Positions 1 to 64,000 of a stretch of DNA of 64,000 nucleotides are shown piece after piece. Position numbers and translations under genes: made by a program. The notes beneath the pieces were generated by a model, which was given only the letters and a program-made list of their open reading frames with translations, was not told the origin of the DNA and did no database searches. How positions within the stretch are numbered: position 1 is the first letter of the stretch; each line of letters opens with the position of its first letter. The DNA is taken from contig CM000433.1 of NCBI GenBank assembly GCA_000165345.1, forward strand, positions 960,001-1,024,000. Direction: 5' to 3'.

Positions 1-75
1 TTAATCAGAAAAGACTCAGTTTTCTCAAAACCAAGAGATTTAAATGGTAAAATCTGTTCAAATTCAATAATACAT

Positions 76-1839
76 GTGGAGGATTATAAGAATTATAATA
101 ATAGATCCAAAAAGTTGATAAATTTGATAAAAAAGGAAGTAAATGAATTTGATATATATAAAATAACCTTGCATGACTTTTATCATATTGAGATGATTTG
201 TGATAAAGTTTATAAGAAAATTTGGAAAAGAGGAGTTCATTTAAAATCTCCAAATAAAAAGGACAAAGTGGAATTACTGATTTCTAAATTGCAGCTTGAG
301 ACTGTTCTGGACAATTTTGCTACGTCTCCAAAACTAAATAACTTGAATTCTGGATTAGAGTGGATAAAGGTTTCTTTAAATCTTGAAAATTTATCAGAAA
401 GTAATAAAATAATCAAAGAGATCTTTGGAAATGAAATATTCCCTATGAATAACTTTATCTATTGTATATTATCCATGAAACTTGGTGAGATTTCTGAGTT
501 TAGAATTTATCCTACTAATAATGAAAAGCTTAACATACTAATTCATTTAACAGGATTTCACTGGGAAAAGAATATCCGCATAAAACTCCCATTTAATAAA
601 GAAATTCAAAATAATAATGTTAAATTATCATCCTTTGAGAACGAGTCACTATATAATGACAATTCCATTCTTAAAGACGGAAAATTATCAGCTAAAAGAA
701 TTTCTAGCTTAAATTTAGAACATAATACAAGAATTAATATTCTTTTAGAAAACTTTACTTTTGTTGATAATTTTAACCAAGGAAAAAGAATTGAACTTTC
801 ATTACCATTTAAATCCACTGAAAACATTAAAAAAGCTCTTTTACAAGTTACTCCAGGCTTTTACAATCTTCCAATATGGCTTGAACAATCTATTCTTTAT
901 TGTTTTCTTGGAGGAAAATATACTATTAAAATTCCTTTATCAATTATCTTCCTTTTCCCCCCATCAGAACTTCAAGTTAAATCAAAAAGTATAATTCAAC
1001 AAAAAACAAATTCTTTATTTATTTCTGAAAGTAATGCAAATAAAAATTCGCATGCAATTTGGGAGGCGGGAAAATTAATCAAAGAACTTGAGAATAAGGG
1101 ATATAAAATTGAAGATAATATTGAAGAAAATTTAGGGTTAGTTTTTGAGTTGGACTTGTCGATTTGTACGAGAGAAGTTGTTGAGAATTATATTCCAGCA
1201 ATTCCAAGTACTGCGAAAATGGAATTTGAATATTACTATAAATTGGGAAGAATTCTTAACAATTATAATGATTTAATATATAATAAAACTTGGAATATTT
1301 TGGCTTTGGAAGTTTTTGATAAATTTTTATATGTAAGTATTTTGCTTCCATTTTACTCAAAGTTGAATAATTGTGAACAATCTAAAAATGGTGTAAAATT
1401 GAAAATTATTGAGAAAGAAAATATTGATAATTCCAAGAATGAATATAATTATCATAATAATAACAAAACTCTCAATGAACAAAATCAGAAATTAATTATT
1501 TTGAAGTATGATAATAATTTTATTGAAAATGTAAATAATGATTCAACAATTAACAAAGAAATGGATTCAATCTCAATTTCTCATAAAATCTTAAACGATT
1601 TAGAATATGAAGAAAAGGAGCATTTAGAAAGCTTTATTAATGTTATTAATATCATACTTAAGATATATTGTGATATGAAACAGTTTGAAAAAGGCTTGAA
1701 TCTACTTAAAAAATATAAATTTCTTAAGGAATTTATATCTACTAATTCTGATATTGTTCAATTATCAGCTCTTAAAAATTATTACTCTAATAATGATACT
1801 TGTAAAATAACAGATTTGAGTTTAAATCAATTTTTTTAA
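76..1839 (+). CDS. Hypothetical protein, 587 aa, Asn/Lys/Ile-rich, no recognisable domain
   Basis: Long uninterrupted ORF in an AT-rich genome. Its codon usage matches the neighbouring confident genes. Only spurious short ORFs overlap it on the other strand. Confidence 0.6.
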   Translation: MEDYKNYNNRSKKLINLIKKEVNEFDIYKITLHDFYHIEMICDKVYKKIWKRGVHLKSPNKKDKVELLISKLQLETVLDNFATSPKLNNLNSGLEWIKVSLNLENLSESNKIIKEIFGNEIFPMNNFIYCILSMKLGEISEFRIYPTNNEKLNILIHLTGFHWEKNIRIKLPFNKEIQNNNVKLSSFENESLYNDNSILKDGKLSAKRISSLNLEHNTRINILLENFTFVDNFNQGKRIELSLPFKSTENIKKALLQVTPGFYNLPIWLEQSILYCFLGGKYTIKIPLSIIFLFPPSELQVKSKSIIQQKTNSLFISESNANKNSHAIWEAGKLIKELENKGYKIEDNIEENLGLVFELDLSICTREVVENYIPAIPSTAKMEFEYYYKLGRILNNYNDLIYNKTWNILALEVFDKFLYVSILLPFYSKLNNCEQSKNGVKLKIIEKENIDNSKNEYNYHNNNKTLNEQNQKLIILKYDNNFIENVNNDSTINKEMDSISISHKILNDLEYEEKEHLESFINVINIILKIYCDMKQFEKGLNLLKKYKFLKEFISTNSDIVQLSALKNYYSNNDTCKITDLSLNQFF

Positions 1840-2008
1840 ACAATTCAATTGAAAGATAAATTCGGTTTTGGATATTTTTCTTTATATTAATAGTTTTTTA
1901 CTCATTTATTCGTGATGTCTTTAAATAAATAGTTCAATATTATTATTTACATCTAATTTTTTTTACACCAATAATTTATTCATTAATTTGTAATATTTTC
2001 TATTAATT

Positions 2009-2344
2009 TTATAGTATTGTCTTCTTAACTTCTTTACCTGAAACTTTCACATATTTGCTTTTTACTCTTCCTAGAGATTTGCCAAAAATAACTAAATCCT
2101 TGATAACCAAATCCCATTTTCCATCAATACAGTTATAATGACTAATGGCTCCTTCACACTTAAGCTTTCGACCTGATTTTACATGTTTTTTTAAAATTTC
2201 TGAACAAGATTCTATATAATTTTCTATCATTTTTGTACTTTGGCTTGGAGAGATTCTTCTATCATTTACAAATTCATTTAATAAAACAACAAAGCTTTTG
2301 CCAATATTTAGCTCCAACCATTCTGAAAAATCTGCACCTTCCAT
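2009..2344 (-). CDS. Small hypothetical protein, 111 aa
   Basis: Compact ORF that fits neatly between two genes: 170 bp from the stop of the upstream gene, and sharing a divergent promoter region with the proteasome gene. No motif recognised. Confidence 0.4.
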   Translation of the reverse strand: MEGADFSEWLELNIGKSFVVLLNEFVNDRRISPSQSTKMIENYIESCSEILKKHVKSGRKLKCEGAISHYNCIDGKWDLVIKDLVIFGKSLGRVKSKYVKVSGKEVKKTIL

Positions 2345-2890
2345 ATCAACTTTGTTATTAATTATTTTAATATATTTTCTGATAAAATATTTATTAAAAT
2401 TAACAAATTTTCAAGTTTTGTTATTTAATTTCTAACAATAAAACCAAATTGGACTTTTTTTGTATTTGTTTTAATTAATTAATTACATTTTCTTTTATTA
2501 TCCACCATGTATGTAACTTTAATATATATCAAACTAAGATATATATTAATTCCCAACTTTTACCAAATACTAATATATCTCCTTTAGATTATGTTTTTTT
2601 AAAAGAATTAAATACAGATGAAAATTGGTTCAACAACTTTGCATTAAAATTAAAATGTTATATATCCAACACTATTAAAAAATCATTACAATATGAAAAG
2701 TTCAAACTATTTGTCAAATCTATTTTAAGTGAATACTAACAAATATATATTATAAATGTAAAACAATACTGATAAATGTAAAATATTACTGAAAATTCTT
2801 TCTTTTCTTTACAATTTATTATTCATTTATTAGCACAAATAATATAAATATGCTACACACATAAATTAAATATTATATATTTGTTAGTTA

Positions 2891-2910
2891 CCGCCCAAAT
2901 GTGGCGGGAG
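2891..2910. promoter_or_regulatory. E2F-like GC box pair (ccgcccaaatgtggcgggag) in the divergent promoter of the small minus-strand gene and the proteasome beta-5 gene
   Basis: A CCGCCC / GGCGGGA inverted pair in otherwise AT-rich DNA, about 290 bp upstream of the PSMB5 start. Confidence 0.5.
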
Positions 2911-3200
2911 TTTTTGGGGGGTGTTTTGGAGAAATGTAATAATAAATTGATATTAATAATAATTGTATAGTAATTAAATAAGTAAAAATTGAGGATATTT
3001 GTTTAATTGTTAAACATTGTGAGTTTGAAGAAAGGTTAAAAGAAAGGGAGGAACAAGTTGTTTTTTTTAAAGAATAACAAAAGAATAGTTTATAACTTAA
3101 TTCAAGCCAATTGTGTTAAAGATTGCAAAATAGTTTGTTATATTGCATTACTTTTCTGTTAATTTTTTTCGTAAATAATCCATACAAGTTTGTAAAAAAA

Positions 3201-4073
3201 ATGACTTTTGATTTTTTGGATTCAGGCATTGAAGCAATCAACCACTATGGAATAAGAAATGAGAATTTGAAAAATTCAGGATTTTTAAGATTGGATTTCT
3301 TTGGAAATGATAAAGATGAAGAAGATTTTGTGGAAAGAATATATGAAGAAACTTTTCAATATGCAAAGATTGAAAATCCATGTAAATTTGTAAGTGAATA
3401 TAATAAAGGAGAGATCAGAAAGATGATGAATAGAGGTACTACAACATTAGGATTCATTTATCAAGGAGGAGTAATATTAGCAGTTGATAGTAGAGCATCA
3501 CAAGGAAGTTATATTGCAAGTCAAGAAGTGAAAAAGATTATTCAGATTAATGATTTCTTATTAGGAACTATGGCAGGAGGTGCAGCAGATTGTTCATATT
3601 GGGAAAGAGTACTTTCAAAGTTATGTAGACTTTATGAACTTAGAAATGGAGAAAGAATTAGTGTAGCGGGAGCTTCGAAGATGATCACCAATATATTCTT
3701 CCATTATAGAGCTTATGATCTTTCTGCAGGAATTATGATTGCAGGATTTGATAAAGATGGTCCTCATCTGTATTATGTAGATAATGAAGGATCTAGAGTA
3801 AAAGATTGTAAATTTTCTGTTGGATCAGGTTCTTTATATGCTTATGGTGTTTTAGACAGTGGGTATAGATATGATTTAACTGATGAAGAAGCTATTGATC
3901 TTGGAAAGAGAGCTATTGTAATTGCAACAAACAGAGATGGTGGTTCAGGAGGTCTTGTTAGAGTTTATCAAATAAATAAAAATGGTGTTATTAAGCATGT
4001 ACCAGGAGAAGATGTTTCTGAACTTCATTATGCATACTCTAAAAAACAAGGCACTGATCCAACAAAAATGTAA
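3201..4073 (+). CDS. PSMB5: 20S proteasome subunit beta type-5 (PSMB5/Pre2-like, chymotrypsin-like catalytic subunit)
   Basis: Propeptide followed by the catalytic TTTLGF start. Near-collinear matches to beta-5: GVILAVDSRASQGSYIASQEVKKIIQIN, LLGTMAGGAADCSYWERVL, ELRNGERISVAGASK, LYYVDNEGSRV, FSVGSGSLYAYGVLD, and EDVSELHYAY at the C-terminus. The ORF opens at 3123, but the Met at 3201 (MTFDF) is the more plausible start. Confidence 0.9.
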   Translation: MTFDFLDSGIEAINHYGIRNENLKNSGFLRLDFFGNDKDEEDFVERIYEETFQYAKIENPCKFVSEYNKGEIRKMMNRGTTTLGFIYQGGVILAVDSRASQGSYIASQEVKKIIQINDFLLGTMAGGAADCSYWERVLSKLCRLYELRNGERISVAGASKMITNIFFHYRAYDLSAGIMIAGFDKDGPHLYYVDNEGSRVKDCKFSVGSGSLYAYGVLDSGYRYDLTDEEAIDLGKRAIVIATNRDGGSGGLVRVYQINKNGVIKHVPGEDVSELHYAYSKKQGTDPTKM

Positions 4074-4399
4074 TTTTATCTTTTTTTTCAATATGTGAAA
4101 GTATATATTATTGATTTCAATAACTTAGTAAATATTTCAACTTTTTCTAGCTAAATCAAACAATTAATATTGTTTAATATATTTATTTACATAATTACGT
4201 GTCAGAATTTAGATTTTAACTATAATATCTATTAGATATATATTTATATATCTAATAGACATTTGCATGTATACTAATTAAACTCTGTTCTGATCCTAAT
4301 GTTTGATTTAAAACAATTCTAAATAGTAAATTATTCCATTAGATAACAAATTATTAGTATTTATTTGTTAAGATTTTTTTTTTCCAAGTGTGAGAATGA

Positions 4400-4417
4400 C
4401 ATGCATGCATGCATGCA
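4400..4417. repeat. (CATG)4-5 microsatellite, an overlapping GCATGCA concatemer
   Basis: catgcatgcatgcatgca seen directly in the 630 bp convergent 3' region between PSMB5 and the HAD-like gene. A T19 homopolymer lies nearby at about 4561-4580. Confidence 0.8.
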
Positions 4418-4704
4418 AAACTTAAAAATGATTTTAATAAAATACAAATTAAACAAAACTCAATAATAGCTTATCCTAGCATACTGAAATATATGAAACA
4501 ATAATTCAAGGCTGAAAATATTCATTAATCTACAATTTTCTCTGGCATTGATTATTTTGATTTTTTTTTTTTTTTTTTGTTTTTTTCCTAATCTTATTAG
4601 GCCTAAAGTTAACTAAATATAACTGCATTTCCTATAATACCTTCCTTATTAAGAAACCTGCTAATAAATAAACCCATAAATTAAATTAATATCAATAAAA
4701 TGAA

Positions 4705-6180
4705 TTATTCATCTTCGGTAGAATAATCTTCAAATATATTCATTGTCTCAGAATTAAATGGTTGGCCACTTTCAATAATAATAGAAGAAACAGTATTACT
4801 ATAATTAATCCATGAATGTGATGAGTTTCTTTTTCTTTCAATTTCTATTGCATTTGAGATTGCTTGAAGTTGAGTAATAAAAGCTTTTGGAGAAAGTCCT
4901 GAAGAACATCTAATAATTTTTGAATATCTAACAGCTTTATCAACAACAGCTAAATGAACTGCAGCACATTCTTCAAAATCATTATCGCCAATACTAATCA
5001 AATCTAATTTAATATTGTCTATATTTGAAGTCCATCTAGTTACAATCTTCTCAAATTCAAATTTTTTGGCCAACATCCAATAATTAAAGTACTTTTCTCC
5101 ATCTTCAATATCTGGTTCTTGACCAATAGGATTAGTTCGAATGATCTGAATTCCTAATTCGTTTAAAGCATTACTTAGTTCTGGAAACATAGTATCAACA
5201 ACTTTAAGCCATCCAGTAGATCTTGCATTTGTAACAATTGCTACATCTAAGAACATATTTTTAGCATAACTTAAGATTCGAATAATACTTGGTATTAATT
5301 GGTAATTGACTTGCTGATCAATCTGCATCCTTATATATTGATAGACATTATTAGAAGAATTTGAGAATAAATAGCTCAATGCAGGATTTTGTCTAATCTT
5401 AGTATAAGTGTCTCTAATCCAATCTGTTGGAATTAATGTATCATCAAGATCAAATATTGCAATAGTATTTTTTTGATAAGTATTAGTATTCAAATTATTA
5501 TGATTAGCAAAGATATTTAAATTATCATAATTATATCTATATCCATAACTTTGAATATTCTGAGTAATTTTCATTAGATTCAAACCTCCTCTTTGAGTTT
5601 GATTATTAGGTATTTGTTTAACTAAAACTGCACTTTCTTGATTAGTTTTTAAATGACATCCTAATTTTGTTTCACTCTTATTTGATTCATAATTGGAGGA
5701 TGATTCAGATTTTTGCCCTAATCCAGATACTAAACCTAGGCTTGTGCTTGGACCTAGAATTGTTCCAGCTCCTATTCCTGCTCCTGTTCCTATTCCTGCT
5801 CCTGTTCCTATTATTGCTCCTGTTCCTATTACTGCCCCTGTTCCTGCTCCTAACTCAGATCTTGCAGTCTCTAATGATGAAGAATTTGGATTTGAATTAT
5901 ATTCAATATTCCTTCCCGGAATTGAATATTCACCTTTAGTTTTTAAATGAGTAGCATTTAATGTTGCATAATTTGAAATATCGCCTTGAGCTCCTAAAGA
6001 TGAATTACTATTTGAATGAATTCTGCTTTGAGAATTATTTAATGTTTCAAATCCTTGATCTTTGCTTGGAGAATTTTGGTTTTGTGCAAATATTAAACCA
6101 CGTTTAAACGTATGTATTGGTGAACAAAGGCTAGCTAAGTCTATAATAGCCATCTTATTTGAATTATTTCTATCTTTCAA
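4705..6180 (-). CDS. HAD-superfamily phosphatase-like protein (possibly MDP-1-like) with a long N-terminal low-complexity region and an internal Gly/Thr/Ala/Ile repeat
   Basis: HAD motif I FDLDDTLIPTDW (compare MDP-1 FDLDYTLWPFW) and a motif IV-like ISIGDNDFE. A GAGTGAVIGTGAIIGTGAGIGTGAGIG stretch is encoded by a tandem 18-nt repeat. Confidence 0.45.
   Translation of the reverse strand: MKDRNNSNKMAIIDLASLCSPIHTFKRGLIFAQNQNSPSKDQGFETLNNSQSRIHSNSNSSLGAQGDISNYATLNATHLKTKGEYSIPGRNIEYNSNPNSSSLETARSELGAGTGAVIGTGAIIGTGAGIGTGAGIGAGTILGPSTSLGLVSGLGQKSESSSNYESNKSETKLGCHLKTNQESAVLVKQIPNNQTQRGGLNLMKITQNIQSYGYRYNYDNLNIFANHNNLNTNTYQKNTIAIFDLDDTLIPTDWIRDTYTKIRQNPALSYLFSNSSNNVYQYIRMQIDQQVNYQLIPSIIRILSYAKNMFLDVAIVTNARSTGWLKVVDTMFPELSNALNELGIQIIRTNPIGQEPDIEDGEKYFNYWMLAKKFEFEKIVTRWTSNIDNIKLDLISIGDNDFEECAAVHLAVVDKAVRYSKIIRCSSGLSPKAFITQLQAISNAIEIERKRNSSHSWINYSNTVSSIIIESGQPFNSETMNIFEDYSTEDE
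5772..5852. repeat. Imperfect tandem 18-nt minisatellite (cctattcctgctcctgtt, 4 copies plus a partial one) inside the HAD-like CDS
   Basis: Directly visible on the plus strand. On the minus strand it encodes a (G-T/A-G-A/I) repeat; in the plus frame it reads (PAPVPI)n. Confidence 0.85.
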
Positions 6181-7321
6181 AATTTATTATTATTATTATT
6201 ACCTTATCCAACTGACAATATAGTAGTAATATATTGAATACTTATTGTGAAAAAAAGTTATTTAATTTAATGACTTTTTAATTGATATTGTAATTCTATA
6301 AATTTGTAGAAAATTGTCATTACTTAATTAGACCAAGAAATAAATCTTTAGATTATTGACTTCCCAAACAAATATCTAAACTCAATATTTTTTTTCAGTT
6401 TTAAACTCGCAAATAGATGAATGAAATTTATTTTGCAATGAAATTTATCTATGAAAATATAATATATTATTTAGAATTGGCTTATTTTGACGCTTATCTT
6501 AATAGATCTTATTAGAAATTCTAAATTATATGCTTTTTAATTCTCTATTCTCTTTTCAGACTTTTATATTATTTGATATTTTCATGATATATCTATTGTT
6601 AGTTATTTTACTTATACCTAAATTATCGTCTAATCTTTTTGACATGTTACCACCTGGGTGCACATTGCTGGCGCCAAAATGATTCTCGGAGAACACTGAG
6701 TGTTTTTGCATATATTACACCCTTGATATAAAAAATCGTTTAATTAAATATTTGATTTTATTTAATTATTTTAATTTTAAAGCTACTTTAAAAATTTATA
6801 TTAATATATGATATTTTAGCCAAAAAATGATTGAAAACTATATTAATCTCTGGGGGTGAAACTGGGAGGAAAAAAAAGCACTAATTAAATTTCCTTTTTT
6901 TTAATTTTTGTTTAACAGCTAAATGCTAATTATCACAATAATTACTTAAATTTTCGTCATTATTGTTGTTAGTTGCAATGATATTTACTATTTAATCATT
7001 TGAAGAATATTTATTTACTCATTTCCTGTCAAATAATTAATTTTCTATTTAGAGCTTTATTTTATTTTTCCATGCATTACATGCAAATGCATGCAACCAA
7101 ACACGTCATACATGCAAATTTGTTATTGTTTTTATTGTCCACATTGAATTGAAAGATTTGTGGAAAAAATGATTAAATCAATTAAGAGAAAAATTTGGCA
7201 ATTGATTTATAAACATTTTTTTTATTATAGTATAACAATAATCCTTACTAACAGTAATACACCACTGGATAAATCTATATCAATAACTCCACATATTTAT
7301 TGGATTAATGCTATAATATTA

Positions 7322-10300
7322 CTATTTAAGTTCAACATTAATTACACCATCAGCAAATTCAACAGGCTTCTCTAAGCCGGCTTTATTATTACTGATGTCT
7401 ATTTGACCAATTTTTCGGTTGAAGGCAAAATCATGGCTCTTACTTGGGAATAAATGAATTTTTGGTGGTACACATCCGTGAATAATAAATGTACTTGCAA
7501 GAAATGCCATAATATGCCATATTGAATGGAAAAACCAATAAGTGTCCACAGTTTCAAGAAACCAAGTAATACAACCAATGGTGCCCATAATAAATCCAAT
7601 TAAAATATGTCTAGGTGAGTAATATTCACGATCAAAAATGAAAATAAGTTTCTTATAACCGTTAATAATGGAATATTGTAAGCGAGTAAAAAAATGATTT
7701 GCATTACGAACTGTTGAATTTAAATTCCGAGCAGAATTTGGATTCTGAGCAACATCATCAACTGAAGCAATATCATCAACTTTTGAAATATTAAACTGAG
7801 ATGCAGAAGAATTTTTCTGACAATCTTTACAAGCGCTAATGCAATTTGAAGAATTTTGTGGAGATTTTTTCAATTCTTCGCTATTATTTGAATTATTGTT
7901 ATCTTTTGAAATTAAATTGGTTGGAGTATTTAATGTATTTGTCAACTCAATGGGAATTGTACACGAAATATTTGATGGGATCTTTTCACTATATAATTTT
8001 GTGGTACTATACCAATAAATTATTCTTGAAAGTAGAATTGTAAAACAATTCATTAATGGAATTACTGTTGTTACTAGTCTTGAAGTTAATAAAGTAAGAA
8101 GAACTAAAACAATTATCTGTGCGAATAATAATGAAATCTCAACTTTATAATTAAATCTGCAAAGTAATATAAATACAAAAGAAATAATAAGCTGAGCTGA
8201 AATTAAATCACCTTTTAAAAGCATATCTTCATGATCAACAAGTAAACCAACTTCTGCAGCATGAAATATTGATGATATTAATCCTGCAATAAAAGCTAAA
8301 AAGGCTACTAGCCATTTCTTCTTAAATATGCATACCAGAATTGTTGGAATTGCAACAAAATTCGTTCCCACTAATGTTATTGGATAAGCTAATATTGATT
8401 GACTTGATAAATATGGATATGAACAATAAAATCCACCCCATCCAGGATAGCACGAACAATAAATATTAATATTTCCCGAATATTCTACTAAAGAACAATC
8501 TCCATGTCCTGAACATGTTGATGCTTTACACATTTTTGGTATCATCTGATGCTTCAATCTAATATTTATTGATTTTATTGGAATATTCTCCGTTGGTTTA
8601 ATATCTGTCTTAATATTGATCTTAAAAGCAAATGGAAGATTATTATTAATTGTTGATAGTGGTATTGAAATATTTGCTATCTGTATTATTGAATTATCAA
8701 TTATTTTGGGTTCTGAAGCTGTATTAAAGATTTTCGTCTCTTTTAATTCATAATCTTTTATTAAATTATAATTATTCTCATTATATACTGGAAATCTTCC
8801 AAGTAATCCAATATAATCAATGATCAGTGAGCAATTATATCTATCAAATAAATACAATAATTCATTACTTATATATAAAAACAAATTATTACTTTCAAAA
8901 GAAAGAATATTTGTTTTTGTTTTTGGTATTACAATATAAAATGGTTCATTCAATTTAACATTCATATCCAAATTTTCACTCTCTATCATTCTTGGCATAG
9001 TTTCCAATTTATAATTTGGATCTACTCTTGTTGTTAACCACTTTACTATGAATGGATCTCCTGTTAATTGTGTATAATTCAAATCATAAAAGAATTTCAT
9101 ATTAAAACTATTTATATTACTATTCTCAGATATCCCCATATCTATGTTTGATCTGGTATTATATTGGAAAAGAAATGGATAAATGAAATATTTTGATGGT
9201 TTTATATTATTTAAAATTAAATTTACTTTGATCATCTTTGGATCATTTTTATTATTATTTTCACCACTATCATTTCTTACCAGTTTCATTGATATTGAAT
9301 CAACATTACTTCTAAGTTGTGGAGGAAGATTCTCATTCTTTATTAAATTATCTGATAATTCATTCTTTAAATCAATACATATATTTGGTGAAAATGGTGA
9401 ATTTAAATGATCATTTATTAATGGTATTGATGCTAATGAATCTTTAATGTTCGAATTTGTTTCTTTTTTATCAAATGTTAATTGGTTATTCTTATTTATT
9501 TTATCCAATAATTCATCATTCCAATAATATGGTGATAAGTAAATGCAAAAATTATGTGAAATATTATCAATTAATTCATTATTCATATCTTTTTTATTAT
9601 TATTTATTTCACCAATCTGAATCGAAAATTGTAATACTGCATTACATATTGTAACAAAGTCATTCTCTAATATACAAACTGGAGTTGAAAATATCTTCAA
9701 GTTATTTAATGGTAAATTATTGCTATTAATCATACTTTTACCTGAATCTTTTATATTATCTTTTTTATTATTAATTGGACCAGTTAAGCTATATTCTGAA
9801 GATGGAGAAAGAGTCATAATTTCATTATTATTATATTCCACCAAACATCCAATACTTAAAATTACGTATTGTGAAGAACAAGGACAATAATGTCTTCTTG
9901 TAAATTCTATATCAACATCGCCAATATAAATATCAATATTATAAGCATTATTATCTAATAGTGGGAAATTACATAGAGGAAGTTTTCTACCAAATATTGT
10001 TCCTTTATTAATTCCACTTGGAATATCAATTCTAGTATCATAATTATAAGGTGTTGCCAAATTTCCGCATCTCAAAAAAATCGTAAATCCTTGAGTTAAT
10101 GTACTTTCAATAATTTTTATCTCTAATTCTGGATATATAAATGAATTTGGAGTTGTTACTGAAAAATGGTAATTATCACATAAGTATAACTTTTTTGTAG
10201 GCATCCATGTAATTTTTGGTCCTATTGTATTCTTTTCCTTTATATTATTATTATTACTACTTTTAATTCCACCTCTATTCGTATTTTTCGCTAATTCGTT

Positions 10301-10411
10301 ATATTCTTTTATTGAAATAAAGTCCTCACATGGAATCTCCTTAGATATTAATAATATTATTAAAAATATAAATTCAACCAATAATTTTCTGTGTAATATA
10401 ACTTTATTCAT
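7322..10411 (-). CDS. Large secreted/membrane protein: signal peptide, about 600 aa N-glycosylation-rich ectodomain, EGF-like module, C-terminal 7-TM region (TMEM8/PGAP6-like, CREST-type putative hydrolase)
   Basis: Hydrophobic N-terminal leader. EGF-like Cys pattern CKASTCSGHGDCSLVEYSGNINIYCSCYPGWGGFYCS is followed immediately by multiple TM helices with conserved His/Asp (HAAEVG, HILIGFIMGTIGC, WHIMAFLASTFIIHG). This matches the TMEM8/DUF3522 architecture. Confidence 0.45.
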   Translation of the reverse strand: MNKVILHRKLLVEFIFLIILLISKEIPCEDFISIKEYNELAKNTNRGGIKSSNNNNIKEKNTIGPKITWMPTKKLYLCDNYHFSVTTPNSFIYPELEIKIIESTLTQGFTIFLRCGNLATPYNYDTRIDIPSGINKGTIFGRKLPLCNFPLLDNNAYNIDIYIGDVDIEFTRRHYCPCSSQYVILSIGCLVEYNNNEIMTLSPSSEYSLTGPINNKKDNIKDSGKSMINSNNLPLNNLKIFSTPVCILENDFVTICNAVLQFSIQIGEINNNKKDMNNELIDNISHNFCIYLSPYYWNDELLDKINKNNQLTFDKKETNSNIKDSLASIPLINDHLNSPFSPNICIDLKNELSDNLIKNENLPPQLRSNVDSISMKLVRNDSGENNNKNDPKMIKVNLILNNIKPSKYFIYPFLFQYNTRSNIDMGISENSNINSFNMKFFYDLNYTQLTGDPFIVKWLTTRVDPNYKLETMPRMIESENLDMNVKLNEPFYIVIPKTKTNILSFESNNLFLYISNELLYLFDRYNCSLIIDYIGLLGRFPVYNENNYNLIKDYELKETKIFNTASEPKIIDNSIIQIANISIPLSTINNNLPFAFKINIKTDIKPTENIPIKSINIRLKHQMIPKMCKASTCSGHGDCSLVEYSGNINIYCSCYPGWGGFYCSYPYLSSQSILAYPITLVGTNFVAIPTILVCIFKKKWLVAFLAFIAGLISSIFHAAEVGLLVDHEDMLLKGDLISAQLIISFVFILLCRFNYKVEISLLFAQIIVLVLLTLLTSRLVTTVIPLMNCFTILLSRIIYWYSTTKLYSEKIPSNISCTIPIELTNTLNTPTNLISKDNNNSNNSEELKKSPQNSSNCISACKDCQKNSSASQFNISKVDDIASVDDVAQNPNSARNLNSTVRNANHFFTRLQYSIINGYKKLIFIFDREYYSPRHILIGFIMGTIGCITWFLETVDTYWFFHSIWHIMAFLASTFIIHGCVPPKIHLFPSKSHDFAFNRKIGQIDISNNKAGLEKPVEFADGVINVELK

Positions 10412-11290
10412 TATTTCTTAAGGTTTGCTTACTCAGATTATTTAAAAATATATTTAATATATAGGCATATTTAAATTAAGTATTTGTCAACGCATTACAT
10501 ATATTAATATTTATCAATTTAAAATTAGTTTACCACACACACTCAATTTCTGTATTAGAATATAAAAACCATTTATTCTTCCTGGAAAAATATGAACTGA
10601 AATATTTTAAGTTCTGATGACTTGAGATAACAGTTCCAAAATACAGAGTAAATGTTTACTCCATGAGATTTATTTATGTTGAATAATTTTTTTTATTTCT
10701 TGAAATTTAAAAAAAAAAAAATGCATTTACTTTAACTTTGACANTTATTATGTTATAATAATTTAANATTAACTAATTTATAGTTCCCGCCATATGTTTT
10801 ATTTTTTATTTAAATATTAAAAAAAATAGATGACTAAATTATAATTAATATGGATATTTATAAAAAAAAAAAAAAAATAAATAATAATTCCCCACAATAA
10901 CTAAATTTGTCTAATTTTATTAATTTTGAGTTTTTAATGATTTCTGTATTATAATTCTTTCACACATTTTTAGATCTAAGTTTTTTCACACAAATTTCTA
11001 TTACATGCAATCTTTCAACCAATTAATAAATAAGAATTCCTTCAAAAATTGGTTTTAATGAGATAATTTAGAATATTTTCATTATAATTAATTAAAATTA
11101 TTATAAATTAATGTTTCTACTTATTGAAATGATTACTAATAACTGCCTAAATTATTAAATTGAAATATATAATATATATGTATATTTATTTATCTTTAAT
11201 TTGAAAATCGGAGTTTAAATTAAACCTGTAATTATAAAATATATTTGAGAACAAAATATTTCTATTACTAATAATAGAAATATATTTCTC

Positions 11291-11599
11291 TTAATTCTTC
11301 TTTGCAGCTCTTTCAACCTCCATTTGAACAAGATCACTAAAGCTAACTTTATTTACCTTTTTCTTCCTAGAGACTTTTTTTGTTGATACATTATTAAAAT
11401 TTTCTGAATTATTTATAGATTTTTGAGAATTATCAAGATTTTTTACTTTAACTTGTTCATTATTAAATCCATTATTTATTGGATTATTATTTTCTTTTGA
11501 TTCTATTGAATTTAAAACAATTTCTTTATTAATTTTANCCAGTAGAAGCAGAATTATGTTTCTCACTGTTCTTTTAACANAATNCTGTTTTATTTTCAT
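11291..11599 (-). CDS. Probable C-terminal continuation of the upstream CH-domain gene, separated by a frameshift in an N-containing segment
   Basis: ORF overlaps the 3' end of 11574..13958 in another frame exactly where ambiguous bases occur. It is Lys/Asn-rich like the rest of that protein. Confidence 0.35.
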   Translation of the reverse strand: MKIKQXXVKRTVRNIILLLLXKINKEIVLNSIESKENNNPINNGFNNEQVKVKNLDNSQKSINNSENFNNVSTKKVSRKKKVNKVSFSDLVQMEVERAAKKN

Positions 11600-11643
11600 T
11601 TTGAAGATTACTATTATNGGTTATTATTAATATTACTTTTCNN
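11538..11643. other. Low-quality segment with scattered N bases that disrupt a CDS
   Basis: N at 11538, 11580, 11584, 11618 and 11642-11643. Confidence 0.9.
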
Positions 11644-13958
11644 ATATTCATGCTCATTTTTAATTTTTCTAATAATTTATTATTTTCACTGATTGCTGTT
11701 GAAATTTTTTCAATAACACCATCACTTTGTTTTCTTGTAATATCAAATACTTTAGAAGCATAATCATTATCATCGTTTACCATTCCAAGAATTTTTTTTT
11801 GTTGTTCTTCTAAAGCTGTTCTTGAAATTAATGGTTTAACTTTAGTTTGTTGATAACTTTCTTCTTTATTCAATATATCTGAGAACTTTTCTTGAAATTC
11901 TCTGGTGTTACTTGCCATTTTTTCTTGAAATATTTGTGTAATACTTTTATTGTTCTTTTTTTCATTGACATTTTCCGGGTTATTTTCATTCTTTGATGAC
12001 TTTTCAATAAAGTTATTTTCGTCATATATTTTCAAAATCTCAAGTTCTTTTTCTAATCCAGTAAACATTTCATCTATTCCATTTTCTTCCATAGTTTGAT
12101 TTACTTTTTCATTTAAATGATGATAACGATTTTTGTTATAATTGTTTTGACCGTTAGGAGTATTAACATTCTGTTTAGTATTCATTTTTTTTTCACTTGG
12201 ATGATTACGATTATTAAGATCGTAAGTATATCCTATATCGTATTCTGATACTTCTTCAATATTATCTTCATATAAATTATTTACTGTATTATCAGTAACA
12301 ATTTCTTTTTCTTTATCTTGTAAATATTCATACATTGAGCCAACAACATAATCATCATCATCATTATCATCACTATTATTATTATTATTATTAAGATAAC
12401 TTTCATGATGAATGTCATTATTTTCTACCAACTTTTTTTTACTATTAGCATTAATCATATTAGATTCATTGATTATTGCCTCTATTCTTGCCAAATTATC
12501 ACTACTAGATTTTGAAGTATTATTAATATTGACGTTTTTACTTCTGACCATATTTGCATGTAATGATACACCATTTTCATTGTTTTCATAGTCGTAATCA
12601 TCAATTTGTTCTATTTCATGCTCTTCCTCTTGTATTTCGTTGATTAAATCTTCAGAAGGATGAACTTCGCAATTACTCATTGTCCAATTTAATGGATAAT
12701 CATCTTTATACGTTAATTCATCTAATAATTCAAGATTTATTGGTTGATATAAACCATAAACTGCTAATCTATTAGAACTGTACGTTGTAACATCATAATT
12801 ACTATCAATTTGTTGTGTTAATAAATTATATAATATATCAATTTGTAACAATAATACATATGGAGAAAAATTCTCCATATATAAACTTGAAAGTGGTACA
12901 AGTATAAATGGTATTTCAGAATCTGTAATATTAGTCATCACTTCATCATCACCTTCATTTTCATTATTTAAAAAACTATTATCAAATTTTTTATTTGAAG
13001 TATTATGATTGACAATTGATAATTCTTTCTGTATACTCAAATATTTATGAATTGTCTGAAAAGAATAGTAAACAATTTCATGATTCCATTTAAATTCTTG
13101 CAATGTTTTTGGAACGTAATACATTTGACATAAGATTGCAGTATCAATCCATCCCATTTGATATAAAAGTACCATAATTAACATAAATCCATTTGCAGTA
13201 ATATCACATTGTAATGGATTAATATATTTTGGTTCAAAATGTTTGACATGATTATTTATAACATTATTCTTTTGTCCCATTTTAATGTTGTTATAACTAT
13301 TAAAATCAATATACCCTTTTTCTTGCTCTTCTTCTCTTTCATTAAGACGATTACTTTCCACTTTATCTCGATTTTCCATTTCTTCTATATTTAAACTCAA
13401 ATATTGCCCCCAACTTTCTGCTCTTTCCAATAAGTTCTCATCTTCAGTCTGATTAAGATTCTTCTTCATAATCATTTTATAAAAATTCTCTTTTGTTTCA
13501 TTTGACAATGATAAACCATGCAACATCAAATACTTGTTCATGTTTTCTATAATTATTTTTGAATTTACTCGTAAATATGGAATTAAATAATGATGAAATA
13601 CTGTACTAATAAATCTAATTACACTCCCTTTATTCATATCATATATTTCTTCAGCTGCTATTAATTCATTATTTCCATTTAAATATTCAGGTAATGTACT
13701 CTTTTCTGGAGGATTTAATATAAAATTTAGACATAAATTAATATTATTAAGTGCTTGAGATCTGTTTAATGGTCTTTTATAAATCAATAAATCACCTTCA
13801 GTATTATTATACCCATATAAACTTGACCATTGTTTTAATAAGTTCACTAGTAATATTCCATCTCTAAATTCTTCGTAAAAATTCTCACTTGTCAATTCTA
13901 TTGACCATATATTAATATAGTTGATATATCTAGTAATAAATATCTCAAATACCTCCAT
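11574..13958 (-). CDS. Calponin-homology (CH) domain protein with a long acidic, Asn-rich coiled-coil remainder; the 3' end is interrupted by N bases
   Basis: N-terminal CH signature: EEFRDGILLVNLLKQW ... NINLCLNFILN ... AEEIYDMNKGSVIRFISTVFHHY. X residues at the C-terminus arise from N bases between 11538 and 11643. Confidence 0.4.
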   Translation of the reverse strand: MEVFEIFITRYINYINIWSIELTSENFYEEFRDGILLVNLLKQWSSLYGYNNTEGDLLIYKRPLNRSQALNNINLCLNFILNPPEKSTLPEYLNGNNELIAAEEIYDMNKGSVIRFISTVFHHYLIPYLRVNSKIIIENMNKYLMLHGLSLSNETKENFYKMIMKKNLNQTEDENLLERAESWGQYLSLNIEEMENRDKVESNRLNEREEEQEKGYIDFNSYNNIKMGQKNNVINNHVKHFEPKYINPLQCDITANGFMLIMVLLYQMGWIDTAILCQMYYVPKTLQEFKWNHEIVYYSFQTIHKYLSIQKELSIVNHNTSNKKFDNSFLNNENEGDDEVMTNITDSEIPFILVPLSSLYMENFSPYVLLLQIDILYNLLTQQIDSNYDVTTYSSNRLAVYGLYQPINLELLDELTYKDDYPLNWTMSNCEVHPSEDLINEIQEEEHEIEQIDDYDYENNENGVSLHANMVRSKNVNINNTSKSSSDNLARIEAIINESNMINANSKKKLVENNDIHHESYLNNNNNNSDDNDDDDYVVGSMYEYLQDKEKEIVTDNTVNNLYEDNIEEVSEYDIGYTYDLNNRNHPSEKKMNTKQNVNTPNGQNNYNKNRYHHLNEKVNQTMEENGIDEMFTGLEKELEILKIYDENNFIEKSSKNENNPENVNEKKNNKSITQIFQEKMASNTREFQEKFSDILNKEESYQQTKVKPLISRTALEEQQKKILGMVNDDNDYASKVFDITRKQSDGVIEKISTAISENNKLLEKLKMSMNXXKVILIITXNSNLQNENKTXXC

Positions 13959-14300
13959 TTTTAATATAAATATATTTATATTATTTTATTCTATTTATTT
14001 AACTCGATCTTAAATGAATAACTTGTATTTATAACCAGAATAAATTCATACAAAAAAAATAACAACTGTCAATTTATTTTATATATTTTAATTATTGCAA
14101 CTTTTCCTCTTTATCTCTTAATTTTTTATTTACTTAAACATAACGATTTCTTAAAATCCATTAATTTTTTGTAATGTTATTAATTACTCAAGTATTACAA
14201 TTACTAATCTTTTTTTTTATTTATATTTCTTCTATTTTTATTATTTATTAATGTCAATCATGGATCTATTTTATAATCACTTGCATTTTTTTTGCAAAAC

Positions 14301-14331
14301 CGCATGCAGATTGCATGCATACTGACACGTG
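14301..14331. promoter_or_regulatory. Two GCATGCA (AP2-type) sites plus a CACGTG palindrome upstream of the ApiAP2 gene
   Basis: cgcatgcagattgcatgcatactgacacgtg seen directly. Lies in a 1.4 kb divergent intergenic region. Confidence 0.45.
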
Positions 14332-15425
14332 TCAAATAATAAACAATGTGGACAAAAAAATAAACAAACATAATAATTAATTTCAGAGAAAAAAACAAAT
14401 GAGAAAATAATAGCGCATTAGCATAGAATAGCTAATAAATAAATTTTGCTAGAGCATTTTCATTATTAAAGAAAAATTAAAGAAAAAAAAAATTAACATA
14501 TAAATTTATAAATAATGAAATTAATTTTTCAAAGACTTTCTTTAACCTTCCCCCCCCTCAGCATCCCCCCACCCATCAAATAATTTGTATAATACCACTA
14601 AAAAAAAGGCAAGATACGTAATTTGCCCGCCTAAAATTCCCCACATTTCTTAAATATTTTATATAATTTGGAGTAGTTAATGGAAATAAATATTTAATAA
14701 TAATTTTAATTTATTAACTTATAAATATACTTGAAAATTTACTAAATTATATCTGGGATGAGGGGCAATATCTCCCTACATTCCGTGGAATTTACGTACT
14801 TAGTTGTCTATTTCGCTTTGTAGACGTCTACAAATTAATATATAGGATAAAATAAATAGAAAAATAAATAGAAGTTAATTGCACCTGCTCCACTAGTATT
14901 GCAATCTGCATGTGCACTAGATGAATAATGGGTAACTTGGTGGATATATTAAATTTGCTGCTATTTAATAAATAGGGGGAGTATAATTAATATTAATGAA
15001 ATTTTTTTTTTAAATTTTGCAATAAAATAGTTTGAAAAAAATATTCATATTAAGGCTAATTTTCATTAGAAAAACTACAAAAAAAAAAAAAGAGATTTTC
15101 TTTTCTTCCATATAATTTAGGGATATATAATAGCCAATATTACCTTTGGAAGTTGGTTAATTGACAATTTTAAGTGGTTTTTGTAACAATATTCTCGGCT
15201 TTAATTACATTGTTGTGTTGACGACATTGATCAAAATAACAGAGAAAATTAATTAATTATATTAGACATTAATATAGTAAAACCTATTTATATTACTATA
15301 TTATCTTCAAATTAAGGCTAATTTCTAAAAATTAAACCAAATATTTACACAGAACTTATAACATATATACATGTTATACTAAGAATTACTTTAAGCTTAT
15401 ATATACCAAAGTTAATTTATAATTA

Positions 15426-18023
15426 ATGTATAATCAGCAAAAAATATTAATTTCCCACCCAAATTCTCTGAATGAAAGGAATCAATCGTTTTCTCCTCCA
15501 TCAACAACTCTAACTCCTTCATCCACGCCTTCTAGCACTCCTACACCATCTTCATCATCTGTTCCTACTCCAAATATTGCACAGATCGCATCTTTAGCTG
15601 CATCTCATATGACAAGTCAACAAATGGTATCTCCTTTTATGTTCCAACAGGGGATAAACCAATCATTCAACAACGGAATGATGAATACTGCTTTATATAA
15701 TGATCCAGCATTATTACAGCTTTACTTTACAAACTTATTCCAAGGAAACCATGGATTTATGCCTCCAATGTATCCATACGGTTCTAGTTACGCTCCTTAT
15801 ATTCCAGGAGCTAAAAATGGAATCCCTGTTACAGAAAATACATCAACTCCACAAATAGTATTCAAAGATAATTTGGAGAATATGAAGAATTTAGCAACAA
15901 ACTCTATAGTTTCTCCAAAATCTAACGATTTGGAAAAGTTAGTCAAAAATAATGGTAATGATAACTTAGTACAAGTAATTTTGTCAACTCCTGAAAGAAC
16001 TAAACAAGAAAATATTATATCGACAGACAAAATAGAAATCGCAGTAAGCACTGAAAATGGAAATGTTTATGACACATCAATGAAAAAAAGACGAAAAGAA
16101 TGCTCAATAGACTCAGTAAACAGTGCTGTTGAGACAGTAGCAACAGAAACTAACTCAAATATGGATGAATGCAGTGCAAAAAAGAAGTCCATAAATGAAG
16201 TAGTGGAAACCAGGTCCTTTGAAAATTCACCAGAGGATGAAGCAGATAATGCAGGAGAAGAGGATGATAACTCAGAAAACGTAGAAACTTTAGGAGAGAA
16301 TCGTATAGAAAGTTTACAAAGCTCTCCACAATATTTAAACTTGAAATCAGAGGAAAATAAATCAAGCTCAAATAACTTCAATTCCTCAATCGGAGGAGGA
16401 AATTCCATTTCAACAAATTCTCATGAAGACGAGCTTTTTCTGTCTAATGATAGAAAAACCTCTTTTGATAAGATTATGAGAATTCACTCCAGCTTGATTG
16501 GATCGCTTTCTTGGACAGTACCAACAGACAAAGATGACATCATTCTAAAATCTGCCAAAGAAAACAATGGAAATTCTACTAGTGAAACATCCAACAATAA
16601 TAATGCAACAAGTATCAATAATAACAGCTCATCTTCTACTAACAAACATGATGAGTCCAACAAGTCTATCAACCAAAATGGACAAGACGAGTACAATCCA
16701 TTTATCCAAAGGGACTATAATTCAGCAAATGTGACATGTTTCTCACCCAGAATGCTTCCAGATTGGCAACTTAACTGGCTTAGAGATGTGACTAGATCCC
16801 TCTCTAGTGTACCAAAAAGTCCAATGACAGGAATTCACTTTGACAGAACAAAGCCCGCATGGGCAGTCTCCTATTATGAATGTGAAACCAGAAAATACTA
16901 CTTCTTCTTCATCCCTGATCTCTCAGAATATACCATTGAGATAACTTTAGCAGCTGCTATTGGTTGCAGGCAAAATGTTGTCGCAAGAGGTGCGCATAAG
17001 AGAAAAAAGCCTGGAGTCCTTACATTTAACCTTTACAGTGGACAGTTTGAAAAATCTAACCCAGAAGCCCCTACTGTAATTGAAGGTGGCTCAGAACACG
17101 CAGGAATGTGCAATCAAAGATTCAGGAAGTCTGCAGTACTTGGAAACAGCAACGGATGTAATAATTTAAAGAATCAGTGTAGTAACTTCCCCATATCACA
17201 CACAAACACAGGGGCTGTTTCATCCGTTATTAACAATCCCATTGCTCCTGATTTCTCCTCCAATAACATCCAAGTCCACCCAAACAACCACCATTTCCTT
17301 AATATCTTTGCACCCAACAGAAATCATATTAACCTAATCGACCCTTCAATGTCTGCACTCAATAACTTTCAAGTTACAAGTCAAATGCATGCTCATCCAC
17401 ATGCAGGGCCCGCTCAAATATTGTTCCCGCACATGGCAATAAATGGCCAGCATTCTGCACATCCAGCTACAATGGCTTCGCTAATGCATGGAAATCCTCA
17501 TGCTATGATGATGGATGCTTTTCAACAAAATGCATTGAGAAATGCATCTTTGCTTTATGCAGCAGCGTTATCATCTTCTACTGGCTCAACTCATAATCCT
17601 ATTCCTTCTGTTGCAATTCCTTCAAATGTTAGCTCTGCCATTGGAGTAGCTACACATTCGGCGGGAAATATAGAGGCAAATATTACAAATGGTGGAAACC
17701 CAGTAATTTTGCCTTCGCCATTAACCACAGCTTCTACTGCTCCTACAGCGCCTAGCACCCCAACTGCTACACCTACATCCAATACAACTCATATGGAGAC
17801 AACAAATAAACTTTCTGTGGCTGGTGTTTGTAGCAATAATATTGAAAATACAAATGCTAATGATACAGAAAATATTGCATGCAAGACTTCTATGGAATTT
17901 ACGTGTGCTCCAACAACTCAAAAAGTTGCGCAAGTTTTATCTTCTACCAATGAAAATACTGGTAATGGCAGTATAATGCTAGATACAGTGGCTTTAGATA
18001 AGTCGATTCAGGGAGAAAAGTAG
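15426..18023 (+). CDS. ApiAP2-family putative transcription factor (single AP2 domain, long low-complexity Ser/Thr/Pro/Asn/His-rich flanks)
   Basis: AP2-like block TGIHFDRTKPAWAVSYYECETRKYYFF...EYTIEITLAAAIGCRQNVVARG. It has the three-strand-plus-helix pattern and the YxxEEAxxAAIxCRQ motif typical of ApiAP2 domains. A 1.4 kb upstream region carries GCATGCA and CACGTG sites. Confidence 0.55.
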   Translation: MYNQQKILISHPNSLNERNQSFSPPSTTLTPSSTPSSTPTPSSSSVPTPNIAQIASLAASHMTSQQMVSPFMFQQGINQSFNNGMMNTALYNDPALLQLYFTNLFQGNHGFMPPMYPYGSSYAPYIPGAKNGIPVTENTSTPQIVFKDNLENMKNLATNSIVSPKSNDLEKLVKNNGNDNLVQVILSTPERTKQENIISTDKIEIAVSTENGNVYDTSMKKRRKECSIDSVNSAVETVATETNSNMDECSAKKKSINEVVETRSFENSPEDEADNAGEEDDNSENVETLGENRIESLQSSPQYLNLKSEENKSSSNNFNSSIGGGNSISTNSHEDELFLSNDRKTSFDKIMRIHSSLIGSLSWTVPTDKDDIILKSAKENNGNSTSETSNNNNATSINNNSSSSTNKHDESNKSINQNGQDEYNPFIQRDYNSANVTCFSPRMLPDWQLNWLRDVTRSLSSVPKSPMTGIHFDRTKPAWAVSYYECETRKYYFFFIPDLSEYTIEITLAAAIGCRQNVVARGAHKRKKPGVLTFNLYSGQFEKSNPEAPTVIEGGSEHAGMCNQRFRKSAVLGNSNGCNNLKNQCSNFPISHTNTGAVSSVINNPIAPDFSSNNIQVHPNNHHFLNIFAPNRNHINLIDPSMSALNNFQVTSQMHAHPHAGPAQILFPHMAINGQHSAHPATMASLMHGNPHAMMMDAFQQNALRNASLLYAAALSSSTGSTHNPIPSVAIPSNVSSAIGVATHSAGNIEANITNGGNPVILPSPLTTASTAPTAPSTPTATPTSNTTHMETTNKLSVAGVCSNNIENTNANDTENIACKTSMEFTCAPTTQKVAQVLSSTNENTGNGSIMLDTVALDKSIQGEK

Positions 18024-18259
18024 TAAATTCACTTTTAATACTGAAAGAATTAATACTTGAATGATTTAGAGTTCAACAAAAAAAACAAATAAATAGTAGC
18101 TTTGATATATTATAGTTAAGTTTATTATAAATCTAGAGTGACTAAGGTATAATAACTATTGCAAACTTCAAGAATGTGCTTAATATTATTTACTTGATTT
18201 TATAAGTAGAAAAAAGTGGTATTGAAACATTTCTATTTTCATTAATTACTATATGGTGT

Positions 18260-19735
18260 TTAAATATAGTCATTAATTCTATATAGTAATACATCACCTT
18301 TATCGTTACCAGTTGCTAAATACCCACCATATTCTGAAAAATCCATTGAAGTTACGTATTTTAAAGGAGTTCTTGCTGTAGGCCAATTGCTGTATACATG
18401 TCCAGTGTATAAGTTAATCAACTTTAAAGAATCCTTTGTCCATTTTGATGAGATTGCAGCAATTTCATTTCTGGGATGTATTGCCATACTAGTAATGCTA
18501 GTACATATGTTATCAATAGTAAACCTCGGAGTCTTAAATATAGAATTAATATTTGGATTTTCAGATTTATCTTGAGTTTTTTGAATATTATCATCCAATG
18601 AATAAATATTCACGAATCCAGTTGTAGATCCTGTCATAATATAGGAAGAAGAAATAGCTCTTCTTTGAACCTTACTTTTATAAGATGAAACAATACTAGT
18701 TATACATAAAGAACCATAATCTACAATTCTTTCTCTGCATCTTCCAGTATTAATATCCCAAATATAAATTTCACCAGTGTTACTAGTCGATATAATCTTG
18801 TCATTTTCTAATGGATGAAAGGCCAAGCCAGTAACACTATCATTCATTTTAAAAGAACGAACAAGTTGTTTAGTTTGTTCATCCAAAACTAAAATTGTAC
18901 CATTAGATGTAGATAATCCAATATAAGATTTATCAAGTCCTTCGCTTTTTTGAATGGTTAGATTCCAATATCTTTTATCTTTTCTTCCTGCGATTCCAGG
19001 TAAAAAGTTGATCTTTCCTTCTAATAAATCAAATACTCCAATTCTTGCACGCGGACCTAAAAACATCATTTCTTCAGTGGAACTTGTGAATCTTGACTCG
19101 TATATTGGAAAATCATCAAAAAATAAAGAAGAAATTAATTTATTTTCAATTCCATCAACATTAAACAACTTAATCTTCTTGTCCCAGCCACTAACTGATA
19201 ACAATGATACATTATTTCCATTTTCAATATGTTGTCCTTTATGGAACTCAAGTGATTTAACAACACATCCACTAGGAGATTGTATATTAGCATTAGTTAA
19301 TCTTTTAATATCAATCTTTGATTGGCTAATAATACTTTTTCCACTTTTAATTAATTTATCATTCTTTCTACTTTTGTAATCTTGAATATATTTGTAAATC
19401 TTACCAGTTTTTACTTTATTAAATGTTTCTAAATTACTTAAAGAATCAGATTTGATATTATTTACACTTTCTTGATCTAAATGATCAGTATCAACTGATT
19501 CAAATATTTCTTTTCTTGCTTTGTAAATCCATTCATTACCTTTTGTCTTAAAAACTTTATTTTGGTGAAACTCTCTTAATCTTTTCGAGTATTCTTTTCC
19601 ATCTATTGACTTTTCTCCATCCACTTTTCTTAATTTCCTTAACTTTAAATTATCAGAAATATCAATTTCAACATTTTCATCATCGGAATCACACCAAACT
19701 CTAGAGCTCTTTTGAACCTTCTGTACCTCCTCCAT
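18260..19735 (-). CDS. UTP18: U3 snoRNP protein UTP18 (WD40)
   Basis: N-terminal VWCDSDDE motif. Collinear matches to UTP18 include IKLFNVDGIENKLISSLFFDDFPIY, GEIYIWDINTGRCRERIVDYGSL, TGFVNIYS and the C-terminal LATGNDKGDVLLYRINDY. Confidence 0.8.
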   Translation of the reverse strand: MEEVQKVQKSSRVWCDSDDENVEIDISDNLKLRKLRKVDGEKSIDGKEYSKRLREFHQNKVFKTKGNEWIYKARKEIFESVDTDHLDQESVNNIKSDSLSNLETFNKVKTGKIYKYIQDYKSRKNDKLIKSGKSIISQSKIDIKRLTNANIQSPSGCVVKSLEFHKGQHIENGNNVSLLSVSGWDKKIKLFNVDGIENKLISSLFFDDFPIYESRFTSSTEEMMFLGPRARIGVFDLLEGKINFLPGIAGRKDKRYWNLTIQKSEGLDKSYIGLSTSNGTILVLDEQTKQLVRSFKMNDSVTGLAFHPLENDKIISTSNTGEIYIWDINTGRCRERIVDYGSLCITSIVSSYKSKVQRRAISSSYIMTGSTTGFVNIYSLDDNIQKTQDKSENPNINSIFKTPRFTIDNICTSITSMAIHPRNEIAAISSKWTKDSLKLINLYTGHVYSNWPTARTPLKYVTSMDFSEYGGYLATGNDKGDVLLYRINDYI

Positions 19736-20066
19736 TTTGAAAGATTGTGTTATTTTGCCTCTTTCTTCTTTTTAATGTTTTATACGTAATTTCCTACTCA
19801 CTTCAACAAGAATTCTGACACTTAACCTTCTAAAATCTGTTCCTCCTTTATTTAAAACTTATGTTTAAAAAAAAAAAAAAGAGAAAGGAAAAAACCTGCC
19901 TTAATATTCCCTTTTTCCCTCTAAACACTAAATTTATCAAATTAAATATTCTCTGAAAAATATCAACTAAATCACTTTTAAACTTATTTTCTTATATACT
20001 CGCTTAATATCAAATTAAGCCTTGTATTAGTACTAATCACTTTCTGACTAATTTAATATTTACCAG

Positions 20067-20086
20067 GGCGCCAAAATCTTGGCGCC
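20067..20086. promoter_or_regulatory. Paired GGCGCC palindromes (ggcgccaaaatcttggcgcc) about 330 bp upstream of UTP18
   Basis: Seen directly. GGCGCCAAA is an E2F-like motif class. Confidence 0.45.
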
Positions 20087-20144
20087 TATTGAAATTAAAA
20101 TTGGCTGAAAATGGAAATGCATGTGCAAAGAGTAATAATGTGAA

Positions 20145-21737
20145 TTATTCAAATTTCATACTGGAATGTCTAATAATTCTGAACATAGAAATTATAATTA
20201 AAAATGCAATGGGAATGGCTATGGGGGAATATACTGCCATGATAAGATCTGTGTTGAAGGTTTTTTTATTATGAAACTCGGGATTAAAAAGTAAATTATT
20301 AGAATTTTGTAGAATAGTAGGTAAATAGTTGTGGCTGATAGTGTGAATATTAGAGATCATTTTATTCATATATTTAATAGCATATAAAATATGATTTGGA
20401 AGCTTGAACTTATTGTATAAGTTTAGAGTTAAGAAAAACCTATCAATATTGAAAATAATATGATTGATTAGATAATTGGAATGAATAAGTTGAATAGCTG
20501 ATATCTGCCAATCAGAAAGAAAAAGGTTTTGATTTTCTTCTCTAATGTGATTTTGAAATGTCACATTATTAATTCTGCTTTTGAAATTGAGTTTATAATC
20601 TTTTGGAAGAATAAATGATCTGATTACATTTATCCAAATCATGGTCGGGAATAAGAGAGTGTTTGTATCATTAGTTATAATAGAATGAGTGAATAAAAAG
20701 TCACTGTTTTTACTAGTAAAACTGTAATGATCAGTATCGTTAAATTTTGAAAAATGGTTGAAAATAGATAATTTAAATGTATTTTGGTCAAAGTGATAAT
20801 AATTGTTTTCATTAAGGTTTTGAATCAATCTATTATAGGTCTTCTGATTATCTTGAAAGTCTATACTATCTTTGGTGATATATTTGTTCTGGTTTTTAAT
20901 GTCTATATATAATAATTGATTAATTTGTGAAAGAAAGTTATTAAATATTAAAAATGATTGGCTTTTATTAAAATCTGGTAAATTTTCATAATTAATTTCC
21001 AAGTCAAATAAATTATACATGTAAATCTGAAGAGAAGTATATTTAGTCATTTCAGGTTCATTTTCAGTAAATTTTAAAAACCAAATATCATAAAGATCGT
21101 TTAAAATGATAAAAAAATCACTCTTGGTAATTTCATTATTCAAACAAAATAGTGATACTTTACTATTATACAAATTTATTGTATTTTTAGAACTGCTTTT
21201 ACCACAATTTTTAAAAGAAACAAATATTGAATATGAATACTGAGTATTTTGCTCCTTAATATTCTGAGATTCCAAGTATGTTTCAAAGTTGCTTTCTATA
21301 GGATTTTGAATCTCATCTAAATCACTATTTAAATATTTATCATTTAGAGTAGCTTTAAGAAGAATACGGTTATTTTCATTAACAAATTTAGGTTTCTTAT
21401 GGTTATATACTATTTCTCTAGAATATTCATCACTTTTTGAAAATATACGTCCTTTAAGAATTTCAAGATCATACTCATTTAAACCTTTAATATTAATTAA
21501 AACATTATTTATATGATTTTCTTTTTTTAGTTTCAAAAAGTTCGACTTAAAACTGTAAAATAAGTAGTTAATTTCTATAATTCCAAGAATTGAATTTTTA
21601 AATATATATAAATAATCTGCTGAAAAGTATATTATGAAGACCAAAAACGAGTATACTATCCAAAAAAACCATGTTTTAATATTAATTTGAATTAGTAAAT
21701 TATTAACAAAAGCTTTCTTTTCATTTTCTTCTGTCAT
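20145..21737 (-). CDS. Hypothetical membrane protein, 530 aa (N-terminal and C-terminal TM helices)
   Basis: Long ORF with hydrophobic segments WFFWIVYSFLVFIIYF and AVYSPIAIPIAFLIIISMF. No conserved domain recognised. Confidence 0.5.
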   Translation of the reverse strand: MTEENEKKAFVNNLLIQINIKTWFFWIVYSFLVFIIYFSADYLYIFKNSILGIIEINYLFYSFKSNFLKLKKENHINNVLINIKGLNEYDLEILKGRIFSKSDEYSREIVYNHKKPKFVNENNRILLKATLNDKYLNSDLDEIQNPIESNFETYLESQNIKEQNTQYSYSIFVSFKNCGKSSSKNTINLYNSKVSLFCLNNEITKSDFFIILNDLYDIWFLKFTENEPEMTKYTSLQIYMYNLFDLEINYENLPDFNKSQSFLIFNNFLSQINQLLYIDIKNQNKYITKDSIDFQDNQKTYNRLIQNLNENNYYHFDQNTFKLSIFNHFSKFNDTDHYSFTSKNSDFLFTHSIITNDTNTLLFPTMIWINVIRSFILPKDYKLNFKSRINNVTFQNHIREENQNLFLSDWQISAIQLIHSNYLINHIIFNIDRFFLTLNLYNKFKLPNHILYAIKYMNKMISNIHTISHNYLPTILQNSNNLLFNPEFHNKKTFNTDLIMAVYSPIAIPIAFLIIISMFRIIRHSSMKFE

Positions 21738-21785
21738 TTAGGGAAAAAAAAAATTTATTTTTTTCTTGGTAAATTTATTTCATAT

Positions 21786-21817
21786 ACCGGTACTAAGGTA
21801 CCGGTGCATGGCGCCAT
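21786..21817. promoter_or_regulatory. Perfect 8-bp-arm inverted repeat accggtac-taag-gtaccggt followed by the palindrome atggcgccat, in a divergent promoter
   Basis: Seen directly between the divergently transcribed genes 20145..21737 (minus) and 21932..23416 (plus). Confidence 0.45.
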
Positions 21818-21931
21818 TCCCCACATCCCAATGCACACGGGGAAAAATGACAATTTTTTTTTTTTAATGAATAAAAATTAATTAATTAACTATTATTCAA
21901 TAAAGGCAGATAACTGAGTAATAATGGACAA

Positions 21932-23416
21932 ATGGATAGAGAATTCTTTGTTTTATTGGTAATAGCCATACTGATGAGTTTGAGAATAAGTTGTTATAAA
22001 TGCGATAATCAAGCTGTGAAAAATGTAAAACCAATAATAAGTGAATTATTTGATATGTTACTGGAAAATATTGAAGCTAAAAGAAAAGAAGAAATTCAAT
22101 TTAATGAAACTTTTCTTGAGAATGGAAAGGACTTGAATCATTATATAGATAATAATAAGCCAACAAAATTAACTAAAATTACAAATACAATATATGAAGC
22201 AAATCAAGACAAAGTCGAAATTATTGATAGAGAAATATCAATCTTAGATGGTCAAATGAGCTTGAGACTAGGAATTGTTGTTAATTTGCTCTATGGAAAC
22301 CAATCAGTTTTGGTACTTAAACTATGGAATGAAAGTTACTCTAAGATTAGTAAAAATTACAGTCTATTGTGTTCTTCATCCAACATAAATAGTAACTTTA
22401 TAACGAATCCTTCAGAATATAGAGAAATTCATAATACCAATAAGAATTATTTATTATTTGAGATGAAACAAGAAATATCAAATATAAACGAAAAGACATT
22501 TTTGTTATGCCTTTCAGATAGTATCACCAGTAATCATTCAATATATATTACAAAACTTTCATTTTCTTCTAATAATGAACTAAAGGAAACTAATCATTAT
22601 AAAGAAAAGAACCTAAATCAATTTGAGGAATTCGAATCTAAAAGTGATCTAGTAGGAAAACATGAAATTCTTGAATTAAATCAGCAAGAAAATGATGATC
22701 AGATTCTGGTCAGAACAAAAGTACCAAGTGGTCAGAATTGCTCAGATTTCAAGCTTATATTACTAAGTAATCAGAAAAACTCAATTACAAATGGCGAGCT
22801 ACTTCCTGAAACAAAAACTACAAACAACTATGAGAATATTTGCTTTTGGAGTTTAAAACTCGAAAATACTCAATTCAAAGATTCAAATCTACTGGAAATT
22901 GTGCAAAGACACAAAAACAGTGGGGCTACATTTACTATAGCCAAAGTGAATCCAACCCCTATAAACTATAAATATGGTAAAAGGAGTCAATTCATGCTTT
23001 CTAAGTCATTCTTATTTAAAATACTCCTTTTGGTTCTAAACCTGATTCCTGTTACACTGCTTACACTAGGAGTCTATTTAATTATTGCCGAAATTTGGAC
23101 AATCATATCCTCAAAAGTCTTAGAAAATAAGAAATGTCTTAGTAACGCTATATTCAAATCTAGTAAATGTCAACAAAGAACTAATGTTTCTAAAAAAACT
23201 ATAAGCAATAGAGAAAATGATACCAATAATAACTGGATTGACAAAAGAAAAGAAACAAAACCAATTCAATTCTCCAGCTTTAACATTGTTACCAGCAAAA
23301 ATCTTAATTCCGAAGAATCTGGATTCTCATCAGGAGAAAATGAGCCAGTTGTCAAAGGTGACCCCTACAGATATTTTGACTCTGATTGCTCAATTAGCAC
23401 TCACACAGGTATTTAG
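21932..23416 (+). CDS. Hypothetical type-I membrane or secreted protein (signal peptide, one C-terminal TM, N-glycosylation sites)
   Basis: N-terminal hydrophobic leader MDREFFVLLVIAILMSLRISC and a C-terminal TM segment ILLLVLNLIPVTLLTLGVYLIIAEIW. No homology recognised. Confidence 0.5.
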   Translation: MDREFFVLLVIAILMSLRISCYKCDNQAVKNVKPIISELFDMLLENIEAKRKEEIQFNETFLENGKDLNHYIDNNKPTKLTKITNTIYEANQDKVEIIDREISILDGQMSLRLGIVVNLLYGNQSVLVLKLWNESYSKISKNYSLLCSSSNINSNFITNPSEYREIHNTNKNYLLFEMKQEISNINEKTFLLCLSDSITSNHSIYITKLSFSSNNELKETNHYKEKNLNQFEEFESKSDLVGKHEILELNQQENDDQILVRTKVPSGQNCSDFKLILLSNQKNSITNGELLPETKTTNNYENICFWSLKLENTQFKDSNLLEIVQRHKNSGATFTIAKVNPTPINYKYGKRSQFMLSKSFLFKILLLVLNLIPVTLLTLGVYLIIAEIWTIISSKVLENKKCLSNAIFKSSKCQQRTNVSKKTISNRENDTNNNWIDKRKETKPIQFSSFNIVTSKNLNSEESGFSSGENEPVVKGDPYRYFDSDCSISTHTGI

Positions 23417-23446
23417 AACATTTAAATGAAAGATACCTTCATATAA

Positions 23447-26400
23447 TTATCCCCTCTTCTTCAAAACCCAATAGTTCTCCTTACTAGTCACGTTATTTGA
23501 CTTATTTAATGTGCAAATCTGTTTTAAGATCTTCCTAAATAAGCCATGATTTGAATCAGGTATTAACTCCCCAAAACTACTCAATAAATCATCTGTACTT
23601 GTCCTTATCCCCAATCTCTCCCTCTTCATAAAATACTCCGTCAACCTTCTTCTTATCGTCTCCTCGTCCCATCCACCTGTATTATATCTATTACCATCCT
23701 CACTACCTTCCAAGGAATTGAACCCGCCTCCTCCCTGTATAACTCGTTGGCGCTTCAAATTACGCAAAATAAAGGAACTTGGCGCGCCCGCCTGACCGGA
23801 TTTACCGGTCCATGTGGGAACACTATAATCATAATTGCTTCTTTCAATTTCTGATTGTTTTATCAACTCAACCGAAGTTTTAATAATTTCATTTGTGGCT
23901 TCTGCCAGATCATCACTTAAATAACCACTGTACAAGTGTGTGCTTCTTTCAGTATGAGAATTTGCCGAGCAACTACTATTGTTTGAACTACCAATACTAT
24001 TAGAAACCAAGTTATCGTCATTATTGTCACCTAAAATACTCATTATAGCGTTATGCTCAGATTTAGCATCAAAAGTTATCTCTCCAAAAAGATTTAGTTC
24101 ATCATTTATTACTTCTTTCTTGCCTGAATTTTTTGATCTACGATTGTCAAAATCATCATATCCTCCCTTATCGTACATATCAAAGTCATCAAAATAGCTA
24201 GAGTGTGTATTTCCGTCTTTTCTTTGTCTTGTTTTTCCTCCCCAAATATTTTTAATATTTCTTATGTAATTAGAAACTAACTTTGGATCAGAAACGTAGT
24301 TCTTTGGTTTTCTGGGTTTCTTAACTAACTCGTTAAAATTTGTCCAATTTAAGCTTGATTGGCTTTTTGGATCTTTAAGTATTTGTTTTGCAATAAACTC
24401 TTTAAAAAGTTGTCTTTGGAAAATCTTCTCTTCTATTGTGTCTCTAGTGATTAGTCTATAAACTATTACTTCTTTCTTTTGTCCTATTCTCCAACATCTT
24501 TCTTTAGCTTGAACATCTGTCATAGGGTTCCACCAAGGATCATATAAAATTACTCTATTTGCTCCAGTAATATTTAAACCAACTCCTCCAACTCTAGATG
24601 TTAAAATAAATAAGAAAATAGATTGATTTTGATTAAATCTTTTTACTAATGAAAATCTTGTACTTAAAGGAGTCGAGCCATCTAAAGTTAAAACATCTTT
24701 ATTTGGTATCAACCCAAGATCTTTCTCTAAAAGAGCAGAAAGAAGCTTTAAAGTTCTTACTCCTTGAGTAAAAATAAGTACCCTGTGTTCTTTCTTATCT
24801 CTCCAAAGTTTCAATATTGACATTAATGCCTGATATTTTCCACTATCTCTTCCATTAACATTAATATTTCTTAAATATAAACTATTCTCATCTGAATTAT
24901 CATCAGATCTTCTATTTCTTAAAGTTCTATTCCAACTTAATTCAGTATTTAAGCCATTTTCGTCTTCTTGATCTTCATAAAAATCAAAATCTGAATCAAT
25001 TTCTCCATTTTTGTTTTGTCTTCTAACTAATTTTAATAGTTCTGGATGATTACATGCTTCTCTTAAAATATTTAATAAAGCAAAATACTTTGAAATCCCA
25101 TACATCTTGTTCTTAACTAATTGTTTAGCTTGTAGAAGATCCAAACAATTACAATAAACATCATATTGTACAGGAGTTAAATTACAAAACAATACATGTT
25201 CTGCTTGAGATGGTAACTTTAATATATCTTGTAGTTCATGTTTTCTCCTTCTTAATATGCATGCTTTAATAAGTTCTTGTAGAATTCGAGTGCAATTTAA
25301 AGCTCTCATAGTTTGAACTTTTGCAGCATTCCTCAATTCTGCTTGTTTAATAGGAAGTACAAATTGTTGTTCAAAAACAGGTAATGTCCCAAGTTTTCCT
25401 GGATAAACAAAATCAATAAGGCTCCATAACTCCTTTAAATCATTTTGTATTGGTGATCCAGATAATAAAAGCCTATTACAAGTACCTAATGATTTTACTG
25501 CTAAAGTAATTCCAGAATCAGGATTTCTAATTTTATGTCCTTCATCTAAAATTACATAAAACCAACTAATTTGTCTCAAAGTTTGTAAATTACGTCTTAA
25601 AGTTTCATAAGTTGTAATAACCAAAAGCTCAGTACTTACTTTCTCCACCTCTCTAAGTTGATCAAACATTGTTCTTCTTTCACTTTCACCTTTTCCATGA
25701 AACAAAATAATTCTTATTGGATAGTACCATTTATTAAATACTTCAATCCAATGAGAAATTAATGTAGCAGGAAGTACCAAAAGTACCATTTTACAGTTAT
25801 TTGTATCAAAACTGGATTCTTCGTATTCAACAGTACTTGATGTATTTAAGGATGATAAAGATTCATCTGGTAACTTTTTAATAAATTCTGTCTCAATTTT
25901 AATATTCGGTACCATATTCATACTAGAAAAATTTGATCTAGAAACTATTTCTGAATTTGGATTTAATTCTGATTTTAATTGAGATTTAATAAAGTTTGCT
26001 TCATCATCTAGAAAAGCTTCTTGGTTACGTTTAAATGTGATAAATAATGCTGCAATAAATGAAGTCACAGTAATAGACTTTCCTAATCCCATTTCATCTG
26101 CAAGTATTCCTCCATGGTTATTGCAATATAATCCCCACATCCAAAGTACTCCCTCTTTCTGATGTGGATATAAGGCATTCCAGATTTTGTCCCAAATGAA
26201 TAGCTGACTATTTTCTGACTCTCTTGAAATCTTAATGATCTTTAAACTATCTCTTTCACAATTTGTATGATAAGTGCTATCACTATTGGTATTACTACCT
26301 TCAAGACTTTCATTAATTTGGTTAATTCTGTTTCTGCTTTTCAAAACTCTAGATTTGTATCTTTCTAAGTCTAAGTCATCTTTTACTTCGAGACATTCAT

Positions 26401-26992
26401 CTACAAAGGTATCCATTTCAATAACATGTTCAGAAACAGGTTCAAGTTCAGATTCAGGTCTAGATTCTGAGATAGATTCAAGTCTAGATTCAGGCCTAGA
26501 GTCGTTTCCAAGATCATTTGCAGATGTATGAATTGATTCACCTTGATTGCTTGAAATATTCCCGTTACCTAATTCAGTTTTAGTAAGTTTGGATATAGAA
26601 GTTTCTTCTTCAAGTCCAGATAAAGTATCTTTATCTAGGAAAGAGCTTCCAAGCCTTTTGGAAGCTCTTTTCCTCTTTGATGGCTTATTTGATGTATTAA
26701 AATGGGATTTCATTTGTTCAAAAATATTGTTACTTACTTCGTTCGCATCTACCAAAGAAACTCCAAGATCTCTGAGTTCCTGAGCCTCTGAGTTATCAAA
26801 GTAAGTATCTAAAATATTTTGGTTTTCATAGAATGAGACAATTCCGTCATCTTGGATCCCCTCATCTTCCTTTTCCTGTTCTTTCTCATATCCTCCTTCC
26901 TCTTCTTCAAAATTACCCAATTCTGTTGAATTATTTCCATTTGTCGGGCTCTGATCAGCCTCTTTCTTAATATAAACTATAGATTCATCCAT
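23447..26992 (-). CDS. ERCC6: SNF2-family DNA-dependent ATPase, ERCC6/CSB/Rad26-like (transcription-coupled repair)
   Basis: Motif I LADEMGLGKS and motif II ILDEGHKIRNPDS. Motif III LLSGSPIQNDLKELWSLIDFVYPGKLGTLPVFEQQF is near-identical to the CSB signature. Helicase C block GGVGLNITGANRVILYDPWWNP...QAKERCWRIGQKKEV. Acidic Ser/Glu-rich N-terminus. Confidence 0.8.
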   Translation of the reverse strand: MDESIVYIKKEADQSPTNGNNSTELGNFEEEEGGYEKEQEKEDEGIQDDGIVSFYENQNILDTYFDNSEAQELRDLGVSLVDANEVSNNIFEQMKSHFNTSNKPSKRKRASKRLGSSFLDKDTLSGLEEETSISKLTKTELGNGNISSNQGESIHTSANDLGNDSRPESRLESISESRPESELEPVSEHVIEMDTFVDECLEVKDDLDLERYKSRVLKSRNRINQINESLEGSNTNSDSTYHTNCERDSLKIIKISRESENSQLFIWDKIWNALYPHQKEGVLWMWGLYCNNHGGILADEMGLGKSITVTSFIAALFITFKRNQEAFLDDEANFIKSQLKSELNPNSEIVSRSNFSSMNMVPNIKIETEFIKKLPDESLSSLNTSSTVEYEESSFDTNNCKMVLLVLPATLISHWIEVFNKWYYPIRIILFHGKGESERRTMFDQLREVEKVSTELLVITTYETLRRNLQTLRQISWFYVILDEGHKIRNPDSGITLAVKSLGTCNRLLLSGSPIQNDLKELWSLIDFVYPGKLGTLPVFEQQFVLPIKQAELRNAAKVQTMRALNCTRILQELIKACILRRRKHELQDILKLPSQAEHVLFCNLTPVQYDVYCNCLDLLQAKQLVKNKMYGISKYFALLNILREACNHPELLKLVRRQNKNGEIDSDFDFYEDQEDENGLNTELSWNRTLRNRRSDDNSDENSLYLRNINVNGRDSGKYQALMSILKLWRDKKEHRVLIFTQGVRTLKLLSALLEKDLGLIPNKDVLTLDGSTPLSTRFSLVKRFNQNQSIFLFILTSRVGGVGLNITGANRVILYDPWWNPMTDVQAKERCWRIGQKKEVIVYRLITRDTIEEKIFQRQLFKEFIAKQILKDPKSQSSLNWTNFNELVKKPRKPKNYVSDPKLVSNYIRNIKNIWGGKTRQRKDGNTHSSYFDDFDMYDKGGYDDFDNRRSKNSGKKEVINDELNLFGEITFDAKSEHNAIMSILGDNNDDNLVSNSIGSSNNSSCSANSHTERSTHLYSGYLSDDLAEATNEIIKTSVELIKQSEIERSNYDYSVPTWTGKSGQAGAPSSFILRNLKRQRVIQGGGGFNSLEGSEDGNRYNTGGWDEETIRRRLTEYFMKRERLGIRTSTDDLLSSFGELIPDSNHGLFRKILKQICTLNKSNNVTSKENYWVLKKRG

Positions 26993-27444
26993 AAAATATA
27001 AAAGAATTAAGTAAACCTAGAACTATATTAGAAATTATGACGCTTATATTGCATATATTAGCTTTAATTGTCCTAAACTCTCGGAAATTCTTCTCTTTCT
27101 TCCACCAAGAATCAACTCAAATATCTCTTATATACCTTAAATTAGTTCATTAATTAGTAAAGTTATTTAATTCTCTACTCGTAATAGATACCTTAATAGA
27201 TTTCTGACAACTCCTGCAATTCAACACACCTATAATATTTATCTTGTTTTACCGCCTAAATGGAAAAGTCAATCAAATAAATCATTACATGCAGGCAGAG
27301 AAAAAAAGAAAATCTATTCTAAAAAAACCTACCAGTTGGATTTGTACAAAATAACAATTTAATGAAATTGGTTATATTAGCTTAAATTTGTTTTTGGCCT
27401 TTTTTTCTCTCTATTTTTAACATTCAATTTATAAATAATCCAAA

Positions 27445-27457
27445 TTTCCCGCCAAAA
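27445..27457. promoter_or_regulatory. Canonical E2F site TTTCCCGCCAAAA in the ERCC6 / 27858-gene divergent promoter
   Basis: Exact reverse complement of TTTTGGCGGGAAA. Confidence 0.5.
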
Positions 27458-27857
27458 CACTAGTGGCAATTAAATATTTTATAAGGCATGAATAAATAAT
27501 AGCAATTAAAAATATATTTGTATATTTATTGCATATAAAAAGATTTAAAAAAAAATCTGATTTAAAAATAATTTCAGATAGGAAAATTATATTAGTAAGA
27601 AAAGTTAAAGGTATAAATTGCAAGATTGAAGTTAAGTTTTTATGTAAATTCAACGATAGAGAAAAAATTAAGTGCACATAGAAACCAATAGTTGGATTGT
27701 GGGAGTCTCTAATGATTAAATATATATATCAAAAAGGGCCCAGAAAAAGTAATATTTGCACGTGTGTGCTCCATAAATTCTTCCTCAATATAAAGCAGAA
27801 TTAATTACTACACGGATTAGACTTAAGAAAACGATTTTTAAATTTGAATCTTAAAAC

Positions 27858-29942
27858 ATGCCAATAGGACATTACAATAGTAATAAAATAGTAGATAAAG
27901 TACTAGAGTCAGAACTAACTAATCCAAGATTACTAGCTTGGTCTGTAATAATTAAAGATGGGCAACCAGTTTATAATAATGATATTTTAAGGGTTAGCGA
28001 TAAAATAACAGCTCTTGAACAGAATTCTCTAAACTCAAATAGTTCTTTAGAGAATTCAAAACATTTTCTTTCTCCAAGAAGTAAGGAAATACGGTCTAAA
28101 AAGGAGGAAAGCAACTTTTCTAAGACTGATGTTGGTAATTTTTTATGTAAAACAGTGAATGAAGAAAGTGGAGTAAATGAAATAAATTGCAATATAGTTA
28201 AAAAAGATTTCAGTATATGGAGATGTTTATATTGGCCACAAATTGCAATAAATCCAATATATTCTGGTGGATATGGTAAGATGAGAATAGCTCTATGCTT
28301 GAATAAGATAATAACATCATTACAAGAAAAAAATCAGAATCGTGGATCGTTTGGAAGAGTAAATCAAGAAAAAGAAGAGCATATCGAATTATTGCCATAT
28401 GTAAGAATTTTATATAATAAAGAACTTTTATTTCAGTCTTGTATTGTGAAAAAGAACATTTGTATAATTCTTGAGATAGAAGTCCACCATCCACTAAGCA
28501 GAATTATTATTGAAATCTACGACTTAGATGATTCAGATCCATCTTTAATCAACAATAATGATGATATGATCGGTTATATAATAATACCAGTAGGAGCACA
28601 TTCAAATAGAAAACCACTTGAGAGCAGATTAATAATAGCTTCGGATGATGATGCTAGGATATTATATATTAGAAAGTCCCAACAAAAAAAAGTTCATAAT
28701 GAAAATTTAATGGCTCAGAAATTACTTAGATTTCCAATAAAAAGCTGTGAAAGGCAATTGAATAAGAATGAACCAGAACAAGATAGATTTAGTGAATTTA
28801 AGGATGAAGAGGATATGTTAGGAGATGATCCAGTAAGAAATTTTAGTAAAGAAAGTCTGGATGGGCATATTATGAATGAATTACCAAATAGTATATATTT
28901 TGAGCTGGCAAATCAGATGGTCAAAGATGCTATCGAATTTAGCCATAGTGCTGAAATAAAGTATAAATCAATTGGAATACTTCAAGAGCCTCATTGTAGC
29001 TTTGTAATTCAGGTTTTCTCAGAAATTAAATGGTCAAGACTTTCGATTATTCCACGCGAGATTATTGCTCTTTATCTTCCGGAACCTGAAGCTGGGCAAA
29101 ACTTTAAATATAATAACAATAGTAAGAATTATAGCTTATACGATAAAAAAATGAATGATATTAATCTTGAAATTAATATAAAGGCGATAATTAACTCAAT
29201 GATATTATTAAAAGAAATATATGATTCTGAATGTGTCTTTCCATACAAAGAATATATTTGGAAGCTTTTGAATTGGGAATCACAATTGCACTCTTTGTTT
29301 GCTTTAAGTATTATATGGTATTTATCATTTAATCCCAAATATATTTTCTCGTTTGTATTTTTACTTGGACTAATAATATTATTCATAAGTTTTGATAAAA
29401 GGAATCTTGCTTTAAATTTAGAAAGTTCAGTTTCCAAAAATTTAAAAACTTTAAATTCTTTAGGAAATGATGATGAATTATTAGAAGATAATGTTTTATG
29501 CTCTCCAATTAAAAATAATAACCACATAAAACTTCAATCTTTAAGTCCCAATTCAATAATTATTGACAGCTATGAAGCAAAGAAGTCAGTAGAAAGTGTT
29601 GACTTTATAATTTTGGAGAATCTTTTAAAATCACAAATTTTTTCACCAAAAACTATTAAATATATCAACAAATTGTCTTATATACTTGAGAAATCAGCGA
29701 TATTTATTCATGAAATGATTAAACTCCACTTTTGGAATAATTCTTTTAAAAGTTTAGTATTAACTTGCGTATATTCAGTACTTCTTCTTATATCATTAAC
29801 ATACTCGAATGAATTCTGCAAATATATGCAGTATTTTTTTCTGATAATAATTCTTCTTCCATCAACATATTTCCTTCCTCAAATTAAAGGAATAATAAGA
29901 ATTATCAAATCATATAAGAAATTTAAGAGATTGAAAAGATGA
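27858..29942 (+). CDS. Hypothetical protein with a possible C2-like domain and C-terminal TM helices
   Basis: Segment IIIEIYDLDDSDPSLINNNDDMIGYIIIPVG resembles a C2 beta-sandwich Asp cluster. Two or three hydrophobic helices lie near the C-terminus. Weak evidence. Confidence 0.3.
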   Translation: MPIGHYNSNKIVDKVLESELTNPRLLAWSVIIKDGQPVYNNDILRVSDKITALEQNSLNSNSSLENSKHFLSPRSKEIRSKKEESNFSKTDVGNFLCKTVNEESGVNEINCNIVKKDFSIWRCLYWPQIAINPIYSGGYGKMRIALCLNKIITSLQEKNQNRGSFGRVNQEKEEHIELLPYVRILYNKELLFQSCIVKKNICIILEIEVHHPLSRIIIEIYDLDDSDPSLINNNDDMIGYIIIPVGAHSNRKPLESRLIIASDDDARILYIRKSQQKKVHNENLMAQKLLRFPIKSCERQLNKNEPEQDRFSEFKDEEDMLGDDPVRNFSKESLDGHIMNELPNSIYFELANQMVKDAIEFSHSAEIKYKSIGILQEPHCSFVIQVFSEIKWSRLSIIPREIIALYLPEPEAGQNFKYNNNSKNYSLYDKKMNDINLEINIKAIINSMILLKEIYDSECVFPYKEYIWKLLNWESQLHSLFALSIIWYLSFNPKYIFSFVFLLGLIILFISFDKRNLALNLESSVSKNLKTLNSLGNDDELLEDNVLCSPIKNNNHIKLQSLSPNSIIIDSYEAKKSVESVDFIILENLLKSQIFSPKTIKYINKLSYILEKSAIFIHEMIKLHFWNNSFKSLVLTCVYSVLLLISLTYSNEFCKYMQYFFLIIILLPSTYFLPQIKGIIRIIKSYKKFKRLKR

Positions 29943-29983
29943 TTTAGGAAGGAAAAACTTTCCACCCCCCCTAAGCTTAAGTT

Positions 29984-31540
29984 CTATATGAATCTGAAGT
30001 ATGGTATATATTCAATAGAGTTTGCCATTTCAATCCTTTCACTGCTAGGATTTTCTGATAAATATTCACCTTGAGTTGATTTTGGAGTCGTTATAATCTT
30101 TTGTACTAAAAATAATAACATTTCGTGAATAAAAAAAATTGCAATAATTATCCAAAAAAATTGATCAATATTTATCTCACTTTTTTCTCCATTTATATTT
30201 GATACTATATTTTTTGCCACGTCATTTTTCCAAACATAATTTTTTATTGCATGCAAATATGTGGGCACATTAAAATTACCGGTATTTGCATGCAACCATT
30301 GCATATCATCACTATTTGCGTTGAAAGGAATAATGATAATAATAAGTATAGAAATAAGAAATTCCATAGATCTAAGTGAAAGCAAGGAGCATGTAATACA
30401 AACGTTATGTTTAATTCTGTTTTGAGACGTTAATAATAAGGGAAGAACTCCAAATATGTTAATAAAAAGTCCAATAATTAAATTAGTTATTGGAGAATTG
30501 TGGAATGAAAAACACATACCCATAAAAATTAATTGTAAAGTTGTTGTAATTAAAAAATTCCATGGCCAAAAAGACATTTGAATTAGTAAATATATTATTG
30601 AAAATTTTAAGAGAATGTCTAGAAATTGATACATTATCAATAAAAATGAATATATAAATACTAGTCTATATATTGACCATTTTGATTTTTCTGATAATTT
30701 TATTGGTATTACTCTTGGAGCTATAACATACTTATTGTAATATATATCTGAGTTATTCACTGAAAAAAATAATTCGTTTCTGAGATTTAATTCATTTAAA
30801 TCTTCATTATTTGTTAAATTAACAAATTGAAGATTTTTTAATAAAGAAGTACTTGATACAAAGTACTTCAACCAGGAAATACTTAAAGGATTAATTGCAT
30901 TCTCAAGTAATAACTGTTCATCTCTAATTAAATCATTCAATATTTGAGAATTATTACCAATATCTTGTCTACTTTCTCTAATTAATGATGTAATATTAAG
31001 GTTTCTTCCATTCATAAAGGATTCATCCTGGATATGTGGCCCTATTTCTTCATTAGATACTACCCTTTTAAGCTCATGGCAATAAAATATATCCATTATA
31101 ACATCAAATATTGATAAATAAGTTAAATGAACCATTGAAATTACAAATCCTGTAAAACATAACTTGACTAAATCTTCAAAATACCATTTTTCTAAATCAT
31201 TGGGACCAACGTTTATACTACCCATACTTAAGCCTATTAAATTAGTAAATGCAAAACTTTCATATCCCATTATCATTATATCTAAAAATACAAATATTAA
31301 AGGTACAGTTTTTAATATAGAAGTAGCTAATCTTTTTTCATTAAATAAATTTTCATATTGATTTAATTCTGAACAATTGAAATAATTATTAAGGATTTTG
31401 TAGAATTGTCTCATGCCTTTTATTACATTTCCAAATCCTATGTCAATAAAAACTAACAAGCCGTTAATAACATTCTTTTCATAAAATCTTGAAATTGAAT
31501 TATAGATAGATGGTGAATAAATAATAAAGATTACAACCAC
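29984..31540 (-). CDS. Hypothetical polytopic membrane protein, 518 aa
   Basis: Long ORF with 8 or more hydrophobic helices. Convergent with the preceding gene, with only about 40 bp between stops. Confidence 0.5.
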   Translation of the reverse strand: MVVIFIIYSPSIYNSISRFYEKNVINGLLVFIDIGFGNVIKGMRQFYKILNNYFNCSELNQYENLFNEKRLATSILKTVPLIFVFLDIMIMGYESFAFTNLIGLSMGSINVGPNDLEKWYFEDLVKLCFTGFVISMVHLTYLSIFDVIMDIFYCHELKRVVSNEEIGPHIQDESFMNGRNLNITSLIRESRQDIGNNSQILNDLIRDEQLLLENAINPLSISWLKYFVSSTSLLKNLQFVNLTNNEDLNELNLRNELFFSVNNSDIYYNKYVIAPRVIPIKLSEKSKWSIYRLVFIYSFLLIMYQFLDILLKFSIIYLLIQMSFWPWNFLITTTLQLIFMGMCFSFHNSPITNLIIGLFINIFGVLPLLLTSQNRIKHNVCITCSLLSLRSMEFLISILIIIIIPFNANSDDMQWLHANTGNFNVPTYLHAIKNYVWKNDVAKNIVSNINGEKSEINIDQFFWIIIAIFFIHEMLLFLVQKIITTPKSTQGEYLSENPSSERIEMANSIEYIPYFRFI

Positions 31541-32064
31541 AAAAAGAGACCAATAATTACTAAAATTTATTCATTTTGAGGTCATTAATAGTCAATTAAA
31601 AGATGAAGTTCCAACTTACTATAAGTATAATTTGGTTAATAAAAAAATTTCAAAAATGAAAGAAATCAAGGTTAATAAAACAGAAGTTGTTTCTCTAAAA
31701 GAGTTTCAAATATAAAAAGTTGACTGATTGTCCATTATTTTGGGCAATTTCTTTTTTTTATTTCCCCACAGTTTGCTTACCTTATTAATAGTAAAAAATT
31801 CCTATTTTCAGAAATTTCTGGATATATACAAATCTGATTGTAGTTCATGATTTCAAGTTTATTTCATGTTCTATATCGCCATATTATCTTTAATTCAAGC
31901 AAATAATTTGAAAAAAAAAATTATATTTTATATTCAGAAATTGCATTTCTGCATACATGAATTTTTATTATTAGTGCAACGTTGATAAAATTAAAAAAAA
32001 AAAAAATATGAAAACTACCCGCCAAACCACCTCTTAAAAATTGTTATTTGAAAATAATTAATTA

Positions 32065-32586
32065 ATGAATTCAATAAAATTATTAAACTTGAAGGTAGTT
32101 CAAAATTTAAGTAAATTCAACACCCAATACAAAGTTTTTAATTTCAGAAAATCTATTAGCACATTAAAATTCTTATGTGATAGGAATTCTAAGTTTGTTC
32201 CTCCATTAGCACATAATTTATTGAAATTAAAAAAGAATAGAATTTATACAAATTCCTCGGACATCTCTCAATTCAGCTCAAAAACTGAAGGGTTATTTTT
32301 TGAAATTGAAAAAAAATTGAGCGATCTTCTTGATAATGGTTTGCTTTCCGATATTGACCTTCATGATGAATTTATGAATATTTCTTTCAATCTTAATGGA
32401 GAAAAAAACACCATTGTCATTTCAAAACAGCCTGCAACTAATCAAATTTGGTACTCATCTCCTTTGAGAAAGCCAGATTACTTTGAATTCAACTCTGATT
32501 GGAGGTCAAATCGAACAAATAAAACTCTTTTTGAAGTTTTAAATGATGACTTATATAAGGCTACTGGAATACATGTCAATTTATAA
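32065..32586 (+). CDS. FXN: Frataxin (CyaY family), probable mitosomal Fe-S cluster assembly factor
   Basis: Conserved frataxin core VISKQPATNQIWYSSPLRKPDYFEF (compare [25 protein letters not shown]), with an upstream acidic helix region and an N-terminal presequence-like extension. Confidence 0.8.
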   Translation: MNSIKLLNLKVVQNLSKFNTQYKVFNFRKSISTLKFLCDRNSKFVPPLAHNLLKLKKNRIYTNSSDISQFSSKTEGLFFEIEKKLSDLLDNGLLSDIDLHDEFMNISFNLNGEKNTIVISKQPATNQIWYSSPLRKPDYFEFNSDWRSNRTNKTLFEVLNDDLYKATGIHVNL

Positions 32587-32588
32587 AA

Positions 32589-32651
32589 TTTGGCGCCAAG
32601 CCCTATTTCTTTTTTGTTTAAATGGCCATGCTATTAAACTCATTGGCGCCA
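32589..32651. promoter_or_regulatory. Two TTGGCGCCA motifs in the 170 bp spacer between frataxin and the METTL10-like gene
   Basis: tttggcgccaag and cattggcgccacg seen directly. Confidence 0.45.
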
Positions 32652-32758
32652 CGTTAATTTTGGACAGGTTTAATTATATTATAATGTAAATTTAAAAGTA
32701 TATATAAATTAAATTGTAATATTATAGGCAAACAAGTCATAAGGAAAGGTGTGATTAA

Positions 32759-33442
32759 ATGGAATCAGATAGTACTTACAAGTCTAAATTGATAAATAAG
32801 AACTATTGGGAGGAGTTCTATGAAAATGAACTTGACTCTTATAATGATGTTGGCTATAGGGGTGAGGAGTGGTTTGAAGACTATATTGATGCAATAGTAG
32901 ATTGGGTTATGGAAACAGGATGTGAGGTACAATCTGGGCGAGTTTTAGATATTGGATGCGGAAATGGACTATTTTTGATTGATTTAATACGTAATATTAA
33001 TTTTAGCAGTGCTGTTGGAATAGATTATATACCATCAGCTATAGAACTTGCAAAAAAAATTGTTCAAGAAGAAGAACTTTCCGACAAGATCTCATTATAT
33101 CCTGTAGATTTGGTATCAGGAAAGGATGTTTCAAAAAATAATGATAACGAACAGATTTTAGAATTGGGGAAATTTGAAGTTGTTGTTGATAAAGGTACTT
33201 ATGATATTTTTGTAATGAAGGATGAAAAACATATCTACAAAGACAGCGTCTCAAGATATCTAAAGAATGGAAGTATCTTATTCATTTCATCATGTAATTC
33301 AACTCCTGAAGAATTATGCAGTGTATTTGATGATCAAACAAATTTTGAAAAACTTTCTGAATTGCCACACAAATCTTATAGTTATAATGGAATTGAAGGA
33401 CAAGTTCTAGCTTCTGTAGCATTCAAATATATTAAGAATTAG
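32759..33442 (+). CDS. EEF1A lysine methyltransferase, METTL10/Efm4-like SAM-dependent methyltransferase
   Basis: Collinear with METTL10: YWEEFYENEL, GEEWFED, SAM motif VLDIGCGNGLFLIDL, GIDYIPSAIELA, VVDKGTYD, FISSCNSTPEEL, and the C-terminal LASVAFKY. Confidence 0.8.
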   Translation: MESDSTYKSKLINKNYWEEFYENELDSYNDVGYRGEEWFEDYIDAIVDWVMETGCEVQSGRVLDIGCGNGLFLIDLIRNINFSSAVGIDYIPSAIELAKKIVQEEELSDKISLYPVDLVSGKDVSKNNDNEQILELGKFEVVVDKGTYDIFVMKDEKHIYKDSVSRYLKNGSILFISSCNSTPEELCSVFDDQTNFEKLSELPHKSYSYNGIEGQVLASVAFKYIKN

Positions 33443-33553
33443 GTAGCATTTATTAAAGGTTCTAGGCCAGAAAGTACTTTATCTACTTGATCAAAAAAAA
33501 ACAAAGTATCTATTTTCAAAGTTTTATACTGAGTTTGTATCAGCTATTATTAA

Positions 33554-33916
33554 TTAAAAGTTAAATTTATATATGCATTTTAATAAAATCTTTATATTAT
33601 TATTATAACTCACCTTAATCTCGCCCTTAATATCTATTATACTCTTTATTTGTCTTAATTTCTCATTGTTTAATTCCTTCCTCTCACTATTCTCATCCAA
33701 AAAAATACTATTATATTTTGATACATTATTTAAAAGTAATAAGGTTTCAGTCATACTATCAAACTCAAATGAATTTATTATTGATTCCTCATCTTCCAAA
33801 TGAGAAGTTATTTCTCTTTTATACTCTATATTGTTCTCACGACATAACCTTCTGAGATACTTAATTTCATCACACAACTCCCTAACCAATTCAATCTTCC
33901 TTGACATCCTCAACAA
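33554..33916 (-). CDS. Small hypothetical coiled-coil protein, 120 aa
   Basis: ORF only. It shares a divergent promoter region containing GGCGCC motifs with the downstream plus-strand gene. Confidence 0.35.
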   Translation of the reverse strand: MLRMSRKIELVRELCDEIKYLRRLCRENNIEYKREITSHLEDEESIINSFEFDSMTETLLLLNNVSKYNSIFLDENSERKELNNEKLRQIKSIIDIKGEIKVSYNNNIKILLKCIYKFNF

Positions 33917-34008
33917 AAACTAATTATCCACAACTTCTCAGCATAAGCTCAATCACAAATCATTATTTCCTATTATTATTTCATTTCCAATTTATCTCAA
34001 ATTAAATA

Positions 34009-34029
34009 ACTCACATACCGCGCCAAAAA
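34009..34029. promoter_or_regulatory. Quasi-palindromic ccgcgccaaaaatatggcgcc in a divergent promoter
   Basis: Seen directly between 33554..33916 (minus) and 34155..37325 (plus). Confidence 0.45.
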
Positions 34030-34154
34030 TATGGCGCCTACCGGCATTAACTTTTTCAATATAGTCAAAATTTACATTTGGTTGAAAAAATATTCATAAG
34101 AACGGCATAAGAAAGAGTAGTTTTCGTCAAGAAAAGCTTTCAAACTTTGGGGAA

Positions 34155-37100
34155 ATGCATACGAAAAGGAAAAGGAAGTCTGATACCGACCAGCCATCTG
34201 AACCTAATAAGTTCATGGCAGTTGATGGGCAAATTACTTCTAATGTCTTTAATGATTGGAATACTGAAATTTCTGTTATTACAGAAAGGTACCAGGATGA
34301 ACTCGCAACTAAAGTTAGTCGTTTGTATGAAGGAATAGGGAAAGATTTAGAGGCTACCATATTTGATTATTCTCAAAACGAGGATGAATATATATTAGGT
34401 TTATTGAAGAATACTGATATAGAAAATAACATTCAGAGTATAATAGACTGCCTTGAAAATTACAAAGAGTCCTTGAATTCAAAAAAGCGAAATCATGAAG
34501 GTGGCTCTATATTGGAGGATCTTAGAAAAAATCTTTTAAAGAGTTATTCCAGAATTGCATCTCACAAATTTGTTAAAGATGGTGAATTTGTTATTAAAGA
34601 TTGGACTTACTTCTTACCAATCTTACTTTCAAGCTCTGTTTCTGATATTGAGATCTCCATTATTCTAGACAAGCTTCCAAAAGTAATTAGGTTTCTTATT
34701 AAAACTATTAGAAAGTTTCAGTTTATAACTGGTAAATGCGTTTCTGTTGAAGCTATTGATACTATTAATATGTATAGGAACATTCTGAATGAGTTTACCA
34801 AGGCTAATAAAATGTATCATAATATTCAAAATATCTCAATTGAAAGATCAATCATAGAAATTCATGATCCACTTACCTTATATATTAAGAACATCATTAA
34901 TTACTCTGATAAAACTAAGTTATCTTCAAGCTTTATTCCATTAAGATTTGGTAAAGATCATACTGAAGGAGCAGGATCTTCTAAAACTAGTTTTAAATTA
35001 GATCTATTATCCAATTCTGGTGATATATTGTATATGATCTATGGAAATAACATCTCTTCTCTTGGTGTTTTTGGAACTAACTATTTAAGTAGAAAAATGA
35101 ATTTGGATAATTTATGGCAATTATCTATCTTCAAAAACCAATCTATTGGTCTTATACTTAGTAATCACAAAGAAAGGGATGATAAATCTCAAGACTTTGA
35201 AATTGAAAATCTTGATAGCTTTATAGGGAGTTTGGGATATGGTTATTCATCACTTGATTCTCTTAAGCCTATGAACCCAAGGCCAGAGCTAAACAAAAGA
35301 ATATCAAATAATATGCTAAGACTACAAATTAGCAAGAAGGTATATAAGAGATATAACAAAGAAGTGAACCCTAATACAAAAGCAATATCTCCTCTATCTC
35401 TTAATCCACTTATTCAGAAGTTTACTGGTTTCAATTCAGTAATTGAAGATGAACAAAAGTTTGGATTTAGAGATTATTCTAAATTTCCTTCGATTCCTAA
35501 CAAAGAACCAGAGAGAGCTGAGCTTATCTTTTCTAATGGAGCAAAATTACAAGAAGAAAAGGTTCCTCTTGGGTTCATATCTACAATAAGACAGCAGAAA
35601 TATGGTAAAAGAGAACTGGAGTTAGTTATTTTAGATACAAAAGAGTGTAGTAATTATATAGCAAATCAACATAAAGCTTCAAAAGCTAGAAATCTAAGAT
35701 TTGAAGAGTATGGATTGTTTTGGAAAACTATTCCAGAAAAGAATGGTAATTACAACTTTAAAATGATTCCATTACGTACTTGTAGTGCCTCAATTCATCA
35801 TTCAACCAAGTTTAAATCTCATCTATATTATTCCAGATTTCTATTGGAACAGCTTGTAAACTCAAATTGGAAGAAGAGGATTATTACAAAGAACAAGAAA
35901 TACTACAAGCTTTCTTCTTTAGTTAATGGAGGTTTTTTAAGTAAATCACAAAAGGAAACTGTTAATAAGATCACAAAAATTATATTAAATAATGGCTTAT
36001 GGGAGAATTATAGTGACATTGTACCAAAATTATTAACAGGTACCGATAAAAGAATTAGTGGCCACGAAATTGAGGAATGGGAGGATTTTGATGAAAATAA
36101 TGAATTTGATCAAGAAATGTATAGATTATCATCTGAATGTAGGAATAGTTCAAGTTCGAAATCATCAGAGTTTTATGGAAAGTATTTAAAATTAAGTTCA
36201 AAGAATTATAAGCTAGTTTCAAAAAGATGTCAAAAAATGTTGGCTAAATATATATTCAAAGAGTATCCAAGATTTTTGACCCAATATTTTAAGATTAGAA
36301 AGGAATGGAAGGAATATAATAGAAGCGAGACTCAAAAGAGAAATAAACAAAATGTTAATAATTCGTCTAGACTACAGTTGGATATTATTGGATATTCTGG
36401 AGAAAAGAACTTAAAAGCACAGTTCTCTAACTTTGAGAATCTAAAAATTAAGCATGAACCAAATGAATTAAAGACAGAAAATTCGAAAGATCCGCAAGTT
36501 CTTCATTTGATTAAACTAGAAAAGAAGCAAGAACAGAATACATTAACAGTTTTACCAAAGTTTGATTCCAAGTTACCATTGAATCAGATATATAAACTAG
36601 AGAATTTCATATCTATAGAGTTATTCAATAAAATTAAGATGGAATGGACAAAAAGTACAGTTAGCATATATAGTGGTCAATTAAGTCACTTTTCAAGGAT
36701 ATTATTAAATAATTTGAATAATTCTTCAATTTTGAACATAAAAGTTAAATCATTCTTTTTAAAGCTTATAATTTACATTGATTGGCTTATATATCTGATT
36801 AATCATTCAAATAAATCATTTGGTGGAGCTAGAGCAATTCAGAAATGTTTACAAGCATCTTTAGATTCTCAAACAAACAATCAGAATTCAAAATATCAGA
36901 GTAATTTAAGAATTCCAATAGAATTTTGCAATTGGATTATTGATTCATTTTTATCAAAATACCAGACAGAGAATCTTCAGACAAGATTCAGCTTTTCTAC
37001 AGCTGGAGAAAGTAAACTTTTTGCAACTATTCTATGGCTATCTAACTTTGTCAATGCTCATTCACACAATATTAATTACACAGATTACAACGGTGATAAC

Positions 37101-37325
37101 TTTGATATTCCTGTATTTCTTCCTTCTTCAGAGCCTTCTCCAATAGAATTTTCAGATCTTTTACTTCAAGATTTGAAGGATAAATTTACCAAAAAGTTTA
37201 GAAGTATTGCTCATGCAATGGGCTTCAGATCAACAGTTCCTCCCCCAAGAAGATTTAAATCAAAGAATTATATGATACCTCCAAACATTACCAGCGTAAT
37301 TTTGAACGAGTTCCCTAGACTATAA
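34155..37325 (+). CDS. Hypothetical protein, 1056 aa, no domain recognised
   Basis: Long uninterrupted ORF with a basic N-terminus (KRKRK). Confidence 0.6.
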   Translation: MHTKRKRKSDTDQPSEPNKFMAVDGQITSNVFNDWNTEISVITERYQDELATKVSRLYEGIGKDLEATIFDYSQNEDEYILGLLKNTDIENNIQSIIDCLENYKESLNSKKRNHEGGSILEDLRKNLLKSYSRIASHKFVKDGEFVIKDWTYFLPILLSSSVSDIEISIILDKLPKVIRFLIKTIRKFQFITGKCVSVEAIDTINMYRNILNEFTKANKMYHNIQNISIERSIIEIHDPLTLYIKNIINYSDKTKLSSSFIPLRFGKDHTEGAGSSKTSFKLDLLSNSGDILYMIYGNNISSLGVFGTNYLSRKMNLDNLWQLSIFKNQSIGLILSNHKERDDKSQDFEIENLDSFIGSLGYGYSSLDSLKPMNPRPELNKRISNNMLRLQISKKVYKRYNKEVNPNTKAISPLSLNPLIQKFTGFNSVIEDEQKFGFRDYSKFPSIPNKEPERAELIFSNGAKLQEEKVPLGFISTIRQQKYGKRELELVILDTKECSNYIANQHKASKARNLRFEEYGLFWKTIPEKNGNYNFKMIPLRTCSASIHHSTKFKSHLYYSRFLLEQLVNSNWKKRIITKNKKYYKLSSLVNGGFLSKSQKETVNKITKIILNNGLWENYSDIVPKLLTGTDKRISGHEIEEWEDFDENNEFDQEMYRLSSECRNSSSSKSSEFYGKYLKLSSKNYKLVSKRCQKMLAKYIFKEYPRFLTQYFKIRKEWKEYNRSETQKRNKQNVNNSSRLQLDIIGYSGEKNLKAQFSNFENLKIKHEPNELKTENSKDPQVLHLIKLEKKQEQNTLTVLPKFDSKLPLNQIYKLENFISIELFNKIKMEWTKSTVSIYSGQLSHFSRILLNNLNNSSILNIKVKSFFLKLIIYIDWLIYLINHSNKSFGGARAIQKCLQASLDSQTNNQNSKYQSNLRIPIEFCNWIIDSFLSKYQTENLQTRFSFSTAGESKLFATILWLSNFVNAHSHNINYTDYNGDNFDIPVFLPSSEPSPIEFSDLLLQDLKDKFTKKFRSIAHAMGFRSTVPPPRRFKSKNYMIPPNITSVILNEFPRL

Positions 37326-37866
37326 GGTATTTAATAGAAAATGTACTGTTTCTTAAGAAAGAAAAACATCAAATACACTAAAATTTTCTCTAGTAACTTG
37401 ATATATTCAATCAAGTTAGTTATATCTATATTAAGGACTATGACCTCTAATTTATAGCATTTTTAAAAGTGATGTGATTTGAATAATAGAATAAATAATT
37501 TGAGAACTGAGTTATAAAATAATTATGATTAAGATTAGAAATAGAATAAAAATGCAATTGAATATTAGAAATATACAACATTTATAATAAATTTTATACA
37601 AGGCTTTTACTAGTTAATAAAATTTAAATAAAATGAATATTCAAATTTTTATACCGTTTTTACCATTTTAAGAACCACTATACATTTTCAAATCATGTCG
37701 AATTTCCACAGTTTATTGAAATAATCTGATTTTTTTTGTCATGACTTTTATGTCTTGTTGCTTTATACACAAAAATGTATCCATATTTACAATTTATACT
37801 TAATACTTTTCTTCTTTTTATTAATCTAATTAATTAGTGGCCGATACCTTTTAAAATGAACAGAAA

Positions 37867-37887
37867 GTTCCCGCCCAAAGTTCCCGC
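37867..37887. promoter_or_regulatory. Tandem GTTCCCGCC-type E2F half-sites about 100 bp upstream of the CDCA7-like zinc-finger gene
   Basis: gttcccgcccaaagttcccgc seen directly. Confidence 0.45.
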
Positions 37888-37987
37888 TCGAAATAATAAT
37901 AAATTAATTAAGAGTAAAAATGTAAAATTCACATAGTATTAAAAAAAGGCAAAAAGGGATACGAGATGAACTAAGAAGAGCTTTGAA

Positions 37988-40900
37988 ATGAATGTGACTT
38001 TAGGGTCCATACTGTTCCCTGAACGTCGAAAGGTAGTGGTAGATACTAGAAAGGGGCTTCATAACAAGAGAAAGAAGCAGGTAAATGCTCAGAAAAACCA
38101 GGAACAAACTTCCAAGCAATTTACTACGCGGCTTCTTTTGGATGACGAAACAATTGCTCCAAATGATTTTTTGACCCCATTTCCAAGTGATGATGTAAGA
38201 AACACAGAGCAATTTTGGGAATACTTAGAGCGTGTGTTTTATCCTGTAGATGAGAGATGGATTAGTATATTGGATCTTTCAGCAAGGCCACGGAATTTGG
38301 AGCCAAGTGAAACATGTATAGGGTTACATTTTGCTTATAGGTGGGCATTGGTAGATTTATTTGATACTAGCGAACTTTTTAAATTGGTTGGGAATAGAAA
38401 TAAGATTTTTAAGAATACCTTAGAGAAATGTAAGAATTTATCATCTGATACTAAAGCAAATAGTAATAGCGGTAGTAATAGATCAGGCGGAAAAGACCAA
38501 GTTTTGGATAAATCAGAGGATTGCCAACCAGATAATTTGGAAAGTTCAGATTTAGTAGAAGAACAGAAGGTTTTAAGTTATTTGGAGTTTCTTGATCTTC
38601 CAACACTTGAGCTTATAGGAATAGACCCAGCGGTATTGGGAGGAGTGAATACAAATGGGGACAATTTGGTAAAACAATCAGATAGTACAAATCAGAAAAA
38701 GGGGGCTTTAAATAATCCATATTTTGAGGAATGGAAATTTCTCTACAAAAGATTATGTTTTATTGAGAAGGAGGTTGACTCTATGCTTTTAAAGCTAACA
38801 GATAGTGTTAGTGAGAACATCCATAAGGACAACTCCAGAAAGTTACTTCAAAGACATCAAAAAAAGAAATGTAGACAATTCCTATTAAAAGTGATGCATT
38901 ATCATAGTATGAGACAATTTGTGGATTCTCTGGAGGAGGTTTTATACTTTGATGAGAATACTGGACAGTATTTGACAACTTGGGATGATGGTGAGGCTGT
39001 TAGAGCCGCATGGATGAGTCAGGATCAGCTTTTACAGCTTCTTTTATTTAGGCCAAACTCTACAGAAAGTAAATATTCTGTTTCAATCCCAAGTGAGTAC
39101 ATTCCTTATGCAAGATCTTTAGACACTCATTGGCTTAAATACTTATTAGACTCTGGTTTAACAATGATTAGCGATGATTCAAATAATCCTCAAGATGACG
39201 ATAGGCTTGGGGATACTTTGAATCTAGATACACCTTCTAAGCCTAAAGATGGTTGTATTGAACTTTCAAGGCATCCTCTTTGTCATTATTGTAGAAGAAG
39301 TTGCAAGAGGCTTAACTATTCTAGGTGCCCATCAAAACTTAAACCTTTAAATCTTGGAATTAATCCTTCAGGTCTTAACCAAACTACACAAGCTCAAAAT
39401 CCAAACTCTAATTCTATTTTAAATAATAATAACTCTTTAAAGCTACCAGGAACTTCAACATCTACTAGCGCATCCAATATTTACTATTCAAGATCTCTTA
39501 TTCCATGGAGAGTCCCAAAGTCTCAAAGTAATATAGAAAATAGTGACCATTCTGAGCCAATTCATATAAATAGCAATAATTATAACCAAAATCAATTCCA
39601 ATTTGGAAGTAAATCAGGAAAATCTGTTAAGCCCAACAATAGATCGTCAATTGGAGGGAATTCTTGTGGTTCTGGAGCATCTTACTTACTTAATGTGAAT
39701 AAATCTCATGTATGTAATATATGCACTGATTTTGAATCAAGTCTGAATGAATCTGTTTCTGCTCCTCAGGAAGAAATCTTAGTTAGTAGAGCCTACTCTC
39801 CCAATAATTGTTGGAGAATGTACTGTTCAGAATGCATTATGCATAATTTTTCCTCAATAATTAAGCAAAAGTATTCAAATGGAGTGGTTTTGAGGTATTA
39901 TTGCCCTTTTTGTAATGGTGCTTGTAATTGTGAGAGGTGCCTCAGAAATCAACAAATTCGAAAAATTAAAAACTACTTGAAGTCACGTTTCTGTGGATAT
40001 ACATTTCAATGTTCGATATCCAGCTGTGTAATTCAAAACGAACTCAGCTGGTATGACTTTCTCAAAGATTTTGGCGGAGACTCATTATTTCCGAATATTA
40101 ATGATAATAGCACTTATAAGGAAAACAATAATTTATTAGGAAATAATGAAACGGCATTAGTGAACGATTTAGGTGAAATTGATGAATCTATGGTTAATCC
40201 CAGCAACTTAGCAGTGGTTTCTTATATTAACAATGCAAACAGGAGGCTTTCCGTCGCAGAAAACACACACCTAGGCTTTATTTGGCTTCAAGCTAATAAT
40301 ATTCCATTCCAAAAGCCTACTCCTTCCTCATCAGGAGTGAATGCAAATATCAATGACTCAAACTCCAAAAAAACAACCACACTATCCAGTGCTCTATCAG
40401 GAAGCTGTGCATCCGACCCCACTAAACTAGTATCTAAGAATAAGTCGAGAAGTAATAGGTCCTCAATTAACGGAACTCAAAAGAACAGAAGAAATTCAAA
40501 TGTCCAAAGCAACTTTGAAGATGGTGATTCTGGTCATTCAAATAATAATAAATCTCAACAACCTACACAATCTGCTCCATCTAATTCCTCCATGTTTTCA
40601 AGTATGGGCAGGCCCGCCTTTAACATTAAAGTAGGAGGCGCCCAAAATATACCGCCCTCAATTCATATACCTCGCGAAGTATTAAATGAGCCAACGCATG
40701 CATCAGGAGCTTCGGTACTTTGGAGTTTAAGGTCGATTTTAATCAATAATGTGAATAAGTACCATAAGGAATGCTTGAATAATTTAGAGCGTTGGGAGAG
40801 TATCCAGGAATTATATAATAGGAAGAGGGTAGAACTGGAGAGTTACTTTGAGGAGCAGCTTTCGAAGCTAAACTTAATGGACGACTGGATTCGTTCAATA

Positions 40901-42082
40901 TCATTCACAGAAACTAATAAGAGGTTTATAATGAGGAAGATGCCATTATTGTGTTGGGCTGCAGACATCCCATCCGCAAAAGCTTTTAATTTTGACGACT
41001 ACCCTCAGTTGTTGCCAAACAATAACGTTGTGGAGATGATTGAACATATTCAGAATTTTGTAAACAATGGTATCATTTCGGAAGATCTACCAACTCATCA
41101 AATTTTGGGTCTTAGTGAGATTAGTGAAGGTGATGGGATTATTGGAGTATCACAAAAAACTACTCCAAGTCTTAAACTAATTGACAAGTTACCAGGAATG
41201 GTTACTAAAAACTCTCCTAGTTCAGTTATGGAGTTTCTAATGAATTCAATCTCTGAAATACAAAATATTGTAGTAAAGACAAATCATAACACTTCCAAAG
41301 ATGAGTCATCAAAGGCAAATAAGATCCAAAGAAGCTCAAAAAAAGACAAATCTAACTCTAAAAATTCTGTTCAAAATAAGCTTCCGAACTGTGATGTTGT
41401 AAACCCAGATGAAGTAAAGATTTCAAATTGTAATAATGATTTGATTTCCTCCTCCTCTTCTATTGCTGAGGCTGATGGAAATCATTTTTACAGTAACTCA
41501 CCTATTAATGCTGAATTTTTATCTAAAAACCACGGTATGCTTGAAACAGCCACTTCCACTGGTCAAAACGATCCTTCTTTAATTACCAGGTCATCAGTTG
41601 GAGATGGGATCCAAAACCCTGATAGTAGTCACTTGCCTAACTTCAGCCTTGTTGAATGTCAAAAATCCTCTAATAATAATCCCTTTTTCCATGGGGGTAG
41701 CAACTCATATATGTTAAATGAAGGCTCTATCGATCCATTCCAGTCTTATTCTAGTAAGACTATCCCAAGCCAGGATCCTGGAGCTGTTGATGGTGCCCAA
41801 AATAAATCTAGGAAAAGAAAGTCCTCTTTGGAACTAAATTCTGTAGAAATATTAACTCCTGAACGCAAAAGGGAGCTTGCCTTGAAAAGAAAACGCGACA
41901 GGGAAACTATCCGAAGAGCAATGAAAAAAAACAGTCATCTTTCCTCATCAAGTCCCACTTCTCCTAATGCTATTGGAGCAATGGGTTTCAATGGCATGGA
42001 GGAAATTAATAGTTTGAATGGTGACGGAACAACTTTTAGTATTAGCAGCAATGGCAGCAGTTATGGCTCTCCCCAACTGTAA
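37988..42082 (+). CDS. Large Ser/Asn-rich nuclear-type protein containing a CDCA7-like zf-4CXXC_R1 zinc-finger domain
   Basis: Cys cluster CNICTDFE...CWRMYCSECIMHNF...YYCPFCNGACNCERCLRN matches the CDCA7 C-terminal pattern FCGPCLRNRYGE...WVCPPCRGICNCSYCR. An additional CHYCRRSC...C lies upstream. Basic KRKR-rich C-terminus. Confidence 0.5.
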   Translation: MNVTLGSILFPERRKVVVDTRKGLHNKRKKQVNAQKNQEQTSKQFTTRLLLDDETIAPNDFLTPFPSDDVRNTEQFWEYLERVFYPVDERWISILDLSARPRNLEPSETCIGLHFAYRWALVDLFDTSELFKLVGNRNKIFKNTLEKCKNLSSDTKANSNSGSNRSGGKDQVLDKSEDCQPDNLESSDLVEEQKVLSYLEFLDLPTLELIGIDPAVLGGVNTNGDNLVKQSDSTNQKKGALNNPYFEEWKFLYKRLCFIEKEVDSMLLKLTDSVSENIHKDNSRKLLQRHQKKKCRQFLLKVMHYHSMRQFVDSLEEVLYFDENTGQYLTTWDDGEAVRAAWMSQDQLLQLLLFRPNSTESKYSVSIPSEYIPYARSLDTHWLKYLLDSGLTMISDDSNNPQDDDRLGDTLNLDTPSKPKDGCIELSRHPLCHYCRRSCKRLNYSRCPSKLKPLNLGINPSGLNQTTQAQNPNSNSILNNNNSLKLPGTSTSTSASNIYYSRSLIPWRVPKSQSNIENSDHSEPIHINSNNYNQNQFQFGSKSGKSVKPNNRSSIGGNSCGSGASYLLNVNKSHVCNICTDFESSLNESVSAPQEEILVSRAYSPNNCWRMYCSECIMHNFSSIIKQKYSNGVVLRYYCPFCNGACNCERCLRNQQIRKIKNYLKSRFCGYTFQCSISSCVIQNELSWYDFLKDFGGDSLFPNINDNSTYKENNNLLGNNETALVNDLGEIDESMVNPSNLAVVSYINNANRRLSVAENTHLGFIWLQANNIPFQKPTPSSSGVNANINDSNSKKTTTLSSALSGSCASDPTKLVSKNKSRSNRSSINGTQKNRRNSNVQSNFEDGDSGHSNNNKSQQPTQSAPSNSSMFSSMGRPAFNIKVGGAQNIPPSIHIPREVLNEPTHASGASVLWSLRSILINNVNKYHKECLNNLERWESIQELYNRKRVELESYFEEQLSKLNLMDDWIRSISFTETNKRFIMRKMPLLCWAADIPSAKAFNFDDYPQLLPNNNVVEMIEHIQNFVNNGIISEDLPTHQILGLSEISEGDGIIGVSQKTTPSLKLIDKLPGMVTKNSPSSVMEFLMNSISEIQNIVVKTNHNTSKDESSKANKIQRSSKKDKSNSKNSVQNKLPNCDVVNPDEVKISNCNNDLISSSSSIAEADGNHFYSNSPINAEFLSKNHGMLETATSTGQNDPSLITRSSVGDGIQNPDSSHLPNFSLVECQKSSNNNPFFHGGSNSYMLNEGSIDPFQSYSSKTIPSQDPGAVDGAQNKSRKRKSSLELNSVEILTPERKRELALKRKRDRETIRRAMKKNSHLSSSSPTSPNAIGAMGFNGMEEINSLNGDGTTFSISSNGSSYGSPQL

Positions 42083-42541
42083 AAAAAAAGTCAATCATTT
42101 AACTTTTCTCAATAAACTTCATCATTTCCATGATTATTGCCTTAAATTAGCTATTTAAGTAATTAACTTCTTTTTTAATTTCTAAATCCATGGTTTTTTC
42201 ACCTTTCTTTCTCCCTATCCCCTACTTCCCCTCTCACTGATTCCTCACTTTACTGATATCTACGAGTTTCTCACATAAGAATTCAATTAAACTGCACAAA
42301 TCATGTGGGATCTGGGTATGGAAGATAAAAAAATCTTTAATTCTTTCTCAACCATAATTCTCCCAATACTTTAATTTCCCCATATTGAAATTCATAATAT
42401 TAATGTTTTGGCGCCTACACACAACTTTTTTTTTTCTTTTCAAAAGATTTTTTAAATAAAAGAATACAACTTATAAAATAGTTGCTTAAAATATATCTAC
42501 TTTAAAAATATTTGTAGAACTAGTAGCAAATAGTTCTGAAT

Positions 42542-44974
42542 ATGAGCGCATCTGAAGTAAAGGATACTAGACTTTCTTTGATTACGGCTTTTCATGGAGC
42601 TTGGTTTTGTAAAGAAGCTACAATAACTAAAGTTGGAAGCCAGATAATCTCATTCTGCAAGGGGTATCGATCAATTGGTGAACGTAGAGTTCCTTTTAAC
42701 TTCACCTTGTCTCATAATACTTCAGGACTAATTCACGATATTGATGGCCCATTAGACGATAGGTCTGATCCTAGTACAACGGGATATCCTTTGCTAGAAT
42801 TCTATAAATCAAATTACTTTTTCTCATTATACGAGGATATTGACTACCAGACAAGACAAACCACTGGTGCAAGATTAGTAGTCTACTCGTTAAATGCATC
42901 ATCTTTAACACCTTTTAGTGCATCTTCTAACTTTGATACTTGTACAAATTTGCTCCATGATAAGATTCTAAAGGTTAATTCTGATGGTACCTTTGATGTT
43001 GGACTCACATGGAAAAATGCCTATTACATAGCAGAACCAAAAGTTAAGCGTCCAAAGTGGACAGATAAAATGAAAAATCCATTTTCTGAAAGACAATGGA
43101 GCGTCACTGATTATGGAAATCAGAATCTCTATGTACCTGACTGGGGAGAAAATCTTTCAGAATTTAAGAATCCGCGTGTATATGCTTGGAGCTTTGACAT
43201 GCCAAATTCGATTAATTCTGAACCATTTGAGCTTAATTTCAGTTTTCGTGAGACACATTCTGTCTTTTCATTAAGACTACTTCCAAACGAAATGGCTATG
43301 GTTGTTAATGCTTTTGAAAATGAGCCTTTGAAACTTGGTTACTCTTTTTGTTTTGGCCGTCCATCTAAGGCTATTCTATGTAATTTGGCTCCTTCAGAAC
43401 CTATTGGTTCATATAATCTTAAAACTATTTCAGAAATTATTCTTACTCCTCCTGATGAATTTGTTAGAGGAATACAAATTATTGTTACATCATGTTCTCC
43501 ACTAGTTTCTAAATGCACTTTATTATACTTTTCTATGCCTTCTAATCAGCTGAATGAACCTCACTGGTCCTCCTTACAACTTTGTGCTCAAGATCTTGTA
43601 TTGAATGGACTCTCTTGGTCTCCAGAAGGAGAAAGAAGAATTTGTGTGTCTACTCAAGCAGATCCTGCTCCAGCAAATGACCCTCTCAAATTTGAAGGTT
43701 TCTCTGGACTATTTGGTACATCTAACTACGCTCTTATTCCTTTAAATGGTTCAAACTGGGTATTCACTTCTACTTATGTTGGAAGTAAATTAGTACCTGT
43801 TGCAATTAATATTATTACAGGACAAGTTTGCAGAATTAAACTTGTCGTAAGTGATGAGTCATTGTATGAGGGTGATCTAGAAGTTTTTTCTGTAAGCTTT
43901 GGACCTAATGATTCTTCAGTTTATGCAACTCTTAATCTATCTTCACCTACTATGCCATCTTTGGTCATGATTGTACAAATGTGCCTAAATCCAGTACGTA
44001 ATATTATTCACGCTCAAATCGTCAAATCTGTGAGCTCTTTTGGAAAGAATTCTAATGCTTTTGCTTCATCTCTTGTAAAAAAAATTCCACAATCTCCATT
44101 GTTTAATAACACATTCAATCTTGCAAAAGTCTTGGACAATATTGAATTCTTCACTTTTAAGGACAAACATTTAGTTATTAGAAGTAAGGACCTATCTAAA
44201 TGTTCTCCTGACCTCAAAAAAAGTCCGCTTTTTCTATTTCTTCATGGAGGTCCACACTCAGTAACAACCACAAACTACAACTTTTTCCTTGTTTTCCTAG
44301 TAAGTATCGGATATACAGTACTTGCTCCAAATTATACTGGATCTATTGGTTTTGGAGACAATTATACCAAATCACTTATTGGACATTGTTTTGAAACAGA
44401 TGTTAATGAGATTATGTCTCTATCAGATAATATTAGAAGCGTTAAAGAACTGAATTTGGATCCAAACAAATGTTTTGCTTATGGTGGATCATATGGAGGA
44501 GCTTTAATTTTCTCATTAGTCACACATCATCCCAATTTTCTTACATGTGCTGTATCTAGTAATGGATTTACTAATGCGATATCTTTTATTGGAACTACTG
44601 ATATTCCAGATTACGTATTTTCTGAGTTTATTCCTGAGACTTCAGTACCAGATAAGAAAAGAATTACAATTCTTAGAGATACAGATACTTTAGTTAAGCT
44701 TCATACGAATTCGCCAATATCTATGGTAGATAAGGTTGTTACTCCATTATTAATAGCTGTTGGAGGTAAAGATAAAAGGGTACCAGCATCACAATCTATT
44801 GAATTTTATAAAGCTTTGAAGCAGCTTGGTAAGAGCGAGGTTAAAATGCTTTACTATCCTGACTCAGGCCACTCAATTAGTAGGTCAAAAGAACCATTAG
44901 ACTTATTCTTGAATTTAGCGAATTGGTTTGGTCTTCATTCTGGAATTCCTTTCGTTTTTACCGGAGATTTATAA
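42542..44974 (+). CDS. Prolyl oligopeptidase-family (S9) serine peptidase, acylaminoacyl-peptidase/DPP-like
   Basis: C-terminal alpha/beta hydrolase region with nucleophile elbow YGGSYGGAL. The order of the downstream Asp and His blocks (GGKDKRVP, PDSGHS) fits S9. N-terminal beta-propeller-like region. Confidence 0.6.
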   Translation: MSASEVKDTRLSLITAFHGAWFCKEATITKVGSQIISFCKGYRSIGERRVPFNFTLSHNTSGLIHDIDGPLDDRSDPSTTGYPLLEFYKSNYFFSLYEDIDYQTRQTTGARLVVYSLNASSLTPFSASSNFDTCTNLLHDKILKVNSDGTFDVGLTWKNAYYIAEPKVKRPKWTDKMKNPFSERQWSVTDYGNQNLYVPDWGENLSEFKNPRVYAWSFDMPNSINSEPFELNFSFRETHSVFSLRLLPNEMAMVVNAFENEPLKLGYSFCFGRPSKAILCNLAPSEPIGSYNLKTISEIILTPPDEFVRGIQIIVTSCSPLVSKCTLLYFSMPSNQLNEPHWSSLQLCAQDLVLNGLSWSPEGERRICVSTQADPAPANDPLKFEGFSGLFGTSNYALIPLNGSNWVFTSTYVGSKLVPVAINIITGQVCRIKLVVSDESLYEGDLEVFSVSFGPNDSSVYATLNLSSPTMPSLVMIVQMCLNPVRNIIHAQIVKSVSSFGKNSNAFASSLVKKIPQSPLFNNTFNLAKVLDNIEFFTFKDKHLVIRSKDLSKCSPDLKKSPLFLFLHGGPHSVTTTNYNFFLVFLVSIGYTVLAPNYTGSIGFGDNYTKSLIGHCFETDVNEIMSLSDNIRSVKELNLDPNKCFAYGGSYGGALIFSLVTHHPNFLTCAVSSNGFTNAISFIGTTDIPDYVFSEFIPETSVPDKKRITILRDTDTLVKLHTNSPISMVDKVVTPLLIAVGGKDKRVPASQSIEFYKALKQLGKSEVKMLYYPDSGHSISRSKEPLDLFLNLANWFGLHSGIPFVFTGDL

Positions 44975-45315
44975 AAATACAAGATTTTTAAATATACTGG
45001 AATGTTTTTTTCAGAACGAATTTACTTTTGGAGTGTAAAAATGCAAGAGAATTCAAACCCGAGATTTATACTTAAATAATTAGAATGATCTAATAAAAAT
45101 AAGTTGACTTTATATTAAACAAATATTTCTATTGAGTAAAAAAGAAATCTAAAGTATTTCAGGTGTTTTTTTAAAATAATTATATACTTTATAATTCCAT
45201 CTTGAAGGTATTTGTTCTAAATAAGGCTATAATTTAGAGTGATTGAATGATAAACATTGGCATTAACAAAAATCCAAATGCATTTTCTTTTTTTTCCTAT
45301 TTTAACATTGAGCGA

Positions 45316-45801
45316 TTAAAACAAAGGAAAACAATGAATTTCTGAAAATTCATCTCCAACTTGCCAAAGGTAATTAAAATAATTGTTAATAATGTGGTTA
45401 TTGTTATATTTGTTTTGACTGAAATTAGAGAGTGTCTTATTATTAATGTTGTTTGTTTTGGAACTTGTTTTTGGATATTTTTTTTTCTTAATTCTTTGTT
45501 GAAAGATTTCAGTCATTGAAGGATATACTGGATCGAAGATTTCAAAATGTTCTTGGTCAATGACATATAAACTACTTTGAAGAGGATCTAGGACTTTTTT
45601 AATCTTTTTTGTATTGTTTTGATAGTTTGATTTTTTTTTTGTTGTTTTCAATTCTTGTTCAAAGTGATTAGAGTCACTATTTATTGTTGAGATTGTATTA
45701 TTAAAGTCATTTGATTTAATGTCAAATAACTTTACCATTTCTTTAACAGAATGATTAGGCTTTGGATAGTTAAGAGTACCTTCGAATTGCATGTTGAACA
45801 T
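45316..45801 (-). CDS. Small hypothetical Asn/Lys-rich protein, 161 aa
   Basis: ORF only. Followed by a 1.3 kb ORF-free region. Confidence 0.35.
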   Translation of the reverse strand: MFNMQFEGTLNYPKPNHSVKEMVKLFDIKSNDFNNTISTINSDSNHFEQELKTTKKKSNYQNNTKKIKKVLDPLQSSLYVIDQEHFEIFDPVYPSMTEIFQQRIKKKKYPKTSSKTNNINNKTLSNFSQNKYNNNHIINNYFNYLWQVGDEFSEIHCFPLF

Positions 45802-47133
45802 TTAAACTTTAAGAATATTTATTATATTTTTTTTCTTCTCTTTAAATTGATACAAAAGTCAATAAAGTGATAAAATGGAAGAATATATCAAGAATGGAAA
45901 TATCGTAATTTTAAGAAGCGCATAAAAGTCATTATTTGAATACATTTTTTTTGCATTTCATGAATTTTTAACAATTTTCCCTCAATAACAATTTGAGTAT
46001 ATGCAGTTGATTAATTTTCGATTACGAAAAAATACGAGTTAATAAACGGAGGGAAAAGAAAAGTAAAAATGGGAATAATTGAAAATTTGTCCCACAAAGT
46101 TTAACATGTACGAATAATCCACATGAAAATTACTTAATAAATTATATGAATTAAAAACTTTTAGTAGAAATAAAATTTATTATAAAAGTTGAAAATGTGT
46201 TTAATAAATATTATAGAAAGAATTAACAAGATTTCTTGAGAAGCTTTAATAAGAAGTGAAATAGGGAATTATGTTTTAGGGGGTTTGATATATTTATTTA
46301 TTTTAATGATAAGATTTAGTAGAAAAATGAGAAAAAAAAAATCAAATATGTAGAAGCAACAATTATTAATATTTGGATGAGGTGATGATTGGGGGAAAAA
46401 AATCATCTAATTTACAAACTCATATTGATGAATCTTTTAATTAATCATTATTAGTATTTTTTAGAAGTGCATTTATTAAATTATTTGCATACGTGTATTA
46501 GCGTTATTAAGTACCGGCAAGTGGGGCTTCCACATAAGTGCATGTTTTGGGCGCCAAATGCATGTAAGTACATTTTGACGGTGCAATAGAAAATAGAATC
46601 AAAATAGGTTCCACTCAAATTCGAGATTTTTTTTAATTTATAAACAAAGGTGGGAAATAAAAGAAGTCATGTATAAGGTTATATATATTTACAGGTGAAA
46701 TATAATAAATTATTAATACATTAGGTAATGCTAGAAAAAAGTATTAAAAAATTGTAAAATGCCAAAAAAAATTGGTGGAGAGACTGAAATATTAAGGCTA
46801 AAAGAAAGGAGAGTAATATAAATAATAAATAAAAAAGATTAAAAACAATAATAGAAGTAATAATAATATTTGAAGAAAAAATTTGGTTGAGGAATATAAT
46901 TAAAAGAAAGAAAGTGATTGGAAGGAGATAATCTCTAATTAATTTTGGAGATTATTATTTTAATTATTACTATTGTTATTTATTTTCTTCCAAGCTTGTT
47001 AACAAAAAAAGTTAATATTAAATTGGAATGGAAATTAGGATTAATAAAATATTAGAACAGAGAAGAAAGAATAATGTAATAATAGGAAATAAAAGTAAGA
47101 AAGTTTTATCAATTACTAGAAAGGATTAAAAGA

Positions 47134-49524
47134 ATGAAAAACTTTTCGAAAGAAGAGACACGAAAACCTTTTACAAATAGACAAGTTATTGATATTAAGT
47201 CGAGGCATGATCAGAGTGGAAGACATTTAAAGACAAATGGAGAATTTGGATATGAAAGTGGGATTTGGTCAAAATTTGTTGGATTAATGAAGAACTCACT
47301 AAATATTTCAATTTTAAACAGACCTTCAAATCAATTGAATAAAGTTATGGATAATACGAGTTCAAAAAACCATTTGAAAGAAATAATAATGAAGAAGAGT
47401 ACGGAGAAATTTAACGATAAATCAGCAAAGTTAGGAATTGGATTAAGAGAACAGAAAGAAGTTAATATTGGGATTAAATCAAAGGGGGAAAAGAGCCCAG
47501 TTTCGCCAAAAAGTACAAAGATATCACCCAGTTTATCTCCCGTTGTTTCTTTCCCCTACTCAACTTCTTCTCCATCATCTTCTTCTTCCTCATCATTTTC
47601 ATCTCCTTCAAGTTTGAATGAAAATATTGGAATTTCTTTTGCAGAACAAATATTGAATTTTAATTCAAGTGAATATTCCAAGGTTATTAATGGTCAAGCT
47701 CCTGTTACTCCAACAACATTAGATGGAAGTTCAACAACAACGTCTCCAACATTTACAAATTTACGTTTTTCAAGTCCTTCAAATAATAATGGATCTGCAA
47801 AATATAATGAAACTCCAAATAGTAAGGAATTTGATTCTTCAACTTTAAAAGAAGAATATTTTTCAAATAAAAAGAATCATGCAGTGGATTTTTCTGCAGA
47901 TGATAATCATCTAAATTACATAATGGAAAGAATAAATCAAAGTGGCTTAGTAGAATCCAATGATAAGTCTGTTGCAAAATTAGATATTCCTTTATTAAAT
48001 CAATATATCTCACAAGACTTAATTGCAGAAGTAGGCAGTTGCTTGGAAGAAAATAATAAAAGGATATCAAGTAACAAATATACTTTATTAGGTAGAGGAT
48101 TGAGTAATTTACCAAAACATTCATCCACAGTATCTTATTCTCCATCTTCTTTATCATCAGGAAAAAACGACAAAGTTTGTTATACCTGGAAAGAGGCAAA
48201 ACAACTCATAAGTAAATTAAAGAGTTCAACAAAACTGTATAAATTTAATGGGGTCCCATTTTCTGATTGGGCTCACGAGAAAATACCAACTTTGGGTGCT
48301 TCCCCAACAAGTTGTAGGGTTCAGGAAATGTTCAAATCTAGAATTTATTTGGAAAAAAATAATGAAGTTTATGCTACTTTATTTATAAAAAAGATACCAA
48401 GAAATATTTGGTCTAAACAATGGGAAATGCATGAGATTTGGGATGGTGATTATGTTACTGATGGGGAAGACTTTGTGATGGAGGCTGCAGCTCTAGCTTT
48501 TCTGCAAAATCATAGTGTTGGAATTGCTCCAAGACTATATGCTATTCTGGAACATTGTGAAGATAATTGTAATGATATTAATAGTAATAAAGAAAGTAAA
48601 ATTCAATACAGAAATATCGCAAATAGAAATGCTTGCGATTATTTACTATCTAAAGATACTACACATATAATATTAGTTTCAGAACATTATGGTGAAGACT
48701 TATTGGATTATTTGGATAAATGTGAAAAAAAAAATAGAAATCTAACAGATAAAGAGAAAAAGGAATTACAATATAAATTGGCATTAGCATTAAATAATCT
48801 TCATTCAAAAGGATTATGCCACCTTGATTTCACTCCTGAAAATATTTTAATTGGCCCAAATGGTATCAATATTTGTGATTTTGCAAAATCTACTCCAATT
48901 ATTACCAAAAATCCTAGACATACTCATTATTCAAGAAAAAGTCCAAAAAATCATTTATCTGAAAATTTTAATTCTAATAATACTAGCTTTAACTTTATCA
49001 ATCCGCCTCCTGAAGCTTATTGTGAGTTTGAAAGTTGTGAACCGACTGTTGGAAAAGGAGCTTATATGCCACCAGAATGTTGGAAGATCTTTTGGAGATT
49101 AGAGGAAAATAAAATTCAATTTCCACTTGAAGAATTAATGGATATTGATACATATAATAGAAGAAGCAATTATTCATATTTTAATGAATTCTCCAGAATT
49201 CATAATAAAAGTCCAATTAAATGCCAAGATAGATCTATGTTTTATTTTAATACAAGGATTGCTGATATATATATGCTTGGTATTATAATGTTTTGGATCT
49301 GGTCAGATGGTGGAATTTGGAAATATTCCGATACCAGACAAGATCATAGGTATCAGAATTTGGTATTTTCTGATATTAATTTTGATGTATTTCGTGAATG
49401 CAGAGGTTGGAACAAACAATTAAAATCATTATTAAAAAAAATGTTGGAGCCTGATCCAAATAAAAGGATCACAATGAGCGAAATTTTATCCGATCCATGG
49501 TGGAAATGCCCCTTAGATGAGTAG
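47134..49524 (+). CDS. Serine/threonine protein kinase (C-terminal kinase domain, Ser-rich N-terminal half)
   Basis: Catalytic loop CHLDFTPENILIG. Activation segment ICDFAKS...YMPPECW. Subdomain XI-like ITMSEILSDPWW. Confidence 0.7.
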   Translation: MKNFSKEETRKPFTNRQVIDIKSRHDQSGRHLKTNGEFGYESGIWSKFVGLMKNSLNISILNRPSNQLNKVMDNTSSKNHLKEIIMKKSTEKFNDKSAKLGIGLREQKEVNIGIKSKGEKSPVSPKSTKISPSLSPVVSFPYSTSSPSSSSSSSFSSPSSLNENIGISFAEQILNFNSSEYSKVINGQAPVTPTTLDGSSTTTSPTFTNLRFSSPSNNNGSAKYNETPNSKEFDSSTLKEEYFSNKKNHAVDFSADDNHLNYIMERINQSGLVESNDKSVAKLDIPLLNQYISQDLIAEVGSCLEENNKRISSNKYTLLGRGLSNLPKHSSTVSYSPSSLSSGKNDKVCYTWKEAKQLISKLKSSTKLYKFNGVPFSDWAHEKIPTLGASPTSCRVQEMFKSRIYLEKNNEVYATLFIKKIPRNIWSKQWEMHEIWDGDYVTDGEDFVMEAAALAFLQNHSVGIAPRLYAILEHCEDNCNDINSNKESKIQYRNIANRNACDYLLSKDTTHIILVSEHYGEDLLDYLDKCEKKNRNLTDKEKKELQYKLALALNNLHSKGLCHLDFTPENILIGPNGINICDFAKSTPIITKNPRHTHYSRKSPKNHLSENFNSNNTSFNFINPPPEAYCEFESCEPTVGKGAYMPPECWKIFWRLEENKIQFPLEELMDIDTYNRRSNYSYFNEFSRIHNKSPIKCQDRSMFYFNTRIADIYMLGIIMFWIWSDGGIWKYSDTRQDHRYQNLVFSDINFDVFRECRGWNKQLKSLLKKMLEPDPNKRITMSEILSDPWWKCPLDE

Positions 49525-50187
49525 AAATAATCACTCACAATTATCATCAAATTTTGTGTTTTGGTCATCTATTAATTATTTCTAAATTAATTTTAATGGG
49601 TAACTAAATGTAAAAATAAGACTAATCTAATGCAGCCAATCAAGAAATATTCATTCGTGCTTAAATTTTATATTGGTCAATCTTAAAAATGTGATAATTT
49701 TACTATTGTTAATGAAATATTAATTTATAATTATAGAGATTTTCATTATGGCTTTATATACTAATGCTTCAAGTAAGATATTAATTATGTAAATGCATGT
49801 AGAGCAGCAATTCATATGGAAATTTCATGTTTTATTGAAAATAATGTTTTTGAGAAAAAGTATTAATGCAGTTTTAAGCTTCTTCATAATGGCTATGGTT
49901 AGAAATTATTTTATTATTCAAATTAGAGATGGCGGGTTCATTATAAATAATACCGGGTACCTAATATTCTGAATCATTTTAATAAATATAACTAATGCTT
50001 TCCTTTTTATAAAAAAAAGAAGAGAAAGAATTTAATATTAAGTAAAATAATTTAAAAGTACAATATAAATAAAAAAGTTGAATTTGAATTTGACTTGAAA
50101 TAAATAAAAGTAAGAGCTTAGAGGATCATTTGGAAAAGTGCATTGATTTTTAAGAGAATTACTAATAGACTGGGTAATAAGTAAATA

Positions 50188-52038
50188 ATGGAAAATCCAC
50201 AAAATATTGTCAAACATGCATTCAATGAAGCTATTAAGAACTTGTTTCCAGAGTTTGATAAAGAAGCAATAATTGCAATATCAAATCCAAACTTTGGAGA
50301 TTATCAGTGTAATAGTTGTATGACCATTTTCTCGCAATTTAAAGGTAAATTAGAAGGAATAAAAAGCCCACGAGACATTGGAATGAAGATTAAAGATTAT
50401 ATTGAGAAAAATGGTGATTTGTCAATAAATTTTAAATCCATAGAAGTTGCACCACAAGGATTTATTACAATAAAGTTATCAGATGAATTTATTCAAAATA
50501 ATTTATCTAAATTACAAGAAATGGATGAGGTAAAAGTAACTCCAACAATGAAATTCCACTGCAAAAGTGGAAGAAAAACTCCAAAAGTAATTGTAGATTT
50601 CTCATCACCAAACATTGCCAAAGAAATGCATGTTGGACACTTAAGATCTACAATTATTGGTGATACAACATGTAGAATTCTTGAATATTTAGGATTTGAA
50701 GTATTAAGAGTTAATCACGTTGGAGATTGGGGTACTCAATTTGGCATGCTTATTGAATATTTAAAGGAAGAATATCCCACTTTTGTTGAGAATTTACCAG
50801 AAATATCAGATTTACAAGAATTCTATAAGAACTCAAAGAAAAGGTTTGATACTGATCCACAATTTAAGTTAAGGAGCCAACAGAATGTTGTTATGTTACA
50901 AGGGGGTGATCAAGATGCTTTGACTGCTTGGAAAAAGATTTGTGAGGTTAGCCGAGTTGAATTTCAGAAAATTTACGATCGACTTGGAATTCGTCTTGAG
51001 GAATTTGGTGAAAGTTATTATAATGATATGATCCCTGGGGTTGTTAAAATGTTGGATGAAAAGGGTATTCTTAAGCTTGATAATGGAGCTCAGTGTGTTT
51101 ATACTAAAATTAATGAAATACCTTTAATGGCTGTTAAAAGTGATGGAGGATATGGATATGATTCAACAGATTTAGCTGCAATTCACCATAGATTAATCAC
51201 TTTAGATGCTGATTGGGTTATCTACACTACTGATATGGGCCAAGAAGAACATTTTATGAAACTTTTCGACGTTGCTGAAACTATGGGATGGCATGATCCT
51301 TCTAATACAAGACTATTTTTCATTGGATTTGGAGTTATTCAAGGAGAAGATGGAAAAAAGTTTAAAACAAGAAGTGGTGATGTTGTCAAATTAACTGAAC
51401 TTATTGACGAAGGTGTTGCTAGAGCAAAGAAAGAATTAGTTGACAGAAGAAATCAAAGAAGATCTGATCAAACAAATAAATCAAATACAGATGTTGAAGT
51501 TGATCATCCAAATATTGATGATTCTGACTTGGATTTAATGGCAAATACTATTGGTCATGCAGCTATTAAGTACTTTGATTTGAAGCAAAATAGACTTACT
51601 AATTACAGATTTTCATTTGATCGAATGTTGGATCCAAAAGGTAATACTGCAGTTTATTTACTATATGCATATGCAAGAATTTGTGCAATCTTTAGAAAAG
51701 TTGAATTCATTCAATCTGATAATAGTATGGTAATTAAACAGAAAGTTTCAAACTTTAAGCTTAAGATTTCTAATAATGTTGAACGAAAATTGTCTATTCA
51801 GTTACTCAGATTCCCTGAAGTTTTTGATGGAATTTTGAATGATTTCTTCCCCAATAGACTTGCTGATTATTGTTATGAATTATCCGAGTGTTTTGCACAA
51901 TTTTATACTGAATGCAGAATTATTGGATTAGAAGAACAGCAACTTGAACAAAGTAGGCTTTTACTTTGTTTCTTAACAAAACAAATTCTTTTAAAAGGAC
52001 TTGATTTATTGGGAGTTGAAACTTTGGAGAAGATTTAA
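50188..52038 (+). CDS. RARS: Arginyl-tRNA synthetase (class I)
   Basis: N-terminal Arg-tRNA-binding domain. HIGH-region PNIAKEMHVGHLRSTIIGD. GDWGTQFGMLI. DALR anticodon-binding C-terminal domain. Confidence 0.9.
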   Translation: MENPQNIVKHAFNEAIKNLFPEFDKEAIIAISNPNFGDYQCNSCMTIFSQFKGKLEGIKSPRDIGMKIKDYIEKNGDLSINFKSIEVAPQGFITIKLSDEFIQNNLSKLQEMDEVKVTPTMKFHCKSGRKTPKVIVDFSSPNIAKEMHVGHLRSTIIGDTTCRILEYLGFEVLRVNHVGDWGTQFGMLIEYLKEEYPTFVENLPEISDLQEFYKNSKKRFDTDPQFKLRSQQNVVMLQGGDQDALTAWKKICEVSRVEFQKIYDRLGIRLEEFGESYYNDMIPGVVKMLDEKGILKLDNGAQCVYTKINEIPLMAVKSDGGYGYDSTDLAAIHHRLITLDADWVIYTTDMGQEEHFMKLFDVAETMGWHDPSNTRLFFIGFGVIQGEDGKKFKTRSGDVVKLTELIDEGVARAKKELVDRRNQRRSDQTNKSNTDVEVDHPNIDDSDLDLMANTIGHAAIKYFDLKQNRLTNYRFSFDRMLDPKGNTAVYLLYAYARICAIFRKVEFIQSDNSMVIKQKVSNFKLKISNNVERKLSIQLLRFPEVFDGILNDFFPNRLADYCYELSECFAQFYTECRIIGLEEQQLEQSRLLLCFLTKQILLKGLDLLGVETLEKI

Positions 52039-52276
52039 AAAAAAAGAGGAAAGAAAAACAATGAAATAATTTAATCCAATTTAAACTGCTAGTGAATTTA
52101 TTACACAGCAATTCAACTCTTTTTTAATATCAAATAAGATAATTATAACTAAATTGGAAAATTTTATCTTAATTGTAAATATTTCAAAGTCTAAGGTTAT
52201 ATATTCGTACAAACAAGTAATCGCATTAAACATATATAAAATTAGGTATCTTTATTTCAAAACCCAACCAAACTTT

Positions 52277-53236
52277 TTAATCAGAATCTGAAAAGATAAC
52301 ATGACTATTTGATGGCTTAATCTTTGTCTTTGTTTCTGATTCAGATATTGGGTAGTTGTTAGAGTTTGATTTGTCTTTGTATTTATCTTTGTATTTATCT
52401 TTGTCTTTCTTAACATTTATCTTATTAGAGCTTTTCTTTGTATTACTACTGTTTCTTGTTTGATTGCCTCCAATCATATATTCAATCTTTTTTATTGGTC
52501 TTTTTAAAGTATCATGTTCCTTATTCAGATTCTGATCGCATTCTAAATCATCACTATCATCCTGAGCAAGAAATGAATCTTTCAATGACAAATTATTAAT
52601 TTCTGAAGTCTTAATCTTCTTTCTTCTAAGCTCTTCCTTAAGTTCTTGAACATCATTAATATATTCTTCTCTTCTTTTAATCATCTCAGAATCTAATTCT
52701 GTATTTGAAAATAAAGGAATATATTTCCTTTCTTTAAAAAATGGAAGTAATCTTATGTAATCTTCATATCTTTTATAAACTAATATTTTTGATTTAATTT
52801 TCAAAATTTTATCTCTAACTGTATCATTTTCTGAAAAACTTAAATCCAAACATTCTTTAGGATTTCCCTCTGCATTATCAATATCACTATTATTTTCATC
52901 TTGTTGTATTTCTTCTTCAATTTCATTATTTCTTAATATTTCTACCAAGTCCTTTTGGAGTTGATTAATTTTCCTTTTAACTTTAACAAGTTCAACAAAT
53001 CTCATAGTCTTTTGCTTATTCTTCTTATATTGAAGATATTTATTAAGCTTCTTCTTATATGAGCTATTATTCTTGGAGATTGTATCTTTTAAAACTTTTG
53101 CTTCCTCTTCTAATTCAATCTTCTTTTCTTCAGAAATTTGAAATTTCTTATTTTCCAATAATCTTTTAATATCTCTGATTCTTTGACCTGCACTTCTGGC
53201 CTTTTTAGCTTTATTTTCTTTATTAGATTCACTCAT
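52277..53236 (-). CDS. Lys-rich coiled-coil nucleolar-type protein, possibly rRNA-processing protein Efg1-like (DUF2361)
   Basis: N-terminal KKARSAGQRIRDIKRLL and a later MRFVELVKVKRKI. These resemble the Efg1 blocks IKKQIRDVERLL and MVRFFEKKKAMRK. Weak evidence. Confidence 0.3.
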   Translation of the reverse strand: MSESNKENKAKKARSAGQRIRDIKRLLENKKFQISEEKKIELEEEAKVLKDTISKNNSSYKKKLNKYLQYKKNKQKTMRFVELVKVKRKINQLQKDLVEILRNNEIEEEIQQDENNSDIDNAEGNPKECLDLSFSENDTVRDKILKIKSKILVYKRYEDYIRLLPFFKERKYIPLFSNTELDSEMIKRREEYINDVQELKEELRRKKIKTSEINNLSLKDSFLAQDDSDDLECDQNLNKEHDTLKRPIKKIEYMIGGNQTRNSSNTKKSSNKINVKKDKDKYKDKYKDKSNSNNYPISESETKTKIKPSNSHVIFSDSD

Positions 53237-53714
53237 TTTTTTTTTTGTAATTCTTATGAATTTTATAGAATTTCACTCTGTTAATAAATCTCAAAAAGAT
53301 ATTTTTATTATTTAGAAAAACATAAAATAAATTTATCCTATATTCCACTTGGTTTATTATTCAAGCTTAAAGTAACCTCTAATAAGCCAATTATATTGTA
53401 TTGTATTATCTTTTATATAGGTAATGTGAAAGATTAATAATATTGACTTTTTTGAAATAAAATTAAAATATATATTTCCAAGTTAAACTCCAGCTACCAA
53501 GTCCTCCAACTTCTAATCTTCTAAAAGTTTCTCTCTCAAAATTTGAAAATCTTTTTTTTCTTTTCTTCCTTTTTAGTTTATTTTTGACATTTTAATTATA
53601 AATAATTTCCCAGAAGCCCGCCCAAACTGAAAAATGCTATACCGGTGACAACTAATAATTTTTTTTTTGTGGAAAACAGATCAAAATTGACCAAAAATTT
53701 AGGAAAAATAAAAT

Positions 53715-55241
53715 TTGAAAAAAATAAAAGTCTGTATGCCGTTATATTTGGTTTGGTTTGTTTTACACCCTGATTATCATGAATTTAGACTTCAGGAATT
53801 GGAATCTTTAGCTGAATGTTTTGGAGTTGAAAAAAATAAGCTTTGGGTCACTAATTTACCAGAATACGTTTCATGGCATCATCGTAAATATGATAGACCT
53901 TTAGCAAATGATCATAGTAGTTCTTTTGCATGGGTATGTTTACCAAATGAAGATATTGCTTTACGTATCTTGCAAAGAAGTGTTCTAGTAAGAGGTTTTA
54001 TGCAAGTTTGGGCAAGTGGAACAGATCATGAACAAGTTGAGAAAGTTCTTAAAGAAGATGAATATGTTAAAAAAGAATTTCTTAGAAAGTATATACATGA
54101 TGATGTTGATTTTTCTTGGAAAGTTAAAAGTATTGGAAAAAAGTTATCTAGACCTGAACAAGTTTCAAGAATGAATCATTATAGTTTTCTATTTAAAGGT
54201 ACTGAGACTGTTAATTTAAAAGATCCTTCTTTAAGTCTGGGAATTTTTGAAGATTGGAGATCTATTCATAATCAAGAAAAACTTCCAATAGAAGGAATTT
54301 CTAAGGAGCAAATTTCTAAGCTTCAATCTACTATGCTTAAAAGGGTTTATCTTGGAAGAATAATAGAGAATCAAAGCTCTACTGATCTTGGAGATAAATC
54401 TCTATGGTGGTTGAAGTATACTTTAAATAAGAGACCAATATTAGGTCCAACAACTATGGATAATGAATTAGCCTTTATAATGTGTAATATTGCTCAAGTT
54501 AAAAAAAATGATATAGTTTTTGATCCATTTTGTGGAACTGGTGGTATCCTTATTTCAGCTTCTCATTTTGGAGCTACATGTTTTGGATCTGATCTTGATC
54601 TTAGAGTAATTAATGGATGGTTTTGTTCTTATGTTAATCCACATATGATTAAAGATCAATCTATTAAAGAAGACCATTCAAAATCTATTTATTCTAATTT
54701 TGACTATTATAAGCTTGAAAGACCTGGTATTATTAGAATGGATATTTCTCAGAGTTCAATTAGATCCTCATGGATAGATGCCATTGTTTGCGATCCTCCT
54801 TATGGAATTAGAGCAACTTCTAGAACCACTAATTCTAATTCAAATCAACCTACTAGTGTTTATTCAGGTAATAACTATATCCATACATTTATTCAGGATT
54901 ACAATTATAGGAAATCTTCACCATCATCATCATCATCTTCTATATCAAATACTCATCCATCTACAGGAAAGAATACTTTTGGGTCTCATCAGCCAATTGA
55001 TGAAATGATCTTTGACCTATTATCATTTGCATCTAAGACTTTGGTTATTCATGGACATCTTGTCTTTCTTTTACCTCTTATGGTATCAGATGCCAATATT
55101 GTAATTCCTAATCTTATTGAAAATTGGAAGCATATCTTTTCTATTGACTTTCCTTATATGCAAACATTAGGAGGAGGTCTTGGTAGATTGTTAGTACATA
55201 TGAAACTAATCAACAAAAATGAAGAATTATTTGGGATCTAA
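53715..55241 (+). CDS. TRMT11: tRNA (guanine10-N2)-methyltransferase Trm11/TRMT11
   Basis: SAM motif VFDPFCGTGGILISA and catalytic VCDPPYGIRA (DPPY). An N-terminal THUMP-like region. A poly-Ser insertion is encoded by a (tca)n run. Confidence 0.7.
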   Translation: MKKIKVCMPLYLVWFVLHPDYHEFRLQELESLAECFGVEKNKLWVTNLPEYVSWHHRKYDRPLANDHSSSFAWVCLPNEDIALRILQRSVLVRGFMQVWASGTDHEQVEKVLKEDEYVKKEFLRKYIHDDVDFSWKVKSIGKKLSRPEQVSRMNHYSFLFKGTETVNLKDPSLSLGIFEDWRSIHNQEKLPIEGISKEQISKLQSTMLKRVYLGRIIENQSSTDLGDKSLWWLKYTLNKRPILGPTTMDNELAFIMCNIAQVKKNDIVFDPFCGTGGILISASHFGATCFGSDLDLRVINGWFCSYVNPHMIKDQSIKEDHSKSIYSNFDYYKLERPGIIRMDISQSSIRSSWIDAIVCDPPYGIRATSRTTNSNSNQPTSVYSGNNYIHTFIQDYNYRKSSPSSSSSSISNTHPSTGKNTFGSHQPIDEMIFDLLSFASKTLVIHGHLVFLLPLMVSDANIVIPNLIENWKHIFSIDFPYMQTLGGGLGRLLVHMKLINKNEELFGI

Positions 55242-55519
55242 TATTAATTATTTTGTCTAAAAGAATATCTAATTAGGTAGATATAAGTTAGCAAAGGAAA
55301 AGGAACAAAATAAGATGAATAAAGAAAAGAATTTGGAATATATTAGTAGCTGCTTTTTTTCCTCTTCTCTTCTTAGTGAATAATGGAATATTTGCAAACA
55401 AATATCTCCTTTATTAGCATCTCATAAATTATGATTATATAAGTAAACATTGGAATTTTCTTTAAACTCATTTATAAATACCTTTTAATATATACATATA
55501 TAAACACAACTTACTTATA

Positions 55520-58500
55520 TTACCTTGTTTCATTAAAAGTTGCATTCTTTAAAATAGATTGTAGTTTCTGAGTTTGTATAGGTTTCAAGGATTCTGATAT
55601 TAGAATATCATTTGAAAGATTATGAGAACTATTCATTGATGATGATGATGATTGGGACTCATTAAATATTTGTACATGAGAATTTTTGTTATTGTTCTGA
55701 CTACTCTTGTAGTCATTATCATGATCACTTAAACGTGACAAATATTTATTATTGGAAGAATTGTTATTAACCAAAGTCCAGAACAAATTTGTTGAAGATG
55801 GACACATACAAGTATTTAAATTCTGAGATAAGTTACTTAAGTTCTTTTTACCAAAAGAAATAGCAACTTCATTACTAACTTGTTTTAAACAGTATAATGA
55901 TGAAAATGAACTTGTAATTTGGTTAGCTCCCAAAACTTGTTTATTTGGATCATTTGAATAGGAAATAATACTTTGAACAGTCTTTGAAATCTGTGATAAA
56001 GTAGAAACTGGATTACTTTTTTGATTATCATTATTTATTTGACTATCTTTATCAGTCTTAAGGAACATCTTTTCAATAGATTTTTGAATATCATTAATAT
56101 CAGTAGTTTCATATTCATCAGTAAATTCTTTATTAGTAGATAAAGAATCATCAATAACCATTTCAGTATTTTCTAATGATTGTTTATTAATATCTTGTAG
56201 AACTTGTGAAATAATTTCACCAGATGTATCCAAAGCTCGTATTTCTTGAATATAAATGTCATAACTGGATAACAAAAGCACTAAATATATAGAGATTTTT
56301 GTGTTTTCAACTTTAAATTGAATAATAGCATCCTTAACAGATGTTTCTTCAAATAAATCAATCTCAATATCTTCCAAACATTTAATTTGTTCAAGTTTAG
56401 ATTTGGATTTAGTACTTTTTACAAATTGATAAAGAGAAATAAGTGCTTTTTGTTTTGTATTTTTAACAATAGCAAATTGAAATGGGATTTCTTCTTTTAA
56501 GAATTGGGTAAAATGACCATAATCTTGTATATTAATAAGCTTGGAATCAGAATTAAGTTGAATATTCTCTTGATGAATTAACTCCATGGAAGTAATATTC
56601 CATATAAAAAGCTTTCCAGAAGAAGGAGAAATTCCTAATAGATAATATTCATGATTATGCATAACAATAAGCATTTGAGTAATTTGAGCTCCTTTAACAG
56701 ATAAATAACCAATATCACTTTCAAGTAGAATTGAATATTGTTTATTCCAATTATATACTATAATACCTTTAGATGAAGCCAAGAAAAGCTTATTAAATGC
56801 ATGACTAAAACAAGTAGAATAAATTTCAATTTCAGATTCTGGATGAATAATTGATGAATTGACCCATTCTTTAATTTGATTTTTATAAATCCAACATTTA
56901 ATTTCACGTTTACAAGTAATTGTTATAAAACATGTATTATTATCTTTATTAATATCATGATTATCATTTTCATATAATATATGATCAGATTCTGCTTCTT
57001 CTATTGAAACAACTTGGTCAATATGAGCAATAGGATAGTTAGATACTAATTCAAATTGTGTTTTATCTTTAGAAAGAAGAATTTTCCAAAATTTAAGATT
57101 ATATGCTCTCTTTTCATCATTAAAATGATCAAATTTTTGACTTTCAATAGTAATAGCAGATTTTGAATTCTTTGAATAATATGCATCAATTAATACAACT
57201 CTAGTAATATCATCTTGTACAAGCTTTGATGAAGAAATTCCATCTCCAACTTTTGAAACATAACTTTCTTCAGGCTTACAAAGAATACTAGAATGCCATA
57301 CATCTTTAATAAGATCATGAATATGCAACTTGAATGGATGAGAAATAATGGATACTAAAAGCTTTGTAGGATTCAAGAATTGAGATCCTAGAATTTTGAT
57401 TTTAGGATAATCCATAATACTACCTTTAATTGCATTGAATGGAGTAGAAATACCATATATAGTATTTAAGATTTTATTATGTACTAGATCAATAATTTTA
57501 ATACTGTTATCAGAGCATACAATAGCTGCTATTAATGAAGGTAAAGTATTAGAACCAGATACTTGAGTATAATCATGATTTTGAGTATCCATACAAACTT
57601 TTTCTTTTCTAAATGATGTAATATTATATATAGGAGCTCCCAATCTAGGAATAAATTGTCTAGTACCATTATTATTTGGATTTTTGTAATGATTTCTGGT
57701 ATGAATCAGATAAGAATCTGAAGAGAAAGTTTGCCTCCATAATACTAGAACAGCTTCTTCTCCACCTGATAATATAGTATCTGTACCAGGTATAATATTT
57801 AAAGAATTTAATTCATGTGAATGCCAGTGAGATATTGATGTTTTAACATTATATTTATAGATCATTTTTTCAATATCAGAATTTTCAGAAATGGAAGGAG
57901 CATTTTTCCACATTTGTATACCTTCTTTTGATGAAGAAGGAGGAATAAACCAATAAGTTAACCTACCATAAGCATCACCAGTAGCAACAAATTGTTGATC
58001 TTCAGAAAGTGTAAGCGATAGAATATATTCGGAATGTCTAAAACGAATAATTTTATCAGGGTATTGAGTATTCCAAATAATTAAGATATTTTTCCATATA
58101 AAACAGAATAAAGACTCATCCGAAGATACTTGGAAATTTAAAGCTCCATATGAGAAGTTAATAATCTTTTTGAGAGATTTTTGAATAAATTTGGAATGAT
58201 TAGATTTTTGATTAACAGAAGTATTAAATTTTGAAATTATATCAGAAATGGGAATTTTATATAAGGAAACATTAGTATCAATCAAAGTATCTTGATCTTT
58301 TGCTTCACTTATGATAAAATATATATTGTTTTTTGCAACTTTCAAATCAATAATACATCGACCAATTTCAATCTCTATTACAGACTTCTTTTCTTTATGA
58401 TTTAAGATATCATTTAAATGAAAAATTCGTATTAAACCACTAACAGTTGTAGTAACAATAAATTCCTCATTTTGATCAGACTTTATCACACCAAGACCTG

Positions 58501-58717
58501 TGATAATTTCTTTTGAAGCAGAAAATTGAGATTTAGACTCTCCATTTCCCAAAGTATCATATACATAAATTTCGTTATCTCTTCCTTTTGGGATTAATAA
58601 TAAATTCCCATTATTGCAAAACACTGGTGGTACTTTTAGAGAAAAGCATCCTCCTTTGTAACCTTTATTCATCTCTTCTCCTTTTCCATAAAAGACTAAT
58701 AATACCAATCTATACAA
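55520..58717 (-). CDS. Large WD40-repeat protein, 1065 aa, possibly UTP17/WDR75-like nucleolar t-UTP
   Basis: Multiple WD-like repeats. The N-terminal pattern GGCFSLKVPPVFCNNGNLLL...IYVYDT...ITG resembles the WDR75 N-terminus. The UTP17 label is low confidence; coding status is high. Confidence 0.35.
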   Translation of the reverse strand: MYRLVLLVFYGKGEEMNKGYKGGCFSLKVPPVFCNNGNLLLIPKGRDNEIYVYDTLGNGESKSQFSASKEIITGLGVIKSDQNEEFIVTTTVSGLIRIFHLNDILNHKEKKSVIEIEIGRCIIDLKVAKNNIYFIISEAKDQDTLIDTNVSLYKIPISDIISKFNTSVNQKSNHSKFIQKSLKKIINFSYGALNFQVSSDESLFCFIWKNILIIWNTQYPDKIIRFRHSEYILSLTLSEDQQFVATGDAYGRLTYWFIPPSSSKEGIQMWKNAPSISENSDIEKMIYKYNVKTSISHWHSHELNSLNIIPGTDTILSGGEEAVLVLWRQTFSSDSYLIHTRNHYKNPNNNGTRQFIPRLGAPIYNITSFRKEKVCMDTQNHDYTQVSGSNTLPSLIAAIVCSDNSIKIIDLVHNKILNTIYGISTPFNAIKGSIMDYPKIKILGSQFLNPTKLLVSIISHPFKLHIHDLIKDVWHSSILCKPEESYVSKVGDGISSSKLVQDDITRVVLIDAYYSKNSKSAITIESQKFDHFNDEKRAYNLKFWKILLSKDKTQFELVSNYPIAHIDQVVSIEEAESDHILYENDNHDINKDNNTCFITITCKREIKCWIYKNQIKEWVNSSIIHPESEIEIYSTCFSHAFNKLFLASSKGIIVYNWNKQYSILLESDIGYLSVKGAQITQMLIVMHNHEYYLLGISPSSGKLFIWNITSMELIHQENIQLNSDSKLINIQDYGHFTQFLKEEIPFQFAIVKNTKQKALISLYQFVKSTKSKSKLEQIKCLEDIEIDLFEETSVKDAIIQFKVENTKISIYLVLLLSSYDIYIQEIRALDTSGEIISQVLQDINKQSLENTEMVIDDSLSTNKEFTDEYETTDINDIQKSIEKMFLKTDKDSQINNDNQKSNPVSTLSQISKTVQSIISYSNDPNKQVLGANQITSSFSSLYCLKQVSNEVAISFGKKNLSNLSQNLNTCMCPSSTNLFWTLVNNNSSNNKYLSRLSDHDNDYKSSQNNNKNSHVQIFNESQSSSSSMNSSHNLSNDILISESLKPIQTQKLQSILKNATFNETR

Positions 58718-58846
58718 GAGAATAGAAGAGTAATACTATCTCTATTAAGTATATATATATGTATATATATTAATGTATGTTTTCTCTTGCCTTGTTACCT
58801 TTTCTTGGTCTGTCTAACTTTGACTCCTTTTTAGGCACTTTCAAGA

Positions 58847-58877
58847 GGCGCCATAGCTGCGCCAAATTTTGCCCGCC
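58847..58877. promoter_or_regulatory. GC motif cluster (GGCGCC, GCGCCAAA, GCCCGCC) in the 160 bp spacer upstream of the large WD40 gene and downstream of TK
   Basis: ggcgccatagctgcgccaaattttgcccgcc seen directly. Confidence 0.45.
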
Positions 58878-59465
58878 TTAGAAATTGTATTCTTCACAAT
58901 TAATTATATGATGTTTTCTGCATACAGAAGTATAAATAGAATTGTCACCAATAAGAATTTGTTCGCCAGAAAAAACAGGTTCTCCATTGCTATTTAATCT
59001 GATAGTCATGGTAGCTTTTTTGCCACAGCGACAAATAGTTTTGATTTCAGTAAGTTTATCAGCCCATGCTAATAAGTATTTACTTCCTTCAAATAAATTT
59101 CCCTTAAAGTCTGTTCTCAAACCATAGCATAGTACTGGAATATTTAGCTTATCAACAACAATGCATAATTCTCTAACTTGGAATTTCGTTAGGAATTGGC
59201 TTTCATCAACTAGAACACAATCAATTTTTTCCTTATTATTTTCTTGATTAATAATATCAAGTAGTTTTAAATCAGGAGTGAATGTGTGTGCTTTTTCTGA
59301 GAGACCAATTCTAGAGCAAATTGAGCCTTCTTCAAATCGGCAATCTTTGCTAATTGTAAAGAGAATGGTTTTCATTCCTCTTTCTTGGTAGTTGAATGAG
59401 GATTGAAGAAGAACCGTTGATTTTCCAGCATTCATTGCTGAATAGTAAAAGTATAATTTTGCCAT
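58878..59465 (-). CDS. TK: Thymidine kinase, bacterial (gamma-proteobacterial Tdk) type
   Basis: Near-identity to E. coli Tdk along its whole length: [78 protein letters not shown], and the zinc-ribbon CRCGKKAT...VCRKHH. Confidence 0.9.
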
Positions 59466-59826
59466 TTTATTAAAGTATTTCCAATCTTATTTGCAGTAGG
59501 TATGAGTGATATTATTGCTTTAAAGTATTTATTAGGTAAATTGTTGAATTCTTTGTGTTAGATGGTTTAAAATTTTGTTTTGAGTGATTAATAAAAATAA
59601 ATTTAATTTATTTTTACTTTATGAGTAGTTATTTAATCTCAATTTAGCCTCAAATTTATTACTTGAGAAAAGTGGTTACCTATATATAGATATTAAAAGG
59701 CGCCAAAAGGGTTCATTTTCAGATACTTGAAATGTAAATTGATATTATTATATAAGAGTGGGATTTCGAGTAGAATATATGTTTTTGGTGTGATAATGCT
59801 TTTTAACTTGAGTTTGATAAGAAATT

Positions 59827-62800
59827 ATGATAAGTAGTCTTGAAAATGGGCCTACTGAGGAGGATCTTGAATTATTATTAGGTGGGTATAATAAGGAAGA
59901 GGAAATATTATTTGTTGATTTGAGGGAAGAATCAGATGAATTAGATAAAGTTTATTACCAGGAAAATTCCAATTTTTTGAATCCAGTTAGCTATATGAAA
60001 AGGATTGGCGATGAACAAAATCAAGATGCACCAGATAAATTGAAAAAGCGTAGAGTTAAGTCAAAGAAAACAAGACCAAGGAGGAAAAAAAGTAAATTGA
60101 AAGATGATTCTGATAAACTTTCAATAGACTCTGATGAATTTGTTGTACCAGATGATGAGGTGATTCCGCCTGACTGGGAGTATAACTTTGAAAAGCCAAT
60201 AGTTTGTCAAAATGTTACATTTTATAATAAAGTTGACAATATTTTAACTGAGAAGCTTGAATGTAATGATAGTAGTTTGGACGAAGATTTTTTCAATAAT
60301 TGTGAAATTAATGAAGGCGGATTTAAAGGTAGAAAACGTAAAAATGGAATGATTGGGATTGATATTGATAAAGAATATATTGATGATAAAGACAATACTG
60401 CATTAATTGTTGAAAGCCATTTACTGAAAGATGACATAGATGATGAAGACCAGGTAATTTTTGTAGATAGGAATTTGAACTCTTTTATTAAGCAGGTTGA
60501 TAAAAATAAGACCATAGATGAAGTTAGGACAAATGATTCTGAACCAGTTATTGTTGAAAGCGATGAATTCATTATAAATACAGAGATTTTCAATTATGGG
60601 ATTTTTAATATATACTTTAAAATGATGGATATTATTGAAGATTTTGAAAATTATAACAATTTTCAATGTTTTTCAGAAAGTTCATTTAAACTTGAAGGAA
60701 AAGATATTTCCACTCTTTTGATAGTATTCAAATCAATTGATATTGAATTCAGCAGTTTCAGCAATAATAGTAATAGTAGCTGTAGCAGTGGCAATATTAG
60801 TAATAATAATATTGGAAGTTTTGACTTGATTCAAAGTTATCTTGACTTATTTTACAATAATATCTTAAATTCATCAAAAGAGACTCAAAATTTTAATTCA
60901 ACATTTTTAAAGGAATTACACTTTGAAATGATTGGTTTTATTGAGTCAAAGTTTGATGAGATTGTTCAATTAAACCCATCTGAATGGAATTATAAGGTAT
61001 TGTTTTTGTTTTTAAGAATAATTGGACTAACTTTATTTGTTGAGCACTTGCTAATACATACAATAAAGATTGAAAAAACTTCAGAGTCAAAGATCTCAAA
61101 TTTAAATGAAGAATTTTCAGTTTTTTTTGTCAATGAGAATATTTTGAACAAGAATAATGTATCCAAGATTCTTAGACAAATCTTGAAAAAAATGTTGGAT
61201 CATTTATTAAATTTGACTTTAAAAGAAAACTTGAATGGTAATATAAGTAGTATTCATTGCATTTTGATTTTGACTTTATTCATTAATTTTAAAGTAAGTG
61301 GGGACTTGATTTTCACTTATATTTCAGAAAAATATATTAAAGATTTAAATATAACTTTTGATTTTTTTTTAATTTATTATTATGCAATGATTATTTATAG
61401 TAATTTTACTGATTTGAAGTTTGATATTTCCAAGTTATTTGCCAAATTTATCTTTGATTTAAAGGGCAATTCTTCAAATAAAAATGAATGTTTGAACCAT
61501 TATTACTTATTAAATGAGTATTTAAAATCAGTTAATGTATATCAACTTAATAATATAAATTGCAAGAATAAATTCGAATCTCTATTATATTGTTTAAGTG
61601 ATTCAAATTTCTTTTACAATATTAATAAAGAAAATGAAGTAAATATTTGTTTGTCATTATTTAGCATTGATAAATTAAATTCAGAAATCTTCTACTCAAA
61701 TCTTCCATTAAATAACTTGAAATTAAAAGAAATTCATCATAATATGAGGTGTTTTGATAAAAAATTGAGAAATATACTATTCTTGAAATCTGGAAAAGAT
61801 GAGGAGCATTGCAAAAATTATGAGAAAATGAAAAATAACTTGATTTTACCAATTAATTTTAAAGAAATAAATCTTCTTGAATTAACAGAAGAAATTTACT
61901 TTAATTTGTTGAACTTATTGGTAAATTTGATAAAAAATATCAATGAGTTAAATTTACTTTTAAAGTTTCTTCATATGCATTTTGATATTGGAAAAGCTTC
62001 GAATATAAGTAAAAATGATATTATAATGCATTATTTAGTATATAATACTTTATTCATAGTATTATTATTAAATTCAAATTTGTTTGAATTTGAAATTCCA
62101 ATAATAAATTTATATTATACTTATTTAGAAGAAAATGACCAGATTAATAATTTTCTTCTAACTGAAATGGTATTAGATAATGAAAACACTGAAAACAATC
62201 ATTTATCTGAGAAGATTAAATTGAATAAAAATTATAAACTGCTTATTCAAACTCTATTAGGGTCTTCCAAATTTGGTATCCAAATTGAATTAAAGTTCCA
62301 CATTGATATGCTTTATAATATTATTACATTAATAGAACCATTGGCAGAAAATAAATATATATTTGAATATTTAAAACAAATTAATAATCTCAAGTTAAAT
62401 GAACTATTTTATTATAATTCAAATAAAATTATCCCACAAAATATTCCCAATAATTATTTATTAAATTCCAACGAATTAATTTTGCACTCAAAATTAATTA
62501 GTAATTTTAATTCAAATATTTTGTTTGCACACGTAATTAATACCGGTATTGAATTATTGCCAAATGCATGCAAAATTAATGTGGACATAAAACAAAATGA
62601 ATTATTAATTAGATTGATAATATATTTTAAAATAATAATAGAGGAAAAATTGGATATTTATTTTGAATCAATCAATAAATTATCAGATGTAGAATTGGAT
62701 AAACCTTTTATTAATTTTATAGATGAGATTTTTAATTTAATAAATAATTTATCAATTTTATTGGTTTGGAATTTTTTGGAGATAAATGATACAACAGCAT

Positions 62801-63117
62801 TTGAATTTTTAATTTATTATTTTGGTTTAATTTCAGACAAATTATTTTATTATATAAAATATTATAAAAATGGTCAAAACAACAAAGGAAAGCAAATTTG
62901 TGAATTATTTATTTTTCATATGTACAGGAATTTGGGAGGTTTTATTCTAAGATTTTTCAACAAATTTAAAGAAAATATTAAGATAGAATGTGAAATTTAT
63001 TCATTTATGATTGTTTTTTATTTGTTAATGTTTAATATTAATCATTTTAATTTTAAAAGTTATTATAAAGAATATTTAAAAATTGAAAAAGAAATTTTTG
63101 AAAAAATCCAATTTTAA
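59827..63117 (+). CDS. Hypothetical protein of 1096 aa or more, Asn/Ile/Leu/Lys-rich; probably continues past an N gap
   Basis: Long ORF with an acidic N-terminus. It terminates a few bp before an N-rich gap, after which a long open frame resumes. Confidence 0.55.
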   Translation: MISSLENGPTEEDLELLLGGYNKEEEILFVDLREESDELDKVYYQENSNFLNPVSYMKRIGDEQNQDAPDKLKKRRVKSKKTRPRRKKSKLKDDSDKLSIDSDEFVVPDDEVIPPDWEYNFEKPIVCQNVTFYNKVDNILTEKLECNDSSLDEDFFNNCEINEGGFKGRKRKNGMIGIDIDKEYIDDKDNTALIVESHLLKDDIDDEDQVIFVDRNLNSFIKQVDKNKTIDEVRTNDSEPVIVESDEFIINTEIFNYGIFNIYFKMMDIIEDFENYNNFQCFSESSFKLEGKDISTLLIVFKSIDIEFSSFSNNSNSSCSSGNISNNNIGSFDLIQSYLDLFYNNILNSSKETQNFNSTFLKELHFEMIGFIESKFDEIVQLNPSEWNYKVLFLFLRIIGLTLFVEHLLIHTIKIEKTSESKISNLNEEFSVFFVNENILNKNNVSKILRQILKKMLDHLLNLTLKENLNGNISSIHCILILTLFINFKVSGDLIFTYISEKYIKDLNITFDFFLIYYYAMIIYSNFTDLKFDISKLFAKFIFDLKGNSSNKNECLNHYYLLNEYLKSVNVYQLNNINCKNKFESLLYCLSDSNFFYNINKENEVNICLSLFSIDKLNSEIFYSNLPLNNLKLKEIHHNMRCFDKKLRNILFLKSGKDEEHCKNYEKMKNNLILPINFKEINLLELTEEIYFNLLNLLVNLIKNINELNLLLKFLHMHFDIGKASNISKNDIIMHYLVYNTLFIVLLLNSNLFEFEIPIINLYYTYLEENDQINNFLLTEMVLDNENTENNHLSEKIKLNKNYKLLIQTLLGSSKFGIQIELKFHIDMLYNIITLIEPLAENKYIFEYLKQINNLKLNELFYYNSNKIIPQNIPNNYLLNSNELILHSKLISNFNSNILFAHVINTGIELLPNACKINVDIKQNELLIRLIIYFKIIIEEKLDIYFESINKLSDVELDKPFINFIDEIFNLINNLSILLVWNFLEINDTTAFEFLIYYFGLISDKLFYYIKYYKNGQNNKGKQICELFIFHMYRNLGGFILRFFNKFKENIKIECEIYSFMIVFYLLMFNINHFNFKSYYKEYLKIEKEIFEKIQF

Positions 63118-63118
63118 A

Positions 63119-63157
63119 NGGGATTNNCNANNNTNGNNTNNCAGNCANNAANAATNN
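63119..63157. other. Assembly gap or low-quality segment (N-rich)
   Basis: Dense N characters in the sequence. Confidence 0.95.
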
Positions 63158-63158
63158 A

Positions 63159-64000
63159 AGAAACGTTATCGGAAAATTAAAAAATTTTCATTTTATTAAT
63201 TATTATATTAAAAAAAAAATTTGTAATAACTTGAATTCTATTTATAAATTGGTTGGAGTCATTAGTAATGAATGGAAATCAAAAATTAACAAAATATTAG
63301 ATTATATTGAATTTATTGATTTATCTAATTTAAAGGAATCTTCGGATTCAGAATCAATCAAATTTAATATTAATGATTTAATACTAGAATTGTATTTTGA
63401 TTATTATATTTCTAATCTGGATTGTGAAATTTTACAAATTATTAATAAGAAAGTTATCAATTATTCTATTAATTTATATTCCACTAAGAATATATATGGA
63501 TTATTGATCAATTTTATTTTAAAGGGAATACATGAAAAAAATAATAATTCAAATATGGAACTTATTTTGAATTGGAATCATATTAATAACTCGATTAAAG
63601 GATATATTAATCAATTAAAAAATGACCTGTTAATAAATATTTGGATTAATTATGATTTTATACAAATGTTTATGATACCTAGTAGCTTCTCATGCAGATT
63701 TATATATATGAGAATACATTTTTGGATTAATATTCTAAGTATTCCACTTTCAAAAATGTTAATTAATTCTAATGAAGATTTTAATAATGTAAGAATTACA
63801 CTTGAATATCCAATGAAGTATTTTAAGAAGTTACTGATAATCAAAGATTTTAATATATTTAAAGAAAATATTATAAATTTCTCAATAAACTTTATTATTG
63901 ATTCTGTAAGATTAATTCAATTATCTTACTTTAAAATTATTTTAAAAATGTTTATTTCTAAAATTCAAAAAAATAATACTTTACATAATTTAGAGTTTGA
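63159..64000 (+). CDS. Open reading frame with no stop from the N gap to the window edge (280 or more codons); likely a continuation of the 59827 gene or a 5'-partial gene
   Basis: My own translation of the frame beginning at 63159 (RNVIGKLKNFHF...) runs stop-free to position 64000. It is absent from the ORF track only because it has no bounded start and stop. Composition matches the upstream protein. Confidence 0.45.

Follow-up and report, generated by a model that had tools for sequence, protein, structure and literature searches.

E2F-DP dimers of animals and plants recognise the canonical site TTTSSCGC, and the structure of an E2F4-DP2-DNA complex is known (Zheng et al. 1999, cited in PMC3734150). 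In Arabidopsis the commonest E2F sites are TTTCCCGCC and TTTGGCGGG (Oberstaller 2013, PMC3734150). Cryptosporidium alone among the apicomplexans studied retains E2F/DP (PMC3734150, PMC12246861). A review lists the E2F genes cgd1_1560 and cgd6_1430 and the DP genes cgd7_3650 and cgd8_1850, and states that experimental confirmation exists for very few of the putative regulatory components (PMC12246861). An Rb orthologue is absent from Cryptosporidium and most known E2F partner proteins are missing (PMC3734150); its regulatory logic may therefore differ from that of canonical E2F. An E2F-like upstream motif was first reported in this genus by Bankier et al. 2003 for chromosome 6. Oberstaller 2013 defined motif 3 as [C/G]GCGC[G/C], with the consensus TGGCGCCA, and motif 4 as GGCGGG, and found the E2F-like motif to be the most over-represented upstream motif of the genome (PMC3734150). 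It stands upstream of 161 of 200 co-expression clusters (Oberstaller 2014, PMC4117751), and the array-tested AP2 domains of C. parvum bind TGCAT, CACACA and the G-box, not the E2F-like motif (PMC4117751). E2F is also the top motif of sporozoite ATAC-seq open-chromatin peaks genome-wide, of which more than half are bidirectional promoters (Xiao 2025, 10.1101/2025.01.17.633476).

The boxes in the window, the whole 64-kb stretch of DNA analysed here, are this published E2F-type promoter motif (Bankier 2003; Oberstaller 2013, 2014; Xiao 2025), as the earlier note had said in assigning them to the E2F/DP-type family reported for Cryptosporidium. They share with that family an SGCGCS or GGCGGG core flanked by T and A, an upstream location, occurrence before most genes regardless of function, and presence both in bidirectional promoters and in spacers within tandem gene pairs. 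Nothing essential differs, and the window is a local instance. We consider it probable, at about 0.8, that the boxes are E2F/DP-type cis-regulatory sites marking the promoter regions of a compact C. parvum segment. The species follows from sequence identity (99.85-99.98% against NCBI assemblies; the frataxin protein matches that of Iowa II exactly) and not from the motif, which is genus-wide; the motif had been offered as evidence for the species assignment, and it serves for the genus Cryptosporidium but not for the species. The boxes have the core SSCGCS, and the full form is TTTSSCGC or the palindrome TTTGGCGCCAAA. All 17 ranges listed in the earlier note hold the sequences quoted for them. 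The sites are as follows, in window coordinates.

2891..2910: inverted pair CCGCCCAAATGTGGCGGGAG with a distance of 13 bp between its CG cores, in the spacer from which a 111-aa ORF (2009-2344, minus strand) and a proteasome subunit gene (3201-4073, plus strand) diverge; both halves are kept in C. ubiquitum.
6670..6680: GGCGCCAAAAT, 525 bp upstream of the ATG of a 482-aa gene (4705-6153, minus); the C. ubiquitum counterpart is TTGGCGCC, with the ATG about 514 bp away.
10784..10791: TTCCCGCC (on the gene strand GGCGGGAA), 382 bp upstream of a DUF3522 gene (7322-10411, minus); the gene-strand form is kept in C. ubiquitum.
14625..14631: GCCCGCC, in a 1467-bp divergent spacer between a CH-domain gene (minus) and an 865-aa gene (plus), ATGs at 675 and 800 bp; C. 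ubiquitum has GGCGGGC at 651 and 837 bp.
20067..20086: tandem GGCGCCAAAATCTTGGCGCC with a core spacing of 14 bp, located 340-353 bp upstream of UTP18 (18260-19735, minus); the C. ubiquitum equivalent is two GGCGCC cores, 16 bp apart, in the same position.
21808..21817: palindrome ATGGCGCCAT, in a 194-bp divergent spacer (21738-21931), 80 and 122 bp from the ATGs; identical in C. ubiquitum, with GGCGCCAA at the equivalent place in C. canis.
27445..27457: TTTCCCGCCAAAA, which matches the E2F consensus in full, in a divergent spacer with an SNF2 gene (minus) on one side and a 694-aa gene (plus) on the other, 463 and 413 bp from the ATGs; TTTCCCGCC is 100% conserved in five species.
32018..32026: CCCGCCAAA, 47 bp upstream of the frataxin ATG, in a spacer divergent with a 476-aa gene; chipmunk genotype I, C. 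ubiquitum and C. canis keep it, with the ATG 44-49 bp away, and C. felis has ACCGCC instead.
32589..32651: two boxes separated by 53 bp, TTTGGCGCCAAG (3 bp past the frataxin stop) and TTGGCGCCA, which lie 170 and 114 bp ahead of a methyltransferase gene (32759-33442, plus); both are conserved in four species.
34017..34038: tandem CGCGCCAAAAATATGGCGCC, cores 14 bp apart, in a 247-bp divergent spacer between a 117-aa gene (minus) and a 1056-aa gene (plus); conserved in five species.
37867..37887: a direct tandem, GTTCCCGCCCAAAGTTCCCGC, of period 13 bp, located 118 bp upstream of a 1364-aa gene (37988-42082, plus); chipmunk genotype I, C. ubiquitum and C. canis have CCCGCC tandems of 12-13 bp spacing, with the ATG 107-123 bp away, and C. 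felis has ACCGCC variants.
42407..42416: TTTGGCGCCT, 135 bp upstream of an S9 peptidase gene (42542-44974, plus); conserved in four other species.
46545..46559: TTTTGGGCGCCAAAT with GCATG on each side, in a 1332-bp divergent spacer, ATGs at 757 and 588 bp.
49928..49936: GATGGCGGG (other strand CCCGCCATC), 257 bp upstream of ArgRS (50188-52038, plus); chipmunk genotype I, C. ubiquitum and C. canis keep CCCGCCAT, with the ATG 224-257 bp away.
53616..53626: GCCCGCCCAAA, in the spacer from which an Efg1-like gene (minus, ATG at 390 bp) and Trm11 (plus, ATG at 119 bp) diverge; the block CACCGGTATAG..TTTGGGCGGGC is kept in four species, and GGCGGGC is found in C. felis, C. bovis and C. ryanae.
58847..58877: three cores GGCGCC..TGCGCCAAA..GCCCGCC, 11 and 14 bp apart, abutting the TK stop codon, 182-207 bp upstream of a WDR75-like gene (55520-58672, minus) in a TK-WDR75 spacer of 205 bp; boxes stand at an equal place in all seven species examined.
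59699..59708: GGCGCCAAAA, in a 361-bp divergent spacer between TK (minus) and a large gene (59827 onwards, plus), ATGs at 242 and 128 bp; TTTTTGGCGGGC lies 105-123 bp from the ATG of the large gene in chipmunk genotype I, C. ubiquitum and C. canis.

The names TK, frataxin, ArgRS and Trm11 agree with Pfam, and UTP18 with a PDB match (7mq8_LS, E = 1.5e-47).

The boxes of the window fit the E2F consensus, either as TTTSSCGC or as an SGCGCS or SSCGCS core, and the palindromic forms are TTTGGCGCCAAG (32589), TTTTGGGCGCCAAAT (46545) and ATGGCGCCAT (21808). Like the canonical animal and plant site, they combine a 6-bp CG-rich symmetric core with a T-rich flank and are promoter-proximal and often paired. 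Judging from the literature, two E2F and two DP winged-helix proteins would bind them as heterodimers and in this way maintain access to the spacer and drive transcription, and in the nine divergent spacers a single cluster could serve both genes. The window has 27 gene models, and no match to the Pfam E2F or DP families was found among them. It is also conceivable, although we consider it unlikely, that another factor reads the boxes, namely a GC-box-binding C2H2 zinc-finger protein, a Myb/SANT protein or an ApiAP2 domain beyond those tested on arrays. The variants GCCCGCCC and CCGCCC at 2891, 37870 and 53616, which we take to resemble the GC box, speak for such a factor. So does the statement, in the review, that E2F/DP binding has never been demonstrated (PMC12246861), and we found no report of E2F-DP binding by EMSA, protein-binding array or ChIP for Cryptosporidium. 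However, the commonest form is the GGCGCC palindrome with T- and A-rich flanks (TTTGGCGCCAAA), which is an E2F-DP site and not a GC box. The array-tested AP2 domains bind different motifs (PMC4117751), and the sole apicomplexan genus that keeps E2F/DP is the genus with this motif upstream of most genes (PMC3734150, PMC12246861).

The earlier note placed a box at nearly every promoter, and indeed all 17 start-facing true intergenic regions, nine of them divergent, carry one to three cores, with one cluster per spacer. All 20 non-coding GGCGCC or GGCGGG cores are in spacers with at least one gene 5' end, and none of the nine convergent (3'-3') spacers contains a core, which indicates that the box tracks gene starts and not gene ends. 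This is the location expected of an E2F/DP site, upstream and not coding or 3'. Upstream spacers with a box are present for 26 of the 27 gene models. The remaining gene is truncated where the window begins, and its ORF is still open at base 1. The candidate promoter map drawn up earlier holds, but its 17 regions serve 26 gene models and not about 17 genes. Likewise, the upstream position was correct but the range of 50-400 bp was too narrow, as the distance from box to nearest ATG is 47-800 bp and exceeds 400 bp for 10 of the 26 genes. Several boxes are 500-800 bp from the nearest ATG, and we count this, together with the missing Rb orthologue and partner proteins and the few coding matches given below, against the E2F/DP reading. 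Pairing, which had also been claimed, occurs in six regions with at least two cores, spaced by 11-14 bp in five of the six.

Alternatively, the main role of the boxes might not be that of activator sites: between closely packed genes they could form boundaries, terminate transcription or exclude nucleosomes, or they could be internal signals of polycistronic transcripts. Where tandem spacers are short, the boxes start 0-3 bp past the upstream stop (frataxin 32589, TK 58877), a placement kept in other species, and the motif occurs in internal spacers of 160 of 201 polycistronic transcripts (Xiao 2025, 10.1101/2025.01.17.633476). Against this, the absence of cores from the nine convergent spacers compares with about 3.7 expected by length from the core density in start-facing spacers (P(0) ~0.025). 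In long tandem spacers the box lies far from the upstream stop, for example 545 bp at 37870. Nucleosome exclusion could go together with E2F/DP binding and is no substitute for it, and we regard the boundary explanation as very improbable.

The set of genes differs from that of the canonical system. In animals and plants E2F-DP sites control genes of the cell cycle and of DNA replication, which are regulated through the Rb family, whereas in the window a box precedes all 26 testable genes in 64 kb, including housekeeping genes with no S-phase link. The box-bearing upstream spacers belong to proteasome, tRNA synthetase, rRNA processing, frataxin, TK, peptidase and kinase genes, and no restriction to cell cycle, DNA replication or nucleotide metabolism was found. 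Boxes before genes of every kind suggest a near-universal promoter element and not a cell-cycle-specific switch.

Sixteen of the 17 regions, all but the 46545-46559 cluster, were compared with one to four other Cryptosporidium species, and four loci were covered in 4-6 species by pattern scan. All boxes of the 16 regions are conserved in at least one other species, mostly at equal distance from the ATG. Ten spacers were aligned, each from 4-5 species counting C. parvum itself; identity was 84% in box columns and 53% in other spacer columns (Mann-Whitney p = 4e-25, with columns that are not independent). The boxes of six further spacers are conserved in C. ubiquitum, and distances to the ATG are kept across species at frataxin (44-49 bp) and the 1364-aa gene (107-123 bp). 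Box columns, C. ubiquitum spacers and ATG distances alike bear the purifying selection expected of a functional site. Our data show that purifying selection across Cryptosporidium holds box sequence and position while the adjoining spacer has diverged. Placement facing gene starts, together with this conservation, fits a promoter element. The boxes mark promoter regions, as had been proposed, but the wording "core promoter" is stronger than the data show.

The cores are far more frequent than in shuffled sequence. With dinucleotide-preserving shuffles, 12 GGCGCC (0.28 expected), 14 GGCGGG (0.78) and 11 TTTSSCGC (0.75; 9 of the 11 intergenic) were observed, counts equalled in none of the shuffles. 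When each intergenic region was shuffled separately, 21 SSCGCS cores were observed against 0.91 expected, and 17 regions with at least one core against 0.86. SSCGCS density is 1.54/kb in intergenic and 0.18/kb in coding DNA (binomial p = 1.5e-8). The earlier note had named equal frequency in coding or shuffled intergenic sequence as the sign that the motif was spurious; the result was an 8.6-fold intergenic excess over coding and the excess over shuffled spacers just given. GGCGCCA ranks first among intergenic 7-mers in an unbiased k-mer ranking. It has 15 intergenic copies and GCGCCAAA has 8, and neither has a coding copy. Among G/C-only hexamers in the window, the only ones frequent in intergenic DNA are GGCGCC, CCCGCC and the known G-box CCCCCC. 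Coding sequence holds a few full-consensus matches (1065, 17660, 40637) with no evident role. An origin by chance or AT-rich base composition, for which we found no supporting point, is refuted by counts 15 to 40 times the dinucleotide-shuffle expectation that no shuffle reached, by the scarcity or absence of the remaining G/C-only hexamers, by an enrichment that opposes the GC gradient (intergenic 23%, coding 29%) and by conservation of the boxes in species whose loci span 26% to 46% GC.

The ApiAP2 motif TGCATGCA (AP2_1) is likewise over-represented in the intergenic DNA of the window (11 GCATGCA against 0.48 expected) and flanks the box at 46545-46559. It differs in sequence and in its binding protein family, which is another one and experimentally supported (PMC4117751). 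Unlike the E2F-like box, it is frequent in coding DNA (12 copies) and also occurs at 4402-4417 in a convergent spacer, and so does not track gene starts.

Gene regulation is poorly understood in Cryptosporidium, to which much childhood diarrhoea is due. The window yields no new principle and illustrates a published claim site by site. As conserved islands within diverged spacers, the boxes offer a practical means of delimiting promoters, for example in transgene design. Short, well-defined cases for proof of E2F/DP binding are the TK-WDR75 spacer of 205 bp and the divergent spacers of 194 and 361 bp. We suggest tentatively, as a possibility that we hold to be somewhat doubtful, that the E2F-type box is the general promoter-defining module of the genus and not a regulon switch, with one cluster per promoter, 1-3 cores, 11-14 bp spacing and a (T)ACCGG(T) companion. 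E2F/DP might then have been taken over as a general promoter-opening factor in an Rb-less genome, with a cluster often shared by two divergent genes and a spacing that would resemble a helical turn. The idea of a general promoter module has been suggested in print before (PMC3734150; 10.1101/2025.01.17.633476); if true, the new part would be the fixed architecture and the companion motif. The passages of the earlier papers cited here do not mention box-by-box positional conservation (up to seven species), the 11-14 bp spacing or the ACCGG companion.

The companion motif ACCGG was observed beside the boxes; on the reading just suggested, (T)ACCGG(T) would be a second element, apparently undescribed, at 4-40 bp from the clusters in the C. 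parvum / C. ubiquitum lineage. Beside the palindrome at 21808, flanking copies of TACCGG lie at 21785-21804.

An E2F-like box lies upstream of 26 of the 27 gene models in the window, and the 27th is cut by the window start. The 17 coordinate ranges listed in an earlier note all contain the sequences quoted for them. The window has 17 start-facing spacers, each containing at least one gene 5′ end, and nine convergent 3′–3′ spacers. All 20 non-coding GGCGCC/GGCGGG cores are placed in start-facing spacers and none in the nine convergent ones; with a relaxed core, every one of the 17 start-facing spacers carries one to three, and convergent spacers carry none. Two regions appeared to be spacers without a box. 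At 1–192 the reading frame stays open up to base 1, and the orthologue in C. ubiquitum is longer, with 737 aa compared with 548 aa here. At 63118–63554, a run of N (63119–63157) interrupts the large gene after thymidine kinase (TK), which is a single ORF of 1545–1681 aa in six other species and 1096 aa here. The count of 26 of 27 therefore holds, because neither region is a spacer. The nine divergent spacers, among them the 361-bp TK spacer and the 194-bp spacer at 21738–21931, mostly have one cluster for two genes, and in the shortest tandem spacers (frataxin, TK) the cluster starts 0–3 bp past the stop codon of the upstream gene. By eye, no consistent orientation of asymmetric cores relative to the downstream gene was seen. 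The observation that nearly every promoter carries such a box is confirmed and its E2F-like interpretation supported, with three corrections to the earlier note: the distance to the ATG is 47–800 bp rather than 50–400 bp, the 17 regions serve 26 genes rather than about 17, and the motif identifies the genus Cryptosporidium but not the species.

Gene models were ATG-to-stop ORFs of at least 100 aa and were checked against gene calls of related assemblies. Models from the window alone are wrong at two places, the large gene after TK and the CH-domain gene (794 aa here compared with 875–886 aa in orthologues; scattered N at 11538–11643), because N bases split these genes into shorter ORFs. The window has a G+C content of 27.7%, with long ORFs tightly packed on both strands, and at 99.85–99.98% identity it matches Cryptosporidium assemblies at NCBI, such as GCA_015245375.1 (record CP044418.1, about 736–757 kb; the segment as a whole lies at about 736–800 kb of this record). 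Its frataxin protein has 100% identity to a protein named for C. parvum Iowa II. The names TK, frataxin, ArgRS and Trm11 given earlier agree with Pfam, and UTP18 is backed by the human SSU-processome chain 7mq8_LS, which it matches at E = 1.5e-47. A search of the long spacers for ncRNA found no tRNA genes and no Rfam family matches. The thymidine kinase gene of Cryptosporidium is of bacterial origin by horizontal transfer. The best matches of the TK in the window (58878–59465) after Cryptosporidium orthologues are all gammaproteobacterial (Tatumella, Serratia, Providencia and Vibrio; 60–65% identity), which fits this origin. Despite these matches, the TK upstream spacer has a conserved E2F-like box.

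The boxes are strongly enriched, and none of the dinucleotide-preserving shuffles of the window matched the observed counts.

Counts of box motifs in the window, with expectations from dinucleotide-preserving shuffles of the window
GGCGCC: observed 12, expected 0.28
GGCGGG / CCCGCC: observed 14, expected 0.78
TTTSSCGC (textbook E2F consensus): observed 11, expected 0.75

When each spacer was shuffled separately, 21 SSCGCS cores were observed in spacers against 0.91 expected, and 17 spacers had at least one core against 0.86 expected. The frequency in coding sequence is not equal, as it would be if the earlier claim were wrong: cores occur at 1.54 per kb in spacers and 0.18 per kb in coding DNA (p = 1.5e-8). 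The GC content runs opposite to core density, being lower in spacers (23%) than in coding DNA (29%). An unbiased k-mer scan ranked GGCGCCA first among spacer 7-mers, with 15 copies in spacers and none in 50 kb of coding DNA. The only G/C-only hexamers frequent in spacers are GGCGCC, CCCGCC and the known G-box CCCCCC, and the boxes account for about a quarter of CpG dinucleotides in spacers (25 of 97). Boxes are still kept in C. canis loci with 43–46% GC, which argues against a compositional effect. Some matches lie in coding sequence:

1065–1074, full-consensus E2F-like match, GGCGGGAAAA
17660–17669, full-consensus E2F-like match, GGCGGGAAAT
40613–40645, E2F-like pair, CCCGCC..GGCGCCCAAAA

Coding matches were considered as candidate internal promoters. 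At 40613/40637, conservation of the pair is only partial and was seen in chipmunk genotype I and C. ubiquitum; the SNF2 coding matches at 23781–23792 are kept as coding sequence in all species compared.

The boxes are conserved across the genus. Orthologous DNA was compared for the TK region (chipmunk genotype I, C. ubiquitum, C. canis, C. felis, C. bovis and C. ryanae), the frataxin region (chipmunk genotype I, C. ubiquitum, C. canis and C. felis) and the region of the CH-domain gene (C. ubiquitum), covering the clusters other than that at 46545. Boxes recur at equivalent places, and their distance from the ATG often changes little between species. In four species CCCGCCAA is found 44–49 bp upstream of frataxin, and four species have two CCCGCC copies in tandem 107–123 bp upstream of the 1364-aa gene; boxes immediately past the TK stop codon are present in all seven species. 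The box sequence takes forms such as TTTGGCGCCAAA and TTTCCCGCC, the latter identical across five species in the SNF2 spacer. All six spacers in the left third of the window are conserved in C. ubiquitum. In MAFFT alignments of ten spacers, identity to C. parvum was 84% in box columns and 53% in other spacer columns (p = 4e-25, which overstates the significance because columns are not independent); the contrast is large and consistent.

In C. felis, the alignment shows ACCGCC in place of the CCCGCC of other species at two separate promoters (TTTTACCGCCAC, TTACCGCCCTAACATACCGC), and TTACCGCC is a C. felis box variant. The ACCGCC form could reflect a weaker site that is still tolerated, or a slight change of binding preference in this lineage.

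C. felis record L014, about 9950, ACCGCC variant, aligned to window 32018
C. felis record L014, about 15760, ACCGCC variant, aligned to window 37870

Between the boxes at the TK stop codon and the WDR75-like gene lies a stretch of about 90 bp (about 58765–58845, equivalent to 10620–10700 of record L001; AAAGTGCCTAAAAAGGAGTCAAAGTTAGACAGACCAAG...AAGGCAAGAGAAAAC) that is conserved as far as C. felis, far above typical spacer DNA. This stretch has no Rfam match and could be the TK 3′ UTR, the WDR75 5′ UTR or another element.

The E2F-like box is already known, and the box family in the window is exactly the published C. parvum motif, as the earlier note had proposed. The motif was first noticed on chromosome 6 (Bankier 2003). 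Oberstaller 2013 lists it as motif 3, [C/G]GCGC[G/C], and motif 4, GGCGGG, gives TGGCGCCA as the summary consensus, and finds the motif especially over-represented across upstream regions (PMC3734150). Of 200 co-expression clusters, 161 are reported to have it upstream (PMC4117751). Sporozoite ATAC-seq peaks, over half of them bidirectional promoters, are reported to show it as their most prominent motif, and 160 of 201 polycistronic transcripts contain it in their internal spacers (10.1101/2025.01.17.633476). Enrichment, placement and conservation are demonstrated directly in the present analysis, whereas we infer that E2F–DP heterodimers bind the boxes; once bound, they would hold the short spacer in an accessible state and drive transcription that is often bidirectional. 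This is the best-supported mechanism because of the published motif identity, the retention of two E2F (cgd1_1560, cgd6_1430) and two DP genes (cgd7_3650, cgd8_1850) in Cryptosporidium, described as the only studied apicomplexan genus to keep them (PMC12246861), and the binding of other motifs by the AP2 domains tested on arrays (PMC4117751). A 2025 review stresses that the E2F/DP components lack experimental validation (PMC12246861). Reading of the boxes by a different factor is unlikely, as E2F–DP is the best fit to a palindrome flanked by T and A. A pure boundary or 3′-end role is more improbable still, being contradicted by the convergent spacers, whose lack of any core is the ground for rejecting a 3′-end or terminator element. 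Chance and composition are excluded by the window and per-spacer dinucleotide shuffles, the second-order Markov expectation and the other G/C-only hexamers. With E2F–DP as the preferred reader, the boxes work like an E2F site but define no cell-cycle regulon, because they are present before all kinds of genes and Rb is absent from Cryptosporidium (PMC3734150).

The tandem spacing of cores, an ACCGG companion motif and the C. felis ACCGCC variants may be new. In five of the six spacers with more than one core, tandem cores are 11–14 bp apart, centre to centre, and that many such spacings appeared in none of 20,000 random placements. The cores concerned are as follows:

2892/2905, tandem cores
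20069/20083, tandem cores
34021/34035, tandem cores
37872/37885, tandem cores
58849/58860/58874, tandem cores

Orthologous core pairs in other species are spaced 12–16 bp apart. Judged from sequence, this spacing suggests that two factor dimers may lie side by side on the DNA. A (T)ACCGG(T) companion motif adjoins the boxes:

21785–21804, (T)ACCGG(T)
34039–34044, (T)ACCGG(T)
46512–46517, (T)ACCGG(T)
49951–49956, (T)ACCGG(T)
53640–53645, (T)ACCGG(T)
orthologous record L006, 15785 and 19446, (T)ACCGG(T)
orthologous record L012, 15828, (T)ACCGG(T)

Within 60 bp of cores no 5-mer is more enriched than ACCGG, which has eight copies there compared with none in the remaining 11.3 kb of spacer sequence (p = 7e-8), and all seven intergenic copies of TACCGG lie 4–40 bp from a core. 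In the Trm11/Efg1 spacer, the block CACCGGTATAG is 23 bp from the box in four species. The association of ACCGG with cores is also seen in C. ubiquitum (7 vs 0, p = 3e-6), but only weakly in chipmunk genotype I and C. canis and not at all in C. felis, C. bovis or C. ryanae. The companion may resemble the site recognised by Reb1 in yeast, TTACCCGG. Oberstaller 2013 (PMC3734150) does not contain the string CCGG in its main text, and a literature search for an ACCGG companion in Cryptosporidium yielded nothing relevant.

Known motifs also occur away from start-facing spacers. At 30248–30294 and 62541–62572 in coding DNA, TACCGGTATT is followed within 10–24 bp by the ApiAP2 motif TGCATGCA, and these pairs could be internal or antisense promoters. 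At 4402–4417, the run TGCATGCATGCATGCA consists of three overlapping copies of the ApiAP2 motif AP2_1. The convergent spacer that holds it is 631 bp long and separates the proteasome subunit gene from the 482-aa gene; no other strong known motif was found in any convergent spacer.

Follow-up and report, generated by a model that had tools for sequence, protein, structure and literature searches.

This locus raises the question of what a CDCA7-like zinc finger is doing in an apicomplexan parasite, and whether it would read hemimethylated CpG there. The initial annotation of the window (the whole 64-kb stretch of DNA analysed) had described a CDCA7-type Cys block within a 1364-residue protein, which is encoded by a single open reading frame:

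37988..42082, + strand: whole open reading frame, 1364 aa, corresponding to C. parvum EAK87583.1 / CPATCC_002351

The product of this frame is identical to EAK87583.1 of C. parvum Iowa II, which carries the public names 'large protein with possible RING domain' and 'RING domain-containing protein'. Translation of 39281..39950 (+ strand) gave exactly CHYCRRSCKRLNYSRC...CWRMYCSECIMHNF...YYCPFCNGACNCERCLRN, corresponding to residues 432-654, and the list of open reading frames holds none of at least 100 aa on the opposite strand at this position. Full-length orthologues are present in nine further Cryptosporidium sequences (overall identity to the C. muris orthologue is 37%), and both the translation and the invariance of the Cys block across the 10 sequences bear out its description, and the pattern is no coincidence. 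In the literature we found no report on this gene, on apicomplexan zf-4CXXC_R1 domains or on a Cryptosporidium HELLS; by our database and literature search, EAK87583.1 is the first apicomplexan zf-4CXXC_R1 protein found.

The finger lies in two halves, separated by a long loop:

39242..39343, + strand: N-half of the finger, aa 419-452, with C432-H433-Y-C435-R436-R437 ... C447
39329..39808, + strand: lineage-specific loop, aa 448-607, between ligands C3 and C4 (Zn3 knuckle)
39713..39724, + strand: C576-N-I-C579 within the loop, the first CXXC in Pfam's own alignment (stretch 575-661)
39809..39991, + strand: C-half of the finger, aa 608-668, with C608, C613-x2-C616, C639-x2-C642 and C646-x-C648-x2-C651, then a basic helix, RNQQIRKIKNYLKSRF

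By homology, four of the N-half residues would correspond to the CDCA7 ligands C1, His, C2 and C3, and a fifth to the arginine R274. In CDCA7 this His, which immediately follows C1, is the twelfth zinc ligand and bridges Zn1 and Zn2 (PMC11343032). Together the two halves hold the complete three-zinc ligand set of CDCA7 (11 Cys and the His after C1). A check proposed with the initial annotation, of conservation across Cryptosporidium, came out in its favour: all 12 ligands are kept in order, and C432, H433, C435, C447, C608, C613, C616, C639, C642, C646, C648 and C651 are invariant in the 10 Cryptosporidium sequences. The same 11 Cys and His form invariant columns in a MAFFT alignment with relatives. 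From homology to the CDCA7 crystal structure, Zn1 would be held by C432, C435, C613 and C616, Zn2 by H433, C646, C648 and C651, and Zn3 by C447, C608, C639 and C642. Conservation within the protein peaks at residues 601-668 (82% identity between C. parvum and C. muris), and the intervening loop has 16% identity between the same species. Both halves are strongly basic, and the Cryptosporidium finger region contains four extra invariant Cys beyond the 11. The start of the block in the initial annotation, 39281, falls exactly on C432; the split itself was not spelled out there.

The Pfam gathering cut-off for PF10497 (zf-4CXXC_R1) is 22.7 bits. Natural EAK87583.1 scored 18.2 bits as a whole protein and 21.3 bits as a 250-aa piece, and the natural orthologues of C. 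muris and C. bovis scored 13.1 and 11.9 bits; PF10497 was the sole Pfam family to match EAK87583.1 at E<=10. With the loop excised and the CHYC-half joined to the C-half, scores were above the cut-off (25.9 bits for C. parvum, 27.9 bits for C. muris), while a construct with a loose junction scored 22.3 bits and the C-half alone 22.1 bits. A search with this Pfam model, also proposed earlier as a check, stays below the cut-off for the natural sequence and exceeds it for the loop-excised one. The natural sequence falls below the threshold because a gap of 121-173 residues splits the domain.

Alignments of several kinds show this split. BLASTP against P0013 returned two collinear pieces that adjoin in P0013 and lie about 140 aa apart in EAK87583.1. 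On natural sequences, MAFFT opened a single large gap and aligned CHxC...C3 to the relatives unprompted. A hidden Markov model built without Cryptosporidium gave two complementary matches on the natural sequence, at model positions 6-28 and 22-90, with aa 429-451 falling on positions 6-28. The Cryptosporidium profile scored 45.3 bits against P0031 with the N-half and 31.1 bits without it. The Ser/Asn-rich loop ranges from 121 to 173 aa across Cryptosporidium species. Two short islands within it are conserved, NIYYSRSLIPW (aa 497-507) and the surroundings of C576. We considered whether it might be an unannotated intron and rejected this: it is in frame and free of stop codons in 10 of 10 sequences despite its changes in length, it contains these conserved peptide islands, and its GC content (0.325) is like that of the coding flanks as against 0.23-0.27 in intergenic DNA.

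The conserved CXXC inside the loop allows another partition of the ligands, into two independent zinc modules: a Cys4 knuckle (C423, C432, C435 and C447) and a module led by CNIC, in which C576 and C579 would be the first CXXC, with H619 and C675 standing in for the His and C3 ligands. Pfam's own alignment begins at residue 575, none of C423, C576, C579, H619 and C675 varies, and downstream of residue 576 the number of ligands (11 Cys and one His) fits. However, loop-free relatives carry just CHxC...C3 and have no CNIC equivalent, and the Vitrella protein described below has no CXXC within 30 residues ahead of its C4. When the CHYC half was fused in front of the C-half, the score with the model built without Cryptosporidium rose by a modest 3-8 bits, whereas fusing CNIC lowered it by 1-2 bits. 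CNIC also has Asn where H433 stands, with no His after its first Cys to take the part of the residue that bridges Zn1 and Zn2 in CDCA7. We regard two separate modules as unlikely. C576-N-I-C579 is probably not the ligand pair C1/C2, judging from these alignments, and may instead form an extra Cryptosporidium-specific site with C423 and C675.

What fold does the finger belong to? A profile built from Cryptosporidium alone was searched against 1.84e9 proteins, and all seven genuine matches outside Cryptosporidium pass PF10497 (26-41 bits); one more match, P0011, was a tandem-repeat artefact. A further protein search with the finger alignment found just three ciliate-like proteins. Collinear homologues lie above the PF10497 cut-off as well (P0031, 30.9 bits; P0033, 29.2 bits). 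Against the PDB, the family profile gave E-values of 1.3e-9 to 5.5e-8 for CDCA7 structures, and hhalign of the Cryptosporidium-only profile with class I CDCA7 gave a probability of 85% (E 6e-6). RING or PHD fingers matched the family profile only at E>=4e-3, so the possibility of a better fit to a treble-clef or PHD-type finger, which had been raised as a counter-check, does not hold. This also bears on the public annotation, by which the protein would carry the finger of a RING-type E3 ubiquitin ligase. The source names say RING, the Cys-rich topology would be cross-braced, and the family profile matches TRIM RING fingers weakly (E 4e-3 to 3e-2). However, CDCA7 matches better by about six orders of magnitude, no RING Pfam model matches natural EAK87583.1 at E<=10, and the spacing, CxxC-x22-CxxC-x3-CxCxxC, is neither C3HC4 nor C3H2C3. 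A RING finger is thus highly improbable.

The link from EAK87583.1 to CDCA7 is, at the level of profiles, transitive, because the Cryptosporidium-only profile reached human CDCA7 with just 5 bits and matched no PDB chain, CDCA7 included. A phmmer search with the natural piece gave CDCA7 an E-value of 0.21, no better than that of ribosomal protein L33. AlphaFold2 models were of low confidence (pLDDT 44.8 for aa 565-700 with 9 sequences, 44.9 for aa 419-672 with 18 sequences), and a Foldseek search of such a model (pLDDT ~45) against the PDB returned just the ATRX ADD domain, at E>3. On the profile and ligand evidence, the finger is a zf-4CXXC_R1 (PF10497) domain of the CDCA7 fold family. The CDCA7-type assignment of the initial annotation stands for the fold family (CDCA7 at E 1.3e-9) and falls for class I orthology, where scores are 2-5 bits.

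To place the protein we used profile scores together with the table and tree of Funabiki et al. 2023. The Cryptosporidium-only profile scored 52 bits against Vitrella CEL93640, 28-31 against Stylonychia and 24-25 against Paramecium, then 10 against a Naegleria JmjC protein, 7-8 against class II, 6-9 against CDCA7F and 2-5 against class I (human and Arabidopsis CDCA7). By these scores, EAK87583.1 belongs to an alveolate, non-CDCA7 branch of zf-4CXXC_R1 proteins, within which Vitrella CEL93640 is the closest named member, the ciliate proteins and the short metagenomic proteins described below coming next. These relatives (Vitrella brassicaformis CEL93640; Paramecium XP_001427761 and XP_001443245; Stylonychia CDW86779 and others) are classed as 'Other zf-4CXXC_R1', and their hosts lack CDCA7, HELLS and DNMT1; in Paramecium, 5mC was not detected (Funabiki et al. 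2023). That survey of CDCA7-HELLS-DNMT co-evolution covered 180 species and did not sample Apicomplexa.

The C-half of Vitrella CEL93640 is 46% identical to that of EAK87583.1 over 56 aa (E 2e-16), with a nearly identical motif, CWRM[YF]CSEC.xHNF ... C.CERC.RN.QI. The excerpt published for the Vitrella domain does not include the N-half, and its 30 residues before C4 contain no CXXC; perhaps this domain is split as well. Between C3 and C4, ciliate members likewise carry an insertion, some 55-115 aa long; the EAK87583.1 loop is longer (121-173 aa). Unlike the alveolate 'Other' group, EAK87583.1 has the extra conserved CXXC in its loop and is far larger, its C-terminal ~700 aa being specific to Cryptosporidium, and at the R274 position it has R where the ciliates have K. 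Six short metagenomic proteins (P0019 and P0031-P0035; 440-515 aa, on compact, intron-poor contigs and adjoining an HCF101-like gene) are collinear with EAK87583.1 across the N-terminal region and the finger, and share CH[VY]CRR, a basic residue then Cys at C3, and four residues between C4 and C5. In contrast to EAK87583.1, they have a C3-C4 spacer of 13 residues, lack the C-terminal 700 aa and pass the Pfam threshold unaided.

Plant class II (DDR1-3) and class III (IBM1/JMJ24) proteins and fungal CDCA7F or DMM-1 also have diverged fingers, with a substituted G294 position, a shifted fourth Cys or a shortened C4-C5 spacer; their roles are not directly linked to 5mC reading. EAK87583.1 differs from these types in that Pfam detects no DDT/WHIM, JmjC, RING or chromo domain in it, and profile scores to them are just 6-10 bits. 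Taken by the letter, the definition of class II (G294 substituted, fourth Cys shifted C-terminally) would cover EAK87583.1, which has no Gly and a shifted C4, but its nearest relatives are filed under 'Other' by the Funabiki authors and it has no DDT/WHIM or CDCA7F-like context.

Could EAK87583.1 nevertheless be a functional equivalent of CDCA7, a reader of hemimethylated CpG that would point to cryptic or stage-specific methylation and might work with a SNF2 ATPase other than HELLS? CDCA7 and CDCA7L (PDB 8TLE, 8YV8) share with it the fold family, the 12 ligands (11 Cys and one His in the same order), an arginine after the first CXXC, an Asn (N328 in CDCA7, N647 here) and a basic helix after the last Cys, and C. 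parvum has a complete DNMT2 gene. The roles of the CDCA7 residues come from PMC11343034 and PMC11343032. R274 touches both the methyl group of 5mC and the guanine next to it, Q275 tells hemi- from full methylation, and Q275 and S330 serve hemimethylation selectivity and phosphate contact (PMC11343034). Among the CDCA7 positions that recognise hemimethylated CpG or carry ICF-syndrome mutations, R274 is kept as R436 and N328 as N647, whereas Q275, G294, R304, S330 and R333 are all replaced invariantly in Cryptosporidium. Q275 has become R437 and S330 has become E649 (both invariant in the 10 sequences), R304 corresponds to N620 with H619 adjoining (N/H), and G294 has no counterpart, as the C4-C5 spacer is WRMY, four residues as against seven in CDCA7. 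Other spacings differ too (C3-C4, 160 against 4; C6-C7, 22 against 19).

Class I is defined by retention of all three ICF residues, R274, G294 and R304, and it is for class I domains that co-variation with maintenance methylation has been reported (Funabiki et al. 2023). EAK87583.1 keeps one of the three (R274) and so lies outside class I. Its similarity to CDCA7 is confined to the finger, with direct sequence scores near zero (2-5 bits for class I), and neither the 64-kb window nor the literature provides a HELLS/DNMT1 context for it. Proteins of the same type occur in ciliates and Vitrella, whose hosts, as noted, lack CDCA7, HELLS and DNMT1. In C. parvum itself, the literature describes DNMT2 only, regarded as an RNA enzyme, and 5mC is not detectable. 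The only SNF2 gene in the 64-kb window (23447..26992, - strand, 12.3 kb upstream) is of the ERCC6/Rad26 type (E 8e-121, against ~1e-56 for HELLS/DDM1), as the initial annotation had it when it noted an ERCC6-like, non-HELLS ATPase about 13 kb away. By these comparisons EAK87583.1 is not a CDCA7 orthologue, and we give little credence to its being a functional equivalent. The initial annotation had found a hemimethyl-CpG reader in an apicomplexan surprising. This is not supported: the hemimethyl-selectivity residues are replaced, and a zf-4CXXC_R1 finger in a 5mC-free apicomplexan has precedent in the alveolate 'Other' proteins of hosts without CDCA7, HELLS or DNMT1. As this non-CDCA7 branch is known from other alveolates without DNA methylation, the finger, read from its sequence, does not imply hidden methylation in Cryptosporidium. 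Some CpG- or 5mC-related reading remains conceivable, because an arginine (R436) is kept at the position of R274, which contacts 5mC.

Outside the finger, conserved or basic segments occur on both sides:

38024..38077, + strand: basic bipartite stretch RRKVVVDTRKGLHNKRKK, aa 13-30, NLS-like (pattern search)
38105..39172, + strand: conserved N-terminal region, aa 40-395, variable at 136-239
40211..40318, + strand: conserved block, aa 742-777, in Cryptosporidium alone, without known domain
40652..41017, + strand: conserved block, aa 889-1010, in Cryptosporidium alone, without known domain
41864..41896, + strand: basic stretch RKRELALKRKR, aa 1293-1303, NLS-like (pattern search)

The N-terminal region is collinear with the first 300 aa of the short metagenomic proteins and scored 246-268 bits in a profile search; aa 274-454 matched residues 37-171 of P0013 (BLASTP, E 7e-7). 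Pfam and PDB profile searches with aa 40-395 gave no match, and a profile of aa 889-1010 found nothing in either database. A motif common to EAK87583.1 and the ciliate protein P0016, FW..(L/I)..(F)FY, was not significant (hhalign probability 0.7%). The two basic stretches resemble nuclear localisation signals and may act as such.

The explanation that we favour, and consider likely, is that EAK87583.1 is a genus-wide and probably nuclear protein, the core of which is a diverged, loop-interrupted zf-4CXXC_R1 domain that would hold three zincs and bind DNA or chromatin independently of methylation. The sequence comparisons show which domain it is, that it is split, that its ligands are conserved and where in the family it belongs; its nuclear location, DNA binding and partners are what we infer. 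The Ser/Asn-rich loop of 121-173 residues would sit in the Zn3 knuckle, at the site of C-x4-C in CDCA7. The basic finger would bind DNA or nucleosomal DNA through the loop after the first CXXC, with its invariant R436-R437, and would do so without selecting hemimethylated CpG, because the CDCA7 selectivity residues are replaced. Recruitment of partners would fall to the conserved N-terminal region and the C-terminal blocks. A more elaborate scheme, which we think doubtful, is that R436, as an 'arginine finger' on a re-tooled surface, combines with a fourth, Cryptosporidium-specific zinc site (C423, C576, C579 and C675), which pins the inserted loop onto the domain. Such a new DNA-reading module might bind to an unmethylated motif that contains CpG or G, or else to DNA in a non-B shape, and thereby direct a chromatin complex within a genome without 5mC; less likely still within this scheme, it might read a cryptic, stage-specific cytosine modification.

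These results correct the public 'RING domain' annotation of a protein conserved throughout the genus of an important pathogen, and extend the non-CDCA7 zf-4CXXC_R1 branch into Apicomplexa. They indicate that the Zn3 knuckle of the zf-4CXXC_R1 fold tolerates very long insertions, with the consequence that members of the family are under-called by domain models; an insertion of the same kind may have truncated the published Vitrella excerpt. For hidden DNA methylation in Cryptosporidium the finger provides no evidence. Instead, Cryptosporidium would offer a compact, methylation-free system in which to ask what zf-4CXXC_R1 fingers bind without 5mC.

The cysteine block at 39281..39950 (+) translates as CHYCRRSCKRLNYSRC ... 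CWRMYCSECIMHNF ... YYCPFCNGACNCERCLRN, residues 432-654 of the product of a single long ORF:

37988..42082 (+): 1364-aa ORF containing the Cys block

The product has the same sequence as C. parvum Iowa II EAK87583.1 / CPATCC_002351, called either 'hypothetical' or a 'large protein with possible RING domain' by its sources. Full-length orthologues occur genus-wide: in C. hominis (97%), the chipmunk genotype, C. ubiquitum, C. canis, C. felis, C. bovis, C. ryanae and C. muris (36-41%). Along the protein, conservation comes in blocks.

Regional identity of EAK87583.1 to its C. muris orthologue
aa 1-135: 68%
aa 240-395: 50%
aa 419-452: 65%
aa 453-600: 16%
aa 601-668: 82% (highest in the protein; C-terminal half of the finger)
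aa 742-777: 58%
aa 889-1010: 61%
whole protein: 37%

This regional pattern shows that the Cys block is real, coding and strongly constrained. The N-terminal conserved region is common to short metagenomic relatives, while two C-terminal conserved blocks are Cryptosporidium-only; outside the finger, the conserved regions had no domain match in Pfam, and profiles of the N-terminal region and of aa 889-1010 had none in the PDB. In UniRef, 'Zinc-finger domain-containing protein' is the name given to the orthologues of C. hominis, C. meleagridis and C. muris, which suggests that PF10497 may already be tagged by automatic pipelines. Our literature search found no paper linking the zf-4CXXC_R1 family to Apicomplexa or to this gene.

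The initial annotation assigned the block to a CDCA7-type zf-4CXXC_R1 finger (PF10497). PF10497 was indeed the sole Pfam family at E<=10 for the natural EAK87583.1 sequence, and its curated cut-off of 22.7 bits was passed (25.9 bits for C. parvum, 27.9 for C. muris) when the loop between the N-half (aa 419-452) and the C-half (aa 608-668) was excised; the natural sequence, however, fell short (18.2 bits at full length, 21.3 as a 250-aa piece), and those of other Cryptosporidium species scored lower still. Direct comparison with CDCA7 structures was insignificant (E 0.21, equal to ribosomal protein L33), and Cryptosporidium-only profiles found no CDCA7 match in the PDB. CDCA7 itself is therefore linked only transitively. 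A finger-only Cryptosporidium profile searched against 1.84 billion representative proteins gave seven genuine non-Cryptosporidium matches (E 4e-5 to 9e-4), all seven of which independently clear the PF10497 threshold (26-41 bits); P0011, which the same search also returned, was a tandem-repeat false positive. The metagenomic proteins P0019 and P0031-35 (440-515 aa) are collinear with the N-terminal 400 residues plus finger of EAK87583.1, and P0031 (30.9 bits) and P0033 (29.2 bits) pass PF10497. A profile of these short relatives and three Cryptosporidium sequences matched CDCA7 chains 8YV8_K, 8TLE_A and 8TLK_A (E 1.3e-9 to 5.5e-8), against E 4e-3 or worse for the top RING/PHD/ADD finger, so the assignment withstood comparison with unrelated treble-clef and PHD-type fingers. 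These values, and the single Pfam family, also fail to support the RING E3 ligase of public annotation. With hhalign, Cryptosporidium-only sequences matched four class I CDCA7 fingers over C4-C11 (probability 85%, E 6e-6).

Short relatives carry CH(V)CRR...KC, then 13 residues, then NCHRRFCNDC; in Cryptosporidium, CHYCRR...RC447 and NNC608WRMYCSEC are separated by 160 residues. BLASTP against the metagenomic protein P0013 returned two collinear segments, adjoining in P0013 and ~140 aa apart in the query, and MAFFT on unedited sequences gave one large gap with exactly 11 invariant Cys columns and one invariant His. An HMM built solely from non-Cryptosporidium relatives hit the natural sequence in two complementary pieces (model 6-28 on aa 429-451; model 22-90 on aa 591-666). 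Its score gained 3-8 bits when the CHYC half was fused and lost 1-2 bits with CNIC (C576-N-I-C579), a motif within the loop. Likewise, P0031 scored 45.3 bits with the N-half in the Cryptosporidium profile and 31.1 without. Together with the score gained on excising the loop, these results show that the zf-4CXXC_R1 domain is split in Cryptosporidium.

Mouse CDCA7, by its crystal structure, coordinates three zincs through 11 Cys and a single His; the His directly follows the first Cys and bridges Zn1 and Zn2, and Zn3 is bound by C3-x4-C4 plus C7-x2-C8 (PMC11343032). By analogy, Zn1 would be held by C432, C435, C613 and C616, Zn2 by H433, C646, C648 and C651, and Zn3 by C447, C608, C639 and C642, which would place the loop within the Zn3 knuckle. 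The loop spans 121-173 aa across Cryptosporidium species, is 58% S/N/T/G/Q/P and is 16% identical to that of C. muris, with conserved islands NIYYSRSLIPW and CNIC. An unannotated intron was ruled out by these islands, the reading frame and GC content. Two AlphaFold2 runs (pLDDT 45) were too poor to test packing.

Two separate zinc modules, one led by CNIC, would be permitted by ligand count, and C423, C576, C579, H619 and C675 are also invariant. This reading is contradicted by the homologues and by the scores: CNIC as the upstream CXXC, Pfam's own alignment choice, gave 20.8 bits, against 22.1 for the C-half alone. At the bridging-His position CNIC has Asn, and the split finger has the invariant H433. 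Four cysteines of the ORF lie outside the canonical 11:

39254..39256 (+): C423
39713..39724 (+): C576/C579
40010..40012 (+): C675

They are invariant in 10/10 Cryptosporidium sequences and have no equivalent in the short relatives. Their number suffices for a further Zn(Cys)4 site, the fourth, which could anchor the insertion to the flanks of the domain, and such an additional Cryptosporidium-specific site is more likely than a separate CNIC-led module.

The panel of Funabiki et al. 2023 holds six alveolates and no apicomplexans. Its 'Other zf-4CXXC_R1' column includes Stylonychia (4 proteins), Paramecium tetraurelia (2) and the chromerid Vitrella brassicaformis (CEL93640), which form one clade in the published tree; all three species are ND for CDCA7, HELLS and DNMT1, and Paramecium also for 5mC. 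The Vitrella finger (...GCYCWRMFCSECLNHNFGG...QWICPYCNRICTCERCHRNAQISKVVKY) shares 46% identity with the C. parvum C-half (E 2e-16).

Scores of reference fingers with Cryptosporidium-only profiles
Vitrella: 52 bits
P0031: 31-45 bits
Stylonychia: 28-31 bits
Paramecium: 24-25 bits
Naegleria JmjC type: 10 bits
Arabidopsis class II: 7-8 bits
Coprinopsis CDCA7F: 6-9 bits
human and Arabidopsis class I: 2-5 bits

Ciliate fingers also have long C3-C4 insertions (~55-115 aa), so the split is a clade trait, most extreme in Cryptosporidium. For Vitrella, the excerpt published by Funabiki et al. 2023 (CEL93640zf_Vitrella; Figure 2-source data 1) starts just 30 residues ahead of C4; C1, His, C2 and C3 are all missing from it, and those 30 residues hold no CHxC; the Vitrella domain may also be insertion-split and the excerpt thus possibly truncated. 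That domain assignment, split and alveolate placement are all correct is, we think, highly probable. CEL93640 had an expected E of 8.5e-9 with the Cryptosporidium profile, yet was missing from the 1.84-billion-protein results; the library therefore lacks some eukaryote proteomes, and the lack of Toxoplasma and Plasmodium matches from it says little about true absence. An HCF101-type gene (DUF59 + ParA + DUF971) adjoins the short homologue on the opposite strand in two metagenomic contigs unrelated to each other (L002, 10001..11434 and neighbours, and that of P0031); both have densely packed genes and long ORFs without interruption, and lack synteny to Cryptosporidium.

All Cryptosporidium residues compared with CDCA7 positions are invariant across the genus.

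CDCA7 positions and Cryptosporidium counterparts (human numbering anchored on chain 8YV8_K, residues 264-371; roles from PMC11343034 and PMC11343032)
R274, touches the methyl of 5mC and pairs with the guanine: retained as R436
Q275, excludes fully methylated CpG: replaced by R437
G294, adjacent to Zn3: lacks a counterpart (4 residues rather than 7 between C4 and C5)
R304, contacts phosphate: N620, H619 adjacent
N328, stabilises the arginines that contact phosphate: retained as N647
S330, contacts phosphate: replaced by E649
R333, contacts phosphate: replaced by L652, flanked by R650 and R653

Funabiki et al. 2023 reserve the name CDCA7 orthologue for fingers that conserve all three ICF residues, and they associate HELLS and DNMT1 with that class alone. 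Fingers that have diverged (class II with DDT/WHIM, JmjC type, 'Other') occur widely and have no link to 5mC reading. Going by these positions, EAK87583.1 is not CDCA7, and a CDCA7-type hemimethyl-CpG reader is not supported by the comparison. According to a 2025 review, the one cytosine-5 methyltransferase gene of C. parvum is DNMT2 (cgd5_2100), whose product is probably RNA-acting, and cytosine methylation was undetectable (Gissot 2008, as given there). A true hemimethyl reader implying cryptic methylation, one of the two possibilities raised initially, is therefore unlikely: selectivity residues are replaced, and the nearest fingers come from species ND for CDCA7, HELLS and DNMT1. EAK87583.1 is not evidence for hidden methylation.

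Genes around it are ordinary housekeeping ones. Other ORFs include:

23447..26992 (-): SNF2 ATPase, ERCC6/CSB/Rad26-type (E 8e-121), 12.3 kb upstream of the finger gene
53715..55241 (+): 508-aa ORF with a UPF0020/RlmKL-like methyltransferase domain (57.7 bits)
15426..18023 (+): 865-aa ORF without Pfam match

The SNF2 ATPase is ERCC6-like rather than HELLS, as initially stated; HELLS/DDM1 reached only ~1e-56, no better than any other remodeller. The 508-aa ORF scored 26.5 bits for N6_N4 DNA methylase, just under the 26.7 threshold, and is probably a Trm11-type tRNA methyltransferase, not a DNA enzyme. The 865-aa ORF sits in the window's most GC-rich 2 kb (0.384 vs ~0.26 elsewhere). Long ORFs near the finger gene without a Pfam family at E<=1e-3 are 34155..37325 (+), 27858..29942 (+), 59827..63117 (+), 29984..31540 (-) and 21932..23416 (+), one being the 1056-aa gene immediately upstream.

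The data show that EAK87583.1 carries a conserved but interrupted zf-4CXXC_R1 module with twelve ligands, belonging to the non-CDCA7 branch of alveolates, together with the conserved N-terminal region and C-terminal blocks. The finger halves are strongly basic (K+R 24% and 18%; D+E 6% and 3%), and bipartite basic motifs lie at both ends of the protein, which suggests a nuclear nucleic-acid binder. We predict, at roughly even chances, that the finger binds DNA or chromatin. As in CDCA7, the residues that follow the first CXXC as a loop (invariant R436-R437) would insert into the major groove, with hemimethylated-CpG selectivity unlikely because Q275, R304 and S330 are replaced, and the remaining conserved regions would recruit partners. 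CDCA7 was recently reported to bind unmethylated CG-rich DNA too (PMC13231166), making a methylation-independent ligand plausible for EAK87583.1 by analogy. The finding usefully corrects the annotation and illustrates clearly how a three-zinc finger can be split.

What the first reader, a model, noticed from the sequence alone, without database searches (positions are those of the whole stretch)
58878..59465. Bacterial-type thymidine kinase embedded among eukaryotic housekeeping genes (known Cryptosporidium HGT)
The 195-aa protein is almost residue-for-residue like gamma-proteobacterial Tdk ([37 protein letters not shown] against E. coli [37 protein letters not shown]), far closer than to any eukaryotic TK1. 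It is flanked by unmistakably eukaryotic genes (a WD40 protein, Trm11, ArgRS) and sits in host-like AT-rich composition. This matches the established horizontal acquisition of TK by Cryptosporidium, which is the basis for the parasite's sensitivity to TK-activated nucleoside prodrugs. It is therefore a strong taxonomic anchor for the contig and a drug-target locus.
Basis: partly seen in the sequence, partly recalled or inferred. Interest (0 to 1): 0.6.

Follow-up and report, generated by a model that had tools for sequence, protein, structure and literature searches.

The report
Cryptosporidium parvum's bacterial-derived thymidine kinase gene
This is the already well-studied thymidine kinase gene (cgd5_4440) of the gut parasite Cryptosporidium parvum, which its ancestors took from a gamma-proteobacterium-like bacterium.

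Summary
The 195-aa ORF at 58878-59465 (-) is real. It is a full-length type II thymidine kinase (Pfam PF00265, E 1.8e-54; NCBIfam equivalog NF003300, 290 bits against a cutoff of 195). Its protein is 100% identical to C. parvum thymidine kinase (Q6S4W6, CPATCC_002342, i.e. cgd5_4440), so the window is C. parvum chromosome 5.

It is 63% identical to E. coli K-12 Tdk with no gaps over 186 residues, but only 24% identical, with gaps, to human TK1. After other Cryptosporidium, nearly all named hits are Gammaproteobacteria.

It is not contamination:
- The exact protein lies on 24+ independent contigs.
- The gene order (large protein, TK, WD40, Trm11, Efg1, ArgRS) is kept in chipmunk genotype I, C. 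bovis and an unnamed relative.
- The upstream side is kept in C. muris.
- GC3 (22%) and codon choice match the neighbours.
- dN/dS is about 0.12-0.16.

My likelihood analysis together with the synteny favours one acquisition before the gastric/intestinal split. The donor cannot be resolved beyond a gamma-proteobacterial-type Tdk clade.

The literature already documents the transfer, the enzyme, prodrug activation, and a viable knockout that becomes antifolate-sensitive. Verdict: observation confirmed, interpretation supported, already known, low interest.

The parts
58878..59465 (-). Thymidine kinase coding sequence (195 codons plus TAA stop, no intron). This is C. parvum TK, cgd5_4440.
   Evidence: ORF. 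Pfam PF00265 covers residues 2-186 of the 176-position model, E 1.8e-54. NCBIfam NF003300 scores 290.5 bits against a cutoff of 195. 100% identical to Q6S4W6_CRYPV / QOY41748.1.
59415..59441 (-). Codons 9-17, SAMNAGKST: P-loop (Walker A) for the ATP phosphates.
   Evidence: Aligns with human TK1 GPMFSGKST. M11, N12, A13, G14, K15 and T17 are invariant in 40 Cryptosporidium and bacterial sequences. The functional role is inferred from established TK1 structures.
59202..59207 (-). Codons 87-88, Asp-Glu of VDESQF: Mg2+ site and catalytic base, equivalent to human TK1 D97/E98.
   Evidence: Alignment to human TK1 IDEGQF. D87, E88, Q90 and F91 are invariant.
59025..59033 (-). Codons 145-147, C-R-C: the first two ligands of the structural zinc site at the base of the lasso domain.
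   Evidence: C145 and C147 are invariant. They align with the CxxC of human TK1 and of Ureaplasma TK.
58911..58922 (-). Codons 182-185, C-R-K-H: the third and fourth zinc ligands (Cys182, His185).
   Evidence: Read directly from the sequence. C182 and H185 are invariant. Ureaplasma TK has the same CxxH arrangement. Human TK1 has CxxC.
59466..59826 (.). 361-nt AT-rich (24% GC) intergenic region shared with the divergently transcribed upstream gene. It is the presumed TK promoter and 5' UTR, and contains one E2F-like site, TTTTGGCGCCTTT, with core GGCGCC at 59699-59704.
   Evidence: The length matches the 362-nt TK upstream region listed for cgd5_4440 in PMC1779779. The motif matches the E2F-like consensus DTTGSCGCCH of PMC3734150. 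This site is not conserved in four other species, so assigning it to TK is only an inference.
58718..58877 (.). Intergenic region between the TK stop codon and the WD40 gene. It holds the TK 3' end and the neighbour's promoter, with a GGCGCC at 58847-58852, 26 nt after the TK stop.
   Evidence: The same motif sits at exactly +26 in the unnamed relative (L007) and in C. bovis (L002).
55520..58717 (-). Context: WD40 / WDR75-like gene immediately downstream of TK. Public models are 1050 aa, so the real start is probably the Met at about 58672.
   Evidence: Pfam hits are both below gathering: PF23869 6.2e-06 and WD40. Called 'WD40 repeat protein' in C. parvum records. Syntenic in L001, L002 and L007.
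50188..55241 (.). Context: ArgRS (50188-52038, +), Efg1-like (52277-53236, -) and Trm11-type methyltransferase (53715-55241, +).
   Evidence: Pfam. Same order and orientation in chipmunk genotype I and C. bovis.
59827..63995 (+). Context: large, fast-evolving Cryptosporidium-specific gene transcribed divergently from TK. The ORF appears to stop at 63117 only because of ambiguous bases at 63119-63157.
   Evidence: No Pfam hit. 77% identical to the 1585-aa chipmunk genotype I gene over residues 1-1103, then 83% over 63153-63995 in another frame. N-containing stretch. Its C. muris orthologue also lies next to TK (tblastn E 3.7e-15).

Best explanation
The ORF is the thymidine kinase gene of Cryptosporidium parvum (cgd5_4440, chromosome 5). 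[quoted passage not shown] This gives a parasite with no de novo pyrimidine synthesis a second route to dTMP besides DHFR-TS.

The gene was acquired once, from a bacterium carrying a gamma-proteobacterial-type Tdk, in the common ancestor of gastric and intestinal Cryptosporidium. It has since been fully domesticated, with host base composition and codon usage, a eukaryotic intergenic promoter region, and purifying selection.

Shown here: identity, family membership, intact catalytic and zinc-site residues, bacterial affinity, synteny, amelioration and selective constraint.

Taken from the literature: enzymatic activity, prodrug activation, dispensability, and the role in antifolate tolerance.

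Inferred: the role of individual residues (P-loop 9-17, Asp87/Glu88, Arg156/Tyr178 of the lasso, and zinc ligands Cys145/Cys147/Cys182/His185) and promoter use.
For: Identity:
- 100% match to C. parvum TK records. The same protein lies on 24+ contigs, including >1 Mb chromosomes (GCA_015245375.1 CP044418.1).
- The upstream intergenic length matches the published value for cgd5_4440.

Family:
- Pfam and NCBIfam matches above curated cutoffs.
- AF2 model with pLDDT 84. Its top 50 PDB fold matches are all type II thymidine kinases.
- Catalytic and zinc residues are invariant across 40 sequences.

Bacterial origin:
- 63% identity with no gaps to E. coli Tdk, against 24% to human TK1.
- Of 1.84 billion cluster representatives, the best is a 205-aa protein at 62% identity and no separate Cryptosporidium representative scores above it, suggesting (my inference) that the Cryptosporidium TKs are subsumed in that cluster at 50% identity.
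- Human + vaccinia + Ureaplasma split from everything else at 100% bootstrap. Cryptosporidium plus named gamma-proteobacteria form a clade at 62-78%.
- Other apicomplexans lack the gene (PMC545779).

Not contamination:
- Synteny in L001, L002, L007 and, on the upstream side, L008.
- GC3 is 22% against 14-22% in neighbours and 36% in E. coli tdk. Synonymous codon choice fits the window's own genes better than the E. coli model (-0.935 against -1.084).
- Only 61% nucleotide identity to E. coli tdk.

Constraint: dN/dS 0.12-0.16.

Single acquisition:
- The likelihood placement of the gastric clade is best on the stem of the intestinal clade.
- Monophyly has lnL -6880.65, against -6887.06 for the neighbour-joining topology and -6904.55 for gastric within Enterobacterales. 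RELL support is 0.91 / 0.07 / 0.016.
- Sites I49 and T154 are shared by both Cryptosporidium groups.

Function from the literature: PMC4777385, PMC7448269, PMC10820218, PMC11447440.
Against: There is nothing substantial against the main statement. The weak points are these:
- Neighbour-joining trees recover monophyly of all Cryptosporidium TKs in only 18-40% of bootstraps. C. muris TK is slightly closer in raw distance to Hafnia or Yersinia Tdk than to C. parvum TK.
- The likelihood preference for monophyly over the neighbour-joining topology is not significant on its own (delta lnL 6.4, SE 4.7).
- The likelihood analysis used my own code, a BLOSUM62-derived rate matrix and a limited topology comparison, not a full tree search.
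- The donor lineage is unresolved. Many of the unnamed cluster representatives could not be named.
- The downstream side of the locus is not syntenic in C. muris.
- The primary enzymology and HGT papers (Sun 2010, Striepen 2004) were not available to read, so they are cited second-hand.
Confidence: 0.97

Rival explanations
1. The ORF is bacterial contamination or a chimeric join in the assembly, not part of the parasite genome.
For: The protein is 60-66% identical to enterobacterial Tdk. The window has a stretch of ambiguous bases 3.6 kb away, at 63119-63157, so the assembly is not perfect.
Against: The identical protein with the same neighbours occurs on 24+ contigs from independent assemblies, including >1 Mb chromosomes. 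Orthologues sit in the same gene order in at least four other Cryptosporidium genomes. GC3 and codon usage are host-like. Nucleotide identity to E. coli tdk is only 61%. No bacterial protein exceeds about 66% identity.
Confidence: 0.003
2. The gene was inherited vertically. It is an ancient eukaryotic or mitochondrion-derived TK that Cryptosporidium kept and other apicomplexans lost.
For: Type II TKs are widespread in eukaryotes (PMC4433323). Some unnamed metagenome and metatranscriptome relatives carry eukaryote-like low-complexity insertions (P0160, P0179, P0188).
Against: Identity to human TK1 is 24%, with indels and a different zinc motif (CxC...CxxH against CxxC...CxxC). Trypanosomatid, human and poxvirus TKs are all distant (PDB E-values 1e-8 or worse). 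Cryptosporidium falls among gamma-proteobacterial Tdk, with eukaryotic TK1 split off at 100%. The gene is absent from other apicomplexans. None of the three insertion-bearing sequences placed (P0160, P0188) or compared (P0179) is specifically associated with Cryptosporidium.
Confidence: 0.01
3. There were two independent transfers, or a later replacement by a second bacterial tdk: one into the gastric lineage (C. muris, C. serpentis) and one into the intestinal lineage.
For: C. parvum TK is no more similar to C. muris TK (64%) than to Serratia Tdk (64%). Neighbour-joining trees place the two groups as successive branches rather than one clade, with monophyly at 18-40%. C. muris keeps bacterial-state residues (Y24, Y36, Q129, Y186) where intestinal species differ. 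The downstream synteny differs in C. muris.
Against: In C. muris, TK lies next to the same upstream genes: a giant ~5000-aa protein, a TSP1-domain protein, and the orthologue of the window's 59827+ gene (E 3.7e-15). The likelihood analysis prefers monophyly (RELL 0.91) and disfavours gastric TK within Enterobacterales (delta lnL 23.9, SE 11.5). Two to three sites support the joint grouping and none supports the alternatives. The pattern is what a slowly evolving, short protein with an accelerated intestinal branch would produce.
Confidence: 0.04
4. The gene is a decaying relic with no function.
For: The knockout is viable with no measurable growth defect (PMC4777385). Its reported catalytic efficiency for thymidine is low (PMC11447440).
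Against: The ORF is intact in at least 14 Cryptosporidium lineages. dN/dS is 0.12-0.16. All catalytic and zinc residues are invariant. The knockout becomes highly susceptible to DHFR inhibitors, which shows the enzyme works in vivo.
Confidence: 0.005

Closest known systems
Cryptosporidium parvum thymidine kinase, cgd5_4440 (UniProt Q6S4W6; QOY41748.1 CPATCC_002342; XP_625605.1 'thymidine kinase of likely bacterial origin')
   Same: 100% identical over all 195 residues. Same neighbours. Same upstream intergenic length as published.
   Different: Nothing differs; it is this gene. The 202-aa Iowa II model only adds 7 codons upstream without a start codon and is flagged partial.
Escherichia coli K-12 Tdk (b1238, thymidine/deoxyuridine kinase) and gamma-proteobacterial Tdk in general (NCBIfam NF003300)
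   Same: 63% identity with no gaps over 186 residues. Same length class, the same MA(K/Q)[15 protein letters not shown]-terminus, and the same CxC...CxxH zinc motif.
   Different: It is encoded in a eukaryotic chromosome, with GC3 of 22% against 36% and 61% nucleotide identity. It has a different C-terminal tail. Lineage-specific substitutions include K3, F24, F36, K129, T154 and H186. It is expressed from a eukaryotic intergenic region.
Eukaryotic cytosolic TK1 (human TK1; trypanosomatid and poxvirus TKs)
   Same: Same fold and chemistry: a type II TK with P-loop, Asp-Glu, lasso and structural zinc. Foldseek probability 1.00.
   Different: Only 24% identity, with indels, and CxxC...CxxC zinc ligands. 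It separates at 100% bootstrap. This is the TK a eukaryote would be expected to have, and Cryptosporidium does not have it.
Solved bacterial type II TKs (B. cereus 2ja1, Ureaplasma 2b8t, C. acetobutylicum 1xx6, T. maritima 2orw)
   Same: These are the best structural matches to the AF2 model (E 6e-12 to 4e-9). Ureaplasma shares the CxxH half of the zinc site.
   Different: Only 24-29% identity. No gamma-proteobacterial-type Tdk or Cryptosporidium TK has a solved structure in the PDB copy searched.
Cryptosporidium IMPDH (cgd6_20), the other bacterial gene in the parasite's nucleotide salvage
   Same: The same kind of event: a proteobacterial nucleotide-salvage enzyme acquired by HGT and exploited as a drug target (PMC545779, PMC4777385).
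   Different: A separate transfer from epsilon-proteobacteria, in the purine rather than the pyrimidine pathway. It was not examined in this window.

Membership tests
Type II (TK1-like) thymidine kinase, Pfam PF00265 | Full-length match to the family profile above the curated threshold | tested here: met
   PF00265 scores 184.7 bits against a gathering score of 20.6, covering profile positions 1-176 of 176.
Type II (TK1-like) thymidine kinase, Pfam PF00265 | P-loop (GxxxxGK[ST]-like) plus the Asp-Glu catalytic pair | tested here: met
   SAMNAGKST at residues 9-17 and VDESQF with D87/E88. Both align to human TK1 and are invariant in 40 homologues.
Type II (TK1-like) thymidine kinase, Pfam PF00265 | C-terminal lasso domain with four structural zinc ligands | tested here: met
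   C145, C147, C182 and H185 are invariant, as are lasso residues R156 and Y178. Metal binding itself was not tested.
Type II (TK1-like) thymidine kinase, Pfam PF00265 | TK1 fold (alpha/beta nucleotide-binding domain plus small lasso domain) | tested here: met
   AF2 pLDDT 84.2 and pTM 0.79. The top 50 Foldseek PDB hits are all type II TKs at probability 1.00. TM is only 0.5-0.6 and rmsd about 14 Å. The C-terminal region (residues ~130-190) is modelled with lower pLDDT, which may contribute.
Type II (TK1-like) thymidine kinase, Pfam PF00265 | Catalyses ATP-dependent phosphorylation of thymidine | not testable with these tools
   Reported for this exact protein in the literature (Sun et al. 2010, cited in PMC10820218 and PMC11447440). 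The knockout phenotype is in PMC4777385.
Gamma-proteobacterial-type Tdk (NCBIfam NF003300 equivalog) | Score above the equivalog cutoff | tested here: met
   290.5 bits against a cutoff of 195. The four sister TK equivalogs all fall below their cutoffs.
Gamma-proteobacterial-type Tdk (NCBIfam NF003300 equivalog) | Phylogenetic placement with gamma-proteobacterial Tdk rather than eukaryotic TK1 | tested here: met
   After Cryptosporidium, named hits are Gammaproteobacteria except for one MAG labelled Pirellula. Eukaryotic TK1 splits off at 100% bootstrap. Cryptosporidium plus gamma forms a clade at 62-78%. The exact sister lineage is unresolved.
Cryptosporidium TK orthologue group (cgd5_4440) | Sequence identity to the reference protein | tested here: met
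   Exact match to C. parvum records. 98% identity to C. hominis, 97% to C. tyzzeri and 94% to C. meleagridis.
Cryptosporidium TK orthologue group (cgd5_4440) | Conserved chromosomal position | tested here: met
   The same flanking genes occur in chipmunk genotype I, C. bovis and an unnamed Logan relative. The upstream flank is shared with C. muris.
Horizontally transferred gene (general criteria) | Absent from close relatives of the recipient outside the clade | not tested
   This rests on the literature (not detected in other apicomplexans; PMC545779). No non-Cryptosporidium eukaryote appeared among the top 120 hits of a Cryptosporidium-profile search, but gregarine data were not searched specifically.

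The most novel reading that the evidence does not exclude
The donor may be traceable. One uncultured, fast-evolving bacterial lineage (the P0153 cluster) carries a Tdk that shares signature residues with Cryptosporidium: I49 and T154 with all Cryptosporidium sampled except C. bovis (N154), and F24, F36 and H186 with the intestinal species. Its contigs also encode a sigma-54/NtrX-like response regulator, a PBP5-type peptidase and a SIS-domain protein. In my likelihood scan, its best placements all lie on Cryptosporidium branches. If real, this lineage, which is possibly an intracellular or host-associated proteobacterium, would be the closest living relative of the bacterium that gave Cryptosporidium its TK. 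That would narrow the twenty-year-old 'alpha or gamma proteobacteria' statement.
Probability: 0.12. Interest if true: 0.3.

Novelty: already known. Interest (0 to 1): 0.1.

Why it matters
The locus matters biologically. It is a textbook case of a bacterial gene reshaping a parasite's nucleotide metabolism. It explains why antifolates fail against Cryptosporidium. It activates nucleoside prodrugs such as 5-fluoro-2'-deoxyuridine. It is also a dispensable gene that is used as a knockout and PCR control in Cryptosporidium genetics. All of this is already published for this exact gene, so the finding adds no new biology. Its practical value in a scan is as a secure species-level anchor: the window is C. 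parvum chromosome 5. It also serves as a positive control, showing that a tool-less reader can recognise a real HGT.

Tried and rejected
- **Neighbour-joining trees with 144-153 sequences.** The backbone was unsupported because of many fragmentary or rogue cluster representatives. I replaced them with a 39-48 taxon set and a likelihood comparison.
- **Gastric and intestinal TKs as separate acquisitions.** This was suggested by the NJ trees and raw distances. I rejected it as the best reading after the likelihood placement and the shared upstream synteny.
- **Naming the closest 50%-identity representatives to identify the donor.** Most carry no name, which was uninformative beyond 'Candidatus Erwinia haradaeae', 'Gammaproteobacteria bacterium' and 'Holosporales bacterium'.
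- **The upstream GGCGCC (59699) as a conserved TK promoter element.** It is not conserved in four other species, so it is only a candidate.
- **P0153, P0149, P0179, P0188 and P0160 as possible eukaryotic carriers of the same TK.** P0153 and P0149 sit on bacterial-type contigs. P0188 and P0160 do not group with Cryptosporidium in the likelihood placement, and P0179 was only compared by identity.
- **Identifying the P0153 organism through its neighbour gene.** The best hits were only 30% identical (NtrX-like), so it remains unidentified.
- **Primary papers.** Striepen 2004 (PMC365759) and Sun 2010 (PMC2871459) are not held.
- **tRNA and Rfam scans of the window.** Nothing found.
Full report
**Observation**

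A 195-codon ORF with an ATG start and a TAA stop lies at exactly 58878-59465 on the minus strand.
- It matches Pfam PF00265 (thymidine kinase) over the whole profile, E 1.8e-54.
- It passes the curated cutoff of NCBIfam equivalog NF003300 (290.5 bits against 195), while the four sister TK equivalogs fail theirs.
- The only overlapping ORF on the other strand is a 61-aa shadow ORF.
- No tRNA or Rfam family is present anywhere in the window.

**What it is**

An exact-sequence look-up shows that the protein is 100% identical to C. parvum thymidine kinase. The records include UniProt Q6S4W6, QOY41748.1 CPATCC_002342, and a slightly longer 'partial' Iowa II model named 'thymidine kinase of likely bacterial origin'.

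The identical protein is encoded on at least 24 contigs from independent assemblies. Four blocks have contigs above 1 Mb, for example GCA_015245375.1 CP044418.1 at about 746 kb, and the same two neighbours are present.

The 361-nt upstream intergenic region matches the 362 nt listed for TK cgd5_4440 in PMC1779779. The window is therefore C. parvum chromosome 5, and the gene is cgd5_4440.

C. parvum, C. hominis, C. meleagridis and C. tyzzeri were missing from the first homology search. The reason is a database artefact. A fused TK+WD40 gene model from C. hominis (P0126, 1255 aa) has merged the TK and WD40 proteins into one 90% cluster, and that cluster is represented by a WD40 protein.

**Bacterial affinity**

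- Against E. coli K-12 Tdk (b1238, fetched), identity is 117/186 (63%) with no gaps, E 1e-89.
- Against human TK1, whose recalled sequence was verified against PDB 2orv and 1xbt, identity is 24% with 16 gap positions, E 1e-8.
- In two searches of 5.8 billion proteins, the hits after other Cryptosporidium are Enterobacterales, Vibrionales, Alteromonadales, Pasteurellales and Marinomonas at 60-66% identity. The one exception is a MAG labelled Pirellula.
- In the library clustered at 50% identity, the top representative is a 205-aa protein at 62% identity and no separate Cryptosporidium representative scores above it, which suggests (my inference) that the Cryptosporidium TKs are subsumed in that cluster.
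- The best solved structures are only distant relatives (Ureaplasma 2b8t at E 5.8e-14, T. brucei at 2.5e-8, vaccinia at 3.6e-5). No gamma-type Tdk structure exists in the PDB copy searched.

**Trees**

Neighbour-joining trees with bootstrap separate human TK1 + vaccinia + Ureaplasma from everything else in 100% of replicates. Cryptosporidium groups with the named gamma-proteobacteria in 62-78%. Intestinal Cryptosporidium form a clade at 98-99% and gastric species (C. muris, C. serpentis) at 100%. All Cryptosporidium together reach only 18-40%.

Because that could hint at two transfers, I wrote a small likelihood program. It used a reversible rate matrix derived from BLOSUM62, four gamma categories, 39 taxa and 187 sites.

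Regrafting the gastric clade onto every branch puts it best on the stem of the intestinal clade:

| Placement of the gastric clade (local scan) | lnL |
|---|---|
| Stem of the intestinal clade | -6881.0 |
| Next best, the two placements adjacent to the NJ position | -6887.05 and -6887.06 |
| Best placement next to a single bacterial sequence (the 'Pirellula' MAG) | -6892.7 |

After full optimisation, three topologies compare as follows:

| Topology | lnL | RELL support |
|---|---|---|
| All Cryptosporidium monophyletic | -6880.65 | 0.91 |
| Neighbour-joining topology | -6887.06 | 0.07 |
| Gastric TK with Hafnia/Serratia/Yersinia | -6904.55 | 0.016 |

Monophyly beats the neighbour-joining topology by 6.4 lnL units (SE 4.7), and beats the Enterobacterales placement by 23.9 (SE 11.5). 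Two to three alignment sites (I49, T154) unite gastric and intestinal TKs, and none supports the alternatives.

The Cryptosporidium clade sits near the base of the Enterobacterales-Vibrionales-Alteromonadales-Pasteurellales Tdk group. No specific extant sister can be identified.

**Surroundings and the contamination test**

The neighbours on the 3' side of TK are:
- a WDR75-like WD40 protein (55520-58717, -);
- a Trm11-type methyltransferase (53715-55241, +);
- an Efg1-like rRNA-processing protein (52277-53236, -);
- ArgRS (50188-52038, +);
- a protein kinase and an S9 peptidase further on.

On the 5' side lies a large gene with no Pfam domain, transcribed divergently (59827 onward).

The same order and orientation occur in Cryptosporidium sp. 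chipmunk genotype I, in C. bovis, and in an unnamed relative from run SRR18693150. Flanking proteins are 29-91% identical.

In C. muris the upstream side is conserved: a giant ~5000-aa protein, a TSP1-domain protein, and the orthologue of the 59827+ gene (tblastn E 3.7e-15). The downstream side has been rearranged.

| Measure | TK | Neighbouring genes | E. coli tdk |
|---|---|---|---|
| GC | 31.5% | 22.6-34.8% | 42.2% |
| GC3 | 22.4% | 14-22% | 36% |

Synonymous codon choice fits the window's own genes better than an E. coli model, and a 200-bp GC profile shows no step at the gene borders. Nucleotide identity to E. coli tdk is 61%. A contaminant or chimera is excluded.

**How it works**

The protein keeps every hallmark of a type II TK:
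- the P-loop SAMNAGKST (residues 9-17);
- D41 and R43;
- the Asp87-Glu88 pair of VDESQF, equivalent to human D97/E98;
- lasso residues R156 and Y178;
- a Cys145-x-Cys147 ... Cys182-x-x-His185 zinc site.

All of these are invariant in an alignment of 40 Cryptosporidium and bacterial sequences.

An AlphaFold2 model (pLDDT 84.2, pTM 0.79) finds only type II thymidine kinases among its top 50 PDB matches, at probability 1.00. TM-scores are modest (0.5-0.6). The C-terminal region (residues ~130-190), which contains the lasso domain, is modelled with lower pLDDT, which may contribute.

dN/dS is 0.12-0.16 between C. parvum and chipmunk genotype I, the unnamed relative and C. muris, so the gene is under purifying selection.

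From the literature:
- The enzyme phosphorylates thymidine, though inefficiently, and activates prodrugs such as 5-fluoro-2'-deoxyuridine (Sun et al. 2010, as cited in PMC10820218 and PMC11447440).
- The knockout is viable but becomes highly sensitive to trimethoprim and pyrimethamine. TK therefore provides the dTMP bypass that makes Cryptosporidium antifolate-tolerant (PMC4777385, PMC7448269).
- The HGT itself was reported as of 'alpha/gamma-proteobacterial ancestry' (PMC545779).

The residue roles and the promoter assignment are my inferences.

**Expression signals**

The hexamer GGCGCC occurs 12 times in the window, against 0.28 expected. Eleven of the 12 lie outside ORFs of 200 aa or more. 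This is the core of the known E2F-like motif (TGGCGCCA / DTTGSCGCCH), the most abundant putative promoter element in C. parvum (PMC3734150).
- One copy (59699) lies 239 nt upstream of the TK ATG, in the region shared with the divergent gene. It is not conserved in the other four species.
- The copy 26 nt after the TK stop (58847) is conserved at the same offset in two other species. It most likely belongs to the WD40 neighbour's promoter.

**Comparison with what is known, and novelty**

The gene is the published one, so the finding is already known. The extra results here are incremental:
- The transfer predates the gastric/intestinal split and kept one flank of its insertion site.
- Today's databases point to a gamma-proteobacterial-type Tdk clade rather than to any alpha-proteobacterial one, although a Holosporales MAG also carries this type.

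The only lead with some novelty is an uncultured bacterial lineage, the P0153 cluster. Its Tdk shares Cryptosporidium signature residues, and its best likelihood placements are on Cryptosporidium branches (delta lnL 6.1, SE 5.1, over the best alternative; RELL 0.64). Its pendant branch is very long (about 1 substitution per site), so long-branch attraction is a live alternative. Its contigs are bacterial, and the organism could not be identified.

**Verdict**

Noticed in passing
window 6670, 20067, 20081, 21810, 32592, 32645, 34033, 40637, 42410, 46550, 58847, 59699: The palindrome GGCGCC occurs 12 times against 0.28 expected. Eleven of the 12 lie outside ORFs of 200 aa or more, mostly about 100-250 nt from a start codon. 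It matches the published E2F-like motif of C. parvum (PMC3734150).
   Followed up: partly
window 63119-63157: A stretch of interspersed ambiguous bases (N) interrupts the large gene upstream of TK. The ORF seems to end at 63117, but homology to the chipmunk genotype I orthologue resumes at 63153-63995 in another frame (83% identity). This may explain why public gene models for it range from 1005 to 1596 aa.
   Followed up: yes
window 55520-59465 (database artefact): A fused TK+WD40 gene model in C. hominis (P0126, 1255 aa, OLQ16273.1/PPA64572.1) has merged TK and the neighbouring WD40 protein into one 90%-identity cluster, represented by a WD40 protein. This hid the C. parvum, C. hominis, C. 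meleagridis and C. tyzzeri TKs from the first homology search.
   Followed up: yes
L008 (C. muris DS989726.1) 10001-20582: In C. muris, TK keeps its upstream neighbours. The WD40-Trm11-Efg1-ArgRS block is replaced by unrelated genes, and a 1.9-kb gap follows TK. This marks a synteny breakpoint exactly at the 3' side of the transferred gene.
   Followed up: partly
P0287/P0288 against the window TK: Gastric-species TKs keep bacterial-state residues (Y24, Y36, Q129, Y186). In raw distance they are slightly closer to Hafnia or Yersinia Tdk than to intestinal Cryptosporidium TKs. This misleads neighbour-joining trees, while likelihood recovers Cryptosporidium monophyly.
   Followed up: yes
L009, L012, L013 (P0153 cluster; GCA_046766455.1, DRR337554, JGI 3300068099): An uncultured bacterial Tdk has a ~25-residue insertion and Cryptosporidium-like residues (I49, T154, F24, F36, H186; 'KATMTLR', 'CRTHH'). 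It places on Cryptosporidium branches in a likelihood scan (RELL 0.64) but on a very long branch. Its neighbours are a divergent NtrX-like sigma-54 regulator, a PBP5-type peptidase and a SIS protein.
   Followed up: partly
P0160, P0179, P0188 (about 1-kb metagenome/metatranscriptome contigs): These gamma-type TKs carry long low-complexity insertions in the variable loop. They sit on mRNA-sized contigs, and one cluster member comes from a source labelled 'merc' (ERR1719162). They may come from other eukaryotes, which is my speculation. P0188 and P0160 do not group specifically with Cryptosporidium; P0179 was only compared by identity.
   Followed up: partly
P0182 (L014, Holosporales MAG); P0147, P0149, P0164: Some relatives look degenerate or altered. 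The Holosporales TK lacks about 43 internal residues. P0147, P0149 and P0164 have lost zinc-site cysteines ('ICHTGKKA' / 'ICHSGKKA'; 'VSR' / 'VSG' in place of 'VCR'). P0149 sits on a contig with DotI/IcmL, DnaB, Thg1 and a TnpB-like gene.
   Followed up: no
L002 10586-10708 (C. bovis) and P0008 (C. ryanae): The C. bovis and C. ryanae TKs carry a ~40-residue Ser/Asn/Ala-rich C-terminal extension that is absent from all other Cryptosporidium and bacterial sequences.
   Followed up: no
window 16001-18000 and 38001-44000: These regions have clearly higher GC (36-40%) than the window mean of 27.7%. They coincide with long ORFs (15426-18023, 37988-42082, 42542-44974). I did not examine them further.
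   Followed up: no
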